64,000 nt of DNA from Bacilli bacterium (GCA_022482735.1 JAKVOO010000001.1:1295131-1359130); one strand, 5' to 3'; positions 1 through 64,000 are shown, numbered from the stretch's first letter. Numbers and translations are program-made. The notes: generated from the letters alone by a model not told the origin.

Positions 1-90
1 CAGTTAATTCTTTGTTTTTTATACTACATGTAGTATAATTCATACAGTATTTGCTATTTGGATAGCAAATTTAGAGGAGGATTCTTCAAA

Positions 91-450
91 ATGGCGATAG
101 ATAAGTTAACTCCGTACGGAGGAATTAACATATCAATTGAAGCAGTTGCCTCGGTGGCGGCAGAGGCCGCGCTTGGTTGCTATGGCGTAGTTGGTTTAAC
201 CAAAAAAGATGAATCTTTAGTTGATAATATTAATGTGCTTTTAAAGAGGGAGAACTTTACCGAGGGCGTTGAAGCCCGCCGCACCCGTGATGGGTATGTG
301 GTTGATATATATGTTATCTTAGCTTATGGAGTTAAAATCACGGAGATTGTTGCGGAAATACAGAAGCGGGTCAAGTATGTACTTGAGCAAACTTTTGATA
401 TCCGCTTTTTTGCAATCAACGTTTACATTCAAGGCATTAAGGTAATGTAG
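91..450 (+). CDS. Asp23/Gls24 family protein (YloU-like)
   Basis: GCYGVVG and VDIYVILAYGVKI..V..Q.RVKY motifs; GAGGAGG RBS before ATG 91; canonical position upstream of the DAK2 protein. Confidence 0.9.
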   Translation: MAIDKLTPYGGINISIEAVASVAAEAALGCYGVVGLTKKDESLVDNINVLLKRENFTEGVEARRTRDGYVVDIYVILAYGVKITEIVAEIQKRVKYVLEQTFDIRFFAINVYIQGIKVM

Positions 451-461
451 ACGGAGGAATT

Positions 462-2183
462 ATGAAAGAAATCAATGGTACTACACTGAAACAAATGATT
501 ATTTCCGGGGCCAATAATTTATACAATAATTACCCGGCGATTGATGCTTTAAATGTTTTTCCGGTTCCAGATGGTGACACGGGAATGAATATGAATCTAA
601 CCATCTCCAGTGGGGCGAAAGAAATTGCTAATCGAAACGATGTTGATGTGTTTGAGATTGCTAAGGCTTTTTCTAAAGGCCTATTGATGGGAGCTCGAGG
701 AAACTCGGGGGTTATTACGAGTCAAATTTTTCGGGGCTTTGCAAAGTCGCTTGAAGGCAAAAAAACGATTCGTCCCGTCGATTTTGCTGATGCTTGGATC
801 AGCGGCAAGGAAGTTGCTTATAAGGCGGTTATGCGCCCTGTTGAAGGAACAATTTTGACGGTGGTTCGTGAATCGGCTCAAGCTTTGGCCGATGTCGTTA
901 ATAATGATTGGTCAATTGAGAAATGTATGAAGTTTCTTATTGAGGAGGCGAAAGCCTCATTAGAGAGAACTCCTGATTTGCTTCCGATTTTAAAAGAGGT
1001 GGGAGTTGTCGATAGTGGTGGTGCTGGACTGGTTACTATTCTCGAAGGTATGCAATCGGGGCTTTTAGGCAATATCATTCAAAAGAGTCAAGCCACTGCA
1101 GTGGAAGAAGCTCCAAAGCAAACCCCTGTGATGGCGGGAGCGAAGGTTGAAGGGGATGAATTCGGCTATTGTACCGAGTTTATCATGCGCTTAGGACCCG
1201 AAGACAGCAAACGACCTTTCGTTGAGAAACGTTTTAGTAATGTTTTGAATAGCCATGGAAATTCTATCGTTATCGTACGGGATGATAATATTGTTAAAGT
1301 CCATATCCACACACTCAGCCCAGGAAATGTTCTTTCATATGCTCAACAATTTGGCGAATTTATCACGTTGAAAGTTGAGAACATGAGCGAACAACATAAT
1401 CATTTAGAAGAGGGAGCCGAAAAACAGAGTGGTAAGGCTCATCCAAAGGCTAAGCAAGATGACAGTTTGAACTTACACAAGACTCATTCTAAAGTCGAGA
1501 AGAAGGAAGAATTAAAAGATTACGCCCTTATTGCGGTGGCAGCTGGCGATGGGCTGGAAGAACTTTTTAAACAGTACCGTGTTGATTACGTAGTTAAGGG
1601 TGGTCAGACGATGAATCCATCAACGGAGGATTTTATAGAAGCCATCCGTAATGTAAAAGCTAAAAATATCTATATTTTGCCCAACAATAGCAACATTATT
1701 ATGGCGGCAGCCCAAGCTTGTGATGTCTTAGAGGAAAATAGCGGCTCGGTTGCCAAGGTTATTCCTAGCAAAACGATACCTCAAGGCTTGGTGGCAGCGA
1801 TGAATTTTAACCCTGATGTCTCACCGGAAGAAAACTTTCACGAGATGAGTGCGGCGCTTACAACCGTTAAAACCGGATTGGTGACCTATGCCACTAAAGA
1901 CACGACTATCGACGGCTTAAGTGTTCGGAAAAACGATTTTATGGGCATTCAAGATAAGAAGATAGTTCTCTGTGGCCGCAATCTTATCGATGCGACTTAT
2001 AATCTTATAAAAGGCATGATTGATGAACTCTCGTCTATCGTCACAATTATTGTGGGCGAGGACGTGAAAGATAAGGACAAAGAGCAATTGGTTTCTCGAC
2101 TTGAATCCGAAAACCCCGATGTCGAGTTTGCCGTCGAAACGGGGGGACAGCCAGTTTATTATTTTATTGTCGGTGTCGAATAA
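462..2183 (+). CDS. fakA: DAK2-domain fatty acid kinase catalytic subunit (YloV/FakA)
   Basis: LNVFPVPDGDTG, GARGNSGVI, VVDSGG, YCTEF, GGQTMNPS, GGQPVY motifs. Confidence 0.92.
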   Translation: MKEINGTTLKQMIISGANNLYNNYPAIDALNVFPVPDGDTGMNMNLTISSGAKEIANRNDVDVFEIAKAFSKGLLMGARGNSGVITSQIFRGFAKSLEGKKTIRPVDFADAWISGKEVAYKAVMRPVEGTILTVVRESAQALADVVNNDWSIEKCMKFLIEEAKASLERTPDLLPILKEVGVVDSGGAGLVTILEGMQSGLLGNIIQKSQATAVEEAPKQTPVMAGAKVEGDEFGYCTEFIMRLGPEDSKRPFVEKRFSNVLNSHGNSIVIVRDDNIVKVHIHTLSPGNVLSYAQQFGEFITLKVENMSEQHNHLEEGAEKQSGKAHPKAKQDDSLNLHKTHSKVEKKEELKDYALIAVAAGDGLEELFKQYRVDYVVKGGQTMNPSTEDFIEAIRNVKAKNIYILPNNSNIIMAAAQACDVLEENSGSVAKVIPSKTIPQGLVAAMNFNPDVSPEENFHEMSAALTTVKTGLVTYATKDTTIDGLSVRKNDFMGIQDKKIVLCGRNLIDATYNLIKGMIDELSSIVTIIVGEDVKDKDKEQLVSRLESENPDVEFAVETGGQPVYYFIVGVE

Positions 2184-2188
2184 TAATT

Positions 2189-2216
2189 AGGGAGATTTAT
2201 CTCCCTTTTTCTTTTT
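2189..2216 (+). terminator. Intrinsic terminator after fakA
   Basis: agggaga-ttta-tctccct hairpin followed by T run. Confidence 0.8.
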
Positions 2217-2220
2217 ATAA

Positions 2221-2249
2221 TTGAGTGATTAGGCAATAAAACATATAAT
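2221..2249 (+). promoter_or_regulatory. sigma-A promoter of recG (apparently leaderless)
   Basis: TTGAGT-N17-TATAAT, 6 nt before ATG 2256, no SD. Confidence 0.65.
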
Positions 2250-2255
2250 TTACAT

Positions 2256-4250
2256 ATGGATAAACTAACTGGTAGCGATCGGATTAAAGAAGCGTTGAAC
2301 AAGATGGGCATCGAGTCCTTTTACGATGTTATTTATCATTTGCCGCGATCATATGATAGTTTTTTTGTCACGGAAGAAACAAATTTAAAGCCCAAAGAAC
2401 GCGTGGTCCTTGTCGGTCAGTTAGCTGGAGTTCCTACTTTTTCCCGACACGACCGAATCACATTGGTTTCCTTTCCTTTTGTGACAAAGAAAAAGCATTA
2501 TTATCGAATAGTGGCTTTTAATCGACCTTATCTATTAAAAACCATAAAAATGGGTGATATTTACACGCTAGTTGGCACCTTCAATCAATTTAAAAATGAA
2601 ATTAATTTGCAGACCATAATTCGCGGGGAAATGGATGATAGTCATCGCCTGCGTCCCGTTTACTCATTACCGATTAATTTATCTAATTTTGAGTTTATTC
2701 GATTAGTGGAGAAGAGTTTTGCCCATATAAATCATAATATTGATGATTATTTGCCGATAAAAATGGCTGAGAAATATCATTTTTTTAGTGAAGAAGAGTC
2801 GCTTAAAATGATTCATTTTCCTCGTACTTACGAAGATATAAGATTGGGACTAAGGCGCTTAAAGTACGAAGAAGCACTGTTGTTTTCATTAAAAACGGGA
2901 ATTATCCGTGAGGAAAATAAAACTTTGGCTAAAACCAATAAGCAACCGATACCGCTGAAGGAAGTCAATCAAATAGTGGCTTCCCTTCCCTATCATTTAA
3001 CCAGTGATCAACTGAAGGCAATCCGGGAAATAATTCTTGATATGAATGAAACATCACTTATGTATCGACTTCTTCAGGGGGATGTTGGGACAGGAAAAAC
3101 TTTGGTGGCTGCGATTGCCCTTTATGCTAACTTTCTTCGTCATGATCAAGGGGTAATACTTGTACCTACAGATATTTTAGCTAGACAGCACTATAACTAT
3201 TTGCAAAAACTGCTTTCGCCCTTTGCGGTTCGTGTATCTTTATTAATTGGCAGTCTGCCACCGGAAGAGAAAAATCAACTCCACAAGAAAATTGAAGCGG
3301 GTGAAGTCGATATTGTTGTTGGTACCCACGCGCTTTTTTCTGAAGGAGTTAATTATCATTCGCTTGGTTTGGCCATTATTGATGAGCAACACCGATTTGG
3401 GGTTAATCAACGCCAATCTTTAGCGGGTAAAGGCGATCATACTGATCTACTCTTAATGTCGGCGACGCCAATACCGAGAACCTTGTCATTAACAATATAC
3501 GGTGACCTAGATGTGACAACGCTTAAGGAATTTCCTGGAGCCAAAAGAAACATTGTCACCCAAATAACCGATAGTTCAGACCCGAATATTTTCTTTCAAG
3601 TTCATCGGGCGCTAATTAACGATGAGCAAGTGTTTATAATTGCCCCGCGTATTGAAAGCACTTCTAAAAAGGATGAATTAAATTCAACCGAAGAAATATA
3701 TCGACTATATGCCAAAGAGTTTGGTGATGAAGTGGTGATGGTCCACGGGCAGATGGGCGATGAAGAAAAAAATCTATCCTTTGCTGCTTTTAGTCAGAAA
3801 AAATCCCATATTCTCGTAGCTACGAGTATTATTGAAGTCGGGATTGATGTTCCTAACGCAACTTTAATGGTTATTTATTCTCCGGAAAACTTCGGTTTAG
3901 CAAGTCTGCATCAATTGCGGGGACGAATTGGAAGAAGAGGGCAAAAAGCGCACTGCTTACTTGTTGCTAGCAACCAAGACGACGAGCGTCTAAAAGCGCT
4001 AGAAGCAAGTAACGATGGATTTAAAATAGCGGAAGAAGACTTAAGACTCCGTGGACCAGGACAAATGGAAGGAACACGGCAAAGTGGACTTCCCGATTTT
4101 GCTTATTTGAACCTTATTCAAGACTTTAAAATAATTGAAGCTGCGCACGCGGATGCCAAGCAAATTTTAGAGGCCAATGATATCGAAAGTAAAAAAATAA
4201 TCGCTCGCGCCCAAGAAGAAATTATTCGTAATAGTTTTACAAACGTCTAA
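2256..4250 (+). CDS. recG: ATP-dependent DNA helicase RecG
   Basis: QGDVGTGKT, DEQHRFGV, SATPIPRT, LHQLRGRIGR, DLRLRGPG. Confidence 0.95.
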   Translation: MDKLTGSDRIKEALNKMGIESFYDVIYHLPRSYDSFFVTEETNLKPKERVVLVGQLAGVPTFSRHDRITLVSFPFVTKKKHYYRIVAFNRPYLLKTIKMGDIYTLVGTFNQFKNEINLQTIIRGEMDDSHRLRPVYSLPINLSNFEFIRLVEKSFAHINHNIDDYLPIKMAEKYHFFSEEESLKMIHFPRTYEDIRLGLRRLKYEEALLFSLKTGIIREENKTLAKTNKQPIPLKEVNQIVASLPYHLTSDQLKAIREIILDMNETSLMYRLLQGDVGTGKTLVAAIALYANFLRHDQGVILVPTDILARQHYNYLQKLLSPFAVRVSLLIGSLPPEEKNQLHKKIEAGEVDIVVGTHALFSEGVNYHSLGLAIIDEQHRFGVNQRQSLAGKGDHTDLLLMSATPIPRTLSLTIYGDLDVTTLKEFPGAKRNIVTQITDSSDPNIFFQVHRALINDEQVFIIAPRIESTSKKDELNSTEEIYRLYAKEFGDEVVMVHGQMGDEEKNLSFAAFSQKKSHILVATSIIEVGIDVPNATLMVIYSPENFGLASLHQLRGRIGRRGQKAHCLLVASNQDDERLKALEASNDGFKIAEEDLRLRGPGQMEGTRQSGLPDFAYLNLIQDFKIIEAAHADAKQILEANDIESKKIIARAQEEIIRNSFTNV

Positions 4251-4303
4251 AGGTTTTTCATTTTTTGTGGCTATGGTAAAATAGAAAGGCACGAGGTGAA
4301 TTT

Positions 4304-5287
4304 ATGAAAATAGTCGTGGATATGATGGGCTCGGATTTAGGTAGTTCGGCTACCTGTCAAGGGGTTGAGTTGTTTATTAAAAATCATCCAGATGTGGAAC
4401 TTATTTGTGTCGGAAAAGAAGCGGAACTGAGTTCACTAATTGGAAAAGTAAAAATTGTTAACGCCCCCGATGTCGTTTTAATGACGGCCGGGGTAATGGA
4501 AGTCCTTAGAGCAAAAAACTCTTCGATGATGGTGGCGATAAAAGAAGCGCTTGAGCAAGACGCGGATGCGATTGTTAGCGCTGGATCAACGGGAGGATTT
4601 CTTTCGGCGACAACTTTAAAGATAAAACTGATTGACGGGGTCGAAAGAGCAGCGATTGTATCTCCCTTTCCAACGGCAATCAAAGGTCAGAAAGCTGCCG
4701 TTTTGGACATCGGGGCTTCCAATGAAAATACGGCCGATCAGCTGGTTCAATTTGCCCTTATGGGGCGAATTTATGCGCGCGCCGTTTTTAAAAAGGAAGA
4801 ACCGTCGATTTTTCTTTTGAGCAATGGTTCGGAAGATGAAAAAGGCACCCCCGAGATTAAGGAAGCTCATCAGAAACTTAAAGCGATGAATTTTCCTGGT
4901 TTTATGGGAAATGTCGAGGCCCGAGAGGCACTTGATGGTCGGGCAGATGTGATTGTCACTGGTGGATTTGCCGGAAATATCTTCTTAAAGGCAACCGAAG
5001 GCATCGCCAAGATGATGAGTTCAATGATTAAGAAAGCTTTTAAGCGATCGGTCGCGAGTAAGATCGGTTACTTGTTATCAAAAAAAGGTTTTAAAGAGAT
5101 GAGCCAGACAATGGATTATAAATCAACCGGGGGAGCTATGCTTCTCGGTATAAATAAGGTGGCGGTTAAAGCACATGGAAATAGCGATGCTGTCGGTTTT
5201 AATGGCGGCTTAGAAGTTGCCTACCGGATGGCAGCGGCTAAAATTGTTGAACAGTTGAAAGAGGGAATTAGTAATGAAAGACGTTAA
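4304..5287 (+). CDS. plsX: Phosphate acyltransferase PlsX
   Basis: VDMMGSD, VSAGSTG, LDIGA, GNVEAR, KAHGNSD. Confidence 0.93.
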   Translation: MKIVVDMMGSDLGSSATCQGVELFIKNHPDVELICVGKEAELSSLIGKVKIVNAPDVVLMTAGVMEVLRAKNSSMMVAIKEALEQDADAIVSAGSTGGFLSATTLKIKLIDGVERAAIVSPFPTAIKGQKAAVLDIGASNENTADQLVQFALMGRIYARAVFKKEEPSIFLLSNGSEDEKGTPEIKEAHQKLKAMNFPGFMGNVEAREALDGRADVIVTGGFAGNIFLKATEGIAKMMSSMIKKAFKRSVASKIGYLLSKKGFKEMSQTMDYKSTGGAMLLGINKVAVKAHGNSDAVGFNGGLEVAYRMAAAKIVEQLKEGISNERR

Positions 5288-5948
5288 GATTTTACTGGAA
5301 CAACTTAAAATTACTCCCCACAACTTAGAAAATTATGAATTAGCCATGACCCATTCATCCAAGAATGGTGATCGAAACATCCGTCATCATGATTATGAGC
5401 GTTTAGAATTTATCGGGGATGCCGTTATCGGTCTTGTCGTGGCCGAGCTCGCCTTTACAAAAAGAGGCGATTTGAGCCAGGGCATGATGAGTAAAATGCG
5501 TTCGCAACTAGTTAATACGCAGGCACTGTCAAAACATGCAAGAAGACTCTATTTGGATCAATATATCGTATTGGGTAATTCTTTGAATGGGACAGTTACC
5601 GACCACATTCTTGAAGATGTTTTTGAGGCCTTTACAGGGGCGATATACCTCGATCAGGGATTTAGTGTGGCTCATGACTATTTAGAAGATAAATTTGTCA
5701 ATGAAGTTGTGCATTTTGATATTGGCAAAGTTCGCGATTATAAGTCGGCTCTTCAAGAGGCCATGCAAGCGGAACATCGGCAGGCCATAAGGTATGAAGC
5801 AAAAGTCGAGGGCCCTTCGCACGCGCCTATGTATTTAGTGGAAGTTATCTATGGCGAAACGATTTTGGGGCGCGGAAAAGGAACAACCAAAAAGGCCGCT
5901 GAGCAAGAAGCCGCTAAAGATGCCTTGAAAAAGATGGCTAAGGTGTAA
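5274..5948 (+). CDS. rnc: Ribonuclease III
   Basis: ERLEFIGDAVI signature, DVFEAF, C-terminal dsRBD (DYKSALQE...KKAAEQEAA). Confidence 0.95.
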   Translation: MKDVKILLEQLKITPHNLENYELAMTHSSKNGDRNIRHHDYERLEFIGDAVIGLVVAELAFTKRGDLSQGMMSKMRSQLVNTQALSKHARRLYLDQYIVLGNSLNGTVTDHILEDVFEAFTGAIYLDQGFSVAHDYLEDKFVNEVVHFDIGKVRDYKSALQEAMQAEHRQAIRYEAKVEGPSHAPMYLVEVIYGETILGRGKGTTKKAAEQEAAKDALKKMAKV

Positions 5949-5949
5949 T

Positions 5950-6937
5950 ATGGGGTTATTTAATTTTTTAAAAAGTAAATTTAGCGGAAAAAAGCAAAAA
6001 AATGATGCGCAAAAATATGTTGTTGGAATGCAAAAATCGCGTTCGAGTTTTGGTGATCGCCTAAAAAGTTTAGCTGGTCGCTACAAAAATATTAATGATG
6101 CATATTTTGACGAATTAGCGGAAATTTTAATTGAGGCTGATGTGGGGACAAAACTAACTTTCTCAATCATAGAGGCCACTAGAGAAGATGCTCAAAAGGA
6201 GAAATTAAGTGATCCTCAGACAATAAACGAACTCGTTGTCGACAAAATGTTTATCAGTTATGTTCAAACTGGGGAGTCAATTGTTAACGAAATTGAATTT
6301 ACTCCCAACGAAACTAAAGTATTGATGATGGTGGGAGTAAATGGTGTTGGCAAGACAACAACAATAGCCAAACTAGCACATCGTTATCAAGCACAGGGTA
6401 AAAAAGTAATGCTGGCCGCGGCGGATACATTTCGCGCCGGCGCGATAGAGCAGCTTAAAGTGTGGGCTGATCGTCTTCATTTACCCATTATTACCAGGCA
6501 AAGATGGAGTCGACCCTGCCAGCGTCGTCTACGATGCGGTGATTGCCGCCCAAAAAGAAAAAATAGATTTGCTGATAGTCGATACCGCCGGCCGGCTTCA
6601 AACAAAAGTTAATCTAATGGCCGAGTTAAGCAAAATGCGCCGAGTAATCAGCAAAGAGCTGCCGGGCGAGCCATCAGAGGTATTTCTTGTAATTGATGCT
6701 ACAACTGGTCAAAATGGGGTAATTCAAGCAAAAGCGTTCGCTGAGGCCACGGGTATTACAGGTATTGTTATCACAAAGATGGACGGAACGGCCAAAGGTG
6801 GTATTATTTTAGCCATCCGGGATGAACTCGGAATACCAGTTCGTTTCATCGGCCTTGGTGAAGGAATGGATGATTTAACCGAATTTGATTTAGACCAATA
6901 TTTGTATGGTCTATGTTTAGGAGATGATATTCAATGA
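5950..6937 (+). CDS. ftsY: SRP receptor FtsY (split by a +1 insertion near 6496, probably a sequencing error)
   Basis: ORF 5950-6612 has GVNGVGKTTT and DTFRAGA; ORF 6539-6937 has DTAGRLQ and TKMDGTAKGG; removing one base gives a 328-aa protein. Confidence 0.92.
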
Positions 6938-7191
6938 TAGTTTCTTTTTTAATTTCTTTAGCGATAGTTATCGGCATCAATGCGGTAGTAACTATTATCA
7001 TGGGTTTGGTGGGAGCACCGCTTTATATTGTTTTGATTGCGTCGTCTTTAGCCATTGCTTTTTTCTTTGCAATGATAAATTTCCGCCATGCTCCAGGGGG
7101 AAGACTGAAGAATCCAGCTTTTCACCGTTATTTTGTTACCAATTTTATTTTTTTGCTAATCATAAACTATATTTTTAATTTTTTAATATAA
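6934..7191 (+). CDS. Small membrane protein (about 3 hydrophobic segments), unknown function
   Basis: ATGA overlap with ftsY stop, hydrophobic sequence, fills gap to ylxM. Confidence 0.65.
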   Translation: MIVSFLISLAIVIGINAVVTIIMGLVGAPLYIVLIASSLAIAFFFAMINFRHAPGGRLKNPAFHRYFVTNFIFLLIINYIFNFLI

Positions 7192-7200
7192 AGGAATTAT

Positions 7201-7527
7201 ATGGCATCACTAGAAAAGACAATTTATATAAATCGTTTACTTGATATTTATGGGAGTCTTTTATCACCCGCGCAGCGAGAAATCATGGTTGATTATTTTG
7301 AGTATAACTTGTCATTAAGTGAAATTGCTGAGAATCGCTCTTCAAGTCGAACTGCCGTGAGTGATGCAATACGGAAGGGAAGCAAAAAACTCGCATATTA
7401 TGAAGATCAGTTGCATATTTTGAAAGAAAAAGAAGAAGTGGCGACCCTATTAAAAAAGATAAAGCAAAATGGGGTTGAAGAAAGTGTTATCGAGCAGATT
7501 GAGAGGATAATTAATTATGGCCTTTGA
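7201..7527 (+). CDS. ylxM: YlxM-family HTH protein (SRP-associated)
   Basis: LLDIYGSLL..Q...YFEYNLSLSEIAE...SRTAVSD; directly upstream of ffh. Confidence 0.9.
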   Translation: MASLEKTIYINRLLDIYGSLLSPAQREIMVDYFEYNLSLSEIAENRSSSRTAVSDAIRKGSKKLAYYEDQLHILKEKEEVATLLKKIKQNGVEESVIEQIERIINYGL

Positions 7528-8848
7528 TAGTTTAAGTGATCGTTTAAAAGGTATTATCAAGTCGTTAAAAGGACAATCGCGACTTACTGAAAATAATATG
7601 GATGCCATGCTAAAAGAGATTCAAATGGCTCTTTTAGAAGCGGATGTAAATTTTAAAGTAGTACGTGAGTTTATTGCTTCAATCAAGGAAAAAGCTTTAG
7701 GTGCGAAAGTGCTTGAAGAACTTAATCCCTCACAGACGGTGGTAAAAATCGTTCGTGAAGAATTGATTGCTCTTTTTGGTGAGGATGTGAGCGGCTTCAC
7801 CTATAAAAGTCATCCTTCCGTTATCATGCTTGTAGGTCTTCAGGGAACAGGAAAGACTACCACAGCTGGAAAGATAGCTAAATACATGCGAGCGGATGAC
7901 AAGAAAAATCCGCTTCTTGTTGCTGCAGATATATATCGTCCAGCGGCTATTGACCAGTTACGCACTATTGCTAATGATAATCAATTGTCCTTTTTTACTC
8001 TTGGCGACAAAGTAAAGCCAGAAGACATTGCAATAAAGGCTTTAGAGAAAGCTAAAGAGGAAAAATACGATGCGGTGATTGTTGATACTGCCGGTCGACT
8101 TCATATTGATGATCAACTTATGGATGAACTTAAAGAGATAAAAAATCGGACCCATCCCGATGAAATTCTTCTCTTAGTAGACGCTATGAGTGGACAAGAT
8201 GCAGTTAATACCGCCCTCGCTTTTTACGAAAAAGTGGGAGTGACAGGGGTTATAATGAGCAAACTTGATGGCGATGCTCGCGGAGGTGCGGCCCTTAGCA
8301 TCCGGAAATTAACGGGAGTACCAGTAAAATTTATTGGTACAGGCGAAAAAATTGACGACTTAGAAGCCTTCCACCCCGAACGGATGGTTGATCGGATTTT
8401 GGGAATGGGAGATGTGGTTACACTCATTGAACAGGCGCAAAAGAAAATCGACGAGAAGGAAGCTAAAAAAACGGCCAATCGAATGATGAAAGGCGAATTT
8501 GATCTTAATGATATGCTTGCTCAATTGAAACAATTAAATAAGTTGGGCTCCTTAGGAGGAATTTTAAAGTTAATACCGGGAATGCCCAAAATTTCGCCTG
8601 AACAGCAAGCGATAGCGGAAAAAGAAATGAAAAACATGGAAATTATTATTAATTCGATGACGCCTGAAGAACGGGCGCATCCAGATATTCTTCGTAATTC
8701 CCGTAAAGTCCGGATTGCTAAAGGGTCAGGCAAAACAAGTGCGGATATTAATCGAGTAATTAAGAAATGGGAGCAGAGCAAAGAGATGATGAAGATGATG
8801 AAGAACTACCAAAAGGGAGGTAAAATTCCACCAGGGGGAATGTTCTAA
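7517..8848 (+). CDS. ffh: Signal recognition particle protein Ffh
   Basis: [29 protein letters not shown], Met-rich M domain. Confidence 0.96.
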
Positions 8849-8856
8849 TTATTTAT

Positions 8857-8881
8857 AAGTGGTGTTGCCACCACTTTTTTT
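8857..8881 (+). terminator. Intrinsic terminator after ffh
   Basis: aagtggtg-ttgc-caccactt plus T run. Confidence 0.85.
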
Positions 8882-8883
8882 AC

Positions 8884-9058
8884 AAAAAAAGGCCCGATTA
8901 GGGGCCGAGGAAACTGCCACGAACGGCAGCACATTTAGGGAAGGCACTCATTGAAAGTTCAGATGTGCCCGCAGGCTTTTCAAGGAGGTTCCGCTCAAAT
9001 TGGTTAAATTAATAAAGCCCCAAGGCTATACGGGATTTTTTTACTGAAAAAAGGGCTT
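8884..9058 (-). ncRNA. Candidate structured ncRNA with 6S-RNA-like rod and central bubble
   Basis: Own promoter (TTGATA-N17-TATTGT, extended TG) and terminator (ggccc..gggcc + T7); hand-folded long imperfect stem with AU-rich bubble and a UUCG hairpin; no credible ORF. Confidence 0.5.
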
Positions 9059-9093
9059 GTTGCTACAATAGCACAAGCCCTTTAAAATATCAA
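9047..9093 (-). terminator. uppP terminator hairpin overlapping a sigma-A promoter
   Basis: aagggcttg-tgct..agca-a-caagccctt + T run on minus strand; -35 at 9093-9088, -10 at 9070-9065. Confidence 0.7.
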
Positions 9094-9104
9094 TATTTCT
9101 TTTT

Positions 9105-9944
9105 TTAAGCAATGGCTACGAAGTAATAAATAATCGTAAAAAGCGAAATCGCAAACATATAATAAGCAAAGTAGGGATATTGCTTGGTGGAAAAACGCTT
9201 AAATATATATTTCAAAGCCAAAAGTGTAAAGACGAAGGCGGCGACCATTCCGGTAATGTATAGTGGAATTTGATTGCTGCCAGCCAGGCCGGAAAGATTG
9301 TCGAGAGAAAAAATAAAGCTACCAAAAGCGACGGGGATAAATAGTAAAAAAGCAAATTCTTTGGCGTGGTTATCATCGAGACCGGCAATTTTGGCACCAC
9401 TCATCGTAATGCCACTTCGCGAAATGCCAGGCATTACACCAATACACTGAAATAAACCCGCCATAAGTGTATTTTTCCATGTGTATTTATCCCGACCCGT
9501 TTTTTTAAACAGAAAGCTTACGGCGAGAAGAACTAAGCCAGTGATAGCAAAATCAATGCCGATAAAAAGCAAATTTCCAAAAATTGAAGCGATTTTATCT
9601 TCTAAAAAGATACCGACGATAGCAACGGGGATGGATGCGATTATCAAATAAATAAAAGTCATAAAGTCGGGTTTAGCTAGTGAGCGCCTTGCGGGATCAT
9701 GGGTGAAAAGATAAGTGAATACCCCCTTGATAAGCCGAATAATTATTGGCCACATAAAAATAATGAGTGCCAATAAGGAGGCAAAGTGAAGAAAAACGGT
9801 GAACACTTCCAACTGATTGCCCGAAAATTGAATTTGTAGAAGGCTTTCGGCTAAAGCTAGATGACCAGAACTACTAATAGGTAAAATTTCGGCAACACCT
9901 TGAACAAGGCCTAAAATAAAGTATTTGATGTATTCGATAAACAT
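9105..9944 (-). CDS. uppP: Undecaprenyl-diphosphatase UppP/BacA
   Basis: GLVQGVAEILPISSSGHL and PGISRSG motifs, polytopic membrane protein. Confidence 0.93.
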   Translation of the reverse strand: MFIEYIKYFILGLVQGVAEILPISSSGHLALAESLLQIQFSGNQLEVFTVFLHFASLLALIIFMWPIIIRLIKGVFTYLFTHDPARRSLAKPDFMTFIYLIIASIPVAIVGIFLEDKIASIFGNLLFIGIDFAITGLVLLAVSFLFKKTGRDKYTWKNTLMAGLFQCIGVMPGISRSGITMSGAKIAGLDDNHAKEFAFLLFIPVAFGSFIFSLDNLSGLAGSNQIPLYITGMVAAFVFTLLALKYIFKRFSTKQYPYFAYYMFAISLFTIIYYFVAIA

Positions 9945-10730
9945 TACTTATTATCCTCTTTCTTAATAAATTTATGTCCCTTGGCAATAGCTTCTTTTTC
10001 CCAATCGCCAACCTTATTATCATCAATTTCTTGGAGTAATTTGCGTTCACTCTTGTTGAGAGAATACGCTTCGAATAAATCCGGACGTAATGAACGAGTT
10101 CGCCGAAGAGCCTCTTTTTTTCCGCCACTTAGCAATAGCAGTGTGATTGCCTGAATAAAGAATATCGGGGATTTGGTAACCGTTATAATCAAAAGGTTCC
10201 GTAAATTGGGGATATTCAAGTAATCCGTTTTCAAAGGTTTCTTCTGTGGTTGAATCTTCGCTTATTGCCCCCTCCAGTAAACGGATAACCGCATCGCTGA
10301 TAGCTACGGCTCCAATTTCCCCACCGGTCAGAATGTAATCACCAATGGAAATGGTGCCGTCAATATAATAGTTAATTCGGTCATCGATACCTTCATAATG
10401 TCCGCAGATAAGTATCAGGTGTGAAACTTTAGTTAACTCGTGAGCAAATTCTTGATTAAAGGTTTGACCAGTCGGTGCCAAAAGATACACTTTGCAATCC
10501 AAGGTTTTAACCGCGTCAAGAGCATCAATCAAAGGTTGCATCTTCATTATCAAACCTGCTCCACCACCGACCGGAGCGCTGTCAACGCGCCCATATCGAT
10601 CCTTTGTAAAGTCACGGATATTAATAATACTAATATCGATAATACCTTTTGCTTTCGCTCGTTTTATGATGGAGTTATCAAAAAAAGGCGATATCATTTC
10701 AGGGAACAAAGTTAAAATAGTAATTTTCAT
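9944..10730 (-). CDS. trmD: tRNA (guanine-N1)-methyltransferase TrmD (split by +1 in a 7-base run at 10115-10121)
   Basis: LTLFPE, GGGAG, CGHYEGID, SIGDYILTGGE, LLEYPQFT; C-terminus KKEALRRT..LRPDL in adjacent frame. Confidence 0.93.
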
Positions 10731-11236
10731 AATAGTCCTTCAAGGACATGAATGGTAATTTGCCCATTAGCTAAATCAACTTTTTTTATAAAAGCTTCGA
10801 CAAAGGGAACAAAAAAATCTTTATTACCCTCACGACTTACACGGAGAGTCTTGTATGCTGAATACTCTTCGATTTTCTTTACTTTACCAAGAAAATTTCC
10901 GTCTTCGTCTATAACGGATAAATCAAGTAAGTCGCCAAAGAAAAATCCTCCATCGGGTAGAATGTCTTTTTGTTTTAAAGCGTGCAATTCAAGACCGACT
11001 AATTTTTCGGCTTCCTCAATAGAATTAATCTCTTTAAACGTAATAATTTCCAGGGCGCCATCAAGTAGACGTTTCTCAATGGTGAGAGGTTGATGAGTAT
11101 CACTCTCAGGATGATATAAATATAATTTGTTTCCAATTTGAAAACGAAAATCGCGAAAATCGGAAGTAGGATAAATGCGTACTTCCCCTTTTAAACCGCG
11201 AGTTTTAATAATTGAACCGACTTTAACATATTCCAT
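10727..11236 (-). CDS. rimM: 16S rRNA processing protein RimM
   Basis: VGSIIKTRGLKGEV, PFVEAFIKKVD; position in rpsP-KH-rimM-trmD operon. Confidence 0.92.
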   Translation of the reverse strand: MEYVKVGSIIKTRGLKGEVRIYPTSDFRDFRFQIGNKLYLYHPESDTHQPLTIEKRLLDGALEIITFKEINSIEEAEKLVGLELHALKQKDILPDGGFFFGDLLDLSVIDEDGNFLGKVKKIEEYSAYKTLRVSREGNKDFFVPFVEAFIKKVDLANGQITIHVLEGLL

Positions 11237-11277
11237 AAAACTAACCTCGTGACAATTATAGCAAAAAAAAGGAGGAG

Positions 11278-11541
11278 TTAATCCTCATCCTTTTTTTCAA
11301 ACGATTCAAACTTTAAATAAATTCTTTTACCATCGGTTTTACCCGCGATAGAAATCACTTCTCTCAAGGAATCAGCAATCATGCCTTTGCGTCCAATAAG
11401 ACGAGCGGTATCTTCCGGTTCGGCGCAGATAATGATGGAAATTGTTTTTCCATCATCACCGGCAATTTCGCGTAGAAGAAGCGCATCTTTGTGTTCAACG
11501 ATTGGGTCGATAATCGTGTGTACAATTTGTTGATACTCCAC
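11278..11541 (-). CDS. khpA: KH-domain RNA-binding protein (YlqC/KhpA)
   Basis: DTARLIGRKG GxxG loop; GTG start; follows rpsP. Confidence 0.85.
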   Translation of the reverse strand: MEYQQIVHTIIDPIVEHKDALLLREIAGDDGKTISIIICAEPEDTARLIGRKGMIADSLREVISIAGKTDGKRIYLKFESFEKKDED

Positions 11542-11543
11542 GC

Positions 11544-11819
11544 TTATTTACCTTCTTTTTTTAAAGTGTTGAATTTAGCGACGATTCCGGCTTTGGTTAA
11601 AATTGCTTTGACGGTTCCGCTTGGTTGTGCACCAGCTTGAAGCCATTTGATTGCCGCTGCTTCATCAATAACGGCGCCATTTAAAGCCTTGTTTGGATCG
11701 TAATGACCGATTTGTTCAATGAAACGACCATCGCGGCTCATTCTGCTATCAGCAGCAACGATCCGATAAAATGGATCATCATGACGTCCAACACGGGTTA
11801 ATCTTAATTTAACTGACAT
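11544..11819 (-). CDS. rpsP: 30S ribosomal protein S16
   Basis: MSVKLRLTRVG..PFYRIVAADSR..RDGRFIE..GAQPS. Confidence 0.97.
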   Translation of the reverse strand: MSVKLRLTRVGRHDDPFYRIVAADSRMSRDGRFIEQIGHYDPNKALNGAVIDEAAAIKWLQAGAQPSGTVKAILTKAGIVAKFNTLKKEGK

Positions 11820-11844
11820 GTGCTTATCCTCCTATAACGTAAAA

Positions 11845-11888
11845 ATAATATCATATTCCAAATAGGTGTCAAGCAAAATTGCTTTACA
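11845..11888 (-). promoter_or_regulatory. rpsP promoter with inverted repeat over the -35 box
   Basis: TTGACA-N16-TATTAT with TG; TGTAAAGCAA-tt-TTGCTTGACA inverted repeat (9/10). Confidence 0.6.
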
Positions 11889-12224
11889 CTACTTAAAATT
11901 TTTGTTTATCGTTTCCTTTACAATATTATCCTGATTGTCTAAATCAATTTGCACATTGGGCGTAATGTGTAAGTTACGTAAATCGCGGAACTCTAAAGGA
12001 AAAGGAACATTTTTGCAACGAGGGCAAATGGCAACTGTTTTTTCTTGACCATCGCTTTTTTTAACTCGTTTGGTGGTAATACCATATTGGATGGCAATAT
12101 TTCTTTGCCTTTCATTCATATCACCTAACTGAATCGTTTTACCTTCTTCATTTAGAAGGATAGCATTGCGAACAATTTCCGGACAAAATCGGCACTTTTC
12201 TTCATATATATAGATGGTTGGCAT
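11889..12224 (-). CDS. Hypothetical protein with two CxxC pairs (possible Zn ribbon)
   Basis: CRFC and CPRC; AGAGG RBS and TATAAT upstream. Confidence 0.7.
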   Translation of the reverse strand: MPTIYIYEEKCRFCPEIVRNAILLNEEGKTIQLGDMNERQRNIAIQYGITTKRVKKSDGQEKTVAICPRCKNVPFPLEFRDLRNLHITPNVQIDLDNQDNIVKETINKNFK

Positions 12225-12311
12225 ATTTTTTCCTCTATTTTGATTATATGCCGTAGATAAATATTAACAACCGAAAGGCAAGAAAGTTTATAATAAAAAC
12301 GAGGTTTTAAT

Positions 12312-13244
12312 ATGATTTACACTTTAACAATTAATCCGAGTATCGACTATTATCTTTGGACCGATGAATTGGTAACTAATGAAACATTACGCGCTCAAAA
12401 AGCTGTTTTTGCTCCTGGCGGAAAAGGAATAAGTTCAGCCACGATTCTTGGAAGATTAGGAATGCCGGTTACGCCAATTGTAATGGCGGGTGGAGATACA
12501 GGTATGCTTTTGCAGTCTCTTTTAATCTCTGAACCAATTTCTGCGGAGTATATTGATGCGGAAGTGCCAACAAGAATTAATGTCAAAATTTCCGACCAAA
12601 ATGGCCATTATGAACTAAATGCCCCTGGACTTCCCTTGGGCGATGAGGCAATGAAAAAGCTTGCCTCTCGCCTTTCACAACTTCAAAAAGGAGATTGGTT
12701 AATTCTATCAGGGTCACTGCCGGAGCATCTCGCTGATGATTTTTATGCCAAAATTGTCCGTGAACTCAGTATCAAAGGGATCAAAGTAGGAGTGGATACA
12801 TCGGGTCCAGCTTTAAAAGTGGCGATAAAAGAACACCCTGCTTTTATCAAACCAAATGAAGAGGAAGCAGCTGCGCTTTTTAATATTCCCTTTGACCCTC
12901 AAAACGGATTATCCGAACAGCAAATTGAAAATATATTTTGCCAATTAACCGAAAGTGGTGTTGAAAGAGTAATAATTACTTTGGGGGCTAAAGGCTCAAT
13001 CTATGGTGATAACCAGGGCAATCGCTTTCGCTTTGCATCGCCCCAAGTTAAAGTTGTGGCTACGGTCGGATGTGGAGATTCTTTTGTCGGCGGATTTGTT
13101 TATGGGTTGGTTAAATATGATAGTCCCCTTGAAGCGATGGCCTATGGAACTGCCGCTGGTGCAGCGACTGCTGCCACTCAATTTTTGGGAGATAAAACGG
13201 CAATTGAAGAAATTAGAAAAAAGGTTATTTTACCAAAAAAATAG
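12312..13244 (+). CDS. 1-phosphofructokinase / hexose-phosphate kinase (PfkB family)
   Basis: TLTINPSID, GGKGI, TRINVK, SGSLP, IKPNEEE, TVGCGDSFVGG. Confidence 0.9.
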   Translation: MIYTLTINPSIDYYLWTDELVTNETLRAQKAVFAPGGKGISSATILGRLGMPVTPIVMAGGDTGMLLQSLLISEPISAEYIDAEVPTRINVKISDQNGHYELNAPGLPLGDEAMKKLASRLSQLQKGDWLILSGSLPEHLADDFYAKIVRELSIKGIKVGVDTSGPALKVAIKEHPAFIKPNEEEAAALFNIPFDPQNGLSEQQIENIFCQLTESGVERVIITLGAKGSIYGDNQGNRFRFASPQVKVVATVGCGDSFVGGFVYGLVKYDSPLEAMAYGTAAGAATAATQFLGDKTAIEEIRKKVILPKK

Positions 13245-13273
13245 TTGCCTTAACCCGGTTAAGCAAGTATTAT
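13245..13273 (+). promoter_or_regulatory. sigma-A promoter with palindrome in spacer
   Basis: TTGCCT-N17-TATTAT; CTTAACC-c-GGTTAAG inverted repeat. Confidence 0.55.
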
Positions 13274-13300
13274 AGAGCGTTAACATGAAAGAGGTTTACT

Positions 13301-14743
13301 ATGGAAAAAAATGTTGAAACCAAGTCGGTAAATAAGTATGGAATTTTTGATAAAATATTCCACCTGACGGAAAGAGGAGCGCGACCCGGAATTGAGATTC
13401 TTGGAGGATTCATCACTTTTGTGGCAATGATTTATATTCTTCCTTTGATTTCAGCCATCTTTGGAGGCGAGCCAGGAATGAGCACGGATGGCGTTTTTGC
13501 CGCTACGGCGATCGTCAGTGCTTTAATTACGATATTTATGGGGCTATACGCTAATGTCCCCGTCATTTTGAGCGCGGGATTAGGCGTTAGTGCTTATGTT
13601 TCAACTACGGTATATACAGCCTATCATGATTGGGTAAGTGCCTTTATTATTATGTTCTTATCGGGAGTAATATTTTTGCTTATAACAATTACACCAGTAA
13701 GACAAAAGATAATTGATGCCATTCCTAATGATGTAAAATACATCATTTCAGCTGGCTTAGGGGGATTCATTGCGTTTATTGGATTTAATAAAGCGGGTTT
13801 AATTGTCGCTTCCAATTCGTCAACGATTGTGGCTTTGGGTGATTTGGCTAATCCGGCAGTTTTGCTTCCTTTGATGGGAGTGCTGATTGTCTTTGCTTTT
13901 ATGGCGATGCCGAACAAACGCTTAAATCAACTGGCGATTCCGGCCGCAATGGGAATCATTGCTATTATTGGCTTGATAGTAAATTATGCAGCATTTGGAA
14001 ATGACCTTACTACGAGCGGACTCCCGTATTTTGATTTTTCGGCTAGCAGTTGGGGTTTAGCAGGAATCAAAGACGTTTTCTTCAAGATATTCACAGGTAC
14101 GGAAACAACTAGCGCGGGCGATGCCTGGAAAAATGTTTTAAGTAATCCATCTAGTTATGCGTTTATTTTCTCGGTTGTGTTTGTCAGTCTTTTTGACACC
14201 ACAGCCACCCTGATGTCAGTGGGCAGAAGCGCAGGGGTATTAGATGAAAAAGGCGATTTAGTTGGTGGCAATAGAGCTATTTTAGCCGATGCCATCGGCG
14301 CGGCCATTTGTGCTCCAATAGGAACATCAACCATTACGGCCTTTGCTGAAAGTAATGTGGCTTGTTCAACGGGGGCAAAAACTGGTTTAAGCGCGGTCAC
14401 AGCTGGACTTCTTTTTCTCGTATCAGCATTTATTTTCCCCGTCTTTTCGGTGTTTAATAGTTTCTCCGTAACAAGCATTGCTCTCATCAGTGTTGGCGCA
14501 ATGATGTTTACCAATAATTTAAAAGCGATTAATTGGGATGATATTGCCATTGGCGTGACTGCTTTTGTTTCATTTATGCTCATGGTTTTGACCTATTCAA
14601 TATCGGATGGATTAGGATTTGGCATCATCACCTTCGTAATTATGCGTATTGCGCAAAGAAAAGCCAAAGACGTTAAACCAATGCTCTATGTGGTTGCCTT
14701 GTTGTTTTTAGTATATTACATAGTAAAAGTTATTATTGGCTAG
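13301..14743 (+). CDS. NCS2/AzgA-family purine permease (PbuG/PbuO-like)
   Basis: EILGGFITFVAMIYIL, LFDTTATL, GTSTITAFAES..G..TGL, LTYSISDG. Confidence 0.88.
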   Translation: MEKNVETKSVNKYGIFDKIFHLTERGARPGIEILGGFITFVAMIYILPLISAIFGGEPGMSTDGVFAATAIVSALITIFMGLYANVPVILSAGLGVSAYVSTTVYTAYHDWVSAFIIMFLSGVIFLLITITPVRQKIIDAIPNDVKYIISAGLGGFIAFIGFNKAGLIVASNSSTIVALGDLANPAVLLPLMGVLIVFAFMAMPNKRLNQLAIPAAMGIIAIIGLIVNYAAFGNDLTTSGLPYFDFSASSWGLAGIKDVFFKIFTGTETTSAGDAWKNVLSNPSSYAFIFSVVFVSLFDTTATLMSVGRSAGVLDEKGDLVGGNRAILADAIGAAICAPIGTSTITAFAESNVACSTGAKTGLSAVTAGLLFLVSAFIFPVFSVFNSFSVTSIALISVGAMMFTNNLKAINWDDIAIGVTAFVSFMLMVLTYSISDGLGFGIITFVIMRIAQRKAKDVKPMLYVVALLFLVYYIVKVIIG

Positions 14744-14752
14744 ATATTACCC

Positions 14753-14781
14753 TTGCTTTTAGAACCCTATTTTGCTAGAAT
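14753..14781 (+). promoter_or_regulatory. rplS promoter
   Basis: TTGCTT-N17-TAGAAT with extended TG. Confidence 0.65.
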
Positions 14782-14805
14782 TACAACGCGTTTAATTGAG
14801 CGCTA

Positions 14806-14846
14806 GTGATGGTCCGCTGAAGTGTCACTCTTTTATGAACATCATG
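14806..14846 (+). promoter_or_regulatory. Ribosomal protein L19 leader RNA
   Basis: gatg-gtCCGCTg...atgaacatc hairpin resembling the Firmicutes L19 leader, in the rplS 5' UTR. Confidence 0.75.
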
Positions 14847-14879
14847 AAGAAAAACAAATGATATATAGGAGGCAAAAAA

Positions 14880-15227
14880 ATGAACACTAATTTAGTTAAT
14901 GAAATCAGTGCCAGCCAACTTCGTAATGATCTTCCCGCTTTTTCTTCGGGTGATACCATCCGCGTTTATGTGCGGATTATCGAAAATGGCAAAGAACGTC
15001 AACAGGCTTTTGAAGGCGTTGTTATGCAACGTCGTGGCGGTGGCGTCCATGAAACCTTTACCGTTCGCAAGATGTCTAATGGCATCGGCGTAGAAAGAAC
15101 CTTTTCCCTTCATTCTCCAACAATTGGTAAAATTGAAGTGGTGAGAGCTGGTAAAGTTCGTCGTAATAAGATTTCTTACTTACGCAATCTTCGTGGCAAA
15201 GCTGCTCGGATTAAAGAAAAAAAGTAA
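14880..15227 (+). CDS. rplS: 50S ribosomal protein L19
   Basis: [38 protein letters not shown]. Confidence 0.97.
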
Positions 15228-15251
15228 ATTCTTGCTTTATTTAAAAGTGAC

Positions 15252-15279
15252 AGGCTCCGGTTTTATTCCGGGGCCTTTT
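15252..15279 (+). terminator. Terminator after rplS
   Basis: aggctccgg..ccggggcct + tttt. Confidence 0.75.
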
Positions 15280-15326
15280 ATTAACTTTTAAAATTTCATC
15301 GTTTAACATATAATTGTAAAGTAATT

Positions 15327-16070
15327 ATGAAAGAAACTCTGGTAAATTCTTCAGAAATTGAAGTGAAAATAAAGTCACCTAAACGCCCTACTTATCGTCG
15401 GGTTATTTCGGCGATATTTTATGTTTTACTATCTATAGTCATTATTTTTTCTTCGCTTTCAATTTTTGTTAATAACTATTATACGGCGGTTTGGGTAGAT
15501 GGAACTTCAATGATGCCAAATCTTGAAAATTTCGAATTGGGATTGATGGACTCTCATACGGATAAGATTGCTAAAATCAGTCGCTTTGATATTGTTATCG
15601 CCTATGTTGATATTAATCAAAATGGGATTGACGACGACTATCCAGTAATCAAGAGGGTAATTGGACTACCAGGTGAAACTGTACAAATATTTGATGGAGG
15701 TAACGATAGTGAAAACAATGAACTTCCAGATTATATTGAAGTAAGTAATGGTGATAATACTTACCAACTTGATGAAAACTTTAATAATCCTTATGCGTCA
15801 TCAACTTATCGTTCGGGAGCAAATTACGCTATTTCATCTCCATTGATTTTAAATGATGATGAGTTTTTCCTATTAGGAGATAATCGCGGAGTAAGTATTG
15901 ACTCTAGAAGTTTCGGAGCGGTTCAGCAAAGTGAAATAATCGGGGTGCTGATTTGGGTATATGGCCGCGCAAAGCAAATAAGCACAGTGCAAGGTTCTAA
16001 TAACGAAGTGGTAACCAATTACGATGGTCGGCAAATGTATTGGCCGTGGGAGATACGCTATTATGGTTAA
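15327..16070 (+). CDS. lepB: Signal peptidase I
   Basis: N-terminal TM, VDGTSMMP (Ser), IKRVIGLPGE (Lys), GDNR..SIDSR. Confidence 0.92.
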   Translation: MKETLVNSSEIEVKIKSPKRPTYRRVISAIFYVLLSIVIIFSSLSIFVNNYYTAVWVDGTSMMPNLENFELGLMDSHTDKIAKISRFDIVIAYVDINQNGIDDDYPVIKRVIGLPGETVQIFDGGNDSENNELPDYIEVSNGDNTYQLDENFNNPYASSTYRSGANYAISSPLILNDDEFFLLGDNRGVSIDSRSFGAVQQSEIIGVLIWVYGRAKQISTVQGSNNEVVTNYDGRQMYWPWEIRYYG

Positions 16071-16935
16071 TAATCGAGCAAAAAATTTGCATTGGTTTCC
16101 AGGTCATATGGCTAAAGCCCTGCGGGAAGTTGAAGCCAAATGTCAAAGCGTGGATATTATTGTTGAGATATGCGATGCCCGCATACCGTATAGTTCACGG
16201 AATCCATTTTTAAGTCAAGTCGCCCAAAATAAAAAACGACTATTAATTCTTAATAAAGCAGATATGGCGGATGCATCCGTAACCAAAGCGTGGCTGAAAT
16301 ATTTAAATACATCCGAGCAAATGGCAATCGCCACCTCTCTATCTTCCGCTCGTGATTTAAAAGTAATACGTCATTCAATAGATCTTCTTTCCCTAGACAA
16401 AAGGGAGCGAGATCAAAAACGAGGTATGAAGAATCGCCCAGTAAGAGCGTTAGTAATTGGAATACCCAATTCGGGTAAATCGACTCTCATCAACCGATTA
16501 GCGGGACGTAAAAAGGTATTGGTGGCCAATCGGCCAGGAGCGACCAGATCTCAGCAGTATATTAAAGTTGATCAATATATTGAACTTATCGACACTCCAG
16601 GGATTTTGCCACCTAATTACGATGATTCGCAAGTGGCGCTTAATTTAGCGTTATTAAAAGCAATTCCAATGGATATTTTGCCCTTGAATGATCTATGCGA
16701 ATATGCCATTAAAATTCTTGTGACCCAGTATCCTGATTACTTGACAAGTCGTTACGGAGAAACACTAAATGGACTTACCAGTTACAATGATGTTTTATTG
16801 GCAATAAGTAAAATCCGTGGATATTTACCGCTGGGAGCGGATAATTTTGAACGGGCGGAAAAATTGCTTGTCGTAGAATTTCAAAACGGGATTTTAGGGA
16901 CCGTTTCTCTTGAGAGGCCAAGCAATGATAAATGA
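16063..16935 (+). CDS. rbgA: Ribosome biogenesis GTPase RbgA/YlqF
   Basis: WFPGHMAKA, DARIP.SS.NP, NKAD, GIPNSGKSTLIN, DTPG. Confidence 0.94.
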   Translation: MVNNRAKNLHWFPGHMAKALREVEAKCQSVDIIVEICDARIPYSSRNPFLSQVAQNKKRLLILNKADMADASVTKAWLKYLNTSEQMAIATSLSSARDLKVIRHSIDLLSLDKRERDQKRGMKNRPVRALVIGIPNSGKSTLINRLAGRKKVLVANRPGATRSQQYIKVDQYIELIDTPGILPPNYDDSQVALNLALLKAIPMDILPLNDLCEYAIKILVTQYPDYLTSRYGETLNGLTSYNDVLLAISKIRGYLPLGADNFERAEKLLVVEFQNGILGTVSLERPSNDK

Positions 16936-17557
16936 TTTAGCGCGTGAGTATTACCAAGCTGGATACAAGTTTATTGCCGGTACGGATGAAGCGGGTCGGG
17001 GACCTCTAGCCGGACCAGTGGTGGCCGCGGCGGTAATCTTACCAAGGAATTATGAAAATTTAGAGATTGATGATTCAAAAAAAATTAGTGATAAAAAAAG
17101 AAGGCGTCTTTTTCATGAAATTATCGAAAATGCTTTGAGTTATGGCATTGCGATTATTGACGCGCCAGAAATTGATCGAATAAATATCTATAAAGCCTCA
17201 CAAAAAGCCATGGAAATGGCATTATCTCAACTCAATCATCGCTATGACCTCGTGCTGAGCGACGCCATGCCTCTCCCCCATCAAATTGTGCGCGTTGAGC
17301 CGCTTATCCATGGCGATGCGAGGGTAAGCGCCATTGCGGCGGCAAGTATTCTTGCCAAAGTAACTCGGGATGATTTAATGATTGAATTAGCCAGTAAATA
17401 TCCGGGATATGGTTTTGAACGTAATAAAGGATATGGAACCAAAGAACATCTTGAGGGATTAAGAAGACGGGGACCCATAATCGGCATCCATCGTTTTTCC
17501 TATGGTCCGGTAGCTGATGTTAAACACGAACAATTATCACTTTTTCCGACTGAATAA
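16925..17557 (+). CDS. rnhB: Ribonuclease HII
   Basis: GTDEAGRGPLAGPV, DDSKK, IAAASILAKVTRD, KGYGT. Confidence 0.95.
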   Translation: MINDLAREYYQAGYKFIAGTDEAGRGPLAGPVVAAAVILPRNYENLEIDDSKKISDKKRRRLFHEIIENALSYGIAIIDAPEIDRINIYKASQKAMEMALSQLNHRYDLVLSDAMPLPHQIVRVEPLIHGDARVSAIAAASILAKVTRDDLMIELASKYPGYGFERNKGYGTKEHLEGLRRRGPIIGIHRFSYGPVADVKHEQLSLFPTE

Positions 17558-17593
17558 AACTCTGTCGCCTATCTCCTTTAATGAGGATGTTTT

Positions 17594-18370
17594 ATGGATG
17601 CAAGGAAACTGTTGGCTTTTTTAGCGATTAAATATGATGGCGAATACAATCGGATGGTACAGGCAATAAAAGATAAAGAACATATCAATGAGGAAGAATT
17701 AAATCGGCTTTTAGCGACCAATACAGCTTCATATATAACGATAATAGATAAGGACTATCCAGAGTTTTTCCGAAATATTAATCGTCCGCCATTAGTTCTT
17801 TTCTACTATGGAGATTGGAAGATAACAGTTAATTTTAATCAGTGTGTAGCGATTGTTGGCTCCCGACATCCAGACGAATATGGATTAAATATCACAAAGA
17901 CGATTACTACCGAATTAGTAAATAACGGCATTACAGTTGTCAGCGGACTGGCGCAAGGAATTGATCGCCAAGCACACGAAGCCGCAATAAAAAACAATGG
18001 AAAAACGATAGCCGTTCTTGGTTCGGGAATAGATAACCCCTATCCGAAAAGCAATCTAGATATTTACGAAATTATGAAGAAAGATCATTTAATTATTTCC
18101 GAATACCCGGGCAAGATTAATCCTGATGCCACGCATTTTCCTATGCGTAACCGGCTAGTTGCCGCTTTGGCCCGGGCGACACTGGTGACACAAGCCCACG
18201 AGCGAAGTGGCACACTTATTACGGTTAGTTATGCTTTAACAATGGGAAGAGATATTTATTGTGTGCCTTATTTGGCGGGTCACTCATCAAGTTGCAACCG
18301 TCTAATTAAGGAGGGAGCATATTTAGTTGAAAGTGCAAAAGATGTTTTAGATTTGCTAAGATTGGCATAA
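17594..18370 (+). CDS. dprA: DNA-processing protein DprA (compact)
   Basis: AIVGSR, VSGLAQGID..AH, SEYP, FPMRNR, SGTLIT. Confidence 0.92.
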   Translation: MDARKLLAFLAIKYDGEYNRMVQAIKDKEHINEEELNRLLATNTASYITIIDKDYPEFFRNINRPPLVLFYYGDWKITVNFNQCVAIVGSRHPDEYGLNITKTITTELVNNGITVVSGLAQGIDRQAHEAAIKNNGKTIAVLGSGIDNPYPKSNLDIYEIMKKDHLIISEYPGKINPDATHFPMRNRLVAALARATLVTQAHERSGTLITVSYALTMGRDIYCVPYLAGHSSSCNRLIKEGAYLVESAKDVLDLLRLA

Positions 18371-18424
18371 AAAAATATTTTTTTTATTTATATAAATAAA
18401 GGATAAATGGTGGTGTCTTTTTGA

Positions 18425-18453
18425 TTGACAGAATTCTTTTTGGGTCCTATATT
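18425..18453 (+). promoter_or_regulatory. topA promoter
   Basis: TTGACA-N17-TATATT. Confidence 0.7.
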
Positions 18454-18473
18454 TTTTGCTGATAGGAGAAACT

Positions 18474-20594
18474 ATGAAACTTGTAATCGTGGAATCACCA
18501 ACTAAGAGCCATACTTTTAAACGCTACTTGGGTGAAGAATATGAAATTTTGCCCTCCGTAGGGCATATCCGAGATTTAGCAACCTCAGGTAAAGGTGGAC
18601 TTGGCGTTGATATTGAAAATAATTTTACCGCCCGATACGTTATTAATAAGGATAAAGCCACGGTCGTTCGCTCTTTAGAAAAAGCCGCTAAAAAAGCGGA
18701 TGAAGTTATTCTGGCAACCGACCCAGACCGTGAAGGAGAAGCTATTGCTTGGCATTTAGCGACAGTTTTAAAACTGCCGATTGAAAGTACCAAGCGACTT
18801 GAATTCCACGAAATCACCCGGGAATCAATTGCCGAAGCGATGGAAAAGCCGCGTACTATTGATATGAAATTAGTATCGAGTCAAGAGACACGTCGGGTTT
18901 TAGATCGAATAATTGGTTTTAAACTTTCTAGCCTACTATATAAAAAAATTAGATCCCGTTCGGCGGGCCGCGTCCAAAGCGCCGCTTTAAAGCTGATTTG
19001 TGATCATGAAAAAGAAATAAATGCATTTAAACCCGAAGAGTATTGGTCTTTGAATGTTGATATTGAGATTAAGGGAGTGGTATATAACCTAGCATTAGAC
19101 CGGGTTGATGGCAAGGCAGTAAAAATTAAAAACGAGCAGGAAATGAAAGATATTCTTGCTCGCCTTGAAACCTCACTGACCATAAGCTCAATCAAAGTTA
19201 ATGAGCGGGTAAAAACGAGCAAAGACCCTTTCACGACTTCAACTCTTCAGCAGGAAGCTTTTAATCGTTTTAATTTTCGAACCAAAAAAACCACGGTTGT
19301 GGCGCAGAAACTTTATGAAGGTCTTGCTGTTGAGAATGGAGAAAATGTTGGCTTAATTACTTATATGCGTACCGACTCTACCCGTTTGAGCGATTCATTC
19401 ATTAATCGGGCGAGCAATTATATTAGTGAGAACTTTGGCAAGGAATATATTAATCCTACGCAAAGGAATCGCATTCTTAAAGAAACCGAACAAGTTCAAG
19501 ATGCTCACGAGGCTATTCGCCCAACTTCCACGCATCGTACTCCGGAGTCAATTAAATCTTCTTTGAGCAAGGATGAATACAACTTATATCGATTGATTTA
19601 TGCACGGGCGATGGCTTCGCTTATGGCTCCTCGTAAGGAAGAAGTCACTGTGATAATCTTTTCTAGTCAAGGACTTGATTTTAAACTTGAGGGAGTTCAC
19701 ACCTTATTTGAAGGTTATGCTAAGGTAATGGGAGATTTAGAAACTAACCGTGACAAAGAGCTCCCCGTTTTGAGTGAAGGTGAAGCCTTTATCATCAAAT
19801 CTAAAACGCCGAAGCAAAACTTTACAAAAGCGCCTCCGCGGTATAATGAAGCCAAGTTAGTTAAGCTTATGGAAGAGTTAGGCATCGGTCGACCATCGAC
19901 ATATGCTTCCACTATCGAGACGATATTAGCCCGTAAATATGTTACTGGTACAGGCGGCATATTGACGCCAACTGACCAGGGAATGCTCACCAATTCTACT
20001 TTGGAGGAAAATTTTCCAGATCTAATTGACGCGAAATATACGGCTGATATGGAAAAGCAATTGGATGAAATTGCCGAAGGCGAACTATCACGTGTGGAAG
20101 TATTAAAGGATTTCTACTATCCTTTTGAGAAACTGGTTGAAGCGGCTAACACCAATATCGATAAAATTGCGGCCAAGGAAACAGGTGAATTATGTCCAGA
20201 ATGTGGGAGTCCACTTGTAATTCGTAAGGGTCGCTATGGAGAGTTCGTCGGTTGCTCAAATTACCCGACTTGCCATTATATTAAGCCACAACCAAAAGAT
20301 CCGCCGAAGTTTACTGGTGAAAATTGCCCACTTTGTGGAAAACCGTTGGTCGAGCGCAAAGATCGCAAGGGGCGTCCCTTCGTTGGTTGCTCGGGATATC
20401 CAGCCTGTCACTATATCAAAGGAAATGAAAACAAAGTCCCGCCGGTATATACCGAGAAAGATTATGTTAAGAAATGCCCGGATTGTGAAGATGGACATTT
20501 AGTAGTAAAAAAATCCAAATATGGAAATGACTATCTAGGATGTACGAATTTTCCTAAATGTCGACATATGGAATATATCAACAAGAAAAAGTAA
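18474..20594 (+). CDS. topA: DNA topoisomerase I with three C-terminal Zn ribbons
   Basis: LVIVESP, DPDREGEAI, SAGRVQS, LITYMRTDS, GIGRPSTY; three C4 repeats. Confidence 0.96.
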   Translation: MKLVIVESPTKSHTFKRYLGEEYEILPSVGHIRDLATSGKGGLGVDIENNFTARYVINKDKATVVRSLEKAAKKADEVILATDPDREGEAIAWHLATVLKLPIESTKRLEFHEITRESIAEAMEKPRTIDMKLVSSQETRRVLDRIIGFKLSSLLYKKIRSRSAGRVQSAALKLICDHEKEINAFKPEEYWSLNVDIEIKGVVYNLALDRVDGKAVKIKNEQEMKDILARLETSLTISSIKVNERVKTSKDPFTTSTLQQEAFNRFNFRTKKTTVVAQKLYEGLAVENGENVGLITYMRTDSTRLSDSFINRASNYISENFGKEYINPTQRNRILKETEQVQDAHEAIRPTSTHRTPESIKSSLSKDEYNLYRLIYARAMASLMAPRKEEVTVIIFSSQGLDFKLEGVHTLFEGYAKVMGDLETNRDKELPVLSEGEAFIIKSKTPKQNFTKAPPRYNEAKLVKLMEELGIGRPSTYASTIETILARKYVTGTGGILTPTDQGMLTNSTLEENFPDLIDAKYTADMEKQLDEIAEGELSRVEVLKDFYYPFEKLVEAANTNIDKIAAKETGELCPECGSPLVIRKGRYGEFVGCSNYPTCHYIKPQPKDPPKFTGENCPLCGKPLVERKDRKGRPFVGCSGYPACHYIKGNENKVPPVYTEKDYVKKCPDCEDGHLVVKKSKYGNDYLGCTNFPKCRHMEYINKKK

Positions 20595-20641
20595 GTTCGA
20601 CTTACTTTTTTCTTTTTCGCTCATGCTATAATTTAAACATT

Positions 20642-21922
20642 ATGAAACAACCGATAAATATTGTTGGTGCTGGGCTAGCCGGCACTGAAGCTGCTTATTA
20701 TCTTGCTAATCACCAAATTCCAGTTCGGCTTTTTGAAATGCGACCCCAAAAAATGACTCCTGCTCATCATAGTGAAAAATTTGCTGAATTAGTTTGTTCA
20801 AATTCACTTAAAAGCAAAAGTTTAGATAATGCTTGTGGTCTTCTAAAAGAGGAAATGCGCATCCTTGGTTCAATCACAATGGAGGCGGCCGCAAAAAGTG
20901 AAGTGCCGAGTGGCAACGCTTTGGCAGTGGACCGCGATCAGTTTTCGCAATATATCGATAGCAAAATTCGTAATCATCCGCTAATTGAAGTAGTTAATGA
21001 GGAAGTAAAAACCATTCCTAATGGAATAACGATAATTGCTTCTGGCCCACTGACCAGTGATGAACTAGCCAAGAATATTCAAAAACTCATTGGTCAAGAT
21101 ATGCTCGCTTTTTTTGATGCTTCCGCCCCAATCGTTGAAAAAGATTCGTTGGATTTAGACATTTTATATCGTAAATCGCGCTACGATCAAGACGAAGGAA
21201 GCTATCTAAATTCTGCAATGAACGAGGAGCAATATCGGCTTTTTTACCATGAACTTATAAATGCTAAAAAAGCACCGATTCATGATTTTGATGCCCAATA
21301 TTTTTCTGGATGTATGCCCATCGAAGTTATGGCCTCTCGAGGCGAAGATACGATTCGTTTTGGACCATTAAAACCTAAAGGACTTAGAAGGACGGTAGAT
21401 GATCATCCTTATGCCGTTATTCAACTTCGCCAAGATAATGCGGTTGACACCCTTTATAATCTTGTGGGGTTTCAAACTAATTTGACTTATGGAGAGCAGG
21501 AACGAGTGTTTCGCTTGATTCCTGGTTTAGCAAATGCCCGCTTTGTTCGCTATGGACTTATGCACCGGAACTCATATTTAAAGGCGCCAGCCGTTTTAAA
21601 TCACAATCTTTCGCTAAAAGCGCAAGATAATGTTTTTATAGCCGGTCAATTGAGCGGAGTAGAAGGCTATGTGGAAAGTTCAGCAATGGGAATTTTGGCG
21701 GCAATATTCGCTAAGGCAAAGTATGAGGAAAAAAAATTTCCTGATCCACCGATTAAATCGGTTATTGGAGCGCTTAATTACTATCTTCACTTTGCGTCTA
21801 TAAAAGATTTTGCTCCGATGAATGCCAATTTTGGAATCATATATGGAGCGACAAAAAATAATCGTCAGGCAACGATTGATGACGCTTTGAAGCTAATTCA
21901 GGAGTGGAAGAGTCTTCTATGA
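20642..21922 (+). CDS. trmFO: tRNA (uracil-5-)-methyltransferase TrmFO (Gid)
   Basis: GAGLAGTEAA, ELVCSNSL, GFQTNL, RYGLMHRN, AGQLSGVEGYVES. Confidence 0.95.
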   Translation: MKQPINIVGAGLAGTEAAYYLANHQIPVRLFEMRPQKMTPAHHSEKFAELVCSNSLKSKSLDNACGLLKEEMRILGSITMEAAAKSEVPSGNALAVDRDQFSQYIDSKIRNHPLIEVVNEEVKTIPNGITIIASGPLTSDELAKNIQKLIGQDMLAFFDASAPIVEKDSLDLDILYRKSRYDQDEGSYLNSAMNEEQYRLFYHELINAKKAPIHDFDAQYFSGCMPIEVMASRGEDTIRFGPLKPKGLRRTVDDHPYAVIQLRQDNAVDTLYNLVGFQTNLTYGEQERVFRLIPGLANARFVRYGLMHRNSYLKAPAVLNHNLSLKAQDNVFIAGQLSGVEGYVESSAMGILAAIFAKAKYEEKKFPDPPIKSVIGALNYYLHFASIKDFAPMNANFGIIYGATKNNRQATIDDALKLIQEWKSLL

Positions 21923-22872
21923 TTTCCTCCTTAAGTGATTTTTTGGTCTATCTGCGCCTTAATCGCAACTATTCTCCACGGACGATAAGTTCATATCAAT
22001 TAGACTGCCAAGACTTTTATGGTTTTCTATTAAATGTTGGAGTGGAAGATCAAAAAGTGACAATTGAAGACATTCGTCAATATCTCGTTGCCCAGTTGAC
22101 TAAGGGATTAAGCCGCAGAACAATTAAACGGCGCCTTTCCGCCTTAAGAAGTTACTATGATTTTTTAGAAAGTAAAAAAATAGTTGAGATAAATCCGTTT
22201 TCCCTAGTTAATTCACCTAAAGCGGAAAAGCGCTATCCGCAGGTTCTTGATCAGGCTAATGCTCAACTTTTGCTAGACGCAAATTTCAAACGAAAAGATT
22301 GGTTGATGATTCGCGACCAAACGCTTTTATATTTTCTTATCGATAGCGGACTTCGCGTTTCGGAAATAACTAATCTCGATTTTCTTTGGGTGGATGTTAA
22401 TCAACGAGTGATGCGAATAAGAGGTAAGGGAAATAAAGATCGCCTCGTTCCATTTTCATTGGAAGCAAAGGATTCATTACTCCAGTATCGCGATGAACTG
22501 CGGCCTATTTTAAAAGAGAAAAATAATGATGCTAAAACCAACACAATAGTGTTTCTTTCTGCTACGGGAAGAAAATTAACTTCCCGGGGGGTTGAATATA
22601 TTCTCGACGAAATACAAAAAAAGACCGGCCTATTTGTTCACCTTCACCCTCATTTATTGCGGCATACTTTTGCCACGCATCTACTAGATAAAGGAGCGGA
22701 TCTTCGTCTCATTCAAGAGTTACTCGGGCATGCGTCCATTTCCACTACTCAGGTTTACACGCATGTTTCTTCACAAGCCATGCAGCGAGAGTATTTTGCC
22801 TCCCATCCGCGGGCTCGAGTGAGTAGGGCGGAAGAGATAGTTGACTATAAAGGAAAAAAAGAGGAAAAGTAG
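21919..22872 (+). CDS. xerC: Tyrosine recombinase XerC (CodV-like)
   Basis: GLRVSE, GKGNKDR, HPHLLRHTFATHLL, LLGH..TTQVY; conserved topA-trmFO-xerC context. Confidence 0.88.
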   Translation: MISSLSDFLVYLRLNRNYSPRTISSYQLDCQDFYGFLLNVGVEDQKVTIEDIRQYLVAQLTKGLSRRTIKRRLSALRSYYDFLESKKIVEINPFSLVNSPKAEKRYPQVLDQANAQLLLDANFKRKDWLMIRDQTLLYFLIDSGLRVSEITNLDFLWVDVNQRVMRIRGKGNKDRLVPFSLEAKDSLLQYRDELRPILKEKNNDAKTNTIVFLSATGRKLTSRGVEYILDEIQKKTGLFVHLHPHLLRHTFATHLLDKGADLRLIQELLGHASISTTQVYTHVSSQAMQREYFASHPRARVSRAEEIVDYKGKKEEK

Positions 22873-22976
22873 TTGTTTTGGTGCCCTTTAACCATTTTTG
22901 CGGTTAAGCATTTTTTCTTGCGCAAGTGGGACCTACTATGATAATATTATTCCGGCTCTCTATAAGAGAGACTATG

Positions 22977-23058
22977 ACACATTGTAGATTCATACTCCAG
23001 GTCCTCGGAAAATTGTTTCCTTGAGGGGAGCGTGTTCGAAGCAATGGAAGTTAAAACA
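22977..23058 (+). promoter_or_regulatory. rpsB (S2) leader RNA
   Basis: ACAC-attgt...gcaatg-GAAG closing helix with nested ctcc/ggag and cctc/gagg stems, in the rpsB 5' UTR where the S2 leader sits. Confidence 0.65.
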
Positions 23059-23075
23059 AATAGGAGGTCTTCATT

Positions 23076-24044
23076 ATGAGTGAAGAGAAAGAAGTAGTCT
23101 TAGCCGAAGCCGTAGAAGAAAAGCCAGTTGATGCCATGGCGTCCGTTTTACCGGATGAAAATCGTCCATTAGTTACGATGAAACGGCTACTTGAAGCCGG
23201 ATCCCATTTTGGTCATCAAACCCGTCGCTGGAATCCAAAGATGTCCAAGTATATCTATGGTTCACGCAGTGGCGTTCATATCCTTGACTTAACTCAAACA
23301 GTTACCAAAATTGAGGAAGCTTATGCCGCACTTAAAGAGATAGTTCTTGCTGGCGGAAAAGTTTTATTTGTTGGCACCCGTAAACAATATCAAGATGCCG
23401 TTCGTGAAGAAGCTCTTCGCTCCGGCTCTTTCTATATCACCGCGCGTTGGCTCGGTGGAACATTAACGAATTTTCGGACGATCCAAAGTCGGGTTCGGTA
23501 TCTTCGTGATTTAGAAAAACAAGAAGAGGATGGAACTTTAGATTTACTTCCAAAGAAGGAAGCGGCTGGTTTACGGAAAGAAAAAGAAAAACTTACCAAA
23601 AACCTTGAAGGCATTAAGGAAATGCGCAAAGTACCAAATGCCATCTTCGTTATCGATCCCAAAGTGGAACACAATGCGGTCAATGAAGCTCGGAAACTTA
23701 ATATTCCAGTGTTTGCGATTGTGGATACCAATGCTGATCCCGATGAAGTTGATTATGTGATTCCCGCGAATGATGATGCGATTCGCAGTGTGCGTCTTAT
23801 TCTCGCATTAGCCGCGGATGCAATTGTCGAAGCTAAGGGTGGCAATCCAGTTGTTGCTTATGCTAAGGATGAAGACTTAGTGGAAGATGTAACGATGGAC
23901 AAGGCCGTATCGTCAAAAGAAGCGGTAGTCGACAAGGACCAAGCTCCACGGCGGATTCGCAAAGAATCAACCGATCATAGCGACAAACCTTTATCGGACA
24001 AGGCCGAACATAGAGTAAATAAAGAAACAGCTAAAGCTGAGTAA
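23076..24044 (+). CDS. rpsB: 30S ribosomal protein S2
   Basis: [39 protein letters not shown]. Confidence 0.97.
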
Positions 24045-24070
24045 TTTTAGAATCGAAAGGAGTATTCTAA

Positions 24071-24943
24071 ATGGGAGTAGACGTTAAATTAATTAAAGAG
24101 CTGCGGGAAACAACCGGAGCAGGAATGATGGATTGTAAGAAAGCCCTTGAAGCAACGGGTGGCGATGTTGATGCCGCTAAAGACTGGTTGCGGGAGAAAG
24201 GCATTACAACTATTGCTAAAAAAGAAGCAAGAATTGCGGCCGAAGGCAAAACTCTCGTCAAGATTTGCGAGAAATGCGGACGTGCGGTTATTCTTGAAGT
24301 GAATTGTGAAACGGATTTTGTCAGCAATGGTGAAGCCTTTGGACATTTAGTTGAGCAAGTTGCGGGTATTATCCTTGATAAGGATCTTAAAACCGTGGAA
24401 GAGGCAACTGAGGCTACCAAAGAGTTGTTCATTGATGCGACAATCAAGATGGGAGAGAAACTTGCTCTTCGTCGGTTTGTTATTGTTGAATTAAAAGATG
24501 GCGAGGCTTTTGGAAGCTATTCGCACATGAATGGAAAGATTAATGTCCTTCTCGTCTTGAATAAGGCTGATGAGGAAGTTGCTAAAGGATTGGCGATGCA
24601 TATCGCAGCGAATAACCCTTTATACATTGATAGTACTTCAATTCCAGCGGATGTTATCGAACATGAAAATGAGATTCAACTTGAGGCGGCAAAAAATGAT
24701 CCTAAACTTCAAGACAAGAATCCAGATATGCTTAAGAATATTATTCGCGGTAAGGTTGCTAAATTCCTTAGTGAATCGACCTTGAGTGAACAAGTTTACT
24801 TGCTTGATGGCGAAAAAAAGGTCGGGCAATTCCTTAAGGAAAAAGGACTCGTGGTCAAACAATTCATCCGTTATCAAGTGGGTGAAGGAATCGCGAAGCG
24901 CGAAGATGACTTTGCAAAAGAAGTCATGGAAGCTGCTAAGTAA
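24071..24943 (+). CDS. tsf: Elongation factor Ts
   Basis: LRETTGAGMMDCKKAL, EVNCETDFV, MHIAA. Confidence 0.97.
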   Translation: MGVDVKLIKELRETTGAGMMDCKKALEATGGDVDAAKDWLREKGITTIAKKEARIAAEGKTLVKICEKCGRAVILEVNCETDFVSNGEAFGHLVEQVAGIILDKDLKTVEEATEATKELFIDATIKMGEKLALRRFVIVELKDGEAFGSYSHMNGKINVLLVLNKADEEVAKGLAMHIAANNPLYIDSTSIPADVIEHENEIQLEAAKNDPKLQDKNPDMLKNIIRGKVAKFLSESTLSEQVYLLDGEKKVGQFLKEKGLVVKQFIRYQVGEGIAKREDDFAKEVMEAAK

Positions 24944-24949
24944 TTAATT

Positions 24950-24979
24950 AGAACACTCCTTTTCGAGTGTTCTTTTTTT
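24950..24979 (+). terminator. Terminator after tsf
   Basis: agaacactc..gagtgttct + T run. Confidence 0.8.
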
Positions 24980-24997
24980 AAAAAATAGGAGGATGCT

Positions 24998-25732
24998 ATG
25001 GCTAAGTACAAACGCGTTGTTCTTAAACTATCCGGTGAGGCGCTAGCAAACAAAGAAGAAAAACTAATTTTGAATGCGGATAAGCTCAAGTCAGTGGCTC
25101 GTTCTATTGCCGCTTTGACTGAGGGTGGGGTTCAAGTCGGTGTAGTCATCGGTGCTGGTAATATTTGGCGCGGCAAACTTGCTGATGCAATTGGAATCGA
25201 GCGCGGAACAGCGGACTATATGGGAATGCTGGGAACGATAATTAATTGTTTAGCCCTTCAAAGTACGCTGGAAGAAATAGGTCTTCAGGCTCGGGTTTTA
25301 AGTGCGATTGAAGTCGAGGCTGTCTGTGAGCCTTATATCAAAAGACGGGCAATTCGTCACTTGGAAAAAGGCCGAGTTGTCATCTTTGCTGGTGGCACTG
25401 GCAATCCCTTTTTCACTACTGACTCATGTGCCGCTTTAAGAGCTTTAGACATCGAAGCCGAGGCAATACTAATGGCTAAAAATGGCGTGGAAGGTGTTTA
25501 TACCGGAGATCCGAGAACCGATAAAGATGCTAAGTTTATCTCGCACTTGACCTACGCTGAAATGACAAAAAAACAATTAAAAGTTATGGATCAAACAGCG
25601 GTGAGTTTGCTTGCCTCTTCCTCCATAGATACAATTGTTTTTAATATGGCGGATGAGAACAATTTCATTAAAGCCGTTAATGGAGAAAAGATCGGAACGA
25701 TTATTAGCAAAGGAGATATTAATAATGGATGA
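24998..25732 (+). CDS. pyrH: UMP kinase
   Basis: LKLSGEAL, GAGNIWRG, GTGNPFFTTD. Confidence 0.96.
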   Translation: MAKYKRVVLKLSGEALANKEEKLILNADKLKSVARSIAALTEGGVQVGVVIGAGNIWRGKLADAIGIERGTADYMGMLGTIINCLALQSTLEEIGLQARVLSAIEVEAVCEPYIKRRAIRHLEKGRVVIFAGGTGNPFFTTDSCAALRALDIEAEAILMAKNGVEGVYTGDPRTDKDAKFISHLTYAEMTKKQLKVMDQTAVSLLASSSIDTIVFNMADENNFIKAVNGEKIGTIISKGDINNG

Positions 25733-26270
25733 ACTAGCTTTAGAGATGCAATCCAATATGGACAAAACGATTGCCAATCTTGAGGAACAATTTAAAACTC
25801 TACGCACGGGTAGAGCTTCTTCTTCGGTGCTCGACCGCATTGAATGCGACTATTATGGAGACCGAATTCCCGTTAATCAAATTTCTTCTATTTCTATTCC
25901 GGAGCCTCGCCAAATTCTTATTAAGCCCTATGATCGTAACGATGTTCGGGCGATTGTTGAGGCGATAAGCAAAAGTGATTTGGGAATTAATCCCATTAAC
26001 GATGGCAATCAAATCCGGCTGGTTTTTCCTCCGCTTACCGAGGAAAGACGTAAGGATTTAGTTAAAACTGCCAAAAAATATGCGGAAGATTCAAAAGTGG
26101 CGATTCGCAATATTCGGCGTGATTATCTTGAATTACTCAAAGCAAGCGATGAATATAGCGATGATTTAAAAAAACGAATTGAAGCCGACATCCAAAAAGT
26201 GACCGAGGATACTAATAAGAAAGTTGAATTGGTGTTTAAGGATAAAGAAGTCGAAATCATGACGATTTAA
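25725..26270 (+). CDS. frr: Ribosome recycling factor
   Basis: LRTGRA, PPLTEERRK, KVAIRNIRRD; AGGAG RBS before ATG 25725. Confidence 0.96.
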   Translation: MDELALEMQSNMDKTIANLEEQFKTLRTGRASSSVLDRIECDYYGDRIPVNQISSISIPEPRQILIKPYDRNDVRAIVEAISKSDLGINPINDGNQIRLVFPPLTEERRKDLVKTAKKYAEDSKVAIRNIRRDYLELLKASDEYSDDLKKRIEADIQKVTEDTNKKVELVFKDKEVEIMTI

Positions 26271-26277
26271 GATTTAA

Positions 26278-26303
26278 AGAAGCCACTTCTGGTGGCTTTT
26301 TTT
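26278..26303 (+). terminator. Terminator after frr
   Basis: aagccac..gtggctt + T run. Confidence 0.8.
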
Positions 26304-26381
26304 AAAAGAATAAAAACCTTTTTTGCATATTTTAATCTTTATGTAGTCTAATGTATAATATACTCAACCAAAGGAGAATCT

Positions 26382-27119
26382 ATGGCACAAAATAAGCCGC
26401 TTGAAATCGTCCATATTCCCAATCACATCGCCATTATTATGGATGGGAATGGAAGATGGGCCAAACGAAGATTACTCCCGCGAACAGCCGGTCATCGAGT
26501 TGGCGCGAAAAACATTTTTGCCATTGCCGATGCCGCAATCGAAAATAAGGTTAAAGTGTTGTCCATTTTCGCATTTTCTACCGAGAATTGGAATCGCCCG
26601 CAAGATGAGATTGATTTTCTTTTTGGTTATTTAGAGAGCGAGTTTAATAAGCGTTTGCCGGAGCTGATGGCAAAAGATATTCGCATTATTTTTTCGGGAT
26701 TTCCCGATCCCCTTCCTTTAAGTACCCAAGCAGTTATTAAAGAGGCGATGGCGAAAACGAAGGACAATCAAGGCTTAGTTCTTAATATTTGCTTAAACTA
26801 TGGTGGCCGCAAAGATATTGTACAAGCGGCTAAAAAAATCGCCAGTGAAGTTCAGATGGGGAAAATCAATGTTGATGAGGTAGATGAGAATACCTTTAAG
26901 GCCGCTTTGCTTACCGATCCTTTGCCGGATGTCGATCTACTCATCCGAACAAGTGGAGAGATGCGGATTTCTAATTTTATGCTTTATCAAATGGCCTATG
27001 CAGAATTTTATTTTACAAATACGCTCTGGCCAGACTTTAAAAAGGGTGATTTTCAAAAGGCGATTCTAGCCTATAACAAACGCGATCGACGTTACGGGGG
27101 TATCAAAAATGAGCGTTAA
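26382..27119 (+). CDS. uppS: Undecaprenyl diphosphate synthase
   Basis: HIAIIMDGNGRWA, FSTENW, NYGGR, IRTSGEMRISNF. Confidence 0.95.
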   Translation: MAQNKPLEIVHIPNHIAIIMDGNGRWAKRRLLPRTAGHRVGAKNIFAIADAAIENKVKVLSIFAFSTENWNRPQDEIDFLFGYLESEFNKRLPELMAKDIRIIFSGFPDPLPLSTQAVIKEAMAKTKDNQGLVLNICLNYGGRKDIVQAAKKIASEVQMGKINVDEVDENTFKAALLTDPLPDVDLLIRTSGEMRISNFMLYQMAYAEFYFTNTLWPDFKKGDFQKAILAYNKRDRRYGGIKNER

Positions 27120-28119
27120 TCATCTTGATCAAAAAACTAAATCTTCAATGACGGCCAGAATTATCACTGCGGTTTTAATAGCGGCCGTAGCTCTCCCTTG
27201 TCTGCTTTTGGGTGGGTGGTTTTATATGGGGCTGATTTTTGTCGCCCTTTTTATTGCTATTCATGAGTTCATTAATGCGGTAAATCATGAAAAATATCCT
27301 TTGTTCGCGCATATTTTTATTTATGTGATGACGATTAGTTTCGTCTATTGGATTTTTATGCGGAATAACATCGAGAACAATTTAGCCAATGGCCTAGGAG
27401 CTTTTGATCTTAGTGCATGGTCATTAACCAGTGGCTTTGATGATATAAAGATTTCCACCATGGGAGTAGCCGTTACCTTATTCGTTCTTTTCCTTTTTTC
27501 AATCAGTTGCAAGAATTTTCAAATCAATGATGTTACCTATATATTTACGATGATAGTTTTTATCAGCATCGGCTTTCAAAGTTTTTTATTTCTACGTTTC
27601 TTCCCAATGACGAGTTTTGCCAATGCGGGTTTAAGTATCCCCAATGCCGTACAATCATCATTCCTATTTGTTTATGTGATTATCGGAACTATTGCTAATG
27701 ACATCGGGGCATATTTTATTGGTGTTTTCTTTGGAAAACATAAGTTGAATGAACGGATTAGTCCAAAGAAAACATGGGAAGGGTTTTGGGGTGGAATTGT
27801 TTTTTCCGCCATTCTTTCTCTCGGCTTTGCCGCTTTGGTAACTTCACTTGGCCATCCGATGTTACCTTTTTTATCTTTTGAAAATTGGTATTGGATTGTG
27901 CTTCTTTCGCTTTTAATTCCGTTTATTGCTGATTTAGGCGATTTTATCTTCTCGGCTCTAAAGCGGCATTTTGGCATTAAAGATTATGGAACTTTCCTTC
28001 GTGGGCATGGTGGAATTCTCGATCGCCTAGATTCCTTGATTACTGTCGCTTTTGCGGTGGCGGTTATTGTTATTTTAATTTCTAATTTTACCATTTCGGG
28101 GAACCCAATTCTGATATGA
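27109..28119 (+). CDS. cdsA: Phosphatidate cytidylyltransferase
   Basis: DIGAYFIG, ISPKKTWEG, KDYG..GHGGILDRLDS. Confidence 0.94.
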   Translation: MSVNHLDQKTKSSMTARIITAVLIAAVALPCLLLGGWFYMGLIFVALFIAIHEFINAVNHEKYPLFAHIFIYVMTISFVYWIFMRNNIENNLANGLGAFDLSAWSLTSGFDDIKISTMGVAVTLFVLFLFSISCKNFQINDVTYIFTMIVFISIGFQSFLFLRFFPMTSFANAGLSIPNAVQSSFLFVYVIIGTIANDIGAYFIGVFFGKHKLNERISPKKTWEGFWGGIVFSAILSLGFAALVTSLGHPMLPFLSFENWYWIVLLSLLIPFIADLGDFIFSALKRHFGIKDYGTFLRGHGGILDRLDSLITVAFAVAVIVILISNFTISGNPILI

Positions 28120-29270
28120 AGAAAATACTTCTTTTAGGGGCAAGTGGTTCAATTGGTCGCCAAACAATCGATATTTTACAGAGCCGAAGAGAAGATTTTT
28201 CGCTTCTGGGCTTTTCAGTCGGTAATCAGGATAACCTTATCGTTTCCTTAATTACTTCATTTCCGGAAGTCCAATCGATTTTTTTGCTTAATAAGAGGCG
28301 AATTCCCGAGCTTAGCAAACAATTTCCGCACATTAATTTCTTTTCAGGCGAAGATGGTATTAAAAGACTTATAGAATCTTTGCAAGTTGATTTGATGATT
28401 AATGCTCTAGTGGGTTTTATAGGATTAGAGCCGACGATTTTAGCCCTTCAGCAAGGAATTGATGTCGCCACGGCTAATAAGGAAGCGTTGGTAGTTGGTG
28501 GGAAGCTTATCAATGAAATTATTGCCTCCGGCAAAGTTCATCTTTATCCGATTGATAGCGAGCACGTTGCCATTAGCAAGGCACTAAAAGGAAATGAACA
28601 GACGGCACAAAGACTGATATTAACCGCGAGTGGCGGGCCGTTCCTTCATTTGTCGCGGACAGAAATGACAAAAGTGACTGTGCAAGAAGCCCTTCATCAC
28701 CCAAGTTGGAAAATGGGAAAGAAAATTACAATTGACAGTGCAACCTTGATGAATAAGGGCTTTGAAATTATTGAAGCCCACTACCTTTTTAATTTTCCAG
28801 TTGATAAAATAGATGTGCTTTTTCACCCAGAAAGCAAAATTCATTCGCTTGTTTATTTTGCCGATGGATCCTACTTAGCAGATATTGGACCGAGTGATAT
28901 GCGCATCCCCATTGGCTATGCGCTATACGGGGGTCAACGTAAAGTCGGACTTCCGCATAATGACCTTACGCTTGATTCTTTCCCCACATTTCATTTTGAG
29001 CCATTAGACGACGAAAAATTCCCCTTGGTATCGATAGCGAAGGAAGCAATCCGTATTGGCGGAAGTTTACCTTGTGTATTAAATGCCGCAAACGAAGTGG
29101 CAGTCTATGCCTTTTTAGAGGAACAAATACCTTTTCTTGGAATAGAAGAGGTGATAAAGTGGGCATTAGATAATGCAAAAGTGATTGGTGAACCTTCACT
29201 TGAAGAGCTGATTGCTGTCGATAAAATGACTAGGACGCTGGTTACAAACTACATTAAAGGAAAATACTAA
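28116..29270 (+). CDS. dxr: 1-deoxy-D-xylulose-5-phosphate reductoisomerase
   Basis: LGASGSIG, ANKEALV, PIDSEH, TASGGPF, MGKKITIDSATLMNKG. Confidence 0.95.
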   Translation: MKKILLLGASGSIGRQTIDILQSRREDFSLLGFSVGNQDNLIVSLITSFPEVQSIFLLNKRRIPELSKQFPHINFFSGEDGIKRLIESLQVDLMINALVGFIGLEPTILALQQGIDVATANKEALVVGGKLINEIIASGKVHLYPIDSEHVAISKALKGNEQTAQRLILTASGGPFLHLSRTEMTKVTVQEALHHPSWKMGKKITIDSATLMNKGFEIIEAHYLFNFPVDKIDVLFHPESKIHSLVYFADGSYLADIGPSDMRIPIGYALYGGQRKVGLPHNDLTLDSFPTFHFEPLDDEKFPLVSIAKEAIRIGGSLPCVLNAANEVAVYAFLEEQIPFLGIEEVIKWALDNAKVIGEPSLEELIAVDKMTRTLVTNYIKGKY

Positions 29271-29271
29271 T

Positions 29272-30513
29272 ATGGACATTCTTGTTATTCTTCTCTCAAT
29301 CATTATTCTCGGAATTGAAATCGCCCTTCATGAGCTGGGACATTTTTTGACGGCTAAACTTTTCAATGTTTATTGCTTTGAGTATTCGATCGGCTTTGGG
29401 CCGACGCTTTACAAGCGGAAAAAAGGCGAGACCCAATTCACCATAAGGGCCATTCCTGTGGGTGGATATGTTTCGATGTATGGGGAAAGCGATGCTATCC
29501 CCGAAGATTTCAAGGGACCATTACCCGATCCAAACCGTAGTTTATTAAAAATAAAAAAATGGAAACGAGCGATTATAATGAGCGCGGGCATTATCGTCAA
29601 CTCCCTTTTGGCGCTCGTCCTTTTTATGGTTTCCAACGCCGTGCCCTCAGTTCGCGTTTATAGCGCTTTAGATGTCGCTCCCGGCGGCCAAGCCGCCAGT
29701 TTGGGATTGGTAGAAAACGATCGGTTAATTACGCCCTTGGACAGCAAGGAAATACCAATTTCAAGCGGGGGTTCACTGAAGAGTTATGGCACGGTTACCC
29801 TTTTTAGCGGCACTTCGACGGAAGCTGACTTTGAAACTTTTTTCTACATTAGTGATTATAATAATACGGAAGCAAGCAATTACTTCCGTCTGCTGCCGGA
29901 GACCGTTACCGAAATTTCCACCGGCAACGAATTCTATAGTCCGGATGAAGAAACAGCCTTTAACTTTGAAATGACCTTTGCCAAAGGTTACGATGAAGAT
30001 GGAAACCCGATCGATATATTCACAAAAACATTTGTGATAAACATTACTTACGATACTGAAAGTAAAACATACGGCTACACGGGTTTTGATTTTTCCCTTA
30101 AAAAAGCTGTCGTTAAGGAATCTTTTTCCGAGATTCTATCGTCCACCGGTTCGGATTGGGTTTATGCTAATTCCGCGGTTGCCAGAGGCATTGTGAGCCT
30201 CTTTACCCCCAAAGGAATCAATAACGTTGGCGGCATTGTGGCCGTGTTTCAACAAACAACTAGCACATTTAATAATTATGGTTGGAGCAGTTTTATTTAT
30301 TTATGGGGATTTGTCTCGGCAAACTTGGCATTATTTAATCTTTTGCCTTTCCCGGGACTTGATGGATGGCATTTATTTGTTATCATTGTCGAATCCATTA
30401 CTAGACACGAGATAAATCCAAAAGTCAAGAATACAATTTCAGCGATAGGAATGATACTATTATTTGGGTTGATTATACTTATTACCGCGCGCGATATTTT
30501 GCGCCTATTCTAA
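29272..30513 (+). CDS. rseP: Site-2 intramembrane metalloprotease RseP/RasP (M50)
   Basis: HELGH, IGFGP, PVGGYV, NLLPFPGLDG. Confidence 0.9.
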   Translation: MDILVILLSIIILGIEIALHELGHFLTAKLFNVYCFEYSIGFGPTLYKRKKGETQFTIRAIPVGGYVSMYGESDAIPEDFKGPLPDPNRSLLKIKKWKRAIIMSAGIIVNSLLALVLFMVSNAVPSVRVYSALDVAPGGQAASLGLVENDRLITPLDSKEIPISSGGSLKSYGTVTLFSGTSTEADFETFFYISDYNNTEASNYFRLLPETVTEISTGNEFYSPDEETAFNFEMTFAKGYDEDGNPIDIFTKTFVINITYDTESKTYGYTGFDFSLKKAVVKESFSEILSSTGSDWVYANSAVARGIVSLFTPKGINNVGGIVAVFQQTTSTFNNYGWSSFIYLWGFVSANLALFNLLPFPGLDGWHLFVIIVESITRHEINPKVKNTISAIGMILLFGLIILITARDILRLF

Positions 30514-30540
30514 ATTTCATCCTAAGGAGGGGATAGCGAT

Positions 30541-33500
30541 ATGGATAAAACCATGGATCGGTTTTTAAATTCCCTCGGTTTAGATTCAGCCGAAGGTTTT
30601 GAGGACTTGGATTTTTTGAAAATAAATAAAGAAGCGGATGATTCATGGGTTTTTGTCATTGAAAAAAAAGAACCTTGGGACTATGTTCCTCTTCAAAATT
30701 TTATCAATGGATTAGCCAATATAAAATATAGTTATCAATTATTTTTTAAATATCAAAATGAACCGACAATAGATGAAGCAATTAAACTTTTTTATGAGTG
30801 GTATGCGAGCATTTATCATGCCTCCTGTGCTTTTAAAGTGGATAAGAGTTTTGATGGGATGATTGAATTTGTTTTTATGTCACAAATGGAAGAGGACAAT
30901 TATCGCTCCATATTAAGTGATTTTAAATCCTTTTTATCATTTGTTAATTATGATTTTCCGGTTTTTACCCGTCTATCCCCATTAGAAAGCGAAGCGCCGT
31001 CCCAAATTGAATCTAAGGCGATAAATGAAGATATATCGGCAGTTGACGAGGAAGAAAAATTAGAAATAGCTATCGATAATGATGAATCCGTATTTCCTTC
31101 GGATGATGAAGAACCCCTCGAGGACAAATTCACGAGCATTCATAAACTGATTGCCGAAGAGCATGAAGCAGAACAAGCCGAATCGGAAAAAATTCTTCTG
31201 GAAGAAGCTAAGGAAAATAAGAAGCGAATGGAAGAAGACCGTCGTCACGCTCGAAGTTTTCATCGGGGGGATTATCGGGTGATGAATATTGGCGATTTTG
31301 ATTCTAATTCGCAAAATGTTGATTTTTCAGCCCATATTTTTTCTATTGAAACTCGACAGATTCGAAGTGGGAAAATGATGGCGATGATCGGTGTTAATGA
31401 CTCCTTTGGCAAAGCTATATATGTGCGGTGCTTTGAAAATAAAGCGCTTTTGCCTTTAGATAAAATTATGGGCTTAAAAAAAGGCGATAATGTTCGCATT
31501 CGTGGCGCGGTTGATATCGATAAATTTGATAGTTCGCTTTATGTGATGGGACATTTTATCGATCTATTGCCTCCTGAAGAACCACGAGTGGATAATGCTT
31601 TAACCAAACGAGTTGAACTTCATCTTCATACCAAACTATCAGCGATGGACGGGGTAAGCACGATTGATGATTACTGTAAGGTGGCTCACGACATGGGGCA
31701 TACAGCTATTTCAATTACCGACCATGGTTGTGTTCAAGGTTTTCCTGACGCTCAAAAAGCGGCTAAAAAGTATGGCTTAAAAATGCTCTATGGTGCGGAG
31801 TTATATATGATTGATACTAAACTCGATTATATTATGAATCCGGCTCCGATTGAATTGACTGCCGCTACCTATGTGGTTTTTGACTTTGAAACAACGGGTC
31901 TATCTCCGCGATATGATCGAGCCATTGAGTTTGGCGCGGTTAAAGTTGAAAAAGGAATGCTTACCAAACGAATTGATATCTTAATTAATCCCGGAAGCGA
32001 ACATTCATTAAGCGATAAGATTTCTAAAATTACCAATATTAAAAACGCCGATCTAATTGGCAAACCAACTTTTAAAGAAGTGGCTTTAAAAATTCTTGAT
32101 TTCATCGGCGACGCTATTTTAGTAAGTCATAATGCTCAATTTGATATTTCGTTTCTTAATAGTGAATTGGAACGAATCAACAAGCCAAAAATTACCAATC
32201 CCGTTATCGATACCTTGCCGTTATCGCGATATCTGTTCCCAGATGCCCGGGCCCATCGACTGGGGGCGCTCGCTTCGCGTTTAGAGGTCGATTATGACAC
32301 GGTTCGCGCTCACCGCGCGGACTATGATGCGGAAGTTTTAAATAATGTTTGGCAGGCGATGATTGCCAAATTAACGGCCAACAATCGTTCTTTAAGCCAT
32401 GAGGATTTAGTTCATCTTGAAACGAAGCCAGAACTTTATAAGCATTTGCGACCGGTACATGTGATTGCTTTGGCCAAAGATGAAATTGGCATGAAGGATC
32501 TTTTTAAACTTATTTCATTATCGAATATTGAATTTTTAGCGGAGGTACCAAAGATTCCTCGCGAGGTTTTAATGCAATACCGCGAGCATCTTTTGCTTGG
32601 ATCGGCTTGCTTTAATGGCGAAGTTTTTGATATGTCACGAACCCGGAATGAAGAGGACTTGAAAAAGGCGGTTTCCTTTTATGATTACATTGAAATTCAG
32701 CCACCGGAAAATTATTCTTATTTGATACATATGGGCGAACTTGCAAGCAAAAATGACCTTTTTACCTATCTTCATGACATTATTAAAGTGGCAAAGGAAA
32801 TGGGCAAGATGGTGGTGGCGACTGGCGACTGTCATTATGCGAATCCAAGCGATAAGATCTATCGTGATGTTTATATTATGGCCAAAGGCGTCGGTGGGGT
32901 AAACCATCCCTTGGCGCCATATGATCGGGAACGGATTCCTCCGTTTGAAAATCCTAATCAACATTATCGCTCAACGGAAGAAATGCTCACTGAATTCCAA
33001 GCGGATAACTTTATTTCTGAGGAAGAGGCGATTCAATATGTTGTTACCAATAGCAATCTTATTGCTAACAGCATAAAAAGTTTAAAACCGATTAAAGACA
33101 AGCTTTATACTCCCACTATCGAGCATTCAGAAGAGATGTTAAAGGATATTTGCTATAAGACGGCGCATGAGTGGTATGGTGACCCTCTTCCAGAGATTGT
33201 TGCCACACGGCTTAGTGCCGAATTAAATGGTATTATTTCGAACGGCTATTCGGTTATTTACTACATTGCGCATAAGATAATTAAAAAAGCAAATGATGAT
33301 GGGTTTATGGTTGGCAGCCGAGGAAGTGTTGGCTCTTCATTTGTGGCGACAATGGCCCATATTACCGAGGTTAATCCTTTGCCACCTCACTATCGGTGCC
33401 CTCATTGTCAACATAGCGAATTTGATCCGCCCGAAGCTAAAGGTGTTTTTTCGGGCTATGATCTTCCAGAAAAAAACTGTCCTATTTGCGGAACAAAAAT

Positions 33501-35019
33501 GATTAGTGATGGTCAAAATATTCCTTTTGCTACTTTTTTAGGCTTCAATGCGGATAAAGTACCCGATATTGATTTAAATTTTCCAGGCGACTATCAAGCC
33601 CAGGCTCATGAGTATACAAAGGAACTCCTCGGCGCGGAAAATGTCTTTAAGGCCGGAACGATTGAAACGGTGGCTGAGAAAACCGCATTTGGTTATGTAA
33701 GAGGCTTCTTTGAACGGATAGGTCGCGATCTAAGTTTGGTTCCTAAGGCGGAGATAGCTTTTCTAGCCGCCGGTTGTCAAGATGTGAAAAGAACCACGGG
33801 GCAACATCCTGGAGGAATTGTCGTCATTCCCAAGGAGTATGAGGTTTATGATTTCACTCCTATTCAATATCCTGCGGATAATATGGATGCCAGTTGGAAA
33901 ACGACGCACTTTGATTTCCACTCTATTCATGACAATGTTTTGAAACTGGATTTATTGGGTCACGTTGATCCAATGGCATTAAAGATGATGGGGGATTTAA
34001 CGGGAATTAATCCAATTGATATACCGATGAATGATCCTAAAACGTTATCGATTTTTTCTTCACCCGCGGCGTTAAATTTGCATAGCAACTATTTACAGGT
34101 CACCAATGGGGCTTTAGCAATACCTGAGTTTGGAACTAATTTCGTACGGGGGCTTTTAGACGCTACCAAACCCAAAACATTTGCCGACTTATTAATTATT
34201 TCAGGTCTATCACACGGAACTGATGTTTGGGCTGGAAATGCCGAAAAACTTATTGCCGATGGCATTTGTGATCTTCGCGGAGTTATCGGGTGCCGAGATG
34301 ATATTATGATGTATTTATCTTCGATGGGCGTTGAACCCTTGCTGGCTTTTAAAATCATGGAAGATGTCCGAAAAGGACGTAAAGTCAGTGCTGAGTATGA
34401 AAAAGTTATGAAGGAACACAATGTTCCTCAATACTATATTGATTCTTGCAATAAGATTAAGTACATGTTCCCTAAGGCTCATGCGACGGCTTATGTAATG
34501 ATGGCCATCCGTGTTGGATGGTACAAGGTTTATCGACCGCTGGAGTTTTATGCGACCTTCTTTACTGTCCGTAGCAAGCAATACGATTTGCAGGCGATGA
34601 TTGATGGCGAGAGGGCGATTATTGCTCGCTTACAAGAGTTTCAGGAACGGAAGGCAGGAAAAGGTGAACCACTTTCTCCTAAAGAAGGCGAGATTGAAAA
34701 GACATTAACCATCGCCTTAGAAATGGTCGAACGCGGATACCGGTGCGAGAATATTAGTCTATATGATTCTTTAGCCACGGCTTTTAAAGTAAATCATGAA
34801 CATAAGTCGATCATCCCACCTTTTATTACCGTTGATGGGTTAGGGGAAGCGGCCGCGGAAACGGTTATCAGTGAAAGGGTAAAAAAACCATTTTTATCGA
34901 TAGAGGATTTGGTTAGCCGGACAAAGCTCAATAGTCAAAATATTGAGCGATTAAAGGAACTTGGTGTTTTAAACGAATTACCAGAATCAAATCAAATTAA
35001 TCTCTTTGATTTTTGCTAA
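30541..35019 (+). CDS. polC: DNA polymerase III PolC-type
   Basis: OB fold, PHP HLHT..SAMDG, exonuclease DFETTG, GSRGSVGSS, Zn finger, PDIDLNF, YMFPKAHA. Confidence 0.97.
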   Translation: MDKTMDRFLNSLGLDSAEGFEDLDFLKINKEADDSWVFVIEKKEPWDYVPLQNFINGLANIKYSYQLFFKYQNEPTIDEAIKLFYEWYASIYHASCAFKVDKSFDGMIEFVFMSQMEEDNYRSILSDFKSFLSFVNYDFPVFTRLSPLESEAPSQIESKAINEDISAVDEEEKLEIAIDNDESVFPSDDEEPLEDKFTSIHKLIAEEHEAEQAESEKILLEEAKENKKRMEEDRRHARSFHRGDYRVMNIGDFDSNSQNVDFSAHIFSIETRQIRSGKMMAMIGVNDSFGKAIYVRCFENKALLPLDKIMGLKKGDNVRIRGAVDIDKFDSSLYVMGHFIDLLPPEEPRVDNALTKRVELHLHTKLSAMDGVSTIDDYCKVAHDMGHTAISITDHGCVQGFPDAQKAAKKYGLKMLYGAELYMIDTKLDYIMNPAPIELTAATYVVFDFETTGLSPRYDRAIEFGAVKVEKGMLTKRIDILINPGSEHSLSDKISKITNIKNADLIGKPTFKEVALKILDFIGDAILVSHNAQFDISFLNSELERINKPKITNPVIDTLPLSRYLFPDARAHRLGALASRLEVDYDTVRAHRADYDAEVLNNVWQAMIAKLTANNRSLSHEDLVHLETKPELYKHLRPVHVIALAKDEIGMKDLFKLISLSNIEFLAEVPKIPREVLMQYREHLLLGSACFNGEVFDMSRTRNEEDLKKAVSFYDYIEIQPPENYSYLIHMGELASKNDLFTYLHDIIKVAKEMGKMVVATGDCHYANPSDKIYRDVYIMAKGVGGVNHPLAPYDRERIPPFENPNQHYRSTEEMLTEFQADNFISEEEAIQYVVTNSNLIANSIKSLKPIKDKLYTPTIEHSEEMLKDICYKTAHEWYGDPLPEIVATRLSAELNGIISNGYSVIYYIAHKIIKKANDDGFMVGSRGSVGSSFVATMAHITEVNPLPPHYRCPHCQHSEFDPPEAKGVFSGYDLPEKNCPICGTKMISDGQNIPFATFLGFNADKVPDIDLNFPGDYQAQAHEYTKELLGAENVFKAGTIETVAEKTAFGYVRGFFERIGRDLSLVPKAEIAFLAAGCQDVKRTTGQHPGGIVVIPKEYEVYDFTPIQYPADNMDASWKTTHFDFHSIHDNVLKLDLLGHVDPMALKMMGDLTGINPIDIPMNDPKTLSIFSSPAALNLHSNYLQVTNGALAIPEFGTNFVRGLLDATKPKTFADLLIISGLSHGTDVWAGNAEKLIADGICDLRGVIGCRDDIMMYLSSMGVEPLLAFKIMEDVRKGRKVSAEYEKVMKEHNVPQYYIDSCNKIKYMFPKAHATAYVMMAIRVGWYKVYRPLEFYATFFTVRSKQYDLQAMIDGERAIIARLQEFQERKAGKGEPLSPKEGEIEKTLTIALEMVERGYRCENISLYDSLATAFKVNHEHKSIIPPFITVDGLGEAAAETVISERVKKPFLSIEDLVSRTKLNSQNIERLKELGVLNELPESNQINLFDFC

Positions 35020-35056
35020 TGATTGATTATAATAAGTAGGCGTAATTTTCGCCTTT

Positions 35057-35133
35057 CGGGACGTAGCACAGCTTGGTAGTGCGCTTGGTTCGGGACCAAG
35101 AGGTCGTGGGTTCGAATCCCATCGTTCCGACCA
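35057..35133 (+). tRNA. tRNA-Pro (CGG)
   Basis: Cloverleaf, anticodon arm cttgg-ttCGGga-ccaag, GTTCGAATCC T loop, encoded CCA; upstream TTGATT-N16-TATAAT. Confidence 0.96.
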
Positions 35134-35140
35134 TTAATAT

Positions 35141-35287
35141 TGAAACTGCTCCCTAAATTTGGACCAAACACTGGTACAATTGAAAGGGAGCTTTTTTATG
35201 AAAACAACTCTAGAAGATAAACTAAAATGCGTCATTCTTCATTTATATGAAGAAACAACGAATATAATGTATCAGTTGGGCATTTAG
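35141..35287 (+). mobile_element. IS3-family (IS150/IS861-like) left-end remnant with truncated orfA
   Basis: TGAAACTGCTCCCTAAATTTGGAC terminus, internal gctccc/gggagc repeat, then ATG 35198 MKTTLEDKLKC ending after 29 codons. Confidence 0.65.
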
Positions 35288-35591
35288 CCAAGTGTTAATA
35301 GGTAATATAACGCTTTTTAATAATTGATTGTTGTAGAAGATTAAGAAATAAACTTATTGTAATTTTCAAGATTAAATTGAATATAGTAAAAACATATAGA
35401 TTGTCAAATGTGTAATTGTAACCAAAGCAACCGATCTTTGCTGGTAATTATTTCGCTATATGTTGGCTTAATCGAAGTTTTTAAGCATTGCTTTTGAGAA
35501 AACTAAAACGATCATTTAATCGTGAAACAAAGCAATTAATAATTTGTATTAGTATGCTATATTATCAATGGATATGAAAGGAAATTACTTA

Positions 35592-35975
35592 ATGGGAAAG
35601 ATTGAATTTGATGCGGTTATTTTAGAGTGTAAAAGTCCAAAAGCATTAAGCCGATTTTATGCCGCTTTGTTGGATTACAAACCCCGATATAATGAGGGTG
35701 AAGAGTGGAGAGATATTATCTCTAGCGATGGAATGATAAAGTTGGCTTTTCAATATAATGAAGACTATATTCCCCCTGTCTGGCCTGATCAAAAGGGAAA
35801 ACCCCAGATGATGATGCATCTTGATTTTAAAGTTAAAAATCAAGATGAACTTAAGCAGGCGGTTACAAAGGCATTATCTTTAGGAGCCATACTTACAGAC
35901 GCCCAGTTTGGTGGTGACGATTGGGTAACCCTTATTGACCCGGAGGGCCATCCATTCTGTTTTGTTATTTGGTGA
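35592..35975 (+). CDS. VOC/glyoxalase family protein
   Basis: VILEC..P.ALSRFY, PPVWP, MMHLDF, LIDPEGHPFC. Confidence 0.9.
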   Translation: MGKIEFDAVILECKSPKALSRFYAALLDYKPRYNEGEEWRDIISSDGMIKLAFQYNEDYIPPVWPDQKGKPQMMMHLDFKVKNQDELKQAVTKALSLGAILTDAQFGGDDWVTLIDPEGHPFCFVIW

Positions 35976-35984
35976 TGATTAATA

Positions 35985-36011
35985 AAAAATGGTTCATTAT
36001 GAACCATTTTT
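35985..36011. terminator. Bidirectional terminator
   Basis: aaaaatggttca-tta-tgaaccattttt between convergent genes. Confidence 0.8.
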
Positions 36012-36852
36012 ATTTAGTAGCCAACAAATGATCAATCAATTCCTTGATGCCCCCATCATTGACTGAGGGGACAATAATGTTAGCAACTTTTTTAACCGAA
36101 GGATCAGCGTTTTCAGGGGCTACCTTAAAGTAGGCAATATCAAACATCGGTAAATCAGCAACACCATCGCCAATGCACATTGCTCGCTCAAGGCAAATAT
36201 TATTTTCTTCAGCAACTTCATATAAGGCGCGCCCTTTATTTACAAAAGGCGAAAGTAGTTCAAGAAAGTAAGGCTTTGATATAATAGAGCCAAATTCCGG
36301 ATAGTTTTCACTAACGTACAATTCGAGATGTTGAATAGTCTCAGGCTTAGCCAAGAAAAGAAGTTTAATTATCGGTTGAGAAGATAACTCAGATATGCTG
36401 CTAATGGGTTTAGCTTTTCCCTGGACAATCTCCTGTTCGTTTATAACATAATTGTTATTGGGAGTTAATGTCAGCCAATCAGTACTTGTATAGATGATAA
36501 GTCCAACATCAGGATGGTTGTAGGTTAATTCGGCAGCGACTTTTAAGGCTAAATCATTAGGTAAAAGAGCCTCATGAAGGACATTTCCACTTTGCTCAAC
36601 AACGAGTGCCCCATTTAATGCAATTAATGGGGTTGTAAGTTCAAGTCGCTCGCTAATTGGTTTTATCGCTCCTGGATAGCGACCACTTATTAAATAAAAA
36701 CGAACATGATTTTTTATTTCTTTTAGACGATCAATAACTTCTAAAGGAATGACACCGTTTCCATCAGCAATCGTTCCATCAATGTCGCAAAAAATAGCGT
36801 CAACAGATGATAAATTAACTGATTTTAAGGAACACGGTTTTCGAATTTTCAT
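36010..36852 (-). CDS. Cof-type HAD-IIB hydrolase
   Basis: DIDGT, ISGR, NGA, NKG, IGDGVADLPMF. Confidence 0.9.
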   Translation of the reverse strand: MKIRKPCSLKSVNLSSVDAIFCDIDGTIADGNGVIPLEVIDRLKEIKNHVRFYLISGRYPGAIKPISERLELTTPLIALNGALVVEQSGNVLHEALLPNDLALKVAAELTYNHPDVGLIIYTSTDWLTLTPNNNYVINEQEIVQGKAKPISSISELSSQPIIKLLFLAKPETIQHLELYVSENYPEFGSIISKPYFLELLSPFVNKGRALYEVAEENNICLERAMCIGDGVADLPMFDIAYFKVAPENADPSVKKVANIIVPSVNDGGIKELIDHLLATK

Positions 36853-37003
36853 TTATATTACCATCCACACTTATTTTTATTATATAGAAAAATATTCGCA
36901 TTCCAACAATAAAAATTTTATTTTAATACATATTTAGACAAAGCGTTATAAATGACAAAAAATATTACTTTCCCGTATATTTAGATTAGGAGGAAATAAC
37001 CAT

Positions 37004-37247
37004 ATGGATTACTCAGTTTATGTTGGCAAAGAATTGTCACAAGATGTTATTGATAATATTTATGATCATATACTGGAAGACGGGGCCGAAAGAATTATAA
37101 ATGTAATCGGCCGAGACAAGTTTCATGAGGACACATTTCTCGACAATATGCTTCATGCCCTTTATCGCTATGAAAAAGGCTCATTTTGATTTAGCGCTTA
37201 CCTACGATGAATGGCGAGCCAATAACGGAGGCTGCTACAAAAAGTAA
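37004..37247 (+). CDS. Small hypothetical protein (61 aa as written; 80 aa if the A5 run at 37173-37177 carries an extra base)
   Basis: Strong AGGAGG RBS; adjacent frame continues EKAHFDLALTYDEWRANNGGCYKK to TAA 37247. Confidence 0.6.
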
Positions 37248-37294
37248 TTTGTCGTGGCATAAACCGCTATTCCGCGCTAGAATATTATCGCTAA

Positions 37295-37370
37295 GCGCCG
37301 ATAGCTCAGCGGATAGAGCGACCGCCTCCTAAGCGGTAGGCCGAAGGTTCAATTCCCTCTCGGCGCGCCA
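37295..37370 (+). tRNA. tRNA-Arg (CCT)
   Basis: gcgccga/tcggcgc acceptor stem, accgc-ctCCTaa-gcggt, encoded CCA; TGGCAT-N17-TAGAAT upstream. Confidence 0.95.
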
Positions 37371-37381
37371 ATTGGAAAGCC

Positions 37382-37410
37382 AAAAAGTGGCAATATGAAG
37401 CCACTTTTTT
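37382..37410 (+). terminator. Terminator after tRNA-Arg
   Basis: aaaaagtggc..gccactttttt. Confidence 0.8.
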
Positions 37411-37611
37411 GTTTTAAAATGCCAAAACAGGGTTTAAACAATGTTTTAATAAAATATGACAATATTTATGTCTTCATTTATACTATATATAAGGTAAATT
37501 AAGCCTATTTTTACTGATTGCAACCAAAAGTTGCGGAAATTTCTAACTAAAGTTGGTAGTGCAACCAACATAAAACCATTTATTATAAATCTAGATAGAG
37601 GAGGCAAGATT

Positions 37612-38334
37612 ATGAATATCGAGATTGCCAATCGCCTAGTAGAATTAAGAAAGAAGAATAACTTGTCGCAGGAAGAACTAGCTGCCAAACTTGGCCTTTC
37701 CCGACAAGCAGTAAGTAAATGGGAGCGGGCTGAAGCTTCACCAGATACTGATAATTTGATTTGCTTGGCAAAAATCTATGGGGTATCACTGGATGAACTA
37801 TTAAAAACCGATGTTAGTGAAGAAGAGATTGCTCAAGATGTTCGTAATCATCAAGCGGAAGAAGATGGTGATGAAGACGATAATGACGACGACTCTTCGG
37901 ATGCCTATGCCTATGCAAGTGCGGGTGGTAAAGCTTACGCAAGAGCAGGTGGCAAAAGCAAAATGGTTCATGTCGATACATCGGGTAAATCGCTAAAAAG
38001 ACGTTTGCGTTTTGGCAAAACATTTGCCATCATATCCTCAATCAATGTATTTGTAATTACCATTGCTTACATTGTTCTTGGATTCTTTTTGCCTCATGGA
38101 GAAGGCTGGCGCGTTTATTGGACATTATTTATTTTAATTCCAGTAATCGAGTCACTATTGAGTGCGATTAAAATGAAAAATGCCTCGCATTTTGCCTACC
38201 CGGTTTTAATGGCTTTCATCTATCTATTTATTGGCGTTAAATGGGATATTTGGCATCCAACCTGGGCATTATTCATCACAATACCGATTTATTATTCAGT
38301 TGTTGGAATTGCTAGAACTTATAGTGTTGATTAA
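37612..38334 (+). CDS. XRE-family HTH regulator with C-terminal membrane domain
   Basis: LSQEELAAKLGLSRQAVSKWE HTH, acidic linker, about 4 TM helices; GAGGAGG RBS. Confidence 0.88.
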   Translation: MNIEIANRLVELRKKNNLSQEELAAKLGLSRQAVSKWERAEASPDTDNLICLAKIYGVSLDELLKTDVSEEEIAQDVRNHQAEEDGDEDDNDDDSSDAYAYASAGGKAYARAGGKSKMVHVDTSGKSLKRRLRFGKTFAIISSINVFVITIAYIVLGFFLPHGEGWRVYWTLFILIPVIESLLSAIKMKNASHFAYPVLMAFIYLFIGVKWDIWHPTWALFITIPIYYSVVGIARTYSVD

Positions 38335-38357
38335 GCCAATAAAAATATTGGCTTTTT
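38333..38357 (+). terminator. Terminator after XRE gene
   Basis: aagccaata..tattggcttttt. Confidence 0.75.
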
Positions 38358-38380
38358 CTTTTATTTAACACGATTTTTAA

Positions 38381-38409
38381 TTGACAAAAAACCATGTTTT
38401 GCATATCAT
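38381..38409 (+). promoter_or_regulatory. tRNA-Ala promoter
   Basis: TTGACA-N17-TATCAT. Confidence 0.75.
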
Positions 38410-38443
38410 AGTAAAGCAAACTTGTTTTGCAAAGAACCATTTT

Positions 38444-38519
38444 GGGGCTGTAGCTCATCTGGGAGAGCGCTTCCATGGCATGGAAGAGGTAGCGGGTTCG
38501 ATCCCCGTCAGCTCCACCA
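38444..38519 (+). tRNA. tRNA-Ala (GGC)
   Basis: GGGGCTG start with G3:U70, cttcc-atGGCat-ggaag, encoded CCA. Confidence 0.96.
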
Positions 38520-38527
38520 AATTAGAT

Positions 38528-38700
38528 TGAAATAGCTTCCAAAAGTTGGAGATATGGTATACTAAAAATACCACTCTGATGAAGGAAACTTTTTTTATTG
38601 ATTCATAGAATTTTTGCTAAACTTTTATTAAACTTCCACACATCTATCATTGTTATAGTAATCCATCTAGTCATCAATCACTGCTTTCACTTGTATGAAT
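38528..38700. mobile_element. Degraded IS3-family remnant (terminal repeat plus transposase C-terminal fragment on minus strand)
   Basis: TGAAATAGCTTCCAAAAGTTGGAG terminus; minus strand 38690-38641 reads VKAVIDD*MDYYNNDR, like the IS3 OrfB YYNxxR motif. Confidence 0.65.
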
Positions 38701-38770
38701 TCAGTATATATAAATATCTTATCTTTTATTTTATCTTTCATGTGCTACCTCCCGCATATACTTCTATTAT

Positions 38771-38953
38771 ATGAATGTACAACTTTTTGGTATTAGTTCA
38801 TATTTCTTGGGCATAAAACATCCCAGAAAAAAATATGTGTTTTTTGAAAGATCTGGGCATATGCCGATGTTTGAGGAAAGTGCTTCTTGGAACAAAGCGA
38901 AGGCCATCCTGGGATCAGTCTTATTCAGACACTCTGTGAAATATTGGGATTAA
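38771..38953 (+). pseudogene. C-terminal fragment of an alpha/beta hydrolase
   Basis: IKHPRKKYVFFERSGHMPMFEE resembles the catalytic-His segment; no nucleophile elbow or RBS. Confidence 0.55.
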
Positions 38954-39182
38954 CTACTGATTATTTATCATTTGGGAAATGACAATAATTTTTATTCGAT
39001 GGCAAAATATAACACTCGAAACATTGCAATATTTTGAAGCTTTTGCTAGAAAAATAAAGTGAGTTTAAGTACAATTGACAAAGCATCATCCTATGTGATA
39101 CAACTAAAATAACAAAGAAATCTATATGGAAAGAGGGGTGCAATTTTTAATTTGTCTTTAGTTATTTAAAGGAGAATTGGAA

Positions 39183-40583
39183 ATGAAAGGGATATTAAAA
39201 GTAAGAAGCAGTTGCTTTAGTGTGATATTATTACTGTTATCAATGCTAGCAAATAATAATAGTGAAGTGAATGAATATAACATTAAAAACTATTTGGATA
39301 GTGATTGTACTTCTGTGGCAAATTATATTGAGAAAAATTTTGGCTTGTTTGTAGAGAAGTATAACGAATCTTCAGAAGAAGAATTGACGGCTAGTTATGT
39401 GGAAAACTCATTTGAAATAATGATTCTCGACCATGAAGGTGAAAAAAAAGGATATTTTTTAGATTTTGATTATGATAATGGATATGCGTTAGTTGGGGAT
39501 GAATATGTTTTTTATGATTTTGCTATAAATGGTGAATCACCTTATAAAGAAATTGATAGTGAATCATATTGTTACTGTACAGTCAATGGATATTTGTATT
39601 TAAAAGATGGCGAATATGTAAATGTTGATGAAAGTAAAAACCTATCTGATGACTATCTCGATACTTTATCTTTCAGTTCAGCATATAACGGCCAAACAGA
39701 AGCTGGTTGTGGCCATATTACTGACACTGATTTATATGTTGAGGATAAATATGGTGCTGGGTGGTCAAATTCTACAACTAAGTCAGTTAAAATGGCAACA
39801 GGGACATACACGACACAAATGAGTTTGTCGTGTTATCATGATTATTCATATTTAGGAGATACATTATATTATTCAAGTGAAGGTAATTGTTGGTTTGTAT
39901 CTGCCTACAATCTATTACAGTCTTTGGCAGATGCCACAGGAACATATAAAGATAAAATCGATACATATAAAACGGTTTCATCTAAAACATCAATGCCTAG
40001 TATAAATAATATAATAAGTTATGACGTTAAAAAAGAAGAATATGATTTATATAAAAAATATTATGATGATAACGAAAATAATGTTTCTGGACAAGTTACG
40101 TCTTCTTCTGGCAAAACTCATTATAAAACTGTATTGGCAAATACAAGATTCCCTGAATTATATACAGAGGTAAGAAAATATGTTGTTACAAAATATGGTA
40201 AAGTAGACGATGGTAGTGTTTATAATACAGCAAATATTATTGATTCAATAGGAAAACAATATGGCTATAATTTTAAAACTAAGGGAACCGTTGCTGCGGG
40301 AATATATGGAAGCAGTGGTATAACAGCAATAAATAATGAGTTGCCATTTGTTCTTTGTGTTTCAAAAGCCTCAAATGCGGGATATGGAAATCATCTTATG
40401 GCTGGATGTGGTTATAAGACATACTCTAAAACAAGCGGATGGTGGATTTTTCAAACAACATCATATAAATATTTTTATGAATTAAGAGACGGACATAGTG
40501 CTTCTAAAATATATTTTGATTTAACTGCTTGGACAGGCTTTGGTGGTATTGTAATGTTAGACTATAGTATATTTAATTATTAA
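39183..40583 (+). CDS. Secreted papain-fold cysteine protease-like protein (C39-like/C10-like) with probable propeptide
   Basis: Signal peptide; EGNCWFVSAYNLL (Cys), LPFVL..GYGNHLMAGCGY (His), ELRDGH (Asp); AT-rich. Confidence 0.6.
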   Translation: MKGILKVRSSCFSVILLLLSMLANNNSEVNEYNIKNYLDSDCTSVANYIEKNFGLFVEKYNESSEEELTASYVENSFEIMILDHEGEKKGYFLDFDYDNGYALVGDEYVFYDFAINGESPYKEIDSESYCYCTVNGYLYLKDGEYVNVDESKNLSDDYLDTLSFSSAYNGQTEAGCGHITDTDLYVEDKYGAGWSNSTTKSVKMATGTYTTQMSLSCYHDYSYLGDTLYYSSEGNCWFVSAYNLLQSLADATGTYKDKIDTYKTVSSKTSMPSINNIISYDVKKEEYDLYKKYYDDNENNVSGQVTSSSGKTHYKTVLANTRFPELYTEVRKYVVTKYGKVDDGSVYNTANIIDSIGKQYGYNFKTKGTVAAGIYGSSGITAINNELPFVLCVSKASNAGYGNHLMAGCGYKTYSKTSGWWIFQTTSYKYFYELRDGHSASKIYFDLTAWTGFGGIVMLDYSIFNY

Positions 40584-40596
40584 TTAGGTAGATAAT

Positions 40597-41061
40597 ATGA
40601 AAAAAATACCAGTTCTACTAATTTTGATTTTTATGTTAACGGGGTGCAGTACAAATTCTGCAGAGGATTTTGCTATTCAAATTAATGCCCAATATACTTA
40701 TTCTTGGAATGATAATGAAATAACCAATGAGTTGTATATTGAAAAAGATGATGAAAGGTTTGTTTGGATTTGCGATGGAATAGAAAACAAAAATGATTCA
40801 TTTTACTTTATATTCTCATATGATGATATATATTTGGAAAATTCGGATGAATTCAAATATTCGACTTCTGAGAATGTTGATGTAAAATTTAAAATAATTG
40901 ACGATCAAAGTATAGAAAAGTATGAGTTTTATGGCTCTATTACAATATATATTTCATATGCGAGCGCATCAAAAGAAACAAAAGATATAATCAATAATAA
41001 TAGTTATGATATTGAAATAGACAATGTTAAATGGTTTGCTAACCCGGAATTATTTTGTTAA
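40597..41061 (+). CDS. Acidic lipoprotein, unknown function
   Basis: MKK..LTGC lipobox; 13 nt after the protease gene. Confidence 0.75.
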   Translation: MKKIPVLLILIFMLTGCSTNSAEDFAIQINAQYTYSWNDNEITNELYIEKDDERFVWICDGIENKNDSFYFIFSYDDIYLENSDEFKYSTSENVDVKFKIIDDQSIEKYEFYGSITIYISYASASKETKDIINNNSYDIEIDNVKWFANPELFC

Positions 41062-41143
41062 AGTTTTTTCTAAAACATATAAGTTATTGCATATATCAAA
41101 GAGATGACTTAGGCTACGTTAAAATAGTAGACATTTAATTATT

Positions 41144-41179
41144 GACGTCTTGGATTTAATCGTCTGAGATGTCTTTTTT
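41144..41179 (+). terminator. Terminator after protease-lipoprotein pair
   Basis: gacgtcttgga..tctgagatgtc (G-U rich) + T6. Confidence 0.6.
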
Positions 41180-41264
41180 GCCTTTTTAAATTCATTGTTT
41201 ATCATATATTCGGTCTTTTACTTAAAGAATATATTTCGATATAAAACTTGTGTCTATTAGATAA

Positions 41265-41510
41265 TCAACTCATTCCTGAATTACCAGGCCTTCCATTAAC
41301 GATTTTAAGGTCATCCAGGAAACATATAATTGTTTTTTTCTTATACTTGCTAATATTTTAAACCATATTTCTTTGAATTGTGGCACATAGATTATTGATT
41401 TGACCTAGGGCTTCGTTAATTTCTTTAGTCTTGAACTTATGAATCTCCTCTTTAAGACCTCTTTCATTAATAAACCGAGATTGGCCAGTGCCATATACAC
41501 AAGACAAAGC
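41265..41510 (-). pseudogene. Possible degraded coding remnant, family not recognised
   Basis: Minus frame reads VYGTGQSRFINERGLKEEIHKFKTKEINEALGQINN with an internal stop at 41358-41360. Confidence 0.25.
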
Positions 41511-41662
41511 CTATTGAGAATGGACAATAAATTATATCAATTTTTAGAAAAGTCATCTTTAAGTTTATAATTGCTCTTTAACCGCTTGGAATAAATTAAT
41601 ATTGAATTTCCATAATTATCAATAATTTATGTATAAATTAAAAACGAAAATCTATTATTTTT

Positions 41663-42634
41663 TTAGTTTTCAAAAACAATTGAAGTTGGAAAAACTTTAT
41701 TGATATTTATCTGCTCGTTTTTCGACTTATTCGCATAGGCAATAATCTCGTCAACCGTAAATTCGATAATCTCTTCGTAATCAGCGGAGACACTATTGAT
41801 CTTTTCGATGATTTGATAGTACTTATTTAAATTATCATAGCCAAAAATCATAATTTTTTCGTGATAATTAATTGTTTTTAAAGCTCGCTTAAGGATTATG
41901 GCAAGATAATCACTAAAGCAGAATACGAAGTCGTACTTATTAAGTTTTATCGTGGCCAATGAACTCTTGATGATTTCATCATCGCTTACACCAGAAAAAG
42001 GAATAATATTTACATTTTTCTGATGATGGGCAAGTACGTCGCTAAAACCACTATACCGGCGATAACTGGTTTCACTAAAGGAATTGGTTAGAAAAAGGCC
42101 TTTTTTGTAATTGCTTTTCACAAAGTACTCTCCAACTTGTTTCCCTCCTTCATAGTCATCGGTATAGATAGAATTAATTTGTGGACTAGGGCTGTTGATT
42201 CCCACAAGAAAGAAAGGTAAATTTCGTTTCATGGTAAAGTCGGCTACTTCGTCTGTTGGTTCCACGAATGAAAGAATCGAAATGCATTTATTGTTTAGTA
42301 TTTCATAAATATCATCTAAAGCAACTAAATGCTTATTGGTAAAAAAGAAATTCGCCTGATATCCTTTGGCATTAATTTTTTTAATAGCAATATCACAGAG
42401 TGCAGCAAAGTACGGATTACGAAAATCATTGATAACAACCGCGATTGTTTTCGTAGTTCCACGTTTTAAAGACAATGCTAATCTATTGGGAACATACCCC
42501 ATTTCGGCAGCTAATTTTTTAACCGCTTCTTTGGTTGGTTCACTAATATCTTCGGCATCATTCAGTGCTTTTGATACTGCCGTGACGGATAATCCGAGTT
42601 GGCGGGCTAAATCTTTTAATGAAACATTTGTCAT
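41663..42634 (-). CDS. LacI-family transcriptional regulator
   Basis: SLKDLARQLGLSVTAVSKALND, GYVPN, NPYF, GYDN; divergent from glycan operon. Confidence 0.93.
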   Translation of the reverse strand: MTNVSLKDLARQLGLSVTAVSKALNDAEDISEPTKEAVKKLAAEMGYVPNRLALSLKRGTTKTIAVVINDFRNPYFAALCDIAIKKINAKGYQANFFFTNKHLVALDDIYEILNNKCISILSFVEPTDEVADFTMKRNLPFFLVGINSPSPQINSIYTDDYEGGKQVGEYFVKSNYKKGLFLTNSFSETSYRRYSGFSDVLAHHQKNVNIIPFSGVSDDEIIKSSLATIKLNKYDFVFCFSDYLAIILKRALKTINYHEKIMIFGYDNLNKYYQIIEKINSVSADYEEIIEFTVDEIIAYANKSKNEQININKVFPTSIVFEN

Positions 42635-42704
42635 ATTGCCTTTATTTTAGCAAATAAATTTTAAATAGATATAATTTCTTCAAAAGATTAGAAAAAGTTG
42701 CAAA

Positions 42705-42740
42705 AAAGCGCTTTACTTTAACGTTAAAGCGGTTTATTCT
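42705..42740 (+). promoter_or_regulatory. Operon promoter with LacI-type operator(s)
   Basis: TTTACT-N17-TATTCT; perfect palindrome CTTTAACGTTAAAG (42716-42729) flanked by AAAGCGCTTT and TAAAGCGGTTTA. Confidence 0.7.
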
Positions 42741-42761
42741 AAAAATGTAAAAGGACAGACC

Positions 42762-43688
42762 ATGAAAACAAGAAAGCACGCTATTTTGGGAATACTATTG
42801 CTATTGGTGACCGCTTGTAGCAATAATTCACCCGCGACAACCAGCACGGAAAGCAGTGAATCTATGGGTAATAATTTGAATAAGGTACAAGTCGTAGTTT
42901 TAGCCGGACAATCCAATATGGAGGGGCAATCGTGGATTCGCTTTTTATCAAAGCATTTTGCGGAAGATGTTGTTCAACAATACATTAATGGCTTTGATGG
43001 AGTATTAATAAACTATGATAGCAATCGTCATAGTAACCATTCCGGGGGAGAATTCGTTAAAACCAAAGTTGGTCAAGGAACGACAAGCGAACAATTTGGG
43101 CCGGAAGTTGGACTTGCTGAACAATTGAGCGGTCTAACCCTCGATGATGGGCCGGTTTATCTCGTAAAGTATGCCGTAGGTGCGACATCGCTATATAATA
43201 ACTGGGCTTCGCCTAGTTCTGGAAGAACGGGCGATTGTTACGCCGGTTTAGTGAGTCATGTCAATGCCAGTATAGCCAAACTTGAAAATTTAGATTTGTA
43301 TCCGGAGATTAAGGCGATTTGTTTTATGCAGGGTGAGGATGATTCTAATAGTTCGCAAGCGGAAAACTATGGCGCCAATCTTCGTCATTTTATTAGTGAT
43401 TTACGATCGGAATTTGGCTATTATGCTTCTAGCAAGGGAATTGGATTTATTGATGCCGGTATTAGTAATTCGTCAGCGTGGGCTCAATATCAAACAATTA
43501 ATGCCCAAAAGCAAGAAGTAGCTAATGAAGACGAGAATAACGTCTATGTCGATACCATCGCCAACAAACTTGAATTTATGAATGAACCGACAATTGGTGG
43601 CGATATCTATCATTTCGATAGTGCAAGTGAAATAAAATTGGGGCACCTATTTGCTAGCGCATTACTAGATAGCGACTTTGTTCGATAA
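42762..43688 (+). CDS. Lipoprotein SGNH carbohydrate O-acetylesterase (SASA/CE6-like)
   Basis: VTAC lipobox, S/T linker, LAGQSNM, FGPEVG, MQGEDD, DIYHF. Confidence 0.87.
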   Translation: MKTRKHAILGILLLLVTACSNNSPATTSTESSESMGNNLNKVQVVVLAGQSNMEGQSWIRFLSKHFAEDVVQQYINGFDGVLINYDSNRHSNHSGGEFVKTKVGQGTTSEQFGPEVGLAEQLSGLTLDDGPVYLVKYAVGATSLYNNWASPSSGRTGDCYAGLVSHVNASIAKLENLDLYPEIKAICFMQGEDDSNSSQAENYGANLRHFISDLRSEFGYYASSKGIGFIDAGISNSSAWAQYQTINAQKQEVANEDENNVYVDTIANKLEFMNEPTIGGDIYHFDSASEIKLGHLFASALLDSDFVR

Positions 43689-43706
43689 CAAAAATAAGGA
43701 GCCATT

Positions 43707-44879
43707 ATGAAATCTTTAAGTAAAATTCTCAGCACACTTTTACTAACTAATTTGCTTATCGGTTGTTCGACACCAGCAGGCAGTTCGTCTTCAAGCAGCG
43801 AACCATCAAGCGACAGTGAAGTAGTCAGCACAAATAATTTCTATGAGAACCCAATTTATCCTCTTTATAATGGTCAAAAAAAAGAGACATACTTAGCCGA
43901 CCCGTACGTAATTCGAGATGAAGATACACTTAAGTATTATATGTATACAACGCAGTCCGATGTTTTCATCGACGGAACCATAGGATCGGTTTTTAAGCGC
44001 GGCCCAATTTATGAAAGCATCGATTTAGTTAATTGGACTTATAAAGCGGATTCTTTTGTTAACTACACGCCGAATTGGGGAACAAGTGGCGCTGGAGTTT
44101 GGGCACCAACCGTGGTAAAAATTGGAGATTACTACAACCTATATTATAGTTTATCAACTGGTGGCGATGATAATCCCGGAATTGGTGTTGCTCGCAGTGA
44201 AACCCCATATGGGCCCTTTACCCATTATGGAAAGTTGTTTAATAGCGAGGAAATCGGTGTTACCAACTCCATTGACCCCCATGTATTAGTTGATAACGGT
44301 AAAGTCTATATGGTGTTTGGCAGCTATGGGGGTCTTATCTCACTTATAGAATTAACAAGCGATGGATTAGGTCTTCAAAATGGTGTTGAATATCAAAAAG
44401 AAAATAAAATTGCTCTTGCCGGGTATGAATTATATGAAATGAATAATTATGAAGCTTCATTAATTCTTCAATATAACGGCTATTACTATTTATTTCTTTC
44501 AACTGGAACCTGCTGTAGCGGAGTCAATTCTACCTATAACGTTGTTATCGCAAAAAGCGATAAAATAACCGGCCCATATTTAGATTCGCAAGGAAGAAAC
44601 ATGTTTGGACCTAAAAGAGGAGATACCGTTGTAGCTCCTTCCATTCAAGGCGCAATGGGCGTGGGGCATAATGGAATCGCGATGGATGATGCCGGAGACT
44701 TTTGGATGATATACCATGGATATGATACGCAAGGGGCAAAACCTGACTGGCGGGTTACCTATCTTGATAAGTTATATATTGATCCTGCAACCGAAATGTT
44801 TTATGTCAAAAATCGGCGAGCGAGCAACGGAGAATTACTCCCCGGACCATTTATCAATCAACTTGAAGGAGTAAGTTAG
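43707..44879 (+). CDS. Lipoprotein GH43 glycoside hydrolase
   Basis: LIGC lipobox; LADP, VWAP, NSIDP, YEA, TGTCC, GHN. Confidence 0.9.
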   Translation: MKSLSKILSTLLLTNLLIGCSTPAGSSSSSSEPSSDSEVVSTNNFYENPIYPLYNGQKKETYLADPYVIRDEDTLKYYMYTTQSDVFIDGTIGSVFKRGPIYESIDLVNWTYKADSFVNYTPNWGTSGAGVWAPTVVKIGDYYNLYYSLSTGGDDNPGIGVARSETPYGPFTHYGKLFNSEEIGVTNSIDPHVLVDNGKVYMVFGSYGGLISLIELTSDGLGLQNGVEYQKENKIALAGYELYEMNNYEASLILQYNGYYYLFLSTGTCCSGVNSTYNVVIAKSDKITGPYLDSQGRNMFGPKRGDTVVAPSIQGAMGVGHNGIAMDDAGDFWMIYHGYDTQGAKPDWRVTYLDKLYIDPATEMFYVKNRRASNGELLPGPFINQLEGVS

Positions 44880-44881
44880 GT

Positions 44882-46079
44882 ATGAGAAAAAATGCTCTTT
44901 TACCTTGGACTCTACTAAGTGTTCTAGTTCTAACCAGTTGCGGGCTTACGTCGTCTTCTCAAAGCGAGTCTCAAAGCGACTCAAAATCGACTTCCGTCAC
45001 CAGCGATGTCTCAACTAGCATCGATGAAAACACTTATAGTCGAACCCTCTATCAAAATCCATTAAAAACTGTTGATGAAAATGGGAACGAGTACTTTGTT
45101 GCAATTGCCGATCCGGATGTCATCTACGGCGAAGATGGGCTATTGGTATTTATATCCAACTAATACGCCCGTTCGCGATAACGAAGGCAATCAATTCTTT
45201 GACTTAGGACCAATATTTCAATCTAAGGATTTGATTACTTGGAAATGGGTTGGAAGTGTATTTCGGGATTATCCAGAAGCAATAAATTGGGGAAGCCCGG
45301 GAGCGGGAGTTTGGGCCCCAAGTGTTATCAAAGTTAATAATACATACAATTACTATTATTCATTGTCGACGTGGGGAGATGATAATCCTGGAATTGGTGT
45401 TGCGACTTCCTCAACTCCTTATGGACCTTGGACACATCACGGCCGGGTCTTAGATAGTGTGAGTTCGGGGGTTAAAAACTCAATTGATCCACAGGCAATA
45501 TACGATGGAAACGAATTATATTTACTTTGGGGCAGTTTTTTCGGAATAGCGGCAATTCGCTTAACCGATGATGGAGTTGAACCATTCTATGGCGCGGACT
45601 ACAAGAACAATATCCATTGGCTTATCGAAGATAATACAACCGGATCAATGAATATCAATATCAACTATGAAGGTAGTTATGTCTTTAAATACAATGGCCA
45701 GTATTACTATACCGGTTCACAGGGTTCCTGCTGTAGTGGATCGAGTAGCACCTATCGGGTGAAAGTAGGCGTCAGCAACTCATTATTTGGCCCCTATAAG
45801 GCGAGCAGTGGCGAAGAATTAAGCCAAGAACCTTATGGCGACTTAGTAATTGGCCCTAGTGATGATGTGGCCGGGACTGGTCACCATACCATCATTCAAG
45901 ATTTCGCTAGTCAATATTGGATTATCTATCATGGTTTTGATGTTAATGGACTAAATCCAAACGAAAGAATTCTTTTTATTGATCCACTTAAGTTTGATGA
46001 AGACACAGGGATGCCTTATGTCGAAAACTACGTGGCATCATATAAGACGAATAAATTAGGCCCAGTATTTTTAAAATAA
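44882..46079 (+). CDS. Lipoprotein GH43 glycoside hydrolase, paralog (split by +1 in GGG at ~45137-45139)
   Basis: LTSC lipobox and IADP in first ORF; VWAP, NSIDP, YEG, GSCC, GTGH in second; 398 aa when joined. Confidence 0.88.
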
Positions 46080-46091
46080 ATGGAGGATTTT

Positions 46092-47591
46092 ATGAAAAAA
46101 TCAAAGAAACTATTTACCGCTTTTTCCCTTATCACGCTTGCGCTTACCAGTTGTGGCAATGGCAGCAATTCAAATTCAAGCCTTCCTTCTTCGCTTGATG
46201 ATGGCGATATTGTACGCGATGAACAGGGAAACATAGTTTATAACAACGTTGATCTAACAATGTGGTCGGTAACTACAGGCGATGATGCTAAGACACAGGA
46301 TGATATTATTGCAGGTTTCAATGATATGTATTCGGGAATGATTAGTGTGGAAACCAGACATATTTCTCGCTATGACTTAGAAACGTTATTGCAATCAACA
46401 ATGGAATTTGACCGTAGCAATGCTCCCGACATTCTTTTCACCCATGGAGCCCGTGCGGCCGAATATGAAGATCGCGGATGGCTTCAACCGCTTAATCCTT
46501 ATTATGAAAAGGCCAATCTCGTATTGGATTTCGATGATTTTTCGACCTCGCTAATTGATGCCACAACCGTGGATAACTATGTTTATGGATTACCAATTGA
46601 TGTTCACTCGGCTATTTTAGAAATTCGGAGCGACATTTTGGAAAAGAATAATCTTCCCATCCCAACCAATTTTTCGGAGTTGATAAGCGTATCGCTTTCG
46701 GCAATAGAATTAGCTAGCCAAGGCAATCTTTGGATTCGGGGTGAAAATCCCAATAATATCCCAGCGGAAACATGGCGTAAGGCCAGTAGTCAAAGCCAGT
46801 ATTATCCCTTTCCATTCTCCTATGGCGATATGTGGGTTCATGAGTTTCTAGGTTATACGGTAGCGGCCCAAAATGGCGGTAAAATTGTCGATGAAAATGG
46901 CCTTCCCGCTTGGGATGATGAAGGAACAATTACTGGCCTTACAATGCTAAAGAATCTTCTTTTCCCTTCAGAAACCGGCGCAAATAACTATGCCTTATCA
47001 AAGGCTTATGGCAGCGACTATGATGTCGGTGATGCTCCATTTAGAAATGGAGAAGCAATATTCAAACTCAATGGTCCGTGGGTATATGAAAATGATATGA
47101 CGACATTTGACCGCGATTTAAAAAATGATGGTGGATCAGTAAACATCACGACAAGAAATCTTGGAAATCTCTTCGCGATTGATCCAAATAATGATAATGC
47201 TGGCCTTATTAAAGGCGAAGGGCATGCAATTATGCTACTCGAACAAGTAAGCAGCATGACCAAGAAAACAGCTGCGATGGTCTTTGCTGATTATATGGCC
47301 AATTACTCAGGAATTGAATGGGCTAAACGTGGACACATCCCCGCATTACAATCGGTTGCCACCAGCAGTGAATATACCGCGGATCCCGCCTATGAACAAT
47401 ATATCAAATATTGGGGCACTAGCACTGACTACATCGTTGTTCCCGCAACCAAAAATTACTCCTACATCGATTCCTATTTTAAACAGGGTTTACAACAGGT
47501 TCTCTCCTCGCAATTTGTCGATACGAGCGTTGATTCAATTATTGATTCCATGTATCAAGATTGCGTCGATTACATTCAACTATATTCATAA
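46092..47591 (+). CDS. Carbohydrate ABC transporter solute-binding lipoprotein
   Basis: LTSC lipobox; APDI, YGLPIDVH, FRNGEAIFKLNGPW, GHIPA. Confidence 0.9.
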   Translation: MKKSKKLFTAFSLITLALTSCGNGSNSNSSLPSSLDDGDIVRDEQGNIVYNNVDLTMWSVTTGDDAKTQDDIIAGFNDMYSGMISVETRHISRYDLETLLQSTMEFDRSNAPDILFTHGARAAEYEDRGWLQPLNPYYEKANLVLDFDDFSTSLIDATTVDNYVYGLPIDVHSAILEIRSDILEKNNLPIPTNFSELISVSLSAIELASQGNLWIRGENPNNIPAETWRKASSQSQYYPFPFSYGDMWVHEFLGYTVAAQNGGKIVDENGLPAWDDEGTITGLTMLKNLLFPSETGANNYALSKAYGSDYDVGDAPFRNGEAIFKLNGPWVYENDMTTFDRDLKNDGGSVNITTRNLGNLFAIDPNNDNAGLIKGEGHAIMLLEQVSSMTKKTAAMVFADYMANYSGIEWAKRGHIPALQSVATSSEYTADPAYEQYIKYWGTSTDYIVVPATKNYSYIDSYFKQGLQQVLSSQFVDTSVDSIIDSMYQDCVDYIQLYS

Positions 47592-47605
47592 GTAAAGGTT
47601 TCAAA

Positions 47606-48575
47606 ATGAAAAGAAATGCAAGTATGATGTCGATTGCTCACGAAAGAAGAAAACAAACAATTAAGAAAGGCCTTGGCATAAGTGTTTTCCTCGGTCCCTA
47701 TCTTATTAGTTTCATAATGTTTTTCCTTTTTCCCCTTCATCTTTGGCATCATTATTTCTCTTTCTAAATTTGATGGAACCTCGTTTATGCCATCGGGATT
47801 TAATGGTCTTAATAACTTCATTATGATTTTTACTAACCGAGTTTTGGTAAAAGATTTTTGGGGGAGCGTATGGACAACGATAAAATTTGCCCTCATTATC
47901 GTTCCTTTGAGTATCTTGATTCCTTTTGGTCTAGCAATGCTGATAAAAGTTCATCCTCCCGGCTATAAGTTTTTCCGGGCGGCTATCTATGTGCCGGGAA
48001 TATTTCCGTTAACAGCAACCGGGCTTATCCTGCTAAAAATGTTCAGTTTTCAAAATGGTTTTATCAACAATTTCTTTAACATTTCGGTCGATTGGTTTGG
48101 AGAAACTAATCTTGCTTGGTTTATGGTTGGATTATTCTGCATTTGGGGAGGTATCGGAGGAAACTTCATTATCCTTAATGCTGGATTAGAAAACATTGAC
48201 AATTCACTATATGAAGCCAGTCAAGTAGATGGAAGCAATAAGTGGCAGCAATTTCGTTACATTACGCTTCCGGGGGTCCGCTATCAATTATTATTGACTC
48301 TATTTACGACCTTTATCGGTTACATGAATCTATATGGCCAGCTCTTTATTTTAGCAAGCAATACTCCCGATCAAAATGCTATGAAAAGTGCGATTTATCG
48401 CATCCAGGATTTACTAATGGGCAGTAGTCGTTCATTTGGTTACGCCTCAGCAATGGGCATCTGTTTAGGAGCGATTATTGGTTTTATTGCTGTCTTACAA
48501 ATGATAATGACTAAAGATCGGAAAGGAGGCAATAAGCATGTTAAAGCGTACTTGGATTGGCAGAAACAAAAGTAA
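47606..48575 (+). CDS. Carbohydrate ABC permease 1 (split by +1 in C4 at 47732-47735)
   Basis: FLGPYLISF in first frame; FNGLNNF, LYEASQVDG (EAA loop), ITLP, GYASA. Confidence 0.88.
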
Positions 48576-49431
48576 AATTATTGCCTTCGTTATCCTTCTT
48601 CTTGTCAGTGTTATAGCCCTTTTACCAATTTTATGGGGCGTGGTTGGAAGCTTTAGGCACTATAGTGATTTCAATCTTTACCCGGAGAAGTTTTTCCCTT
48701 CAAATTGGAGTGCATTCACTTTAGATGGATATAAGGAATTGTTCTCCAAAACGGAGTATATCCCTTCTAATGCCAATGAGTGGTTTCCCATTTGGAATTG
48801 GATCTTGAACTCGTTTGTAGTTAGTATTGGGGGCACGCTCATCTACTTAGTTATTGCCTCGTTTGCCGCTTATGCATTTGTTTTCTTAGATTTCAAATAT
48901 AGCAATCGTCTTTTCCATATTCTTCTTTTATCAATGACGATTCCTGGCATCGTGACGATGACCCCGCAACTGATAAACATGAATTTACTTGGAGCATATA
49001 AATCGCTTTTAGGTCTAATTATTCCTTCATTTGGTGGTATTTATGGGGTTTTCCTCATCCGCCAGTTCTTCCTTGGAATTCCTAAAGATCTTGTGGAAAA
49101 TGCCAAAATGGACGGCGCCAGTAATTTTCAAATATATCGAAAAGTTGTCCTGCCTTTAGGAAAGAGTGTCATGTATGTTCAAGGTTTATTTGGTTTTATG
49201 AGTGCGTGGAACGATGTGCAATGGGCTCAACTTATTATCGGCAATGCTCCCCGCTCAACTTGGACTTTAGCCTACGGACTTAAAGTGATTAGTGATAACA
49301 GTGAAAGTTACCAGGCGATTACGTTAGCGCTAGCTAGTGCGGTCATCGCAATGATACCGATCTTCATTGTTTATTTAATTGCCCAGTCAAAAATAATCGA
49401 AGGCGTCGCTTTTACCGGCGTAAAGAGGTGA
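48538..49431 (+). CDS. Carbohydrate ABC permease 2
   Basis: LNSFVVS, AAYAF, RQFFLGIPKDLVENAKMDGA, WND, IIEGVAFTGVK. Confidence 0.92.
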   Translation: MLKRTWIGRNKSKIIAFVILLLVSVIALLPILWGVVGSFRHYSDFNLYPEKFFPSNWSAFTLDGYKELFSKTEYIPSNANEWFPIWNWILNSFVVSIGGTLIYLVIASFAAYAFVFLDFKYSNRLFHILLLSMTIPGIVTMTPQLINMNLLGAYKSLLGLIIPSFGGIYGVFLIRQFFLGIPKDLVENAKMDGASNFQIYRKVVLPLGKSVMYVQGLFGFMSAWNDVQWAQLIIGNAPRSTWTLAYGLKVISDNSESYQAITLALASAVIAMIPIFIVYLIAQSKIIEGVAFTGVKR

Positions 49432-50828
49432 AAAGTTTTATGAATCAAAACAAAGATTTAAATTACCCATTAGTCAGTGATAATGACAGTTTTATGGAGT
49501 TAATTGATGTTGAAAAAGTATATCCGAACGGCGTTCAGGCCGTATATAACTTTAACCTCGAAATTAAGCAAAATGACTTTGTCGCATTGGTTGGACCGTC
49601 GGGTTGCGGCAAATCCACGACCTTAAGAATGATTGCCGGTCTCGAAGAGGTCTCCGCAGGTGCCCTCTATATAAAAAGAAAATTTAGCAATTTTACCCCA
49701 TCAAAAGATAGGAATATTGCTATGGTCTTCCAAAGTTATGCGCTCTATCCGCAACTTACGGTTTTTGACAATATTGCCTTTGGACTAAGAATTCTTAAAG
49801 TTCCCAAGAAAGAAATCGAAGATCGGGTTTTTGCCGCCGCTTCAATTCTCGATTTGGGAAAGTATCTTGATCGTCGGCCAAAAGAGTTAAGTGGAGGTCA
49901 AATGCAACGGGTGGCGTTAGGAAGAGCTATCGTTCGCAAAGCGGATATTTTCCTTATGGATGAGCCCTTGAGTAATCTTGATGCCAAACTTCGTTTACAG
50001 ATGCGAGCGGAGATTGTTCGCATTCATAAAGAGGCACATGCGACAACCGTTTATGTTACCCATGATCAGACAGAAGCAATGACGATGGCCAATAAGATTG
50101 TAGTTATGAACAAAGGATTTATTCAACAGATTGATGCTCCAATGACAATCTATAATCATCCGAGTAATTTATTTGTTGCTAATTTTATCGGCGCTCCAGC
50201 GATGAACATTATAGATGCCACCTATTTTAACGGACAATTGAAATTTAGTGATCAAAGTATAGTCCAATTAAGTAGTGATGTTAACGCGCAGATACGAGCC
50301 TTCTTTGTTCGGGAAATTGCCGAACTTAAGCAGGTGCTACAAAACGAGAAAAATACCAGCACCTTCTTTAAACAATTAGATTCAAGACTCATCAAAGAAA
50401 ATGACACCAAAATAGATATCGTTCCCCAAAAAGAAGATTTTATTCATCGCCTTATTAATAGGTTTAAGCGGGTGAAGCCATCTAATACCGATACTAATCA
50501 AAGTGGGGCCAAAGACAGATTAGAAGAATTACTCACTGCGTATCAAAGTGCCCTTAAAAGTCCATATGCTTTGAAATTTGGTATTCGGCCCGAAGATATA
50601 AAGCTTGTTGCTAAAGATGAAAGTCCCGCCTTCGCTCTTAAGACAAAAACGACCTTTGTTGAGCCATTAGGTTCAGAGTACATCGTTCATACCGAATGGA
50701 ATAATAGTGACCTCATTGTCAAATTGGATGTGACAAGTGTGGTCGATAACGATCAGGAAGTCGTTTTGAAGTTGAACTTAGACAAAATACATTTATTTGA
50801 TCCCAACAATGGGAAAGCAATCTGCTAA
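49428..50828 (+). CDS. Sugar ABC ATPase (MsmK/MsmX/MalK-like) with C-terminal insertion
   Basis: GPSGCGKST, VFQSYALYP, LSGGQ, DEPLSNLDAKLR, VTHDQ, GIRPE. Confidence 0.93.
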   Translation: MKSFMNQNKDLNYPLVSDNDSFMELIDVEKVYPNGVQAVYNFNLEIKQNDFVALVGPSGCGKSTTLRMIAGLEEVSAGALYIKRKFSNFTPSKDRNIAMVFQSYALYPQLTVFDNIAFGLRILKVPKKEIEDRVFAAASILDLGKYLDRRPKELSGGQMQRVALGRAIVRKADIFLMDEPLSNLDAKLRLQMRAEIVRIHKEAHATTVYVTHDQTEAMTMANKIVVMNKGFIQQIDAPMTIYNHPSNLFVANFIGAPAMNIIDATYFNGQLKFSDQSIVQLSSDVNAQIRAFFVREIAELKQVLQNEKNTSTFFKQLDSRLIKENDTKIDIVPQKEDFIHRLINRFKRVKPSNTDTNQSGAKDRLEELLTAYQSALKSPYALKFGIRPEDIKLVAKDESPAFALKTKTTFVEPLGSEYIVHTEWNNSDLIVKLDVTSVVDNDQEVVLKLNLDKIHLFDPNNGKAIC

Positions 50829-50865
50829 CCATTAGAAAATAACAAATTCCAGAGGAGGATAAATC

Positions 50866-52686
50866 ATGCGAATTGTTAAAAAGTTACATGCTGTAGTCGT
50901 TGGATTAGTAGCAATTCTTGCTGTCGCTGGTTGCAGTGGAAGTGGGAGTTCCAATACGCTAGGAAACTCAGATAGCTCCATTACATCAACCAGTCCTTAT
51001 TCATTACAAATTACCGTCATTGGTAGTAGTGAGATTAGTGTTTCTAAAACTGTGCAACTAAGAAGTACCGTTACCGGAACCACGCAAAAAGATGTTACTT
51101 GGAGTAGTGCGGATGAAAGTATCGCTTCAGTTAGCGATCGGGGACTTGTAACCGGAATTAAAGAGGGGAAGACGAATATTACAGCGACATTAGATTTAGA
51201 TTCCAGTGTTAAAGCGACGGTTGAAATAACGGTTAATGCCGCTGCTTCTCCGACGGCGATTACAATCAGTGGTGCCACTTCCGGCCTCGCTTGGATTGAC
51301 GAAGATGTAAATCTTTCCGTAAGCGCCACCCCAGTTGAAGCTAGTGCCTTGGTTAATTGGGAATCATCAAATGAAGAGATTGCCACCGTAAGCCAAGAAG
51401 GAGCTGTCCATTTTCTTTCTCCAGGAAATATTGTAATCATGGCCACAAGCACTGCCGATGCCAATGTATCTGATTATCTAGAATTTGAAGTTAAATATGG
51501 AACCTTCTATAGCAATAAGGGAAGTTCTAATTGGGATATATCGCATCAAGCCGATGCCAATAATGCCAATATAAATCTTCCCGCAGAAGGAAGCTCAGGC
51601 TATAACGCCTTATATTTTAACCATTTTAAAGGTCAACGTTTCTATGCGGAAGGCTTTTTCAAAACAGGTGATTTGACTGATGATGCTTGGGCATGGCAAG
51701 GAATTGGCGTCGGAACAGGTCTTAGTGATAGCGATAGCCGTTTCTTTACATTTTCTCCTTTTGCTCCTGGGCAAGGAAATAATCACAACAAAACCATCGT
51801 TCGTGATTGGCCCACAACTTGGGGCGAACTTACTGATCGGTCGCAAGTATGGGGGGAGAATGGTCTTAATCAATTAGATAGTAAAGATGGCATCAAAATC
51901 GCAATGATACGCGATTATAACACCTATTACTATCTTATAAACGACAAATTATTCTGGGTGGATGAAACAACAAAATATGCAGATACGGACACCTATCCAA
52001 TTTTTATTGGATTTGATATTCCAGTTACGGTTACAAACTATGAGTTGATTAGTGATGACGCCGAGATTAATTCTATTTTAGCGGGAAGTGCTTTTGATAA
52101 ATCATTCTTTACTACGGGAGACGTGACCTACATTGATGATAGTGATTTCACCTTTAATAGTACGACGACATTAAGTAAAGATCACAAGATTAGAAGTTTG
52201 GGTGACAAAACCAAACTATATGGCAATTTCGAAGTTTCTTTTGATGTTGACAATATGACTTTTAATGGAGAGAAAGAATCCATTTTCCGGGGATTGAGTG
52301 TTAACTTTGTTCGCTATAATCAAGCGAACATCAACGAATCAATCTTACTTGGTCGGAGTGGACTTCAGGGTGGTAGCGACATCAAATCGCGTTATATGAG
52401 TTGGGACTATCAAAAGAGTATGGAAGACCCTACTTCCGTTATTAAAGATAACGAAACCACAAGTGCTGTGACTTCTGTATCATCCACGATGCATGTCAAA
52501 ATTCAGCGGATAGTCGATGAGGAATTTGCTGAATTTAAGGTTTATGTCAATGAGCAGTTGGTAAGTTACGACTATAACAGCAATAAAACTGGTGTTTACT
52601 ATACCGGAGCCTATCTTCTTTGGGTAGGTGGCGAATATAGCGGTAGCCATGTCACTAACTTTGTTTTCAATAATTTGGGAAATTAA
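50866..52686 (+). CDS. Lipoprotein with two Big_2-type Ig domains and an unrecognised Trp-rich beta domain
   Basis: VAGC lipobox; VTWSSADESIASVSDRGLVT and VNWESSNEEIATVSQEGAV repeats; WGELTDRSQVWG motif. Confidence 0.75.
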   Translation: MRIVKKLHAVVVGLVAILAVAGCSGSGSSNTLGNSDSSITSTSPYSLQITVIGSSEISVSKTVQLRSTVTGTTQKDVTWSSADESIASVSDRGLVTGIKEGKTNITATLDLDSSVKATVEITVNAAASPTAITISGATSGLAWIDEDVNLSVSATPVEASALVNWESSNEEIATVSQEGAVHFLSPGNIVIMATSTADANVSDYLEFEVKYGTFYSNKGSSNWDISHQADANNANINLPAEGSSGYNALYFNHFKGQRFYAEGFFKTGDLTDDAWAWQGIGVGTGLSDSDSRFFTFSPFAPGQGNNHNKTIVRDWPTTWGELTDRSQVWGENGLNQLDSKDGIKIAMIRDYNTYYYLINDKLFWVDETTKYADTDTYPIFIGFDIPVTVTNYELISDDAEINSILAGSAFDKSFFTTGDVTYIDDSDFTFNSTTTLSKDHKIRSLGDKTKLYGNFEVSFDVDNMTFNGEKESIFRGLSVNFVRYNQANINESILLGRSGLQGGSDIKSRYMSWDYQKSMEDPTSVIKDNETTSAVTSVSSTMHVKIQRIVDEEFAEFKVYVNEQLVSYDYNSNKTGVYYTGAYLLWVGGEYSGSHVTNFVFNNLGN

Positions 52687-52730
52687 TCCAAACAAAAAGT
52701 TTGGTTAATGTAAAAAGATAAGGAGGAAAA

Positions 52731-54359
52731 ATGAAAAAAACGAAGCTTTTTACAAATTTGTTTTCACTATCAATGGTCGCATTACTATTGGCTGCATGTG
52801 GCGGTCAAACTAGTAGCACTTCAAGCGAAGGCCTGACAAGTGAAACCCCGACGACAAGTGAAAATTCGGTTACAAGTGAAGAACCGACATCCACTTCCAT
52901 CAGTGAGTCTAGTTCAGAAGATTTGACGACGATAGCGGTTACTAATACGGAAGAGGGGGCTTGGGTAGGGGATACCCTCCAAATCACTTATGAGTCGAAT
53001 AAGGCCTTAGGTGATCAAGATTTAACTTTTGCTAGCAGTGACGAAGAAGTTGCAACTGTTTCTGAATCGGGTTTAATTACCTTCTTAAAAGCGGGAAACG
53101 TTACCATCTCAGTGACGCTTAAGACGGATATCGCCGTCAGTGATAATTTTAGTCTTGCTGTTAAAGATGAGATGATTGATCAAGCCTATGCTTTTGGAAA
53201 TCTTGATTTTACAAATATTCGGGCGGAGAATCCGAGTGTTACAACCACTAAGACGAATGCCGATTGGCCATATGTCGAAGGGGTGTTTAAAAATGTTTAT
53301 GGTCAGAAGTATTATGCCTCAGCGACCTTTGCTATTACCGAAGTAAACTATGGCTGGACCTGGAATCGGGTTGCTATCGGTCATCGGGATCGACCAGCTG
53401 TTGAAGGCGATCACGTTTGGCGGGGATATAACTTGTCCTATGGTGACGCTTCGGGTAATCAGAAAAAGTCGGTGATGATGGAAACTCCTAACAATTGGGG
53501 TGAAACAACCGATCGTTCACAAGTATGGGGTCTTAATGGCTTAGCTCAATTATCCTTTGGAGTTGATGCCGATAGTGTTAAATTATCGACAATTCGCGAT
53601 GGAAATGAGTATTTCTACTTTGTTAACGATAAACTTGCATGGCAAGAAAAATATGACCAACGGTTTTTGGATGTTGACACAATGCCAACATTTGTTGTTG
53701 GAGATATGCATGCGACAATTAGCGACTTTGCAGTTGAAACTGACAGTGAAGCGATTGACGCCATGCTTAATGGAGCGGAAGCCAGCCGCTTGTTGTATCC
53801 AACCTATGCCAGCAATGTAAGTGTTGATGATGCCGCCAAAACGATAACTTTTGCTAACGCCGCCGCAAGTTGGCCTTGGAATAATATCAAAGATAATGCC
53901 GCTAAATCGCTCGGAGATGCTTTCTCGCTTCCAGCCGCTAACGCGTCAGTATCATTCGACTTTGCGGTTGCTAATTATGTTGATCCAGATAGTGCGGCTT
54001 TGACATTAACACTCAATCAATGGGGAACGAATAGCGCCTCTAATGGACCAAGTGAAGCGGTAACCTTTATGTTTGGAAAGGATAGTGCCGGCATTACTGT
54101 GTGGAATAGTAACGGCGACCTACCAGTTACTCCCAATATGTCACTAGCCTATCCAACGGCTTTACAAGCAACTAATTCGGTGACGATTACTAGGACGATT
54201 GTAGAGGGAAATACCTATTTCACCTTAGAAATTAATGGTGAAACGGTTGACTTAAATTCCTGGTATTTCGGTGGCTATGCGCTGCCTTATACGATGTCAT
54301 TTGGTTCTCGTCAGGTTAATGCGACTGTCAGTAACTATCAAGTGTCAATTTTAGACTAA
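52731..54359 (+). CDS. Paralogous lipoprotein with one Big_2-type Ig domain and the same Trp-rich domain
   Basis: LAAC lipobox, long S/T/E stalk, FASSDEEVATVSESGLIT, WGETTDRSQVWG. Confidence 0.75.
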   Translation: MKKTKLFTNLFSLSMVALLLAACGGQTSSTSSEGLTSETPTTSENSVTSEEPTSTSISESSSEDLTTIAVTNTEEGAWVGDTLQITYESNKALGDQDLTFASSDEEVATVSESGLITFLKAGNVTISVTLKTDIAVSDNFSLAVKDEMIDQAYAFGNLDFTNIRAENPSVTTTKTNADWPYVEGVFKNVYGQKYYASATFAITEVNYGWTWNRVAIGHRDRPAVEGDHVWRGYNLSYGDASGNQKKSVMMETPNNWGETTDRSQVWGLNGLAQLSFGVDADSVKLSTIRDGNEYFYFVNDKLAWQEKYDQRFLDVDTMPTFVVGDMHATISDFAVETDSEAIDAMLNGAEASRLLYPTYASNVSVDDAAKTITFANAAASWPWNNIKDNAAKSLGDAFSLPAANASVSFDFAVANYVDPDSAALTLTLNQWGTNSASNGPSEAVTFMFGKDSAGITVWNSNGDLPVTPNMSLAYPTALQATNSVTITRTIVEGNTYFTLEINGETVDLNSWYFGGYALPYTMSFGSRQVNATVSNYQVSILD

Positions 54360-54370
54360 AAAATAAATTG

Positions 54371-54398
54371 GTTGCTAGGGGAGAGATCCCCTAGCAAC
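54371..54398 (+). promoter_or_regulatory. Intercistronic 12-bp hairpin with GAGA tetraloop and no U tract
   Basis: gttgctagggga-GAGA-tcccctagcaac. Confidence 0.7.
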
Positions 54399-54409
54399 AT
54401 CAAAGAAAT

Positions 54410-56593
54410 ATGGTAATTATGATAAATTTTGATCGTCAACGAAAAACATTTTGCCTTCGAAATCGCTATTTATCCTATTGGTTTTATGTAAATGAAGCCA
54501 ATATTCTTCAGCATCTATTTTTGGGAAGTCCGCTTGCGGATATTAATCTACTTGCACTTACGAATTTGGATACCGATTGGTCGCGAACTTATCTTGATAA
54601 AAATACCAATCTGGAAGGTAGCTATCAAGATGCTTTTTACGACGGAAAATCAATGATGGAAATTCCCGGTTTTGGTTATGCGGATAAACGGGGAGCAAGT
54701 TTTATAATTGAAGATAGTAATAAAAATGTAGCCACGGATTTTCGTTATGTAAGTCATCGTATTTATCAAGGCAAGCCCCTTCTTAGCCAAATGCCTTGCT
54801 TTCGGGATGAAGGTAATGTTCAAACACTGGAAATTACGCTTCAGGATTTAAAGCGCGACATTACTTTGTTAGCGTCTTATACAATTTATGAGGATTATTC
54901 TTTGATTCTTCGGAATAATCAAATAATTAATAATGAAGAACAGCCGATTATTATTAGACGGGCCTACTCGCTAAATCTGGACCTACCCTCAAAAGACTAT
55001 TCACTCATTCATTTTCCGGGTGATTGGTGTAATGAAAGACGGGAAGTAGAAGAAGAAATAGATTATGGCTTAAAACGGCTATATTCGAATTTAGGTCGTA
55101 GTAGCCATGAAGAAAATCCCTTTGCATTTATCAAAGAAAAAGATGCAGGTGAGTATCAGGGAACTTGCTATGCCTTTTCCTTTGTTTATAGTGGTAATTT
55201 TGCCATCGATATTAATGTTGATAAGTTAAAGATGACGCGTGTTCAAGTTGGGATAAACGATGAGCAATTTGCTTGGAATTTAGCAAGTAAACAATCATTT
55301 GTGACACCCGAAGGGCTGATTGTATATTCCGCGAAAGGAATAAATGGCTTAACCCAAACGATACATGATATAACGCGCGAAAAACTCATTAATAAGCATT
55401 TCGTCAATAAAGATCGCCCCATTATGCTCAATAGTTGGGAAGGCTGTTATATGGACTTTAATACGGAAAAAATCATTCGCTACATTGATGATGTCGTCAG
55501 TATGGACGCGGAATTATTTGTTCTAGATGACGGGTGGTTTGGTCAGCGCAATGATGATAATACAAGCCTTGGCGATTGGACAGTTAATACCCAAAAGATC
55601 GATTTAAAGCGTATTATCGAACACTGTCATTCACTCGGACTGAAGTTTGGCTTATGGTTTGAGCCAGAGATGATCAACCCGCAAAGCGACTTATTTCGCC
55701 ACCATCCTGAATTTGCCTTGGGAGATCCGAAAGTAAATAGGTCCTTGTCTCGTCATCAATTAGTTCTTGATACGGCCAATAAAGCGGCAATTGATAATGT
55801 GTATTCGCAAATTATAACTATTCTTGATAACTATGATATTGACTATGTTAAGTGGGATCATAATCGAAATGTGGCGGACGCCTTTAGTTTGGCGGTATCA
55901 AATTATCAGCAGGGTGAAGTCTATCATCGATTAATGCTTGGAAGTTATGAATTAATAAATCGTATTGTTACTCGCTATCCCAACATTTTATTTGAAAGTT
56001 GTGCTTCCGGTGGTGGACGCTTTGATTTAGGGATGCTCTATTATATGCCCCAAGTATGGACAAGCGATGAAATGGATCCTTTGCAACGGTTATTTATCCA
56101 ATATTCTACCTCTCGTCTTTATCCGTTATCGACGATGGGTGCACATGTGGGGAAACATAATACAGCCATCTACTCAACTAAAGCCAAGATTAGTTGCCTA
56201 GGTATATTCGGTTATGAATTTGATCCGAAGACACTGGATGCTGAGCAAAAAAAAGCGGTTCTTGATGTGGCTTCAGTTTATAAACGTAACCGAAACTTAA
56301 TATATTCGGGTGATGTATATCATCTTTTGACCCCCTATAAGCAGAATTACATGAGTCTTTTAGTTGTCAGTAAGGATAAAAGGCAGGGCTTATGTCTTTT
56401 TAGCAATTTAAAGAAAGAAAATATTGAGTATCGATTTTTAAAATTAAAAGGGCTTGATCCCCAAAAAAAGTACTTTAATTCGTTTGACCATCAAGCTTAT
56501 TTAGGCAGCTACTATATGGATGTTGGCATCAATCTCTGTAAAGGGCTAACTTTTTTGGAAACATATTTAATCGAAATAACGATAGAAGAATGA
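54410..56593 (+). CDS. GH36 alpha-galactosidase (cytoplasmic)
   Basis: YSGNF, NSWEG, FVLDDGWFG, FGLWFEPEM, YVKWDHNR, CASGGGRFD, WTSD. Confidence 0.93.
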   Translation: MVIMINFDRQRKTFCLRNRYLSYWFYVNEANILQHLFLGSPLADINLLALTNLDTDWSRTYLDKNTNLEGSYQDAFYDGKSMMEIPGFGYADKRGASFIIEDSNKNVATDFRYVSHRIYQGKPLLSQMPCFRDEGNVQTLEITLQDLKRDITLLASYTIYEDYSLILRNNQIINNEEQPIIIRRAYSLNLDLPSKDYSLIHFPGDWCNERREVEEEIDYGLKRLYSNLGRSSHEENPFAFIKEKDAGEYQGTCYAFSFVYSGNFAIDINVDKLKMTRVQVGINDEQFAWNLASKQSFVTPEGLIVYSAKGINGLTQTIHDITREKLINKHFVNKDRPIMLNSWEGCYMDFNTEKIIRYIDDVVSMDAELFVLDDGWFGQRNDDNTSLGDWTVNTQKIDLKRIIEHCHSLGLKFGLWFEPEMINPQSDLFRHHPEFALGDPKVNRSLSRHQLVLDTANKAAIDNVYSQIITILDNYDIDYVKWDHNRNVADAFSLAVSNYQQGEVYHRLMLGSYELINRIVTRYPNILFESCASGGGRFDLGMLYYMPQVWTSDEMDPLQRLFIQYSTSRLYPLSTMGAHVGKHNTAIYSTKAKISCLGIFGYEFDPKTLDAEQKKAVLDVASVYKRNRNLIYSGDVYHLLTPYKQNYMSLLVVSKDKRQGLCLFSNLKKENIEYRFLKLKGLDPQKKYFNSFDHQAYLGSYYMDVGINLCKGLTFLETYLIEITIEE

Positions 56594-56604
56594 GGTAGAT
56601 ATTT

Positions 56605-57504
56605 ATGAAAGAAAAATTATTGCTATCAGAAATACATATGCGCGATCCATTCGTTTTTGTTGATCAAAAACAGCATCAATATTGTCTTTTCGGTACCACC
56701 GCGGATGGGTCAAAAGGGCGTTTTGAAATGTATATTAGTGATGATTTAGTTAATTTTAAAGGACCATATGTGGTTTTTGATTTGAAGGATAACGATAATT
56801 TTTGGGGGAAAGAAGATTTATGGGCACCGGAAGTCTATTATGTCGAGTCGCTTAAAAGTTATTTAATGTTTGCTACCTTTCATTCGCAAGATCACAAACG
56901 AAATACAGTGGCTTTAATTACCGATGATCTCTATAAACATGCCTTCACTCTTTATAGTGACAAGATTACGCCTTCAATGATGACTAATCTTGATGGAACT
57001 TTGTTCTATGAAAAGCAACAACCGCGCATCATTTTTTGCCATGAATGGCTGGAGATTAATGATGGTTCATATGTGTATGGAAAATTATCTCAAGATTTAA
57101 AGCAAATCGAAGAGGATAGTTTAAAAGTCCTTTTCCGTGCCAGTGAGATTCCTTGGAGTGTCTCCCCCTCCTTTTCTAAAAATGGCAATGATTATATTAG
57201 CGATGGACCATATGTAATCAAAAAGGGAGCCTGCCAATTTTTGCTGTACTCAACTTTTGGCGAAAACGGTTACCAAACCGGATATTGCTATACGAAGAAT
57301 AAGTGGAAAAGTATCCATCATAGCCAAGAGCCGTTAATTGAAAAAAATGCTGGGCATTCGATGGTGTTTACCGGTTTTGATCACAATGACTACATTATTT
57401 ATCATGCCAACAATGATTCTCCTGATGTTGTGCCAACTATTAAGCGAATCACAATAAAGAAAGGCGGGCTATTTTCTAAACCTCGTCTTATAGTGGCGGC
57501 TTAA
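56605..57504 (+). CDS. Cytoplasmic GH43 glycoside hydrolase (different subgroup)
   Basis: MRDPFV, LWAPEV, LDGTLF, FCHEW, SDGP, AGHSM; no signal peptide. Confidence 0.85.
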   Translation: MKEKLLLSEIHMRDPFVFVDQKQHQYCLFGTTADGSKGRFEMYISDDLVNFKGPYVVFDLKDNDNFWGKEDLWAPEVYYVESLKSYLMFATFHSQDHKRNTVALITDDLYKHAFTLYSDKITPSMMTNLDGTLFYEKQQPRIIFCHEWLEINDGSYVYGKLSQDLKQIEEDSLKVLFRASEIPWSVSPSFSKNGNDYISDGPYVIKKGACQFLLYSTFGENGYQTGYCYTKNKWKSIHHSQEPLIEKNAGHSMVFTGFDHNDYIIYHANNDSPDVVPTIKRITIKKGGLFSKPRLIVAA

Positions 57505-57571
57505 ATGTTTTTAAGCATGGATTAAATTTTAAAAGTCAATTTAAGTCTATAATAAGATGATAAACTTGGCT

Positions 57572-57598
57572 AAAAGTCTCTATAAATGAGACTTTTTT
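57572..57598 (+). terminator. Terminator closing the glycan operon
   Basis: aaaagtctc..gagactttttt. Confidence 0.8.
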
Positions 57599-57739
57599 CA
57601 TTGTTTGAAATAAAGCCAATTGATTAATTTGAAGTCATCCTTTAAGCGCGAGATTTAATCGGTAAAATTACTATCAATTGACACTTTTATTTAACGAATA
57701 AAGGTATATACTAACTAGGTGAAATGAGGTGCATTTTCT

Positions 57740-58081
57740 ATGAGTTATTATTTACTGTATGTAATTTCGGAAAATACTGATAATATGCATGCCATGTTAA
57801 AGGAACTTTCCCAAGCCGGGTTTAATGGAACGATTATTCCCACGGCGAGTCTTCGTCATGCGATAACCTGTGATACCTATATTGGCGATATGCCAATGTT
57901 CGGTAATTTAAACGATGTTGTCCACGACAAGTATCAATCCAATACCACATTGTATATTGTTGTAAAGGGTAGTGATCTTGAACGGGCCAAATCAATTGTT
58001 CGTGATGTCACCCAAAATTTCACTCTTACTAAGGGTGGAATGTTTGATGTCGAACTTCATGGCTATGAAGGGAGTTTTTAA
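57740..58081 (+). CDS. PII/GlnB-like small protein
   Basis: 113 aa; L.ELSQAGFNGTII...PMFGNL...GGMFDV pattern; coupled to antiporter. Confidence 0.55.
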   Translation: MSYYLLYVISENTDNMHAMLKELSQAGFNGTIIPTASLRHAITCDTYIGDMPMFGNLNDVVHDKYQSNTTLYIVVKGSDLERAKSIVRDVTQNFTLTKGGMFDVELHGYEGSF

Positions 58082-58090
58082 TAGACGGTT

Positions 58091-59464
58091 ATGTTTTCAA
58101 TTGTTAATTCGCTGTTAATTTTTGCGGAAGGCGGGACGACAACATTATCGATCACCGTTCTTCATTTAGCTTTAGCCTTAGGATTAGGACTCTTATCCAC
58201 CCGTTTAATGAAGGTGGTTAAACTCCCCAATGTTACGGGATATCTCTTGGTGGGCGTTCTTTTGGGCCCGACATTATTAGGAAATGTAAAATTTGGAAAT
58301 TTTTCTTTTGGATTAAGCAGCGCTGATATCGCTAATCTATCGGTTTTTTCTGATATCGCTCTTGGCTTTATTGCCTTAACTATCGGAACCTCTTTTAAAC
58401 TAGGTACTTTGAAGAAAACCGGCAAAAACATTATTATGATTACCGTCTTTGAAGGGGTAATCGCAATGTTGCTGGTTATGCTGGTTTTGATTCTTATTCA
58501 CCTTGTTAATCACGAGATTGTTCCGCTTCCGGTGGCCTTTACTTTAGGAGCCATTGCTTCTGCCACCGCTCCAGCCGCCACCCTGATGGTTGTCCGTCAA
58601 TACCGGGCTCGGGGACCAGTTGTCAGCACACTTTTACCGGTTGTTGCTCTCGATGATGCGGTAGCGCTTATTTCTTTTGCGGTTTTCTTTTCTATCTCGA
58701 AAGTTTTAGCCAATGGAGGAGCGATCGATATTATCAGTATTTTGGTTAAACCCATAACGGTTATTATCGCTTCTTTGGCGGTTGGTTTCTGCTTTGGATA
58801 TATCGCTTCATTTGCCTGTCGCTTTTTCAAGAGTCGGGCCAATCGTTTGATGATATTAATTTTCTTTGTTTTCCTCGGGGTTGGTGTTTCAAGCATAACC
58901 TGGTGGGGAACCAACTTTAGTTCCTTACTTCTTTGCATGATGATCGGCGCTTCATTTGTCAATTTCCGGCAGAATGATGGTGAACAATTATTGGAACAGG
59001 TCGATCGGTGGACCCCACCGCTGTTTATGTTCTTCTTTATTTTGAGTGGCGCAAGTTTAAGTTTCAATAAAGGTGGCAATGCTTATCTTTATATTATTTT
59101 AGCGGTTTATGTTCTTGCGCGGGTTAGTGGTAAATTCTTGGGAGCCTTCCTGGGAGCGACTATTACCAAAAGCGATCCTTCAATTAAGAAAAATCTCGGT
59201 TGGATGCTTATTCCTCAAGCCGGCGTGGCTATTGGTCTTGCAACGCAAGCGCAGCGGACTTTCCCCGAACTAATTGGCGCCGGTTTCGGTGATATGACTT
59301 ATGGGGATATGATTCTCTTTGTCATTTTAGCGGCGACAATTATCTATGAAGTTATCGGCCCAGTTGTAACGAAGATTGCTCTTAAAAGAGCGGGTGAAAT
59401 TCCAGAGGCGGATAATATTACGCCCCGTGAAAAGGCCGATGCTGCGGCTAAAGTAGCTCAATAA
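58091..59464 (+). CDS. Cation:proton antiporter (CPA2-like)
   Basis: KLPNVTGYLLVGVLLGP, ATAPAAT, VALDDA, PQAGVAIGL, EVIGP. Confidence 0.9.
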   Translation: MFSIVNSLLIFAEGGTTTLSITVLHLALALGLGLLSTRLMKVVKLPNVTGYLLVGVLLGPTLLGNVKFGNFSFGLSSADIANLSVFSDIALGFIALTIGTSFKLGTLKKTGKNIIMITVFEGVIAMLLVMLVLILIHLVNHEIVPLPVAFTLGAIASATAPAATLMVVRQYRARGPVVSTLLPVVALDDAVALISFAVFFSISKVLANGGAIDIISILVKPITVIIASLAVGFCFGYIASFACRFFKSRANRLMILIFFVFLGVGVSSITWWGTNFSSLLLCMMIGASFVNFRQNDGEQLLEQVDRWTPPLFMFFFILSGASLSFNKGGNAYLYIILAVYVLARVSGKFLGAFLGATITKSDPSIKKNLGWMLIPQAGVAIGLATQAQRTFPELIGAGFGDMTYGDMILFVILAATIIYEVIGPVVTKIALKRAGEIPEADNITPREKADAAAKVAQ

Positions 59465-59474
59465 TTAGCTCAAT

Positions 59475-59513
59475 AAAAAATAAAACTTGATGTGATGAGC
59501 ATCAAGTTTTTTT
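59475..59513. terminator. Bidirectional terminator
   Basis: aaaacttgatg..catcaagttttttt between convergent genes. Confidence 0.82.
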
Positions 59514-59514
59514 A

Positions 59515-60972
59515 TTACTTTTTTCTAAATTTAGAGTTTCTTTTCCGTTTGCGTTTACTCTTCTTCGAAAGAAGAGCAGAAGTAATTGACAATATAATAA
59601 TGATAGAAGCCCCTAAAATTTCATAAAGAGTCGTATTATCAATTCCAGGAATGATTGATTTGGCTTGAACTTTAATTGAGTAGGCGGCCGTCTTTAAGAT
59701 ATCATTTTCGCTATATGAAATAGTTACAGTAAATTCTCCCGCCTCGTTTAGTAAGTAACCATCAGCGTAAGATGAAGTATAACTATCCACTATATGACTC
59801 GAGCCATCGCCTAATTTGGCAGTGACAACTAAACCCTCGTTACTAAATGTTTCGCCAATATAATAATCGGTTTTGACTTGATTGGTGTTTAAAGAAATAC
59901 TAGCTAAATCCTCGGGATTAACTTCTTGACTGGCGCAATTTCCAATCGTACAGGCACTTCCCGTCTCGATTGTGGCCCCTGGGCCATCGTAAGCCGTATC
60001 GTAGACAATGTTTACCCATTCCGGATGGTCGATATAGGGATTACGATTGTGTTGAAAGTTAATATCGATAAGATTGTTGCGATGAATCTCATAGTCGCTT
60101 ACTGGATCAAGCTCATTCCATTGAAGCAGGGTCTTAAGAAAAGCCATTTTCCCAGGGCTGGATGGGCTTGAACTAACCGCAGTTGAGGTATAGGTTGGTT
60201 CATCGACAATGACAAGTTTAGGGTCCGCCAAACTCTTCCATTCAAAGTAGCGAGTGGCCATATAAAATAAAGCCCGCGCCACATCGCCCCGATCCTCTTC
60301 GGGGGGAGCGAAAACAACATAATTTGGCGAGTCAATGTTTGTTCCCCGAAGCGAGGTCGTAGGGTTTCCTCGTTCATCCACTAACGATTCAACATTTTCG
60401 GTCGGCATCCCATAATCATAATTACTATGGAAATTATTAATTCCTTGATCGGCAGCAATTAAATGGTGAAGGTCAGTTCCCGCGGGAGCATTCGTATCGA
60501 AATTGCCGTGGGACTTCGCCCAAATGTGCTCTTTATTCCAAACGGTGGTATGGTTATCGCTCCATTTGACCGCCGAAGTAGTCCCGTTGTAATTTCCGCC
60601 ATATAAAAGTTTTAAATACGGATCACCAATGCCCGTATCAATAGAAGGATTCCAAGCAGCTAGTTGGGTGGAGTTTAGAGGTGAAAGCGTCCAATCACGA
60701 TCGGTAATTTTCATGATATCGACATCTTCTGAATATGTGTAGGCGGTGTGATCTTTTATTATGCTGTATAAATGCGCCTTTAACTCTTCACCCTTATAGC
60801 CACTTACTCCTTGATAATAGGCATTTACTTCGCTATCGTTTTTATCAGAGGTAGAAATGCTCATTGTTGATAGTCCTTCAACTTGTAAAGGCGCAACAGA
60901 ATTTTCTAACTCAAAAGATATGGTTAAAGTTATAATTGATAAAACCAATAGACAATTAATTCTTTTTTTCAT
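59515..60972 (-). CDS. Surface-anchored endonuclease I family nuclease (Bsn/EndA-like) with Ig domain and C-terminal TM anchor
   Basis: Signal peptide; WNKEHIWAKSHG, TDLHHL, RGDVARALFYMATRY, QHNRNPYIDHPEW; hydrophobic helix plus basic tail. Confidence 0.88.
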   Translation of the reverse strand: MKKRINCLLVLSIITLTISFELENSVAPLQVEGLSTMSISTSDKNDSEVNAYYQGVSGYKGEELKAHLYSIIKDHTAYTYSEDVDIMKITDRDWTLSPLNSTQLAAWNPSIDTGIGDPYLKLLYGGNYNGTTSAVKWSDNHTTVWNKEHIWAKSHGNFDTNAPAGTDLHHLIAADQGINNFHSNYDYGMPTENVESLVDERGNPTTSLRGTNIDSPNYVVFAPPEEDRGDVARALFYMATRYFEWKSLADPKLVIVDEPTYTSTAVSSSPSSPGKMAFLKTLLQWNELDPVSDYEIHRNNLIDINFQHNRNPYIDHPEWVNIVYDTAYDGPGATIETGSACTIGNCASQEVNPEDLASISLNTNQVKTDYYIGETFSNEGLVVTAKLGDGSSHIVDSYTSSYADGYLLNEAGEFTVTISYSENDILKTAAYSIKVQAKSIIPGIDNTTLYEILGASIIIILSITSALLSKKSKRKRKRNSKFRKK

Positions 60973-61101
60973 TGTTTAACCTCGTATTTTTTAATTATAA
61001 CAAACAAAGAATGAAACATTGATTAATAAGTCTAACTTATTGTTAAAAAGTTTATTTCTAGTAAAATGATATGTGACTTTATCGATGAGGAGCATTTTTT
61101 T

Positions 61102-61665
61102 ATGAACGCCATTATTGCTTTTTTTACCGCTGTTCCGTGGTGGATGTTGTTATTTATATTTTTTGCCAAATTGCTGGAGGTTTCAATCTCGACAGTGCGG
61201 GTAATTTTAGTGCAAAGAGGGTTTAAGATTCTCGGAGCTATTCTGTCATTTTTTGAGGTATTAATTTGGGTTTTTGTCGCCGCAAATGTTATTGATGATG
61301 TATCCACTTTTCCATTAAAAGGAATTACCTATGCTCTCGGTTTTGCTTCGGGGGTTGTTTTGGGCTCGACCATTGAGAAAAAATTGGCTTTTGGAAAGGT
61401 TTTATTACAAGTGATAGCCATTCCCGAAAAAGCGACAGAAATTGTTCATCTTGTCCACGAACGAAAGATTGGCGTCACTTCAATTAAAGGTAAAGGTTTT
61501 AACACTGAACGGACGATTTTGATGATATTTGTTGAACGTCGTCATGCTCCGGAATTAATTAGTAATATTAAGGAAATAGATAATCAGGCGATGGTAGGAG
61601 TAAGCGATATTAATAACGTTTACGGAGGATTTTTACCTCGTCGATATTCTTTATTGCGTAAGTAG
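61102..61665 (+). CDS. UPF0316/YebE-like membrane protein (DUF5698/DUF2179)
   Basis: FFAKLLEVSISTVR, FFEVLIW, YALGFASG..IEKKLAFG, GVT..GKG; GAGGAG RBS. Confidence 0.8.
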   Translation: MNAIIAFFTAVPWWMLLFIFFAKLLEVSISTVRVILVQRGFKILGAILSFFEVLIWVFVAANVIDDVSTFPLKGITYALGFASGVVLGSTIEKKLAFGKVLLQVIAIPEKATEIVHLVHERKIGVTSIKGKGFNTERTILMIFVERRHAPELISNIKEIDNQAMVGVSDINNVYGGFLPRRYSLLRK

Positions 61666-61666
61666 T

Positions 61667-62473
61667 ATGATGAAAAGACACAAAAAAATCATTTATTACT
61701 CTGATTTATTAAATGATGATTTTTCGGGTAGTCGGGTTCCGCAAAAAAAGATTAACAGCAAAAATTTTAAATATATTCACAAAGGAAAAATATATCGCTT
61801 TTGGAGTTGGTTTTTGTATTACTTTTTTGCGAGTCCCATTGTGGCCATCGTTACATTCTTTGGCTTTAATATTATTGTCAAAGGGCGGAAGAATGTCCGG
61901 TCACTAAAGAAAAAAGGCTATTTTATCTATGGGAATCATACGCGCTGGATTGATATGGCTATCCCCTATGTCAATGTTGGACAGGGTCGAAGAGTAGCCC
62001 TTGTGGCTAATCCTGCCGCCGTGGGAATTAAGGGACTAGGAGCATTTGTCAATATGCTTGGCATACTCCCGCTTCCCCAAACCTTTGGTGGGGCAAAAAA
62101 CTTTTTGAAAGCAATGGAATATCGCCTTGATCATCACAATATTATCGCCATTTATCCGGAGGCGCACATTTGGCCATTCTATACAAAAATAAGACCCTTT
62201 AGCGATGCGTCATTTGGCTATCCAGTTTCGTTTAATGCTCCAGTAGTAGCAATGTGTACGGTATACAAAAAGGCCTTCTTTTTCCCCAAAATCAGAAAGC
62301 CGAGAATGGTTATATATCTCAGTAAACCTTTTTATCCCGACTTAAGCCTTTCTAAAGTGGAGGCAAGTAAAAAACTTCATGATCAATGCTACGATTTTAT
62401 GTTTCAAATCGCGAGTACAAAAAACGAAGTTGAATATTACGATTACGTGTTTAAAGAAAAGAAAGATCAATAG
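61667..62473 (+). CDS. PlsC-like lysophospholipid acyltransferase family protein
   Basis: GNHTRWID (HX4D) and IYPEAH motifs. Confidence 0.8.
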   Translation: MMKRHKKIIYYSDLLNDDFSGSRVPQKKINSKNFKYIHKGKIYRFWSWFLYYFFASPIVAIVTFFGFNIIVKGRKNVRSLKKKGYFIYGNHTRWIDMAIPYVNVGQGRRVALVANPAAVGIKGLGAFVNMLGILPLPQTFGGAKNFLKAMEYRLDHHNIIAIYPEAHIWPFYTKIRPFSDASFGYPVSFNAPVVAMCTVYKKAFFFPKIRKPRMVIYLSKPFYPDLSLSKVEASKKLHDQCYDFMFQIASTKNEVEYYDYVFKEKKDQ

Positions 62474-64000
62474 TGAATCTTGCTTAATATGGAATAAATT
62501 TTATCGGCGTGCATTTTTTCGATTTTGCGGTCATAAGTTATTAAACCATTAGTCTCTTCTTCCACATCGCATAATTGCGTGTAAATGACCCCGGCTAATC
62601 CAGAAAGAAATAAGGGCATAACTTCTTCGCGATACAGTTGGATAAAAGGCATTTTCCAATTCAATGGTGGTTTTAAACTTCCGATAACCATATTCTTTTT
62701 CCTCGTTAAAACGATGGAAATCGAGAGCTAATGAATAGCCGCCAAATTCAGAGATAAAATAAGCTCGGCTATCTTTTTTATTTGCGGTTTTAAGTTTCCT
62801 AAAATAACGATGAACACTGTTAAAGTCGCCCGCTTTTTGATCAAACCAACCGGAGGCACTGTCAATTAGGCGCGTTGGATCAAGACTTTTAACAAAGTTG
62901 GTTAATTTTACGCTATCAAATTGGCCCCAACCTTCGTTAAAAATAGTCCAAATAACAATCGAGGGATGCTTTTGTAGCCGCCCAACATTGGTTCTCACCA
63001 TATCGATGAATTCTTCACGGTTACTGGCGTCTTTACGACCAAAAGCCCGGTATTTGGTGTCTTTGCGATGAGTGAAGCCTAAAGAGGGGGCAATCGTCAT
63101 CATCGAGAAATGGTAATCACCACCGCTAGGCATATCTTGAATCACTAAGATACCCAAAAGGTCACAATAGTAATAAAAGTAATTGTCTTCAATTTTGATG
63201 TGTTTACGAATGGCATTAAAGCCAAATTTTTTAGCGAGCAAGATATCTTGTTTTAATGCCATTTGGGAAGGAGGGGTCAAGCCTGATTCGGGCCAGTAAC
63301 CTTGGTCAAGCAGACCATTGATAAAATATGGCTGTCCGTTGAGATGCATAACCGGTTTTCCCCGATGTCCAGGGCCAACGCCGATATCGCGAAACCCAAA
63401 ATAACCGGTGATGTCATCACTGTCATTGTAAAGACGGAAAGTATAGATAAAAGGATCTTCTGGTGACCACGGATGGCCATCCGCAAGATTGATTTCAGTA
63501 AGAGGTTCATCAATTTCTTTTACGATAATGGGAGTATTGTTTTCGTAGACAGTAAGGGTATAGTGAAATTTTTCCACGCTATTAACGAGGTGGAAGAATA
63601 CTTTTTGCTCATGAACATTAGCGGTGACATTATAATCGATAACGTAATTAGGGTTGAGAGCCTCAAGCCAAACCGAGCCATAAATTCCCGAGGTGGGATT
63701 GTACCACATGCCATGGGATTTTAATGTTTGCTTGCCTCTTTCTTGCCGTCCATTATCGGTTGGATCGGTAACGATAACTTCCAATGTATTTGTTGCTTTT
63801 AAATAAGAAGCGATATCAATCTCAAAAGGAGTATATCCTCCCCGATGAACAAAAATATCTTCGCCATTAAGTTTTACTTTGGTTTCATAATCTACGGCTT
63901 CAAAATGCAAAATTACTTTTGCTTTGCTAAAACTTTTTGAAAGAGAAAATTCTTTGGTGTAAATGGCGGTTTCCTTTGGAAGAAGTTGATCTTTAAATCC
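62467..64000 (-). CDS. GH2 glycoside hydrolase resembling beta-galactofuranosidases; 5' end outside window, +1 slip at ~62644-62647
   Basis: HFEAVDY, RGKQ..GMWY.PTSGI..SVWLE, LDQGYWP, RKHIKIE, QDMP, FNEGWGQF, SEFGG, YTQLCDVEEETNGL. Confidence 0.88.

Follow-up and report, generated by a model that had tools for sequence, protein, structure and literature searches.

A conserved 12-gene operon predicted to harvest sugars by means of surface lipoproteins in small-genome Bacilli

Introduction

Sus-like PULs of Bacteroidetes encode SusC/SusD together with SGBP lipoproteins and surface GH lipoproteins. The arabinan clusters of Bacillus and Geobacillus combine an extracellular GH43 of the arabinanase clade with an ABC importer and an intracellular GH43. 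Raffinose/melibiose operons of the msm type contain an AgaA-type GH36 together with an MsmK-like ATPase and a CUT1 ABC importer. Guts and anaerobic digesters commonly harbour uncultured Bacilli with small genomes; to our knowledge, little has been described of how these bacteria feed without enzymes that are sortase-anchored or cellulosomal.

Gram-positive PULs (gpPULs) are defined in the available part of Sheridan et al. 2016 (PMC5320581) by the presence of one or more enzymes that break down polysaccharides, a system for carbohydrate transport and a regulator of transcription. According to the available part of PMC10318527, a study on Blautia, gpPULs are without free-standing SGBPs. Here we describe a locus from a Bacilli bacterium, contained in a 64,000-nucleotide stretch of DNA referred to below as the window (GCA_022482735.1, JAKVOO010000001.1:1295131-1359130), and compare it with these systems. 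The starting point was an annotation of the window made from the nucleotide sequence alone (the sequence-only reading).

Results

Gene organization and conservation

Region 41663–57600 of the window comprises a divergent LacI gene and 11 genes on the same strand (Table 1). It is a real and conserved 12-gene unit of small-genome Bacilli, predicted to be a sugar-harvesting operon. The ORF and Pfam scan found every gene where the sequence-only reading had placed it, and the divergent LacI, the permeases, the operon's own ATPase and the signal-less GH36 and GH43 were all recognized by Pfam and in the translations. The description of the host as genome-reduced fits its 1.5-Mb genome. Intergenic gaps within the 11-gene run range from −38 to +50 nt. 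The common strand, the gaps of at most 50 nt, the promoter-like site upstream and the terminator-like site downstream suggest that the 11 genes form one transcription unit. RNA matches comprise three tiny contigs on the genes of the solute-binding protein (SBP) and permease 1, all from one metatranscriptome.

Table 1. Features of the locus (positions in the window)
Feature	Position	Strand	Basis and remarks
LacI-family repressor	41663..42634	-	Pfam LacI HTH + Peripla_BP_4/1; divergent from operon
Promoter-like site TTAGCA-17-TATAAT	42647-42675	+	
Perfect palindrome TTTAACGTTAAA	42717-42728	+	14 bp counting flanking C/G; candidate LacI operator
Lipoprotein SGNH/SASA-type carbohydrate O-acetylesterase, predicted	42762..43688	+	Pfam SASA
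Lipoprotein GH43a	43707..44879	+	Pfam GH43; one five-bladed-propeller domain, without CBM
Lipoprotein GH43b	44882..46079	+	Pfam GH43; split into ORFs 44882-45163 and 45072-46079
Lipoprotein SBP, CUT1 type, 503 aa	46080..47591	+	Pfam SBP_bac_8 + SBP_bac_1
ABC permease 1, MalF/UgpA-like	47606..48575	+	BPD_transp_1; split by frameshift
ABC permease 2, MalG/UgpE-like	48538..49431	+	Pfam BPD_transp_1; NCBIfam UgpE/MalG-like
Dedicated MsmK/UgpC-like ABC ATPase, 466 aa	49428..50828	+	Pfam ABC_tran + TOBE_2
Ig1 lipoprotein, putative surface glycan-binding protein	50866..52686	+	Pfam Big_2 x2; tandem lectin-like region by alignment with Ig2
Ig2 lipoprotein, putative surface glycan-binding protein	52731..54359	+	45-aa stalk, one Big_2, two beta-sandwiches
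GC-rich hairpin, 12-bp, Ig2/GH36 gap	54371..54398	+	Without T-tail on + strand
GH36 alpha-galactosidase (AgaA type), predicted cytoplasmic	54410..56593	+	Pfam Melibiase + GH36 N and C domains
GH43c, predicted cytoplasmic, single domain	56605..57504	+	Pfam GH43
Terminator-like hairpin + T-run, operon end	57572..57600	+	

A synteny search across relatives, proposed in the sequence-only reading, showed that the cassette is present, with its gene order kept, in 20 other species-level genomes. The order GH43a-GH43b-SBP-P1-P2-ATPase-Ig1-Ig2 was found in 15 of these 20 loci; the remaining five, on short contigs or at contig edges, show a part of this order that agrees with it. In 17 of the 20 loci the GH36 gene is placed between Ig2 and GH43c; in three it is missing. 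The organism itself is found in digesters, wood decay and plant-fibre-rich gut samples.

Two genes are interrupted in the window by one-base frameshifts, neither of which was mentioned in the sequence-only reading. One is located near 45137–45140 in GH43b, so that the lipobox of this protein falls on a separate 93-aa ORF; the other lies in permease 1, in the TTTTTCCCC run at 47727–47735. Three other DNA runs, representing three populations from three studies, were compared. Base 45140 is omitted in all three, and in permease 1 a base is omitted at 47727 (two runs) or 47732 (one run). A single 29-kb contig from another population is collinear across the entire locus. Uninterrupted orthologues are available for both genes: GH43b is a single ORF of 384–408 aa in most loci, and permease 1 has 322–337 aa. 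Given that the frameshifts are missing from all three other populations, both are probably assembly errors.

Predicted lipid anchoring

Lipoboxes (VTAC, LIGC, LTSC, LTSC, VAGC and LAAC) are readable in six translations, each preceded by a basic N-terminus and a hydrophobic stretch. They are carried by the SASA esterase, GH43a, GH43b, SBP, Ig1 and Ig2, the same six proteins that had been proposed earlier, and the pattern is kept in their orthologues. The strict lipobox pattern occurs in 88 of the 99 orthologues of the six surface proteins (15/15 for SBP and 18/18 for Ig1), and in the 11 orthologues missing it the signal peptide still ends in Cys. The esterase lipobox cysteine, C19, is invariant in 12 orthologues. 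None of the 92 orthologues of GH36, GH43c, the permeases, the ATPase and LacI has the strict pattern (0/16 for GH36 and 0/19 for GH43c), and no signal peptide is seen in the GH36 translation. Lgt and LspA are encoded in the genome, both with profile scores above the cut-offs, while no sortase was found in this 94%-complete genome. By signal, lipobox and maturation enzymes, the six surface proteins are predicted lipoproteins.

The Ser/Thr-rich stalk following the cysteine, assigned to all six proteins in the sequence-only reading, is present in five; the SBP stalk is Ser/Asn-rich, with Ser and Thr making up just 23% of 40 residues. In AlphaFold models, residues 1–63 of Ig2 and residues 1–37 of the esterase are disordered. 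The occurrence of six lipobox proteins among 12 genes, compared to about 5.6% of ORFs genome-wide, has a binomial tail of 2e-5. Since several glycan loci of the same genome also show clustered lipoprotein genes, this value reflects functional clustering and not an anomaly.

Predicted surface and cytoplasmic enzymes

The esterase scores 94.4 bits with Pfam SASA (cut-off 24.8). Its GQSN serine S51 and the D281/H284 pair are invariant in 12 sequences. No PDB match was found by sequence; the nearest folds of the AF2 model (pLDDT 87.6) identified by Foldseek are 2apj, 1zmb (putative acetylxylan esterase) and NanS 3pt5, with E from 1e-11 to 1e-10. The domain, the GQSN serine, the DxxH motif and the modelled fold together point to a SASA/CE6-like SGNH esterase.

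The Pfam GH43 scores are 168, 138 and 73 bits for GH43a, GH43b and GH43c, respectively (cut-off 32.2). GH43a and GH43b are paralogues with about 44% identity. The best PDB match of GH43a is arabinanase Arb43A (1gyd, E 2e-30), and the triad D65, D190, E249 of this protein is invariant in 16 sequences; in GH43b, both catalytic residues lying in its C-part are present. We considered GH43a and GH43b as equivalogs of endo-alpha-1,5-L-arabinanases (GH43_4/_5) and rejected this assignment: with the NCBIfam arabinanase equivalogs AbnA and BT0367 (cut-offs 480 and 800), GH43a scores 107 and 96 bits and GH43b scores 83 and 83 bits. The surface GH43s are distant relatives of endo-arabinanases, as judged from sequence comparison. 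Across 20 sequences of GH43c, no change is seen at D14, D130 or D200, the third position being Asp and not Glu; GH43c matches 5c0p, deposited as 'endo-arabinase', with E 7.5e-37, and 3kst and 4qqs are more distant.

For GH36, the Pfam scores of the N, Melibiase and C domains are 225, 406 and 41 bits, and residues 5–689 align with AgaA/AgaB (4fnq/4fnr) with E 2e-162. The score with the BAD_1528 equivalog is 80 bits (cut-off 1100). The protein is predicted to be an AgaA-type alpha-galactosidase.

Ig1 and Ig2

Pfam recognizes nothing in the C-terminal 400 aa of Ig1. Ig1 and Ig2 are paralogues (29% identity, E 1e-37), and Ig1 aligns over the lectin-like region of Ig2. In the AF2 model of Ig2 (pLDDT 81.4, pTM 0.78) this region forms two concanavalin/lectin-like beta-sandwiches, residues 148–345 and 347–542. 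Its fold matches include CBM66 (Z 14.4), a legume-lectin-like domain (Z 13.9), SPRY (Z 13.6) and the two-domain BT3469; the likeness to CBM66 is at the level of the fold (4b1m, 9% identity). A lectin fold is generic and carries no ligand information. The lectin region of Ig1/Ig2 has no Pfam or NCBIfam match, and the family is small and unannotated, with 201 representatives at E ≤ 0.001 among 1.84 billion.

Trp, Arg, Gln, Lys, Ser and Thr residues are invariant in the Ig1/Ig2 alignments, and no conserved catalytic acid pair is seen there: in the first sandwich D14 is the sole invariant acid and has no acidic partner that is likewise invariant, and D243 is part of the second. Among the 16 long relatives examined of 150 listed, copies of domain 1 stand beside GDSL/SGNH esterase domains in seven and beside GH43 domains in three. 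As there is no acid pair and domain 1 is fused elsewhere to GH43 and SGNH esterases, Ig1 and Ig2 are probably free-standing surface glycan-binding proteins.

Importer, regulator and control sites

PDB sequence matches of the SBP are weak at best. The ATPase contains ABC_tran (residues 41–181) and TOBE_2 (385–457) with about 100 extra residues between the core and TOBE; it matches NCBIfam UgpC in two stretches, and its orthologues have 463–491 aa. The best NCBIfam match of LacI is far under any equivalog cut-off. Nine of the 20 related loci carry a LacI orthologue, with 36–41% identity, at the cassette's 3' end. The palindrome upstream of the operon is a 12-mer with a single exact occurrence in the window. 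Its 10-mer core was found in none of 41 fetched loci, and so the palindrome is proposed by inference as a candidate LacI operator. The hairpin between Ig2 and GH36 may be an RNA stabiliser or an attenuating element.

Sugar metabolism of cassette-bearing genomes

Sixteen cassette-bearing genomes were searched: the window's own genome, 10 order relatives and five further genomes (completeness 69–97% where stated). AraA (AraA_N, L-arabinose isomerase) was found in none of them, XylA in one as a fragment under the cut-off, and galactokinase (GalK) in 15. In one lineage (L011), galT and galK directly follow the cassette, and in two others (G032 and G050) GalK is located about 8–9 kb from Ig1. From these counts of AraA, XylA and GalK, galactose appears to be the likelier harvested sugar compared to L-arabinose or xylose. 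AraA is rare in the order as a whole (3/151 genomes); that cassette-bearers lack it is a constraint of their physiology and no association specific to the cassette.

The Pfam scan of the cassette and related loci found no araA, araB, araD or GH51, and a search of the window's own genome gave no AraD. A canonical L-arabinose/arabinan regulon was rejected: araA/araB/araD do not accompany the glycanases, and neither AraA (in the 16 genomes) nor AraD (in the own genome) was found. The own genome encodes a xylulokinase and an operon of a split FucI-like isomerase, a kinase and an aldolase, which may allow unconventional pentose use.

Discussion

We interpret the locus as a LacI-controlled 11-gene Gram-positive PUL in which all extracellular parts are lipid-anchored with flexible Ser/Thr-rich stalks and galactose is the sugar most likely consumed; we assign this reading a probability of about 0.62. 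The paralogous lectin-domain lipoproteins Ig1 and Ig2 would capture the glycan at the surface, the SASA/CE6-like esterase would take off O-acetyl groups, and the two CBM-less GH43 lipoproteins would cut the glycan into oligosaccharides. The lipoprotein SBP would pass these to the CUT1 ABC importer, run by its own ATPase, and in the cytoplasm GH36 alpha-galactosidase and the small GH43 would complete the breakdown. The target glycan would most likely contain furanosidic residues, alpha-L-Araf-like or beta-D-Galf-like, along with alpha-galactosyl residues. The bind-deacetylate-cleave-import-finish layout put forward in the sequence-only reading is, as an architecture, supported by gene content, conserved order, lipoboxes and Lgt/LspA. 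The proposed substrate, an O-acetylated galactose/furanose glycan, is more tentative: the genome context leans towards galactose, but the GH43s are nearest to arabinanases and arabinofuranosidases.

Sequence relatives of the GH43s, endo-arabinanases and a relative of arabinofuranosidases, speak for arabinose and counter to galactose. The locus could serve plant arabinan or arabinogalactan side chains, with the surface GH43s acting as endo/exo alpha-L-arabinanases; imported products, including alpha-Gal-(1->3)-Ara-type oligosaccharides of the kind seen when Bifidobacterium uses gum arabic, would be split by GH36 and GH43c, and L-arabinose would be wasted, cross-fed or consumed via an unrecognised pathway. 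Endo-arabinanases are the best sequence relatives of both GH43a and GH43b, and GH43c, which matches 5c0p, is related to the HoAraf43 group, for which the available part of the source gives activity on pNP-alpha-L-Araf. According to the available part of PMC8939339, Bifidobacterium longum uses gum arabic by pairing arabinofuranosidases at its surface with a GH36 alpha-galactosidase; the provenance from digesters, wood decay and plant-fibre-rich gut samples, as well as the FucI-like isomerase, kinase and aldolase operon, would also suit such a diet. Against this, the arabinanase equivalog scores (83–107 bits) fall far from their cut-offs of 480–800, and the cassette is without GH51, araA, araB and araD, which the characterised arabinan clusters possess in the available part of PMC9655821. 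Moreover, AraA is absent from all 16 cassette-bearing genomes and AraD from the own-genome search, and in one lineage the cassette has galT and galK as its neighbours. We regard an arabinan diet as possible but unlikely. More doubtful still is a cassette dedicated to microbial Galf glycans, that is, O-acetylated beta-D-Galf/alpha-D-Galp polymers from the cell walls of bacteria or fungi, for instance chains of the galactofuranan or galactan-I-like kind. If it were true, GH43a and GH43b would be endo-/exo-beta-D-galactofuranosidases, a new specificity for the arabinanase clade of GH43; GH43c and GH36 would free Galf and alpha-Galp in the cytoplasm, all of it entering the Leloir pathway; and Ig1/Ig2 would, with their lectin domain, represent a new family of carbohydrate-binding modules for glycans of this kind.

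Two further alternatives concern parts of the pathway. Instead of binding glycans for this pathway, Ig1 and Ig2 might act as adhesins, or they might be enzymes not yet discovered as such, forming a new GH or PL family on a concanavalin-like fold. GH16, PL7 and DUF1080 (3-keto-disaccharide hydrolase), all among the fold matches, share this fold; BT3469, the top two-domain match, is deposited as 'putative glycosyl hydrolase', and an Atlas feature search pointed to 3keto-disac_hyd. Nevertheless, the missing invariant acidic pair, the constant position of the Ig genes between the ATPase and GH36, and the recurrence of domain 1 as a CBM-like accessory module beside true catalytic domains make this improbable. 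The other alternative takes the interruptions of GH43b and permease 1 in the window's own sequence as real, implying a locus that decays in this strain, with a dead importer and a pseudogene cluster. This is very improbable, as the extra base is absent at both sites in all three other populations and each of the sites is a homopolymer run, the one in the permease gene resembling a blend of two allelic spellings. The same assembly likewise splits the essential FtsY gene (window 5950–6937), several ABC ATPases, a GH43 paralogue, a kinase and an isomerase, and the remaining operon genes are all intact.

With the galactose-leaning PUL as the preferred interpretation, the locus presents a compact portable design, in which single-domain enzymes and separate lectin lipoproteins on lipid-anchored stalks would feed an ABC importer. 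It delineates a small protein family that lacks annotation, along with a module found again in giant surface proteins carrying GH43 or esterase domains; this lectin module may well represent a new CBM family. The presence of arabinanase-like enzymes in genomes with galactokinase and without arabinose or xylose isomerase provides a testable prediction on GH43 specificity.

Among known systems, the raffinose/melibiose operons share the AgaA-type GH36, the CUT1 ABC importer and the MsmK-like ATPase with this locus. However, Pfam shows no sucrose phosphorylase or GH32 here, GH36 is absent from three of the 20 cassettes, and the surface enzymes, together with the binding proteins, imply that the substrate is a polymer. 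Arabinan clusters of Bacillus/Geobacillus and of biogas-reactor Firmicutes, the latter as given in the available part of PMC9655821, likewise have GH43s outside and inside the cell and an ABC oligosaccharide importer, whereas our locus has no GH51/araA/araB/araD and adds GH36, the SASA esterase and two lectin lipoproteins. The gum-arabic AGP system of B. longum also combines cell-surface furanosidases with GH36 on alpha-Gal-Ara-type side chains; it differs, in what the available part of PMC8939339 describes, in its GH39 GAfase and multidomain GH43_22/34, in non-lipoprotein anchoring and in having no esterase or lectin lipoproteins.

The elements of a gpPUL are all found here: three GH43, GH36 and SASA as enzymes, the SBP, permeases and ATPase for transport, and LacI as regulator (assignments by Pfam, with all enzymes scoring above the cut-offs, action on a polymer being presumed). 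In the available parts of PMC5320581 and PMC10318527, the gpPULs of Roseburia/Eubacterium rectale and Blautia producta share with the locus a regulator, at least one enzyme that degrades glycans and, encoded together with these, an ABC importer whose SBP is a lipoprotein, as well as the sequence of surface degradation, oligosaccharide import and cytoplasmic finishing. Their surface enzymes, as far as these sources describe them, are large and multimodular, with CBMs and sortase-type or other anchors, whereas the GH43s and the esterase here are small CBM-less lipoproteins; binding would be placed on two separate lipoproteins, no sortase was detected and the operon has its own ATPase. The sequence-only reading had called the locus a monoderm analogue of a Bacteroidetes PUL. 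This is functionally reasonable, but a Pfam scan covering all 16 ORFs in the locus gave no SusC (TonB-dependent receptor) or SusD, and gpPULs are a class already described in the available part of PMC5320581. Sus-like PULs share the lipid-anchored surface enzymes and the non-catalytic glycan-binding lipoproteins beside a transporter and finishing enzymes; in contrast to them, the present locus has no outer membrane to serve, imports by an ABC system and has putative binding proteins of an unrelated, unannotated family. Its design converges functionally on the layout of Bacteroidetes PULs. The locus is a variant of the known Gram-positive PULs with an unusual Bacteroidetes-like design, its unusual feature being the pair of putative free-standing binding lipoproteins.

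Organization of the locus

The window (G000:C1:1295131-1359130, that is, contig C1 of its own genome G000) belongs to a genome of 1.497 Mb in two contigs with 38% GC. The locus occupies positions 41663-57600 and consists of a minus-strand LacI-family gene opposite eleven plus-strand genes (see the table). Neighboring genes of the operon are separated by −38 to +50 nt, and such small gaps, along with the promoter-like and terminator-like sites, fit a single transcription unit as far as the sequence alone can tell. The metatranscriptome run X20 covers three short pieces of the locus only and is uninformative as evidence of co-transcription. The candidate operator core TTAACGTTAA occurred in none of the 41 fetched loci, and relaxed operator matches within the window (13 found, 10 expected) showed no excess over chance.

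Coordinates of the operon genes and candidate regulatory sites (window positions)
Feature	Positions	Strand	Remarks
Promoter-like site	42647-42675		TTAGCA-17-TATAAT
Perfect palindrome	42717-42728		3' of the promoter-like site
SASA esterase	42762-43688	+	
GH43a	43707-44879	+	
GH43b	44882-46079	+	
Solute-binding protein (SBP)	46080-47591	+	503 aa
Permease 1	47606-48575	+	BPD_transp_1
Permease 2	48538-49431	+	BPD_transp_1
ABC ATPase	49428-50828	+	TOBE domain
Ig1	50866-52686	+	Big_2
Ig2	52731-54359	+	Big_2
Hairpin between Ig2 and GH36	54371-54398		strong, 12-bp, GC-rich; no T-tail on the coding strand
GH36	54410-56593	+	
GH43c	56605-57504	+	
Terminator-like hairpin and T-run	57572-57600		

The hairpin downstream of Ig2 separates the last surface-protein gene from the first cytoplasmic-enzyme gene and could lead to different transcript levels of the two operon halves. 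Just upstream of the LacI gene there is a low-GC stretch (38000-42000; 28–32% vs about 40%) with an HTH_3 regulator (37531-38334) and two ORFs (39177-40583 and 40597-41061) without a Pfam family; it may be an inserted islet. Downstream, the minus strand carries genes of an Endonuclease_1-family protein (485 aa, 59515-60972) and a GH2 protein (62549-63910). The operon ATPase is MsmK/UgpC-like, with a 20-residue N-terminal extension and about 100 extra residues (roughly 286–384) between the nucleotide-binding core and TOBE; this extra length is retained by the orthologues, all of which are 463–491 aa long.

Two operon genes are interrupted in the assembly, a feature absent from the sequence-only reading. 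GH43b is present as a 93-aa ORF with the lipobox and a 335-aa ORF with most of the catalytic domain, and in permease 1 the frame breaks after about 44 residues, both breaks coinciding with homopolymer runs. For comparison, the locus was aligned with contigs from three DNA runs, one per study. Each run lacks one base at 45140 in GH43b and another in permease 1, the latter at 47727 in two runs and at 47732 in the third. A 29-kb contig from these runs covers the entire locus collinearly and differs from it by 100 substitutions, with no gaps other than these two. Comparable splits in the assembly affect FtsY, ABC ATPases, a GH43 paralogue, a kinase and an isomerase. The FtsY-like SRP-receptor gene (5950-6937, SRP54_N and SRP54 GTPase domain) is represented by overlapping ORFs 5950-6612 and 6539-6937, and the split of this essential gene suggests indel errors in the assembly. 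Given that the extra base is absent from all three runs and that other genes are split alike, we read both frameshifts as assembly indels, at most strain-private lesions, both genes being intact in the population. Programmed frameshifting in GH43b and permease 1 was considered and rejected, as other populations simply do not have the base.

Predicted lipid anchoring of the surface proteins

The sequence-only reading had described six lipobox proteins, each with a Ser/Thr-rich stalk, and two enzymes without a signal. In the translations, each of the six starts with basic residues and continues with a hydrophobic core and then a lipobox (VTAC, LIGC, LTSC, LTSC, VAGC and LAAC). A low-complexity stalk follows the Cys in each case, but the Ser/Thr-rich composition holds for five proteins, the stalk of the SBP being Ser/Asn-rich. 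AlphaFold predicted no structure for residues 1–63 of Ig2 and 1–37 of the esterase. A hydrophobic N-terminus was found in neither GH36 nor GH43c, in agreement with that description.

Among the orthologues of the six surface proteins, 88 of 99 fit a strict lipobox pattern; among those of GH36, GH43c, both permeases, the ATPase and LacI, none of 92 does. In the 11 proteins that missed the pattern the signal peptide still ends in Cys, with unusual −3/−2 residues or a short n-region. Therefore the surface/cytoplasm topology is conserved across the cassette.

The genome encodes Lgt and LspA, and no sortase was found in it (94% completeness). A crude genome-wide pattern scan yielded 86 lipobox ORFs, about a dozen of them obvious false matches, among 1526 ORFs of at least 100 aa. 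The credible ones are grouped in several glycan loci, so the studied locus is one case of a genome-wide habit.

Conservation and spread of the cassette

Using the Ig-protein profile, we retrieved 20 loci from other species-level genomes, mostly gut MAGs (submitter labels uncultured Bacilli, CAG:449, Candidatus Alloenteromonas, Mollicutes, Clostridiales etc.). Synteny across related MAGs had been proposed as a check of the sequence-only reading; the window order GH43a-GH43b-SBP-permease-permease-ATPase-Ig1-Ig2 was conserved in 15 loci, and a consistent part of it in the other five, which are short or edge contigs. GH36 lies between Ig2 and GH43c in 17/20 loci and is missing from L010, L022 and L027. 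The esterase gene is located 3' of GH43c in 16 loci and upstream of GH43a, like in the window, in locus L023, and LacI is found at the cassette end in 9 of the 20. Compared with these loci, the window thus has its esterase–LacI pair shifted to the 5' side of the cassette. In L023 (~9971-12766) there is also an extra Ig2-type lectin region, with two copies apparently fused in a single 1053-aa open frame; protein P0032 from the representative search has the same length (1053 aa).

Full-length Ig1 orthologues were found in 11 of 151 sampled genomes of the order (the window's own included), representing four families. This patchy distribution is consistent with a mobile accessory cassette. The cassette is flanked by genes of large serine recombinases and LexA/S24-type proteins in two MAGs (L016 17570-19435, L017 19687-21231; both with the label Clostridiales), which hints that it travels on integrative elements. 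Near-identical sequence (at least 0.82 of sampled words) was present in 19 DNA runs from 12 studies, mostly of bioreactor sludge, sludge or wastewater, as well as wood decay and one gut metagenome.

Enzymes

GH43a and GH43b are paralogues (~44% identity) with catalytic Asp/Asp/Glu invariant among orthologues and with no CBM detected by Pfam. Their best solved relatives are endo-α-1,5-arabinanases (1gyd, E 2e-30; AbnB-type, E 1e-26). The scores against NCBIfam arabinanase equivalogs equal 83–107 bits with cut-offs of 480–800, hence these proteins are distant members of the arabinanase clade and not orthologues. Four GH43 paralogues of GH43a/b (38–53% identity, one split) are encoded in a second LacI-controlled lipoprotein locus of the same genome (G000:C1:830790-848555, fetched as L038 and L039). 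This locus also encodes an SBP with two permeases, two lipoproteins (one with CBM4_9, the other with a Cthe_2159 domain) and GH2 fragments, and it is adjoined by genes for an FGGY kinase of xylulokinase type and a GH32-like protein.

The best match of GH43c is 5c0p, deposited as 'endo-arabinase' (E 7.5e-37), 3kst and 4qqs being more distant. The 4qqs enzyme hydrolyses pNP-α-L-arabinofuranoside, according to excerpts from PMC4356313. Residue D200 of GH43c aligns with the general-acid Glu of GH43a/GH43b; this Asp is invariant (20/20) and is found in 5c0p as well. The acid catalyst may be a different one in the GH43c group. Nothing useful came from literature searches that combined GH43 with PDB 5c0p or with RFN20.

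GH36 is an AgaA-type α-galactosidase (E 2e-162). The esterase is a SASA-domain SGNH hydrolase with the nucleophile Ser and Asp/His invariant. As it had no PDB match by sequence at E<=0.001, its predicted model was used for a fold search, the nearest structures being CE6-like 2apj and 1zmb and the sialate O-acetylesterase NanS.

Lectin-like proteins Ig1 and Ig2

Ig1 is a paralogue of Ig2 (29% identity, E 1e-37), and neither matches any Pfam or NCBIfam family outside the Big_2 domains. A word-indexed search of 5.8 billion proteins yielded 30 relatives. When 1.84 billion representatives were searched with a profile of the C-terminal region, 201 proteins matched at E<=0.001, 59 of them at E<=1e-30. 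An Atlas search with the Ig2 lectin region gave hypothetical clusters and weak leads only.

In the Ig2 model (pLDDT 81.4, pTM 0.78) the Big_2 domain is followed by two β-sandwiches, whose fold matches include CBM66 (Z 14.4), a legume-lectin-like domain (Z 13.9), SPRY (Z 13.6), DUF1080, galectins, laminin G and the two-domain BT3469. This lectin/CBM-like fold is generic and does not indicate the ligand. Most of the invariant residues of Ig1/Ig2 belong to Trp, Arg, Gln, Lys, Ser and Thr, and they gather around the T-x-R-S-Q-x-W motif of the first sandwich; no conserved acidic pair was found in the alignments.

Sixteen long relatives, picked from 150 listed, were scanned for domains. Copies of the first sandwich are repeated beside GDSL/SGNH esterase domains in seven of them and beside GH43 domains in three; others contain GH88, BNR or CBM9 domains. 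The fused GH43 domains (P0087, P0093) are not close to GH43a, with 24–31% identity over part of its length only; the lectin-module fusions link enzyme classes and not orthologues. Because the module stands beside GH43 and acetylesterase domains elsewhere and by itself as a lipoprotein here, it is best read as a putative carbohydrate-binding module, which would make Ig1 and Ig2 free-standing surface glycan-binding proteins (SGBPs). Published gpPULs (Gram-positive polysaccharide utilisation loci) are said to have no free-standing SGBPs and to carry CBMs on enzymes instead, as worded in passages of PMC10318527.

Harvested sugar

The sequence-only reading had suggested an O-acetylated galactose/furanose glycan. 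Sequence similarity of the enzymes taken alone points to arabinan, but the genome context does not. Characterised arabinan clusters contain araA, araB and araD, with enzymes from GH43_4/5/6, according to parts of PMC9655821. AraA, AraD and XylA were not detected in the window's genome; galactokinase is present. Of the 151 genomes of the order, three have AraA_N, none of these three with the cassette, and it was found in 0/5 further cassette-bearing genomes. AraA being rare across the order, its absence is a constraint and not an association. In the 16 cassette-bearing genomes examined, GalK was found in 15 and XylA in one, as fragments below cut-off; incompleteness of these MAGs limits all such counts of absent genes. 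In locus L011 galT and galK are directly 3' of the cassette, and in genomes G032 and G050 GalK is ~8–9 kb from Ig1 on the same contig. Our reading is that galactose is the sugar kept by the cell.

Two main options follow for the glycan: an α-galactosylated arabinofuranosyl plant glycan with arabinose unused, and a microbial Galf/α-Galp glycan. β-D-Galf and α-L-Araf have common ring stereochemistry. Moreover, another GH43 subfamily, GH43_34, has both Galf and Araf activities, as described in portions of bioRxiv 10.1101/2021.10.27.466152. Together with the galactose context, this lends some contextual support to the galactose/furanose suggestion.

The galactose reading is qualified by two further features of the window's genome, a xylulokinase and another operon (G000:C1:1062160-1067919; L041 2160-7919). 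The operon encodes a regulator of AraC/PocR type, a DUF4432 protein, a FucI-like isomerase, an FGGY kinase and a class-II aldolase, the isomerase and kinase genes being split by apparent frameshifts. It looks like a ketose-1-phosphate pathway for some sugar.

Comparison with known systems

The SusC/SusD pair that defines Bacteroidetes PULs is absent from the locus. Gene-for-gene identity with an arabinan or raffinose operon, named beforehand as the outcome that would speak against the proposed locus, was not seen. The locus falls under the published three-part definition of a gpPUL, as given in excerpts from PMC5320581. Several features set it apart. All of its extracellular parts are predicted to be lipid-anchored, and no sortase was found in the genome. 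The enzymes are small and CBM-less, the ATPase is the operon's own, and the two putative lectin lipoproteins are free-standing and come from a family without annotation. Finally, the closest relatives of the enzymes act on a sugar that the hosts apparently cannot catabolise. The locus is a variant of the known gpPUL class.
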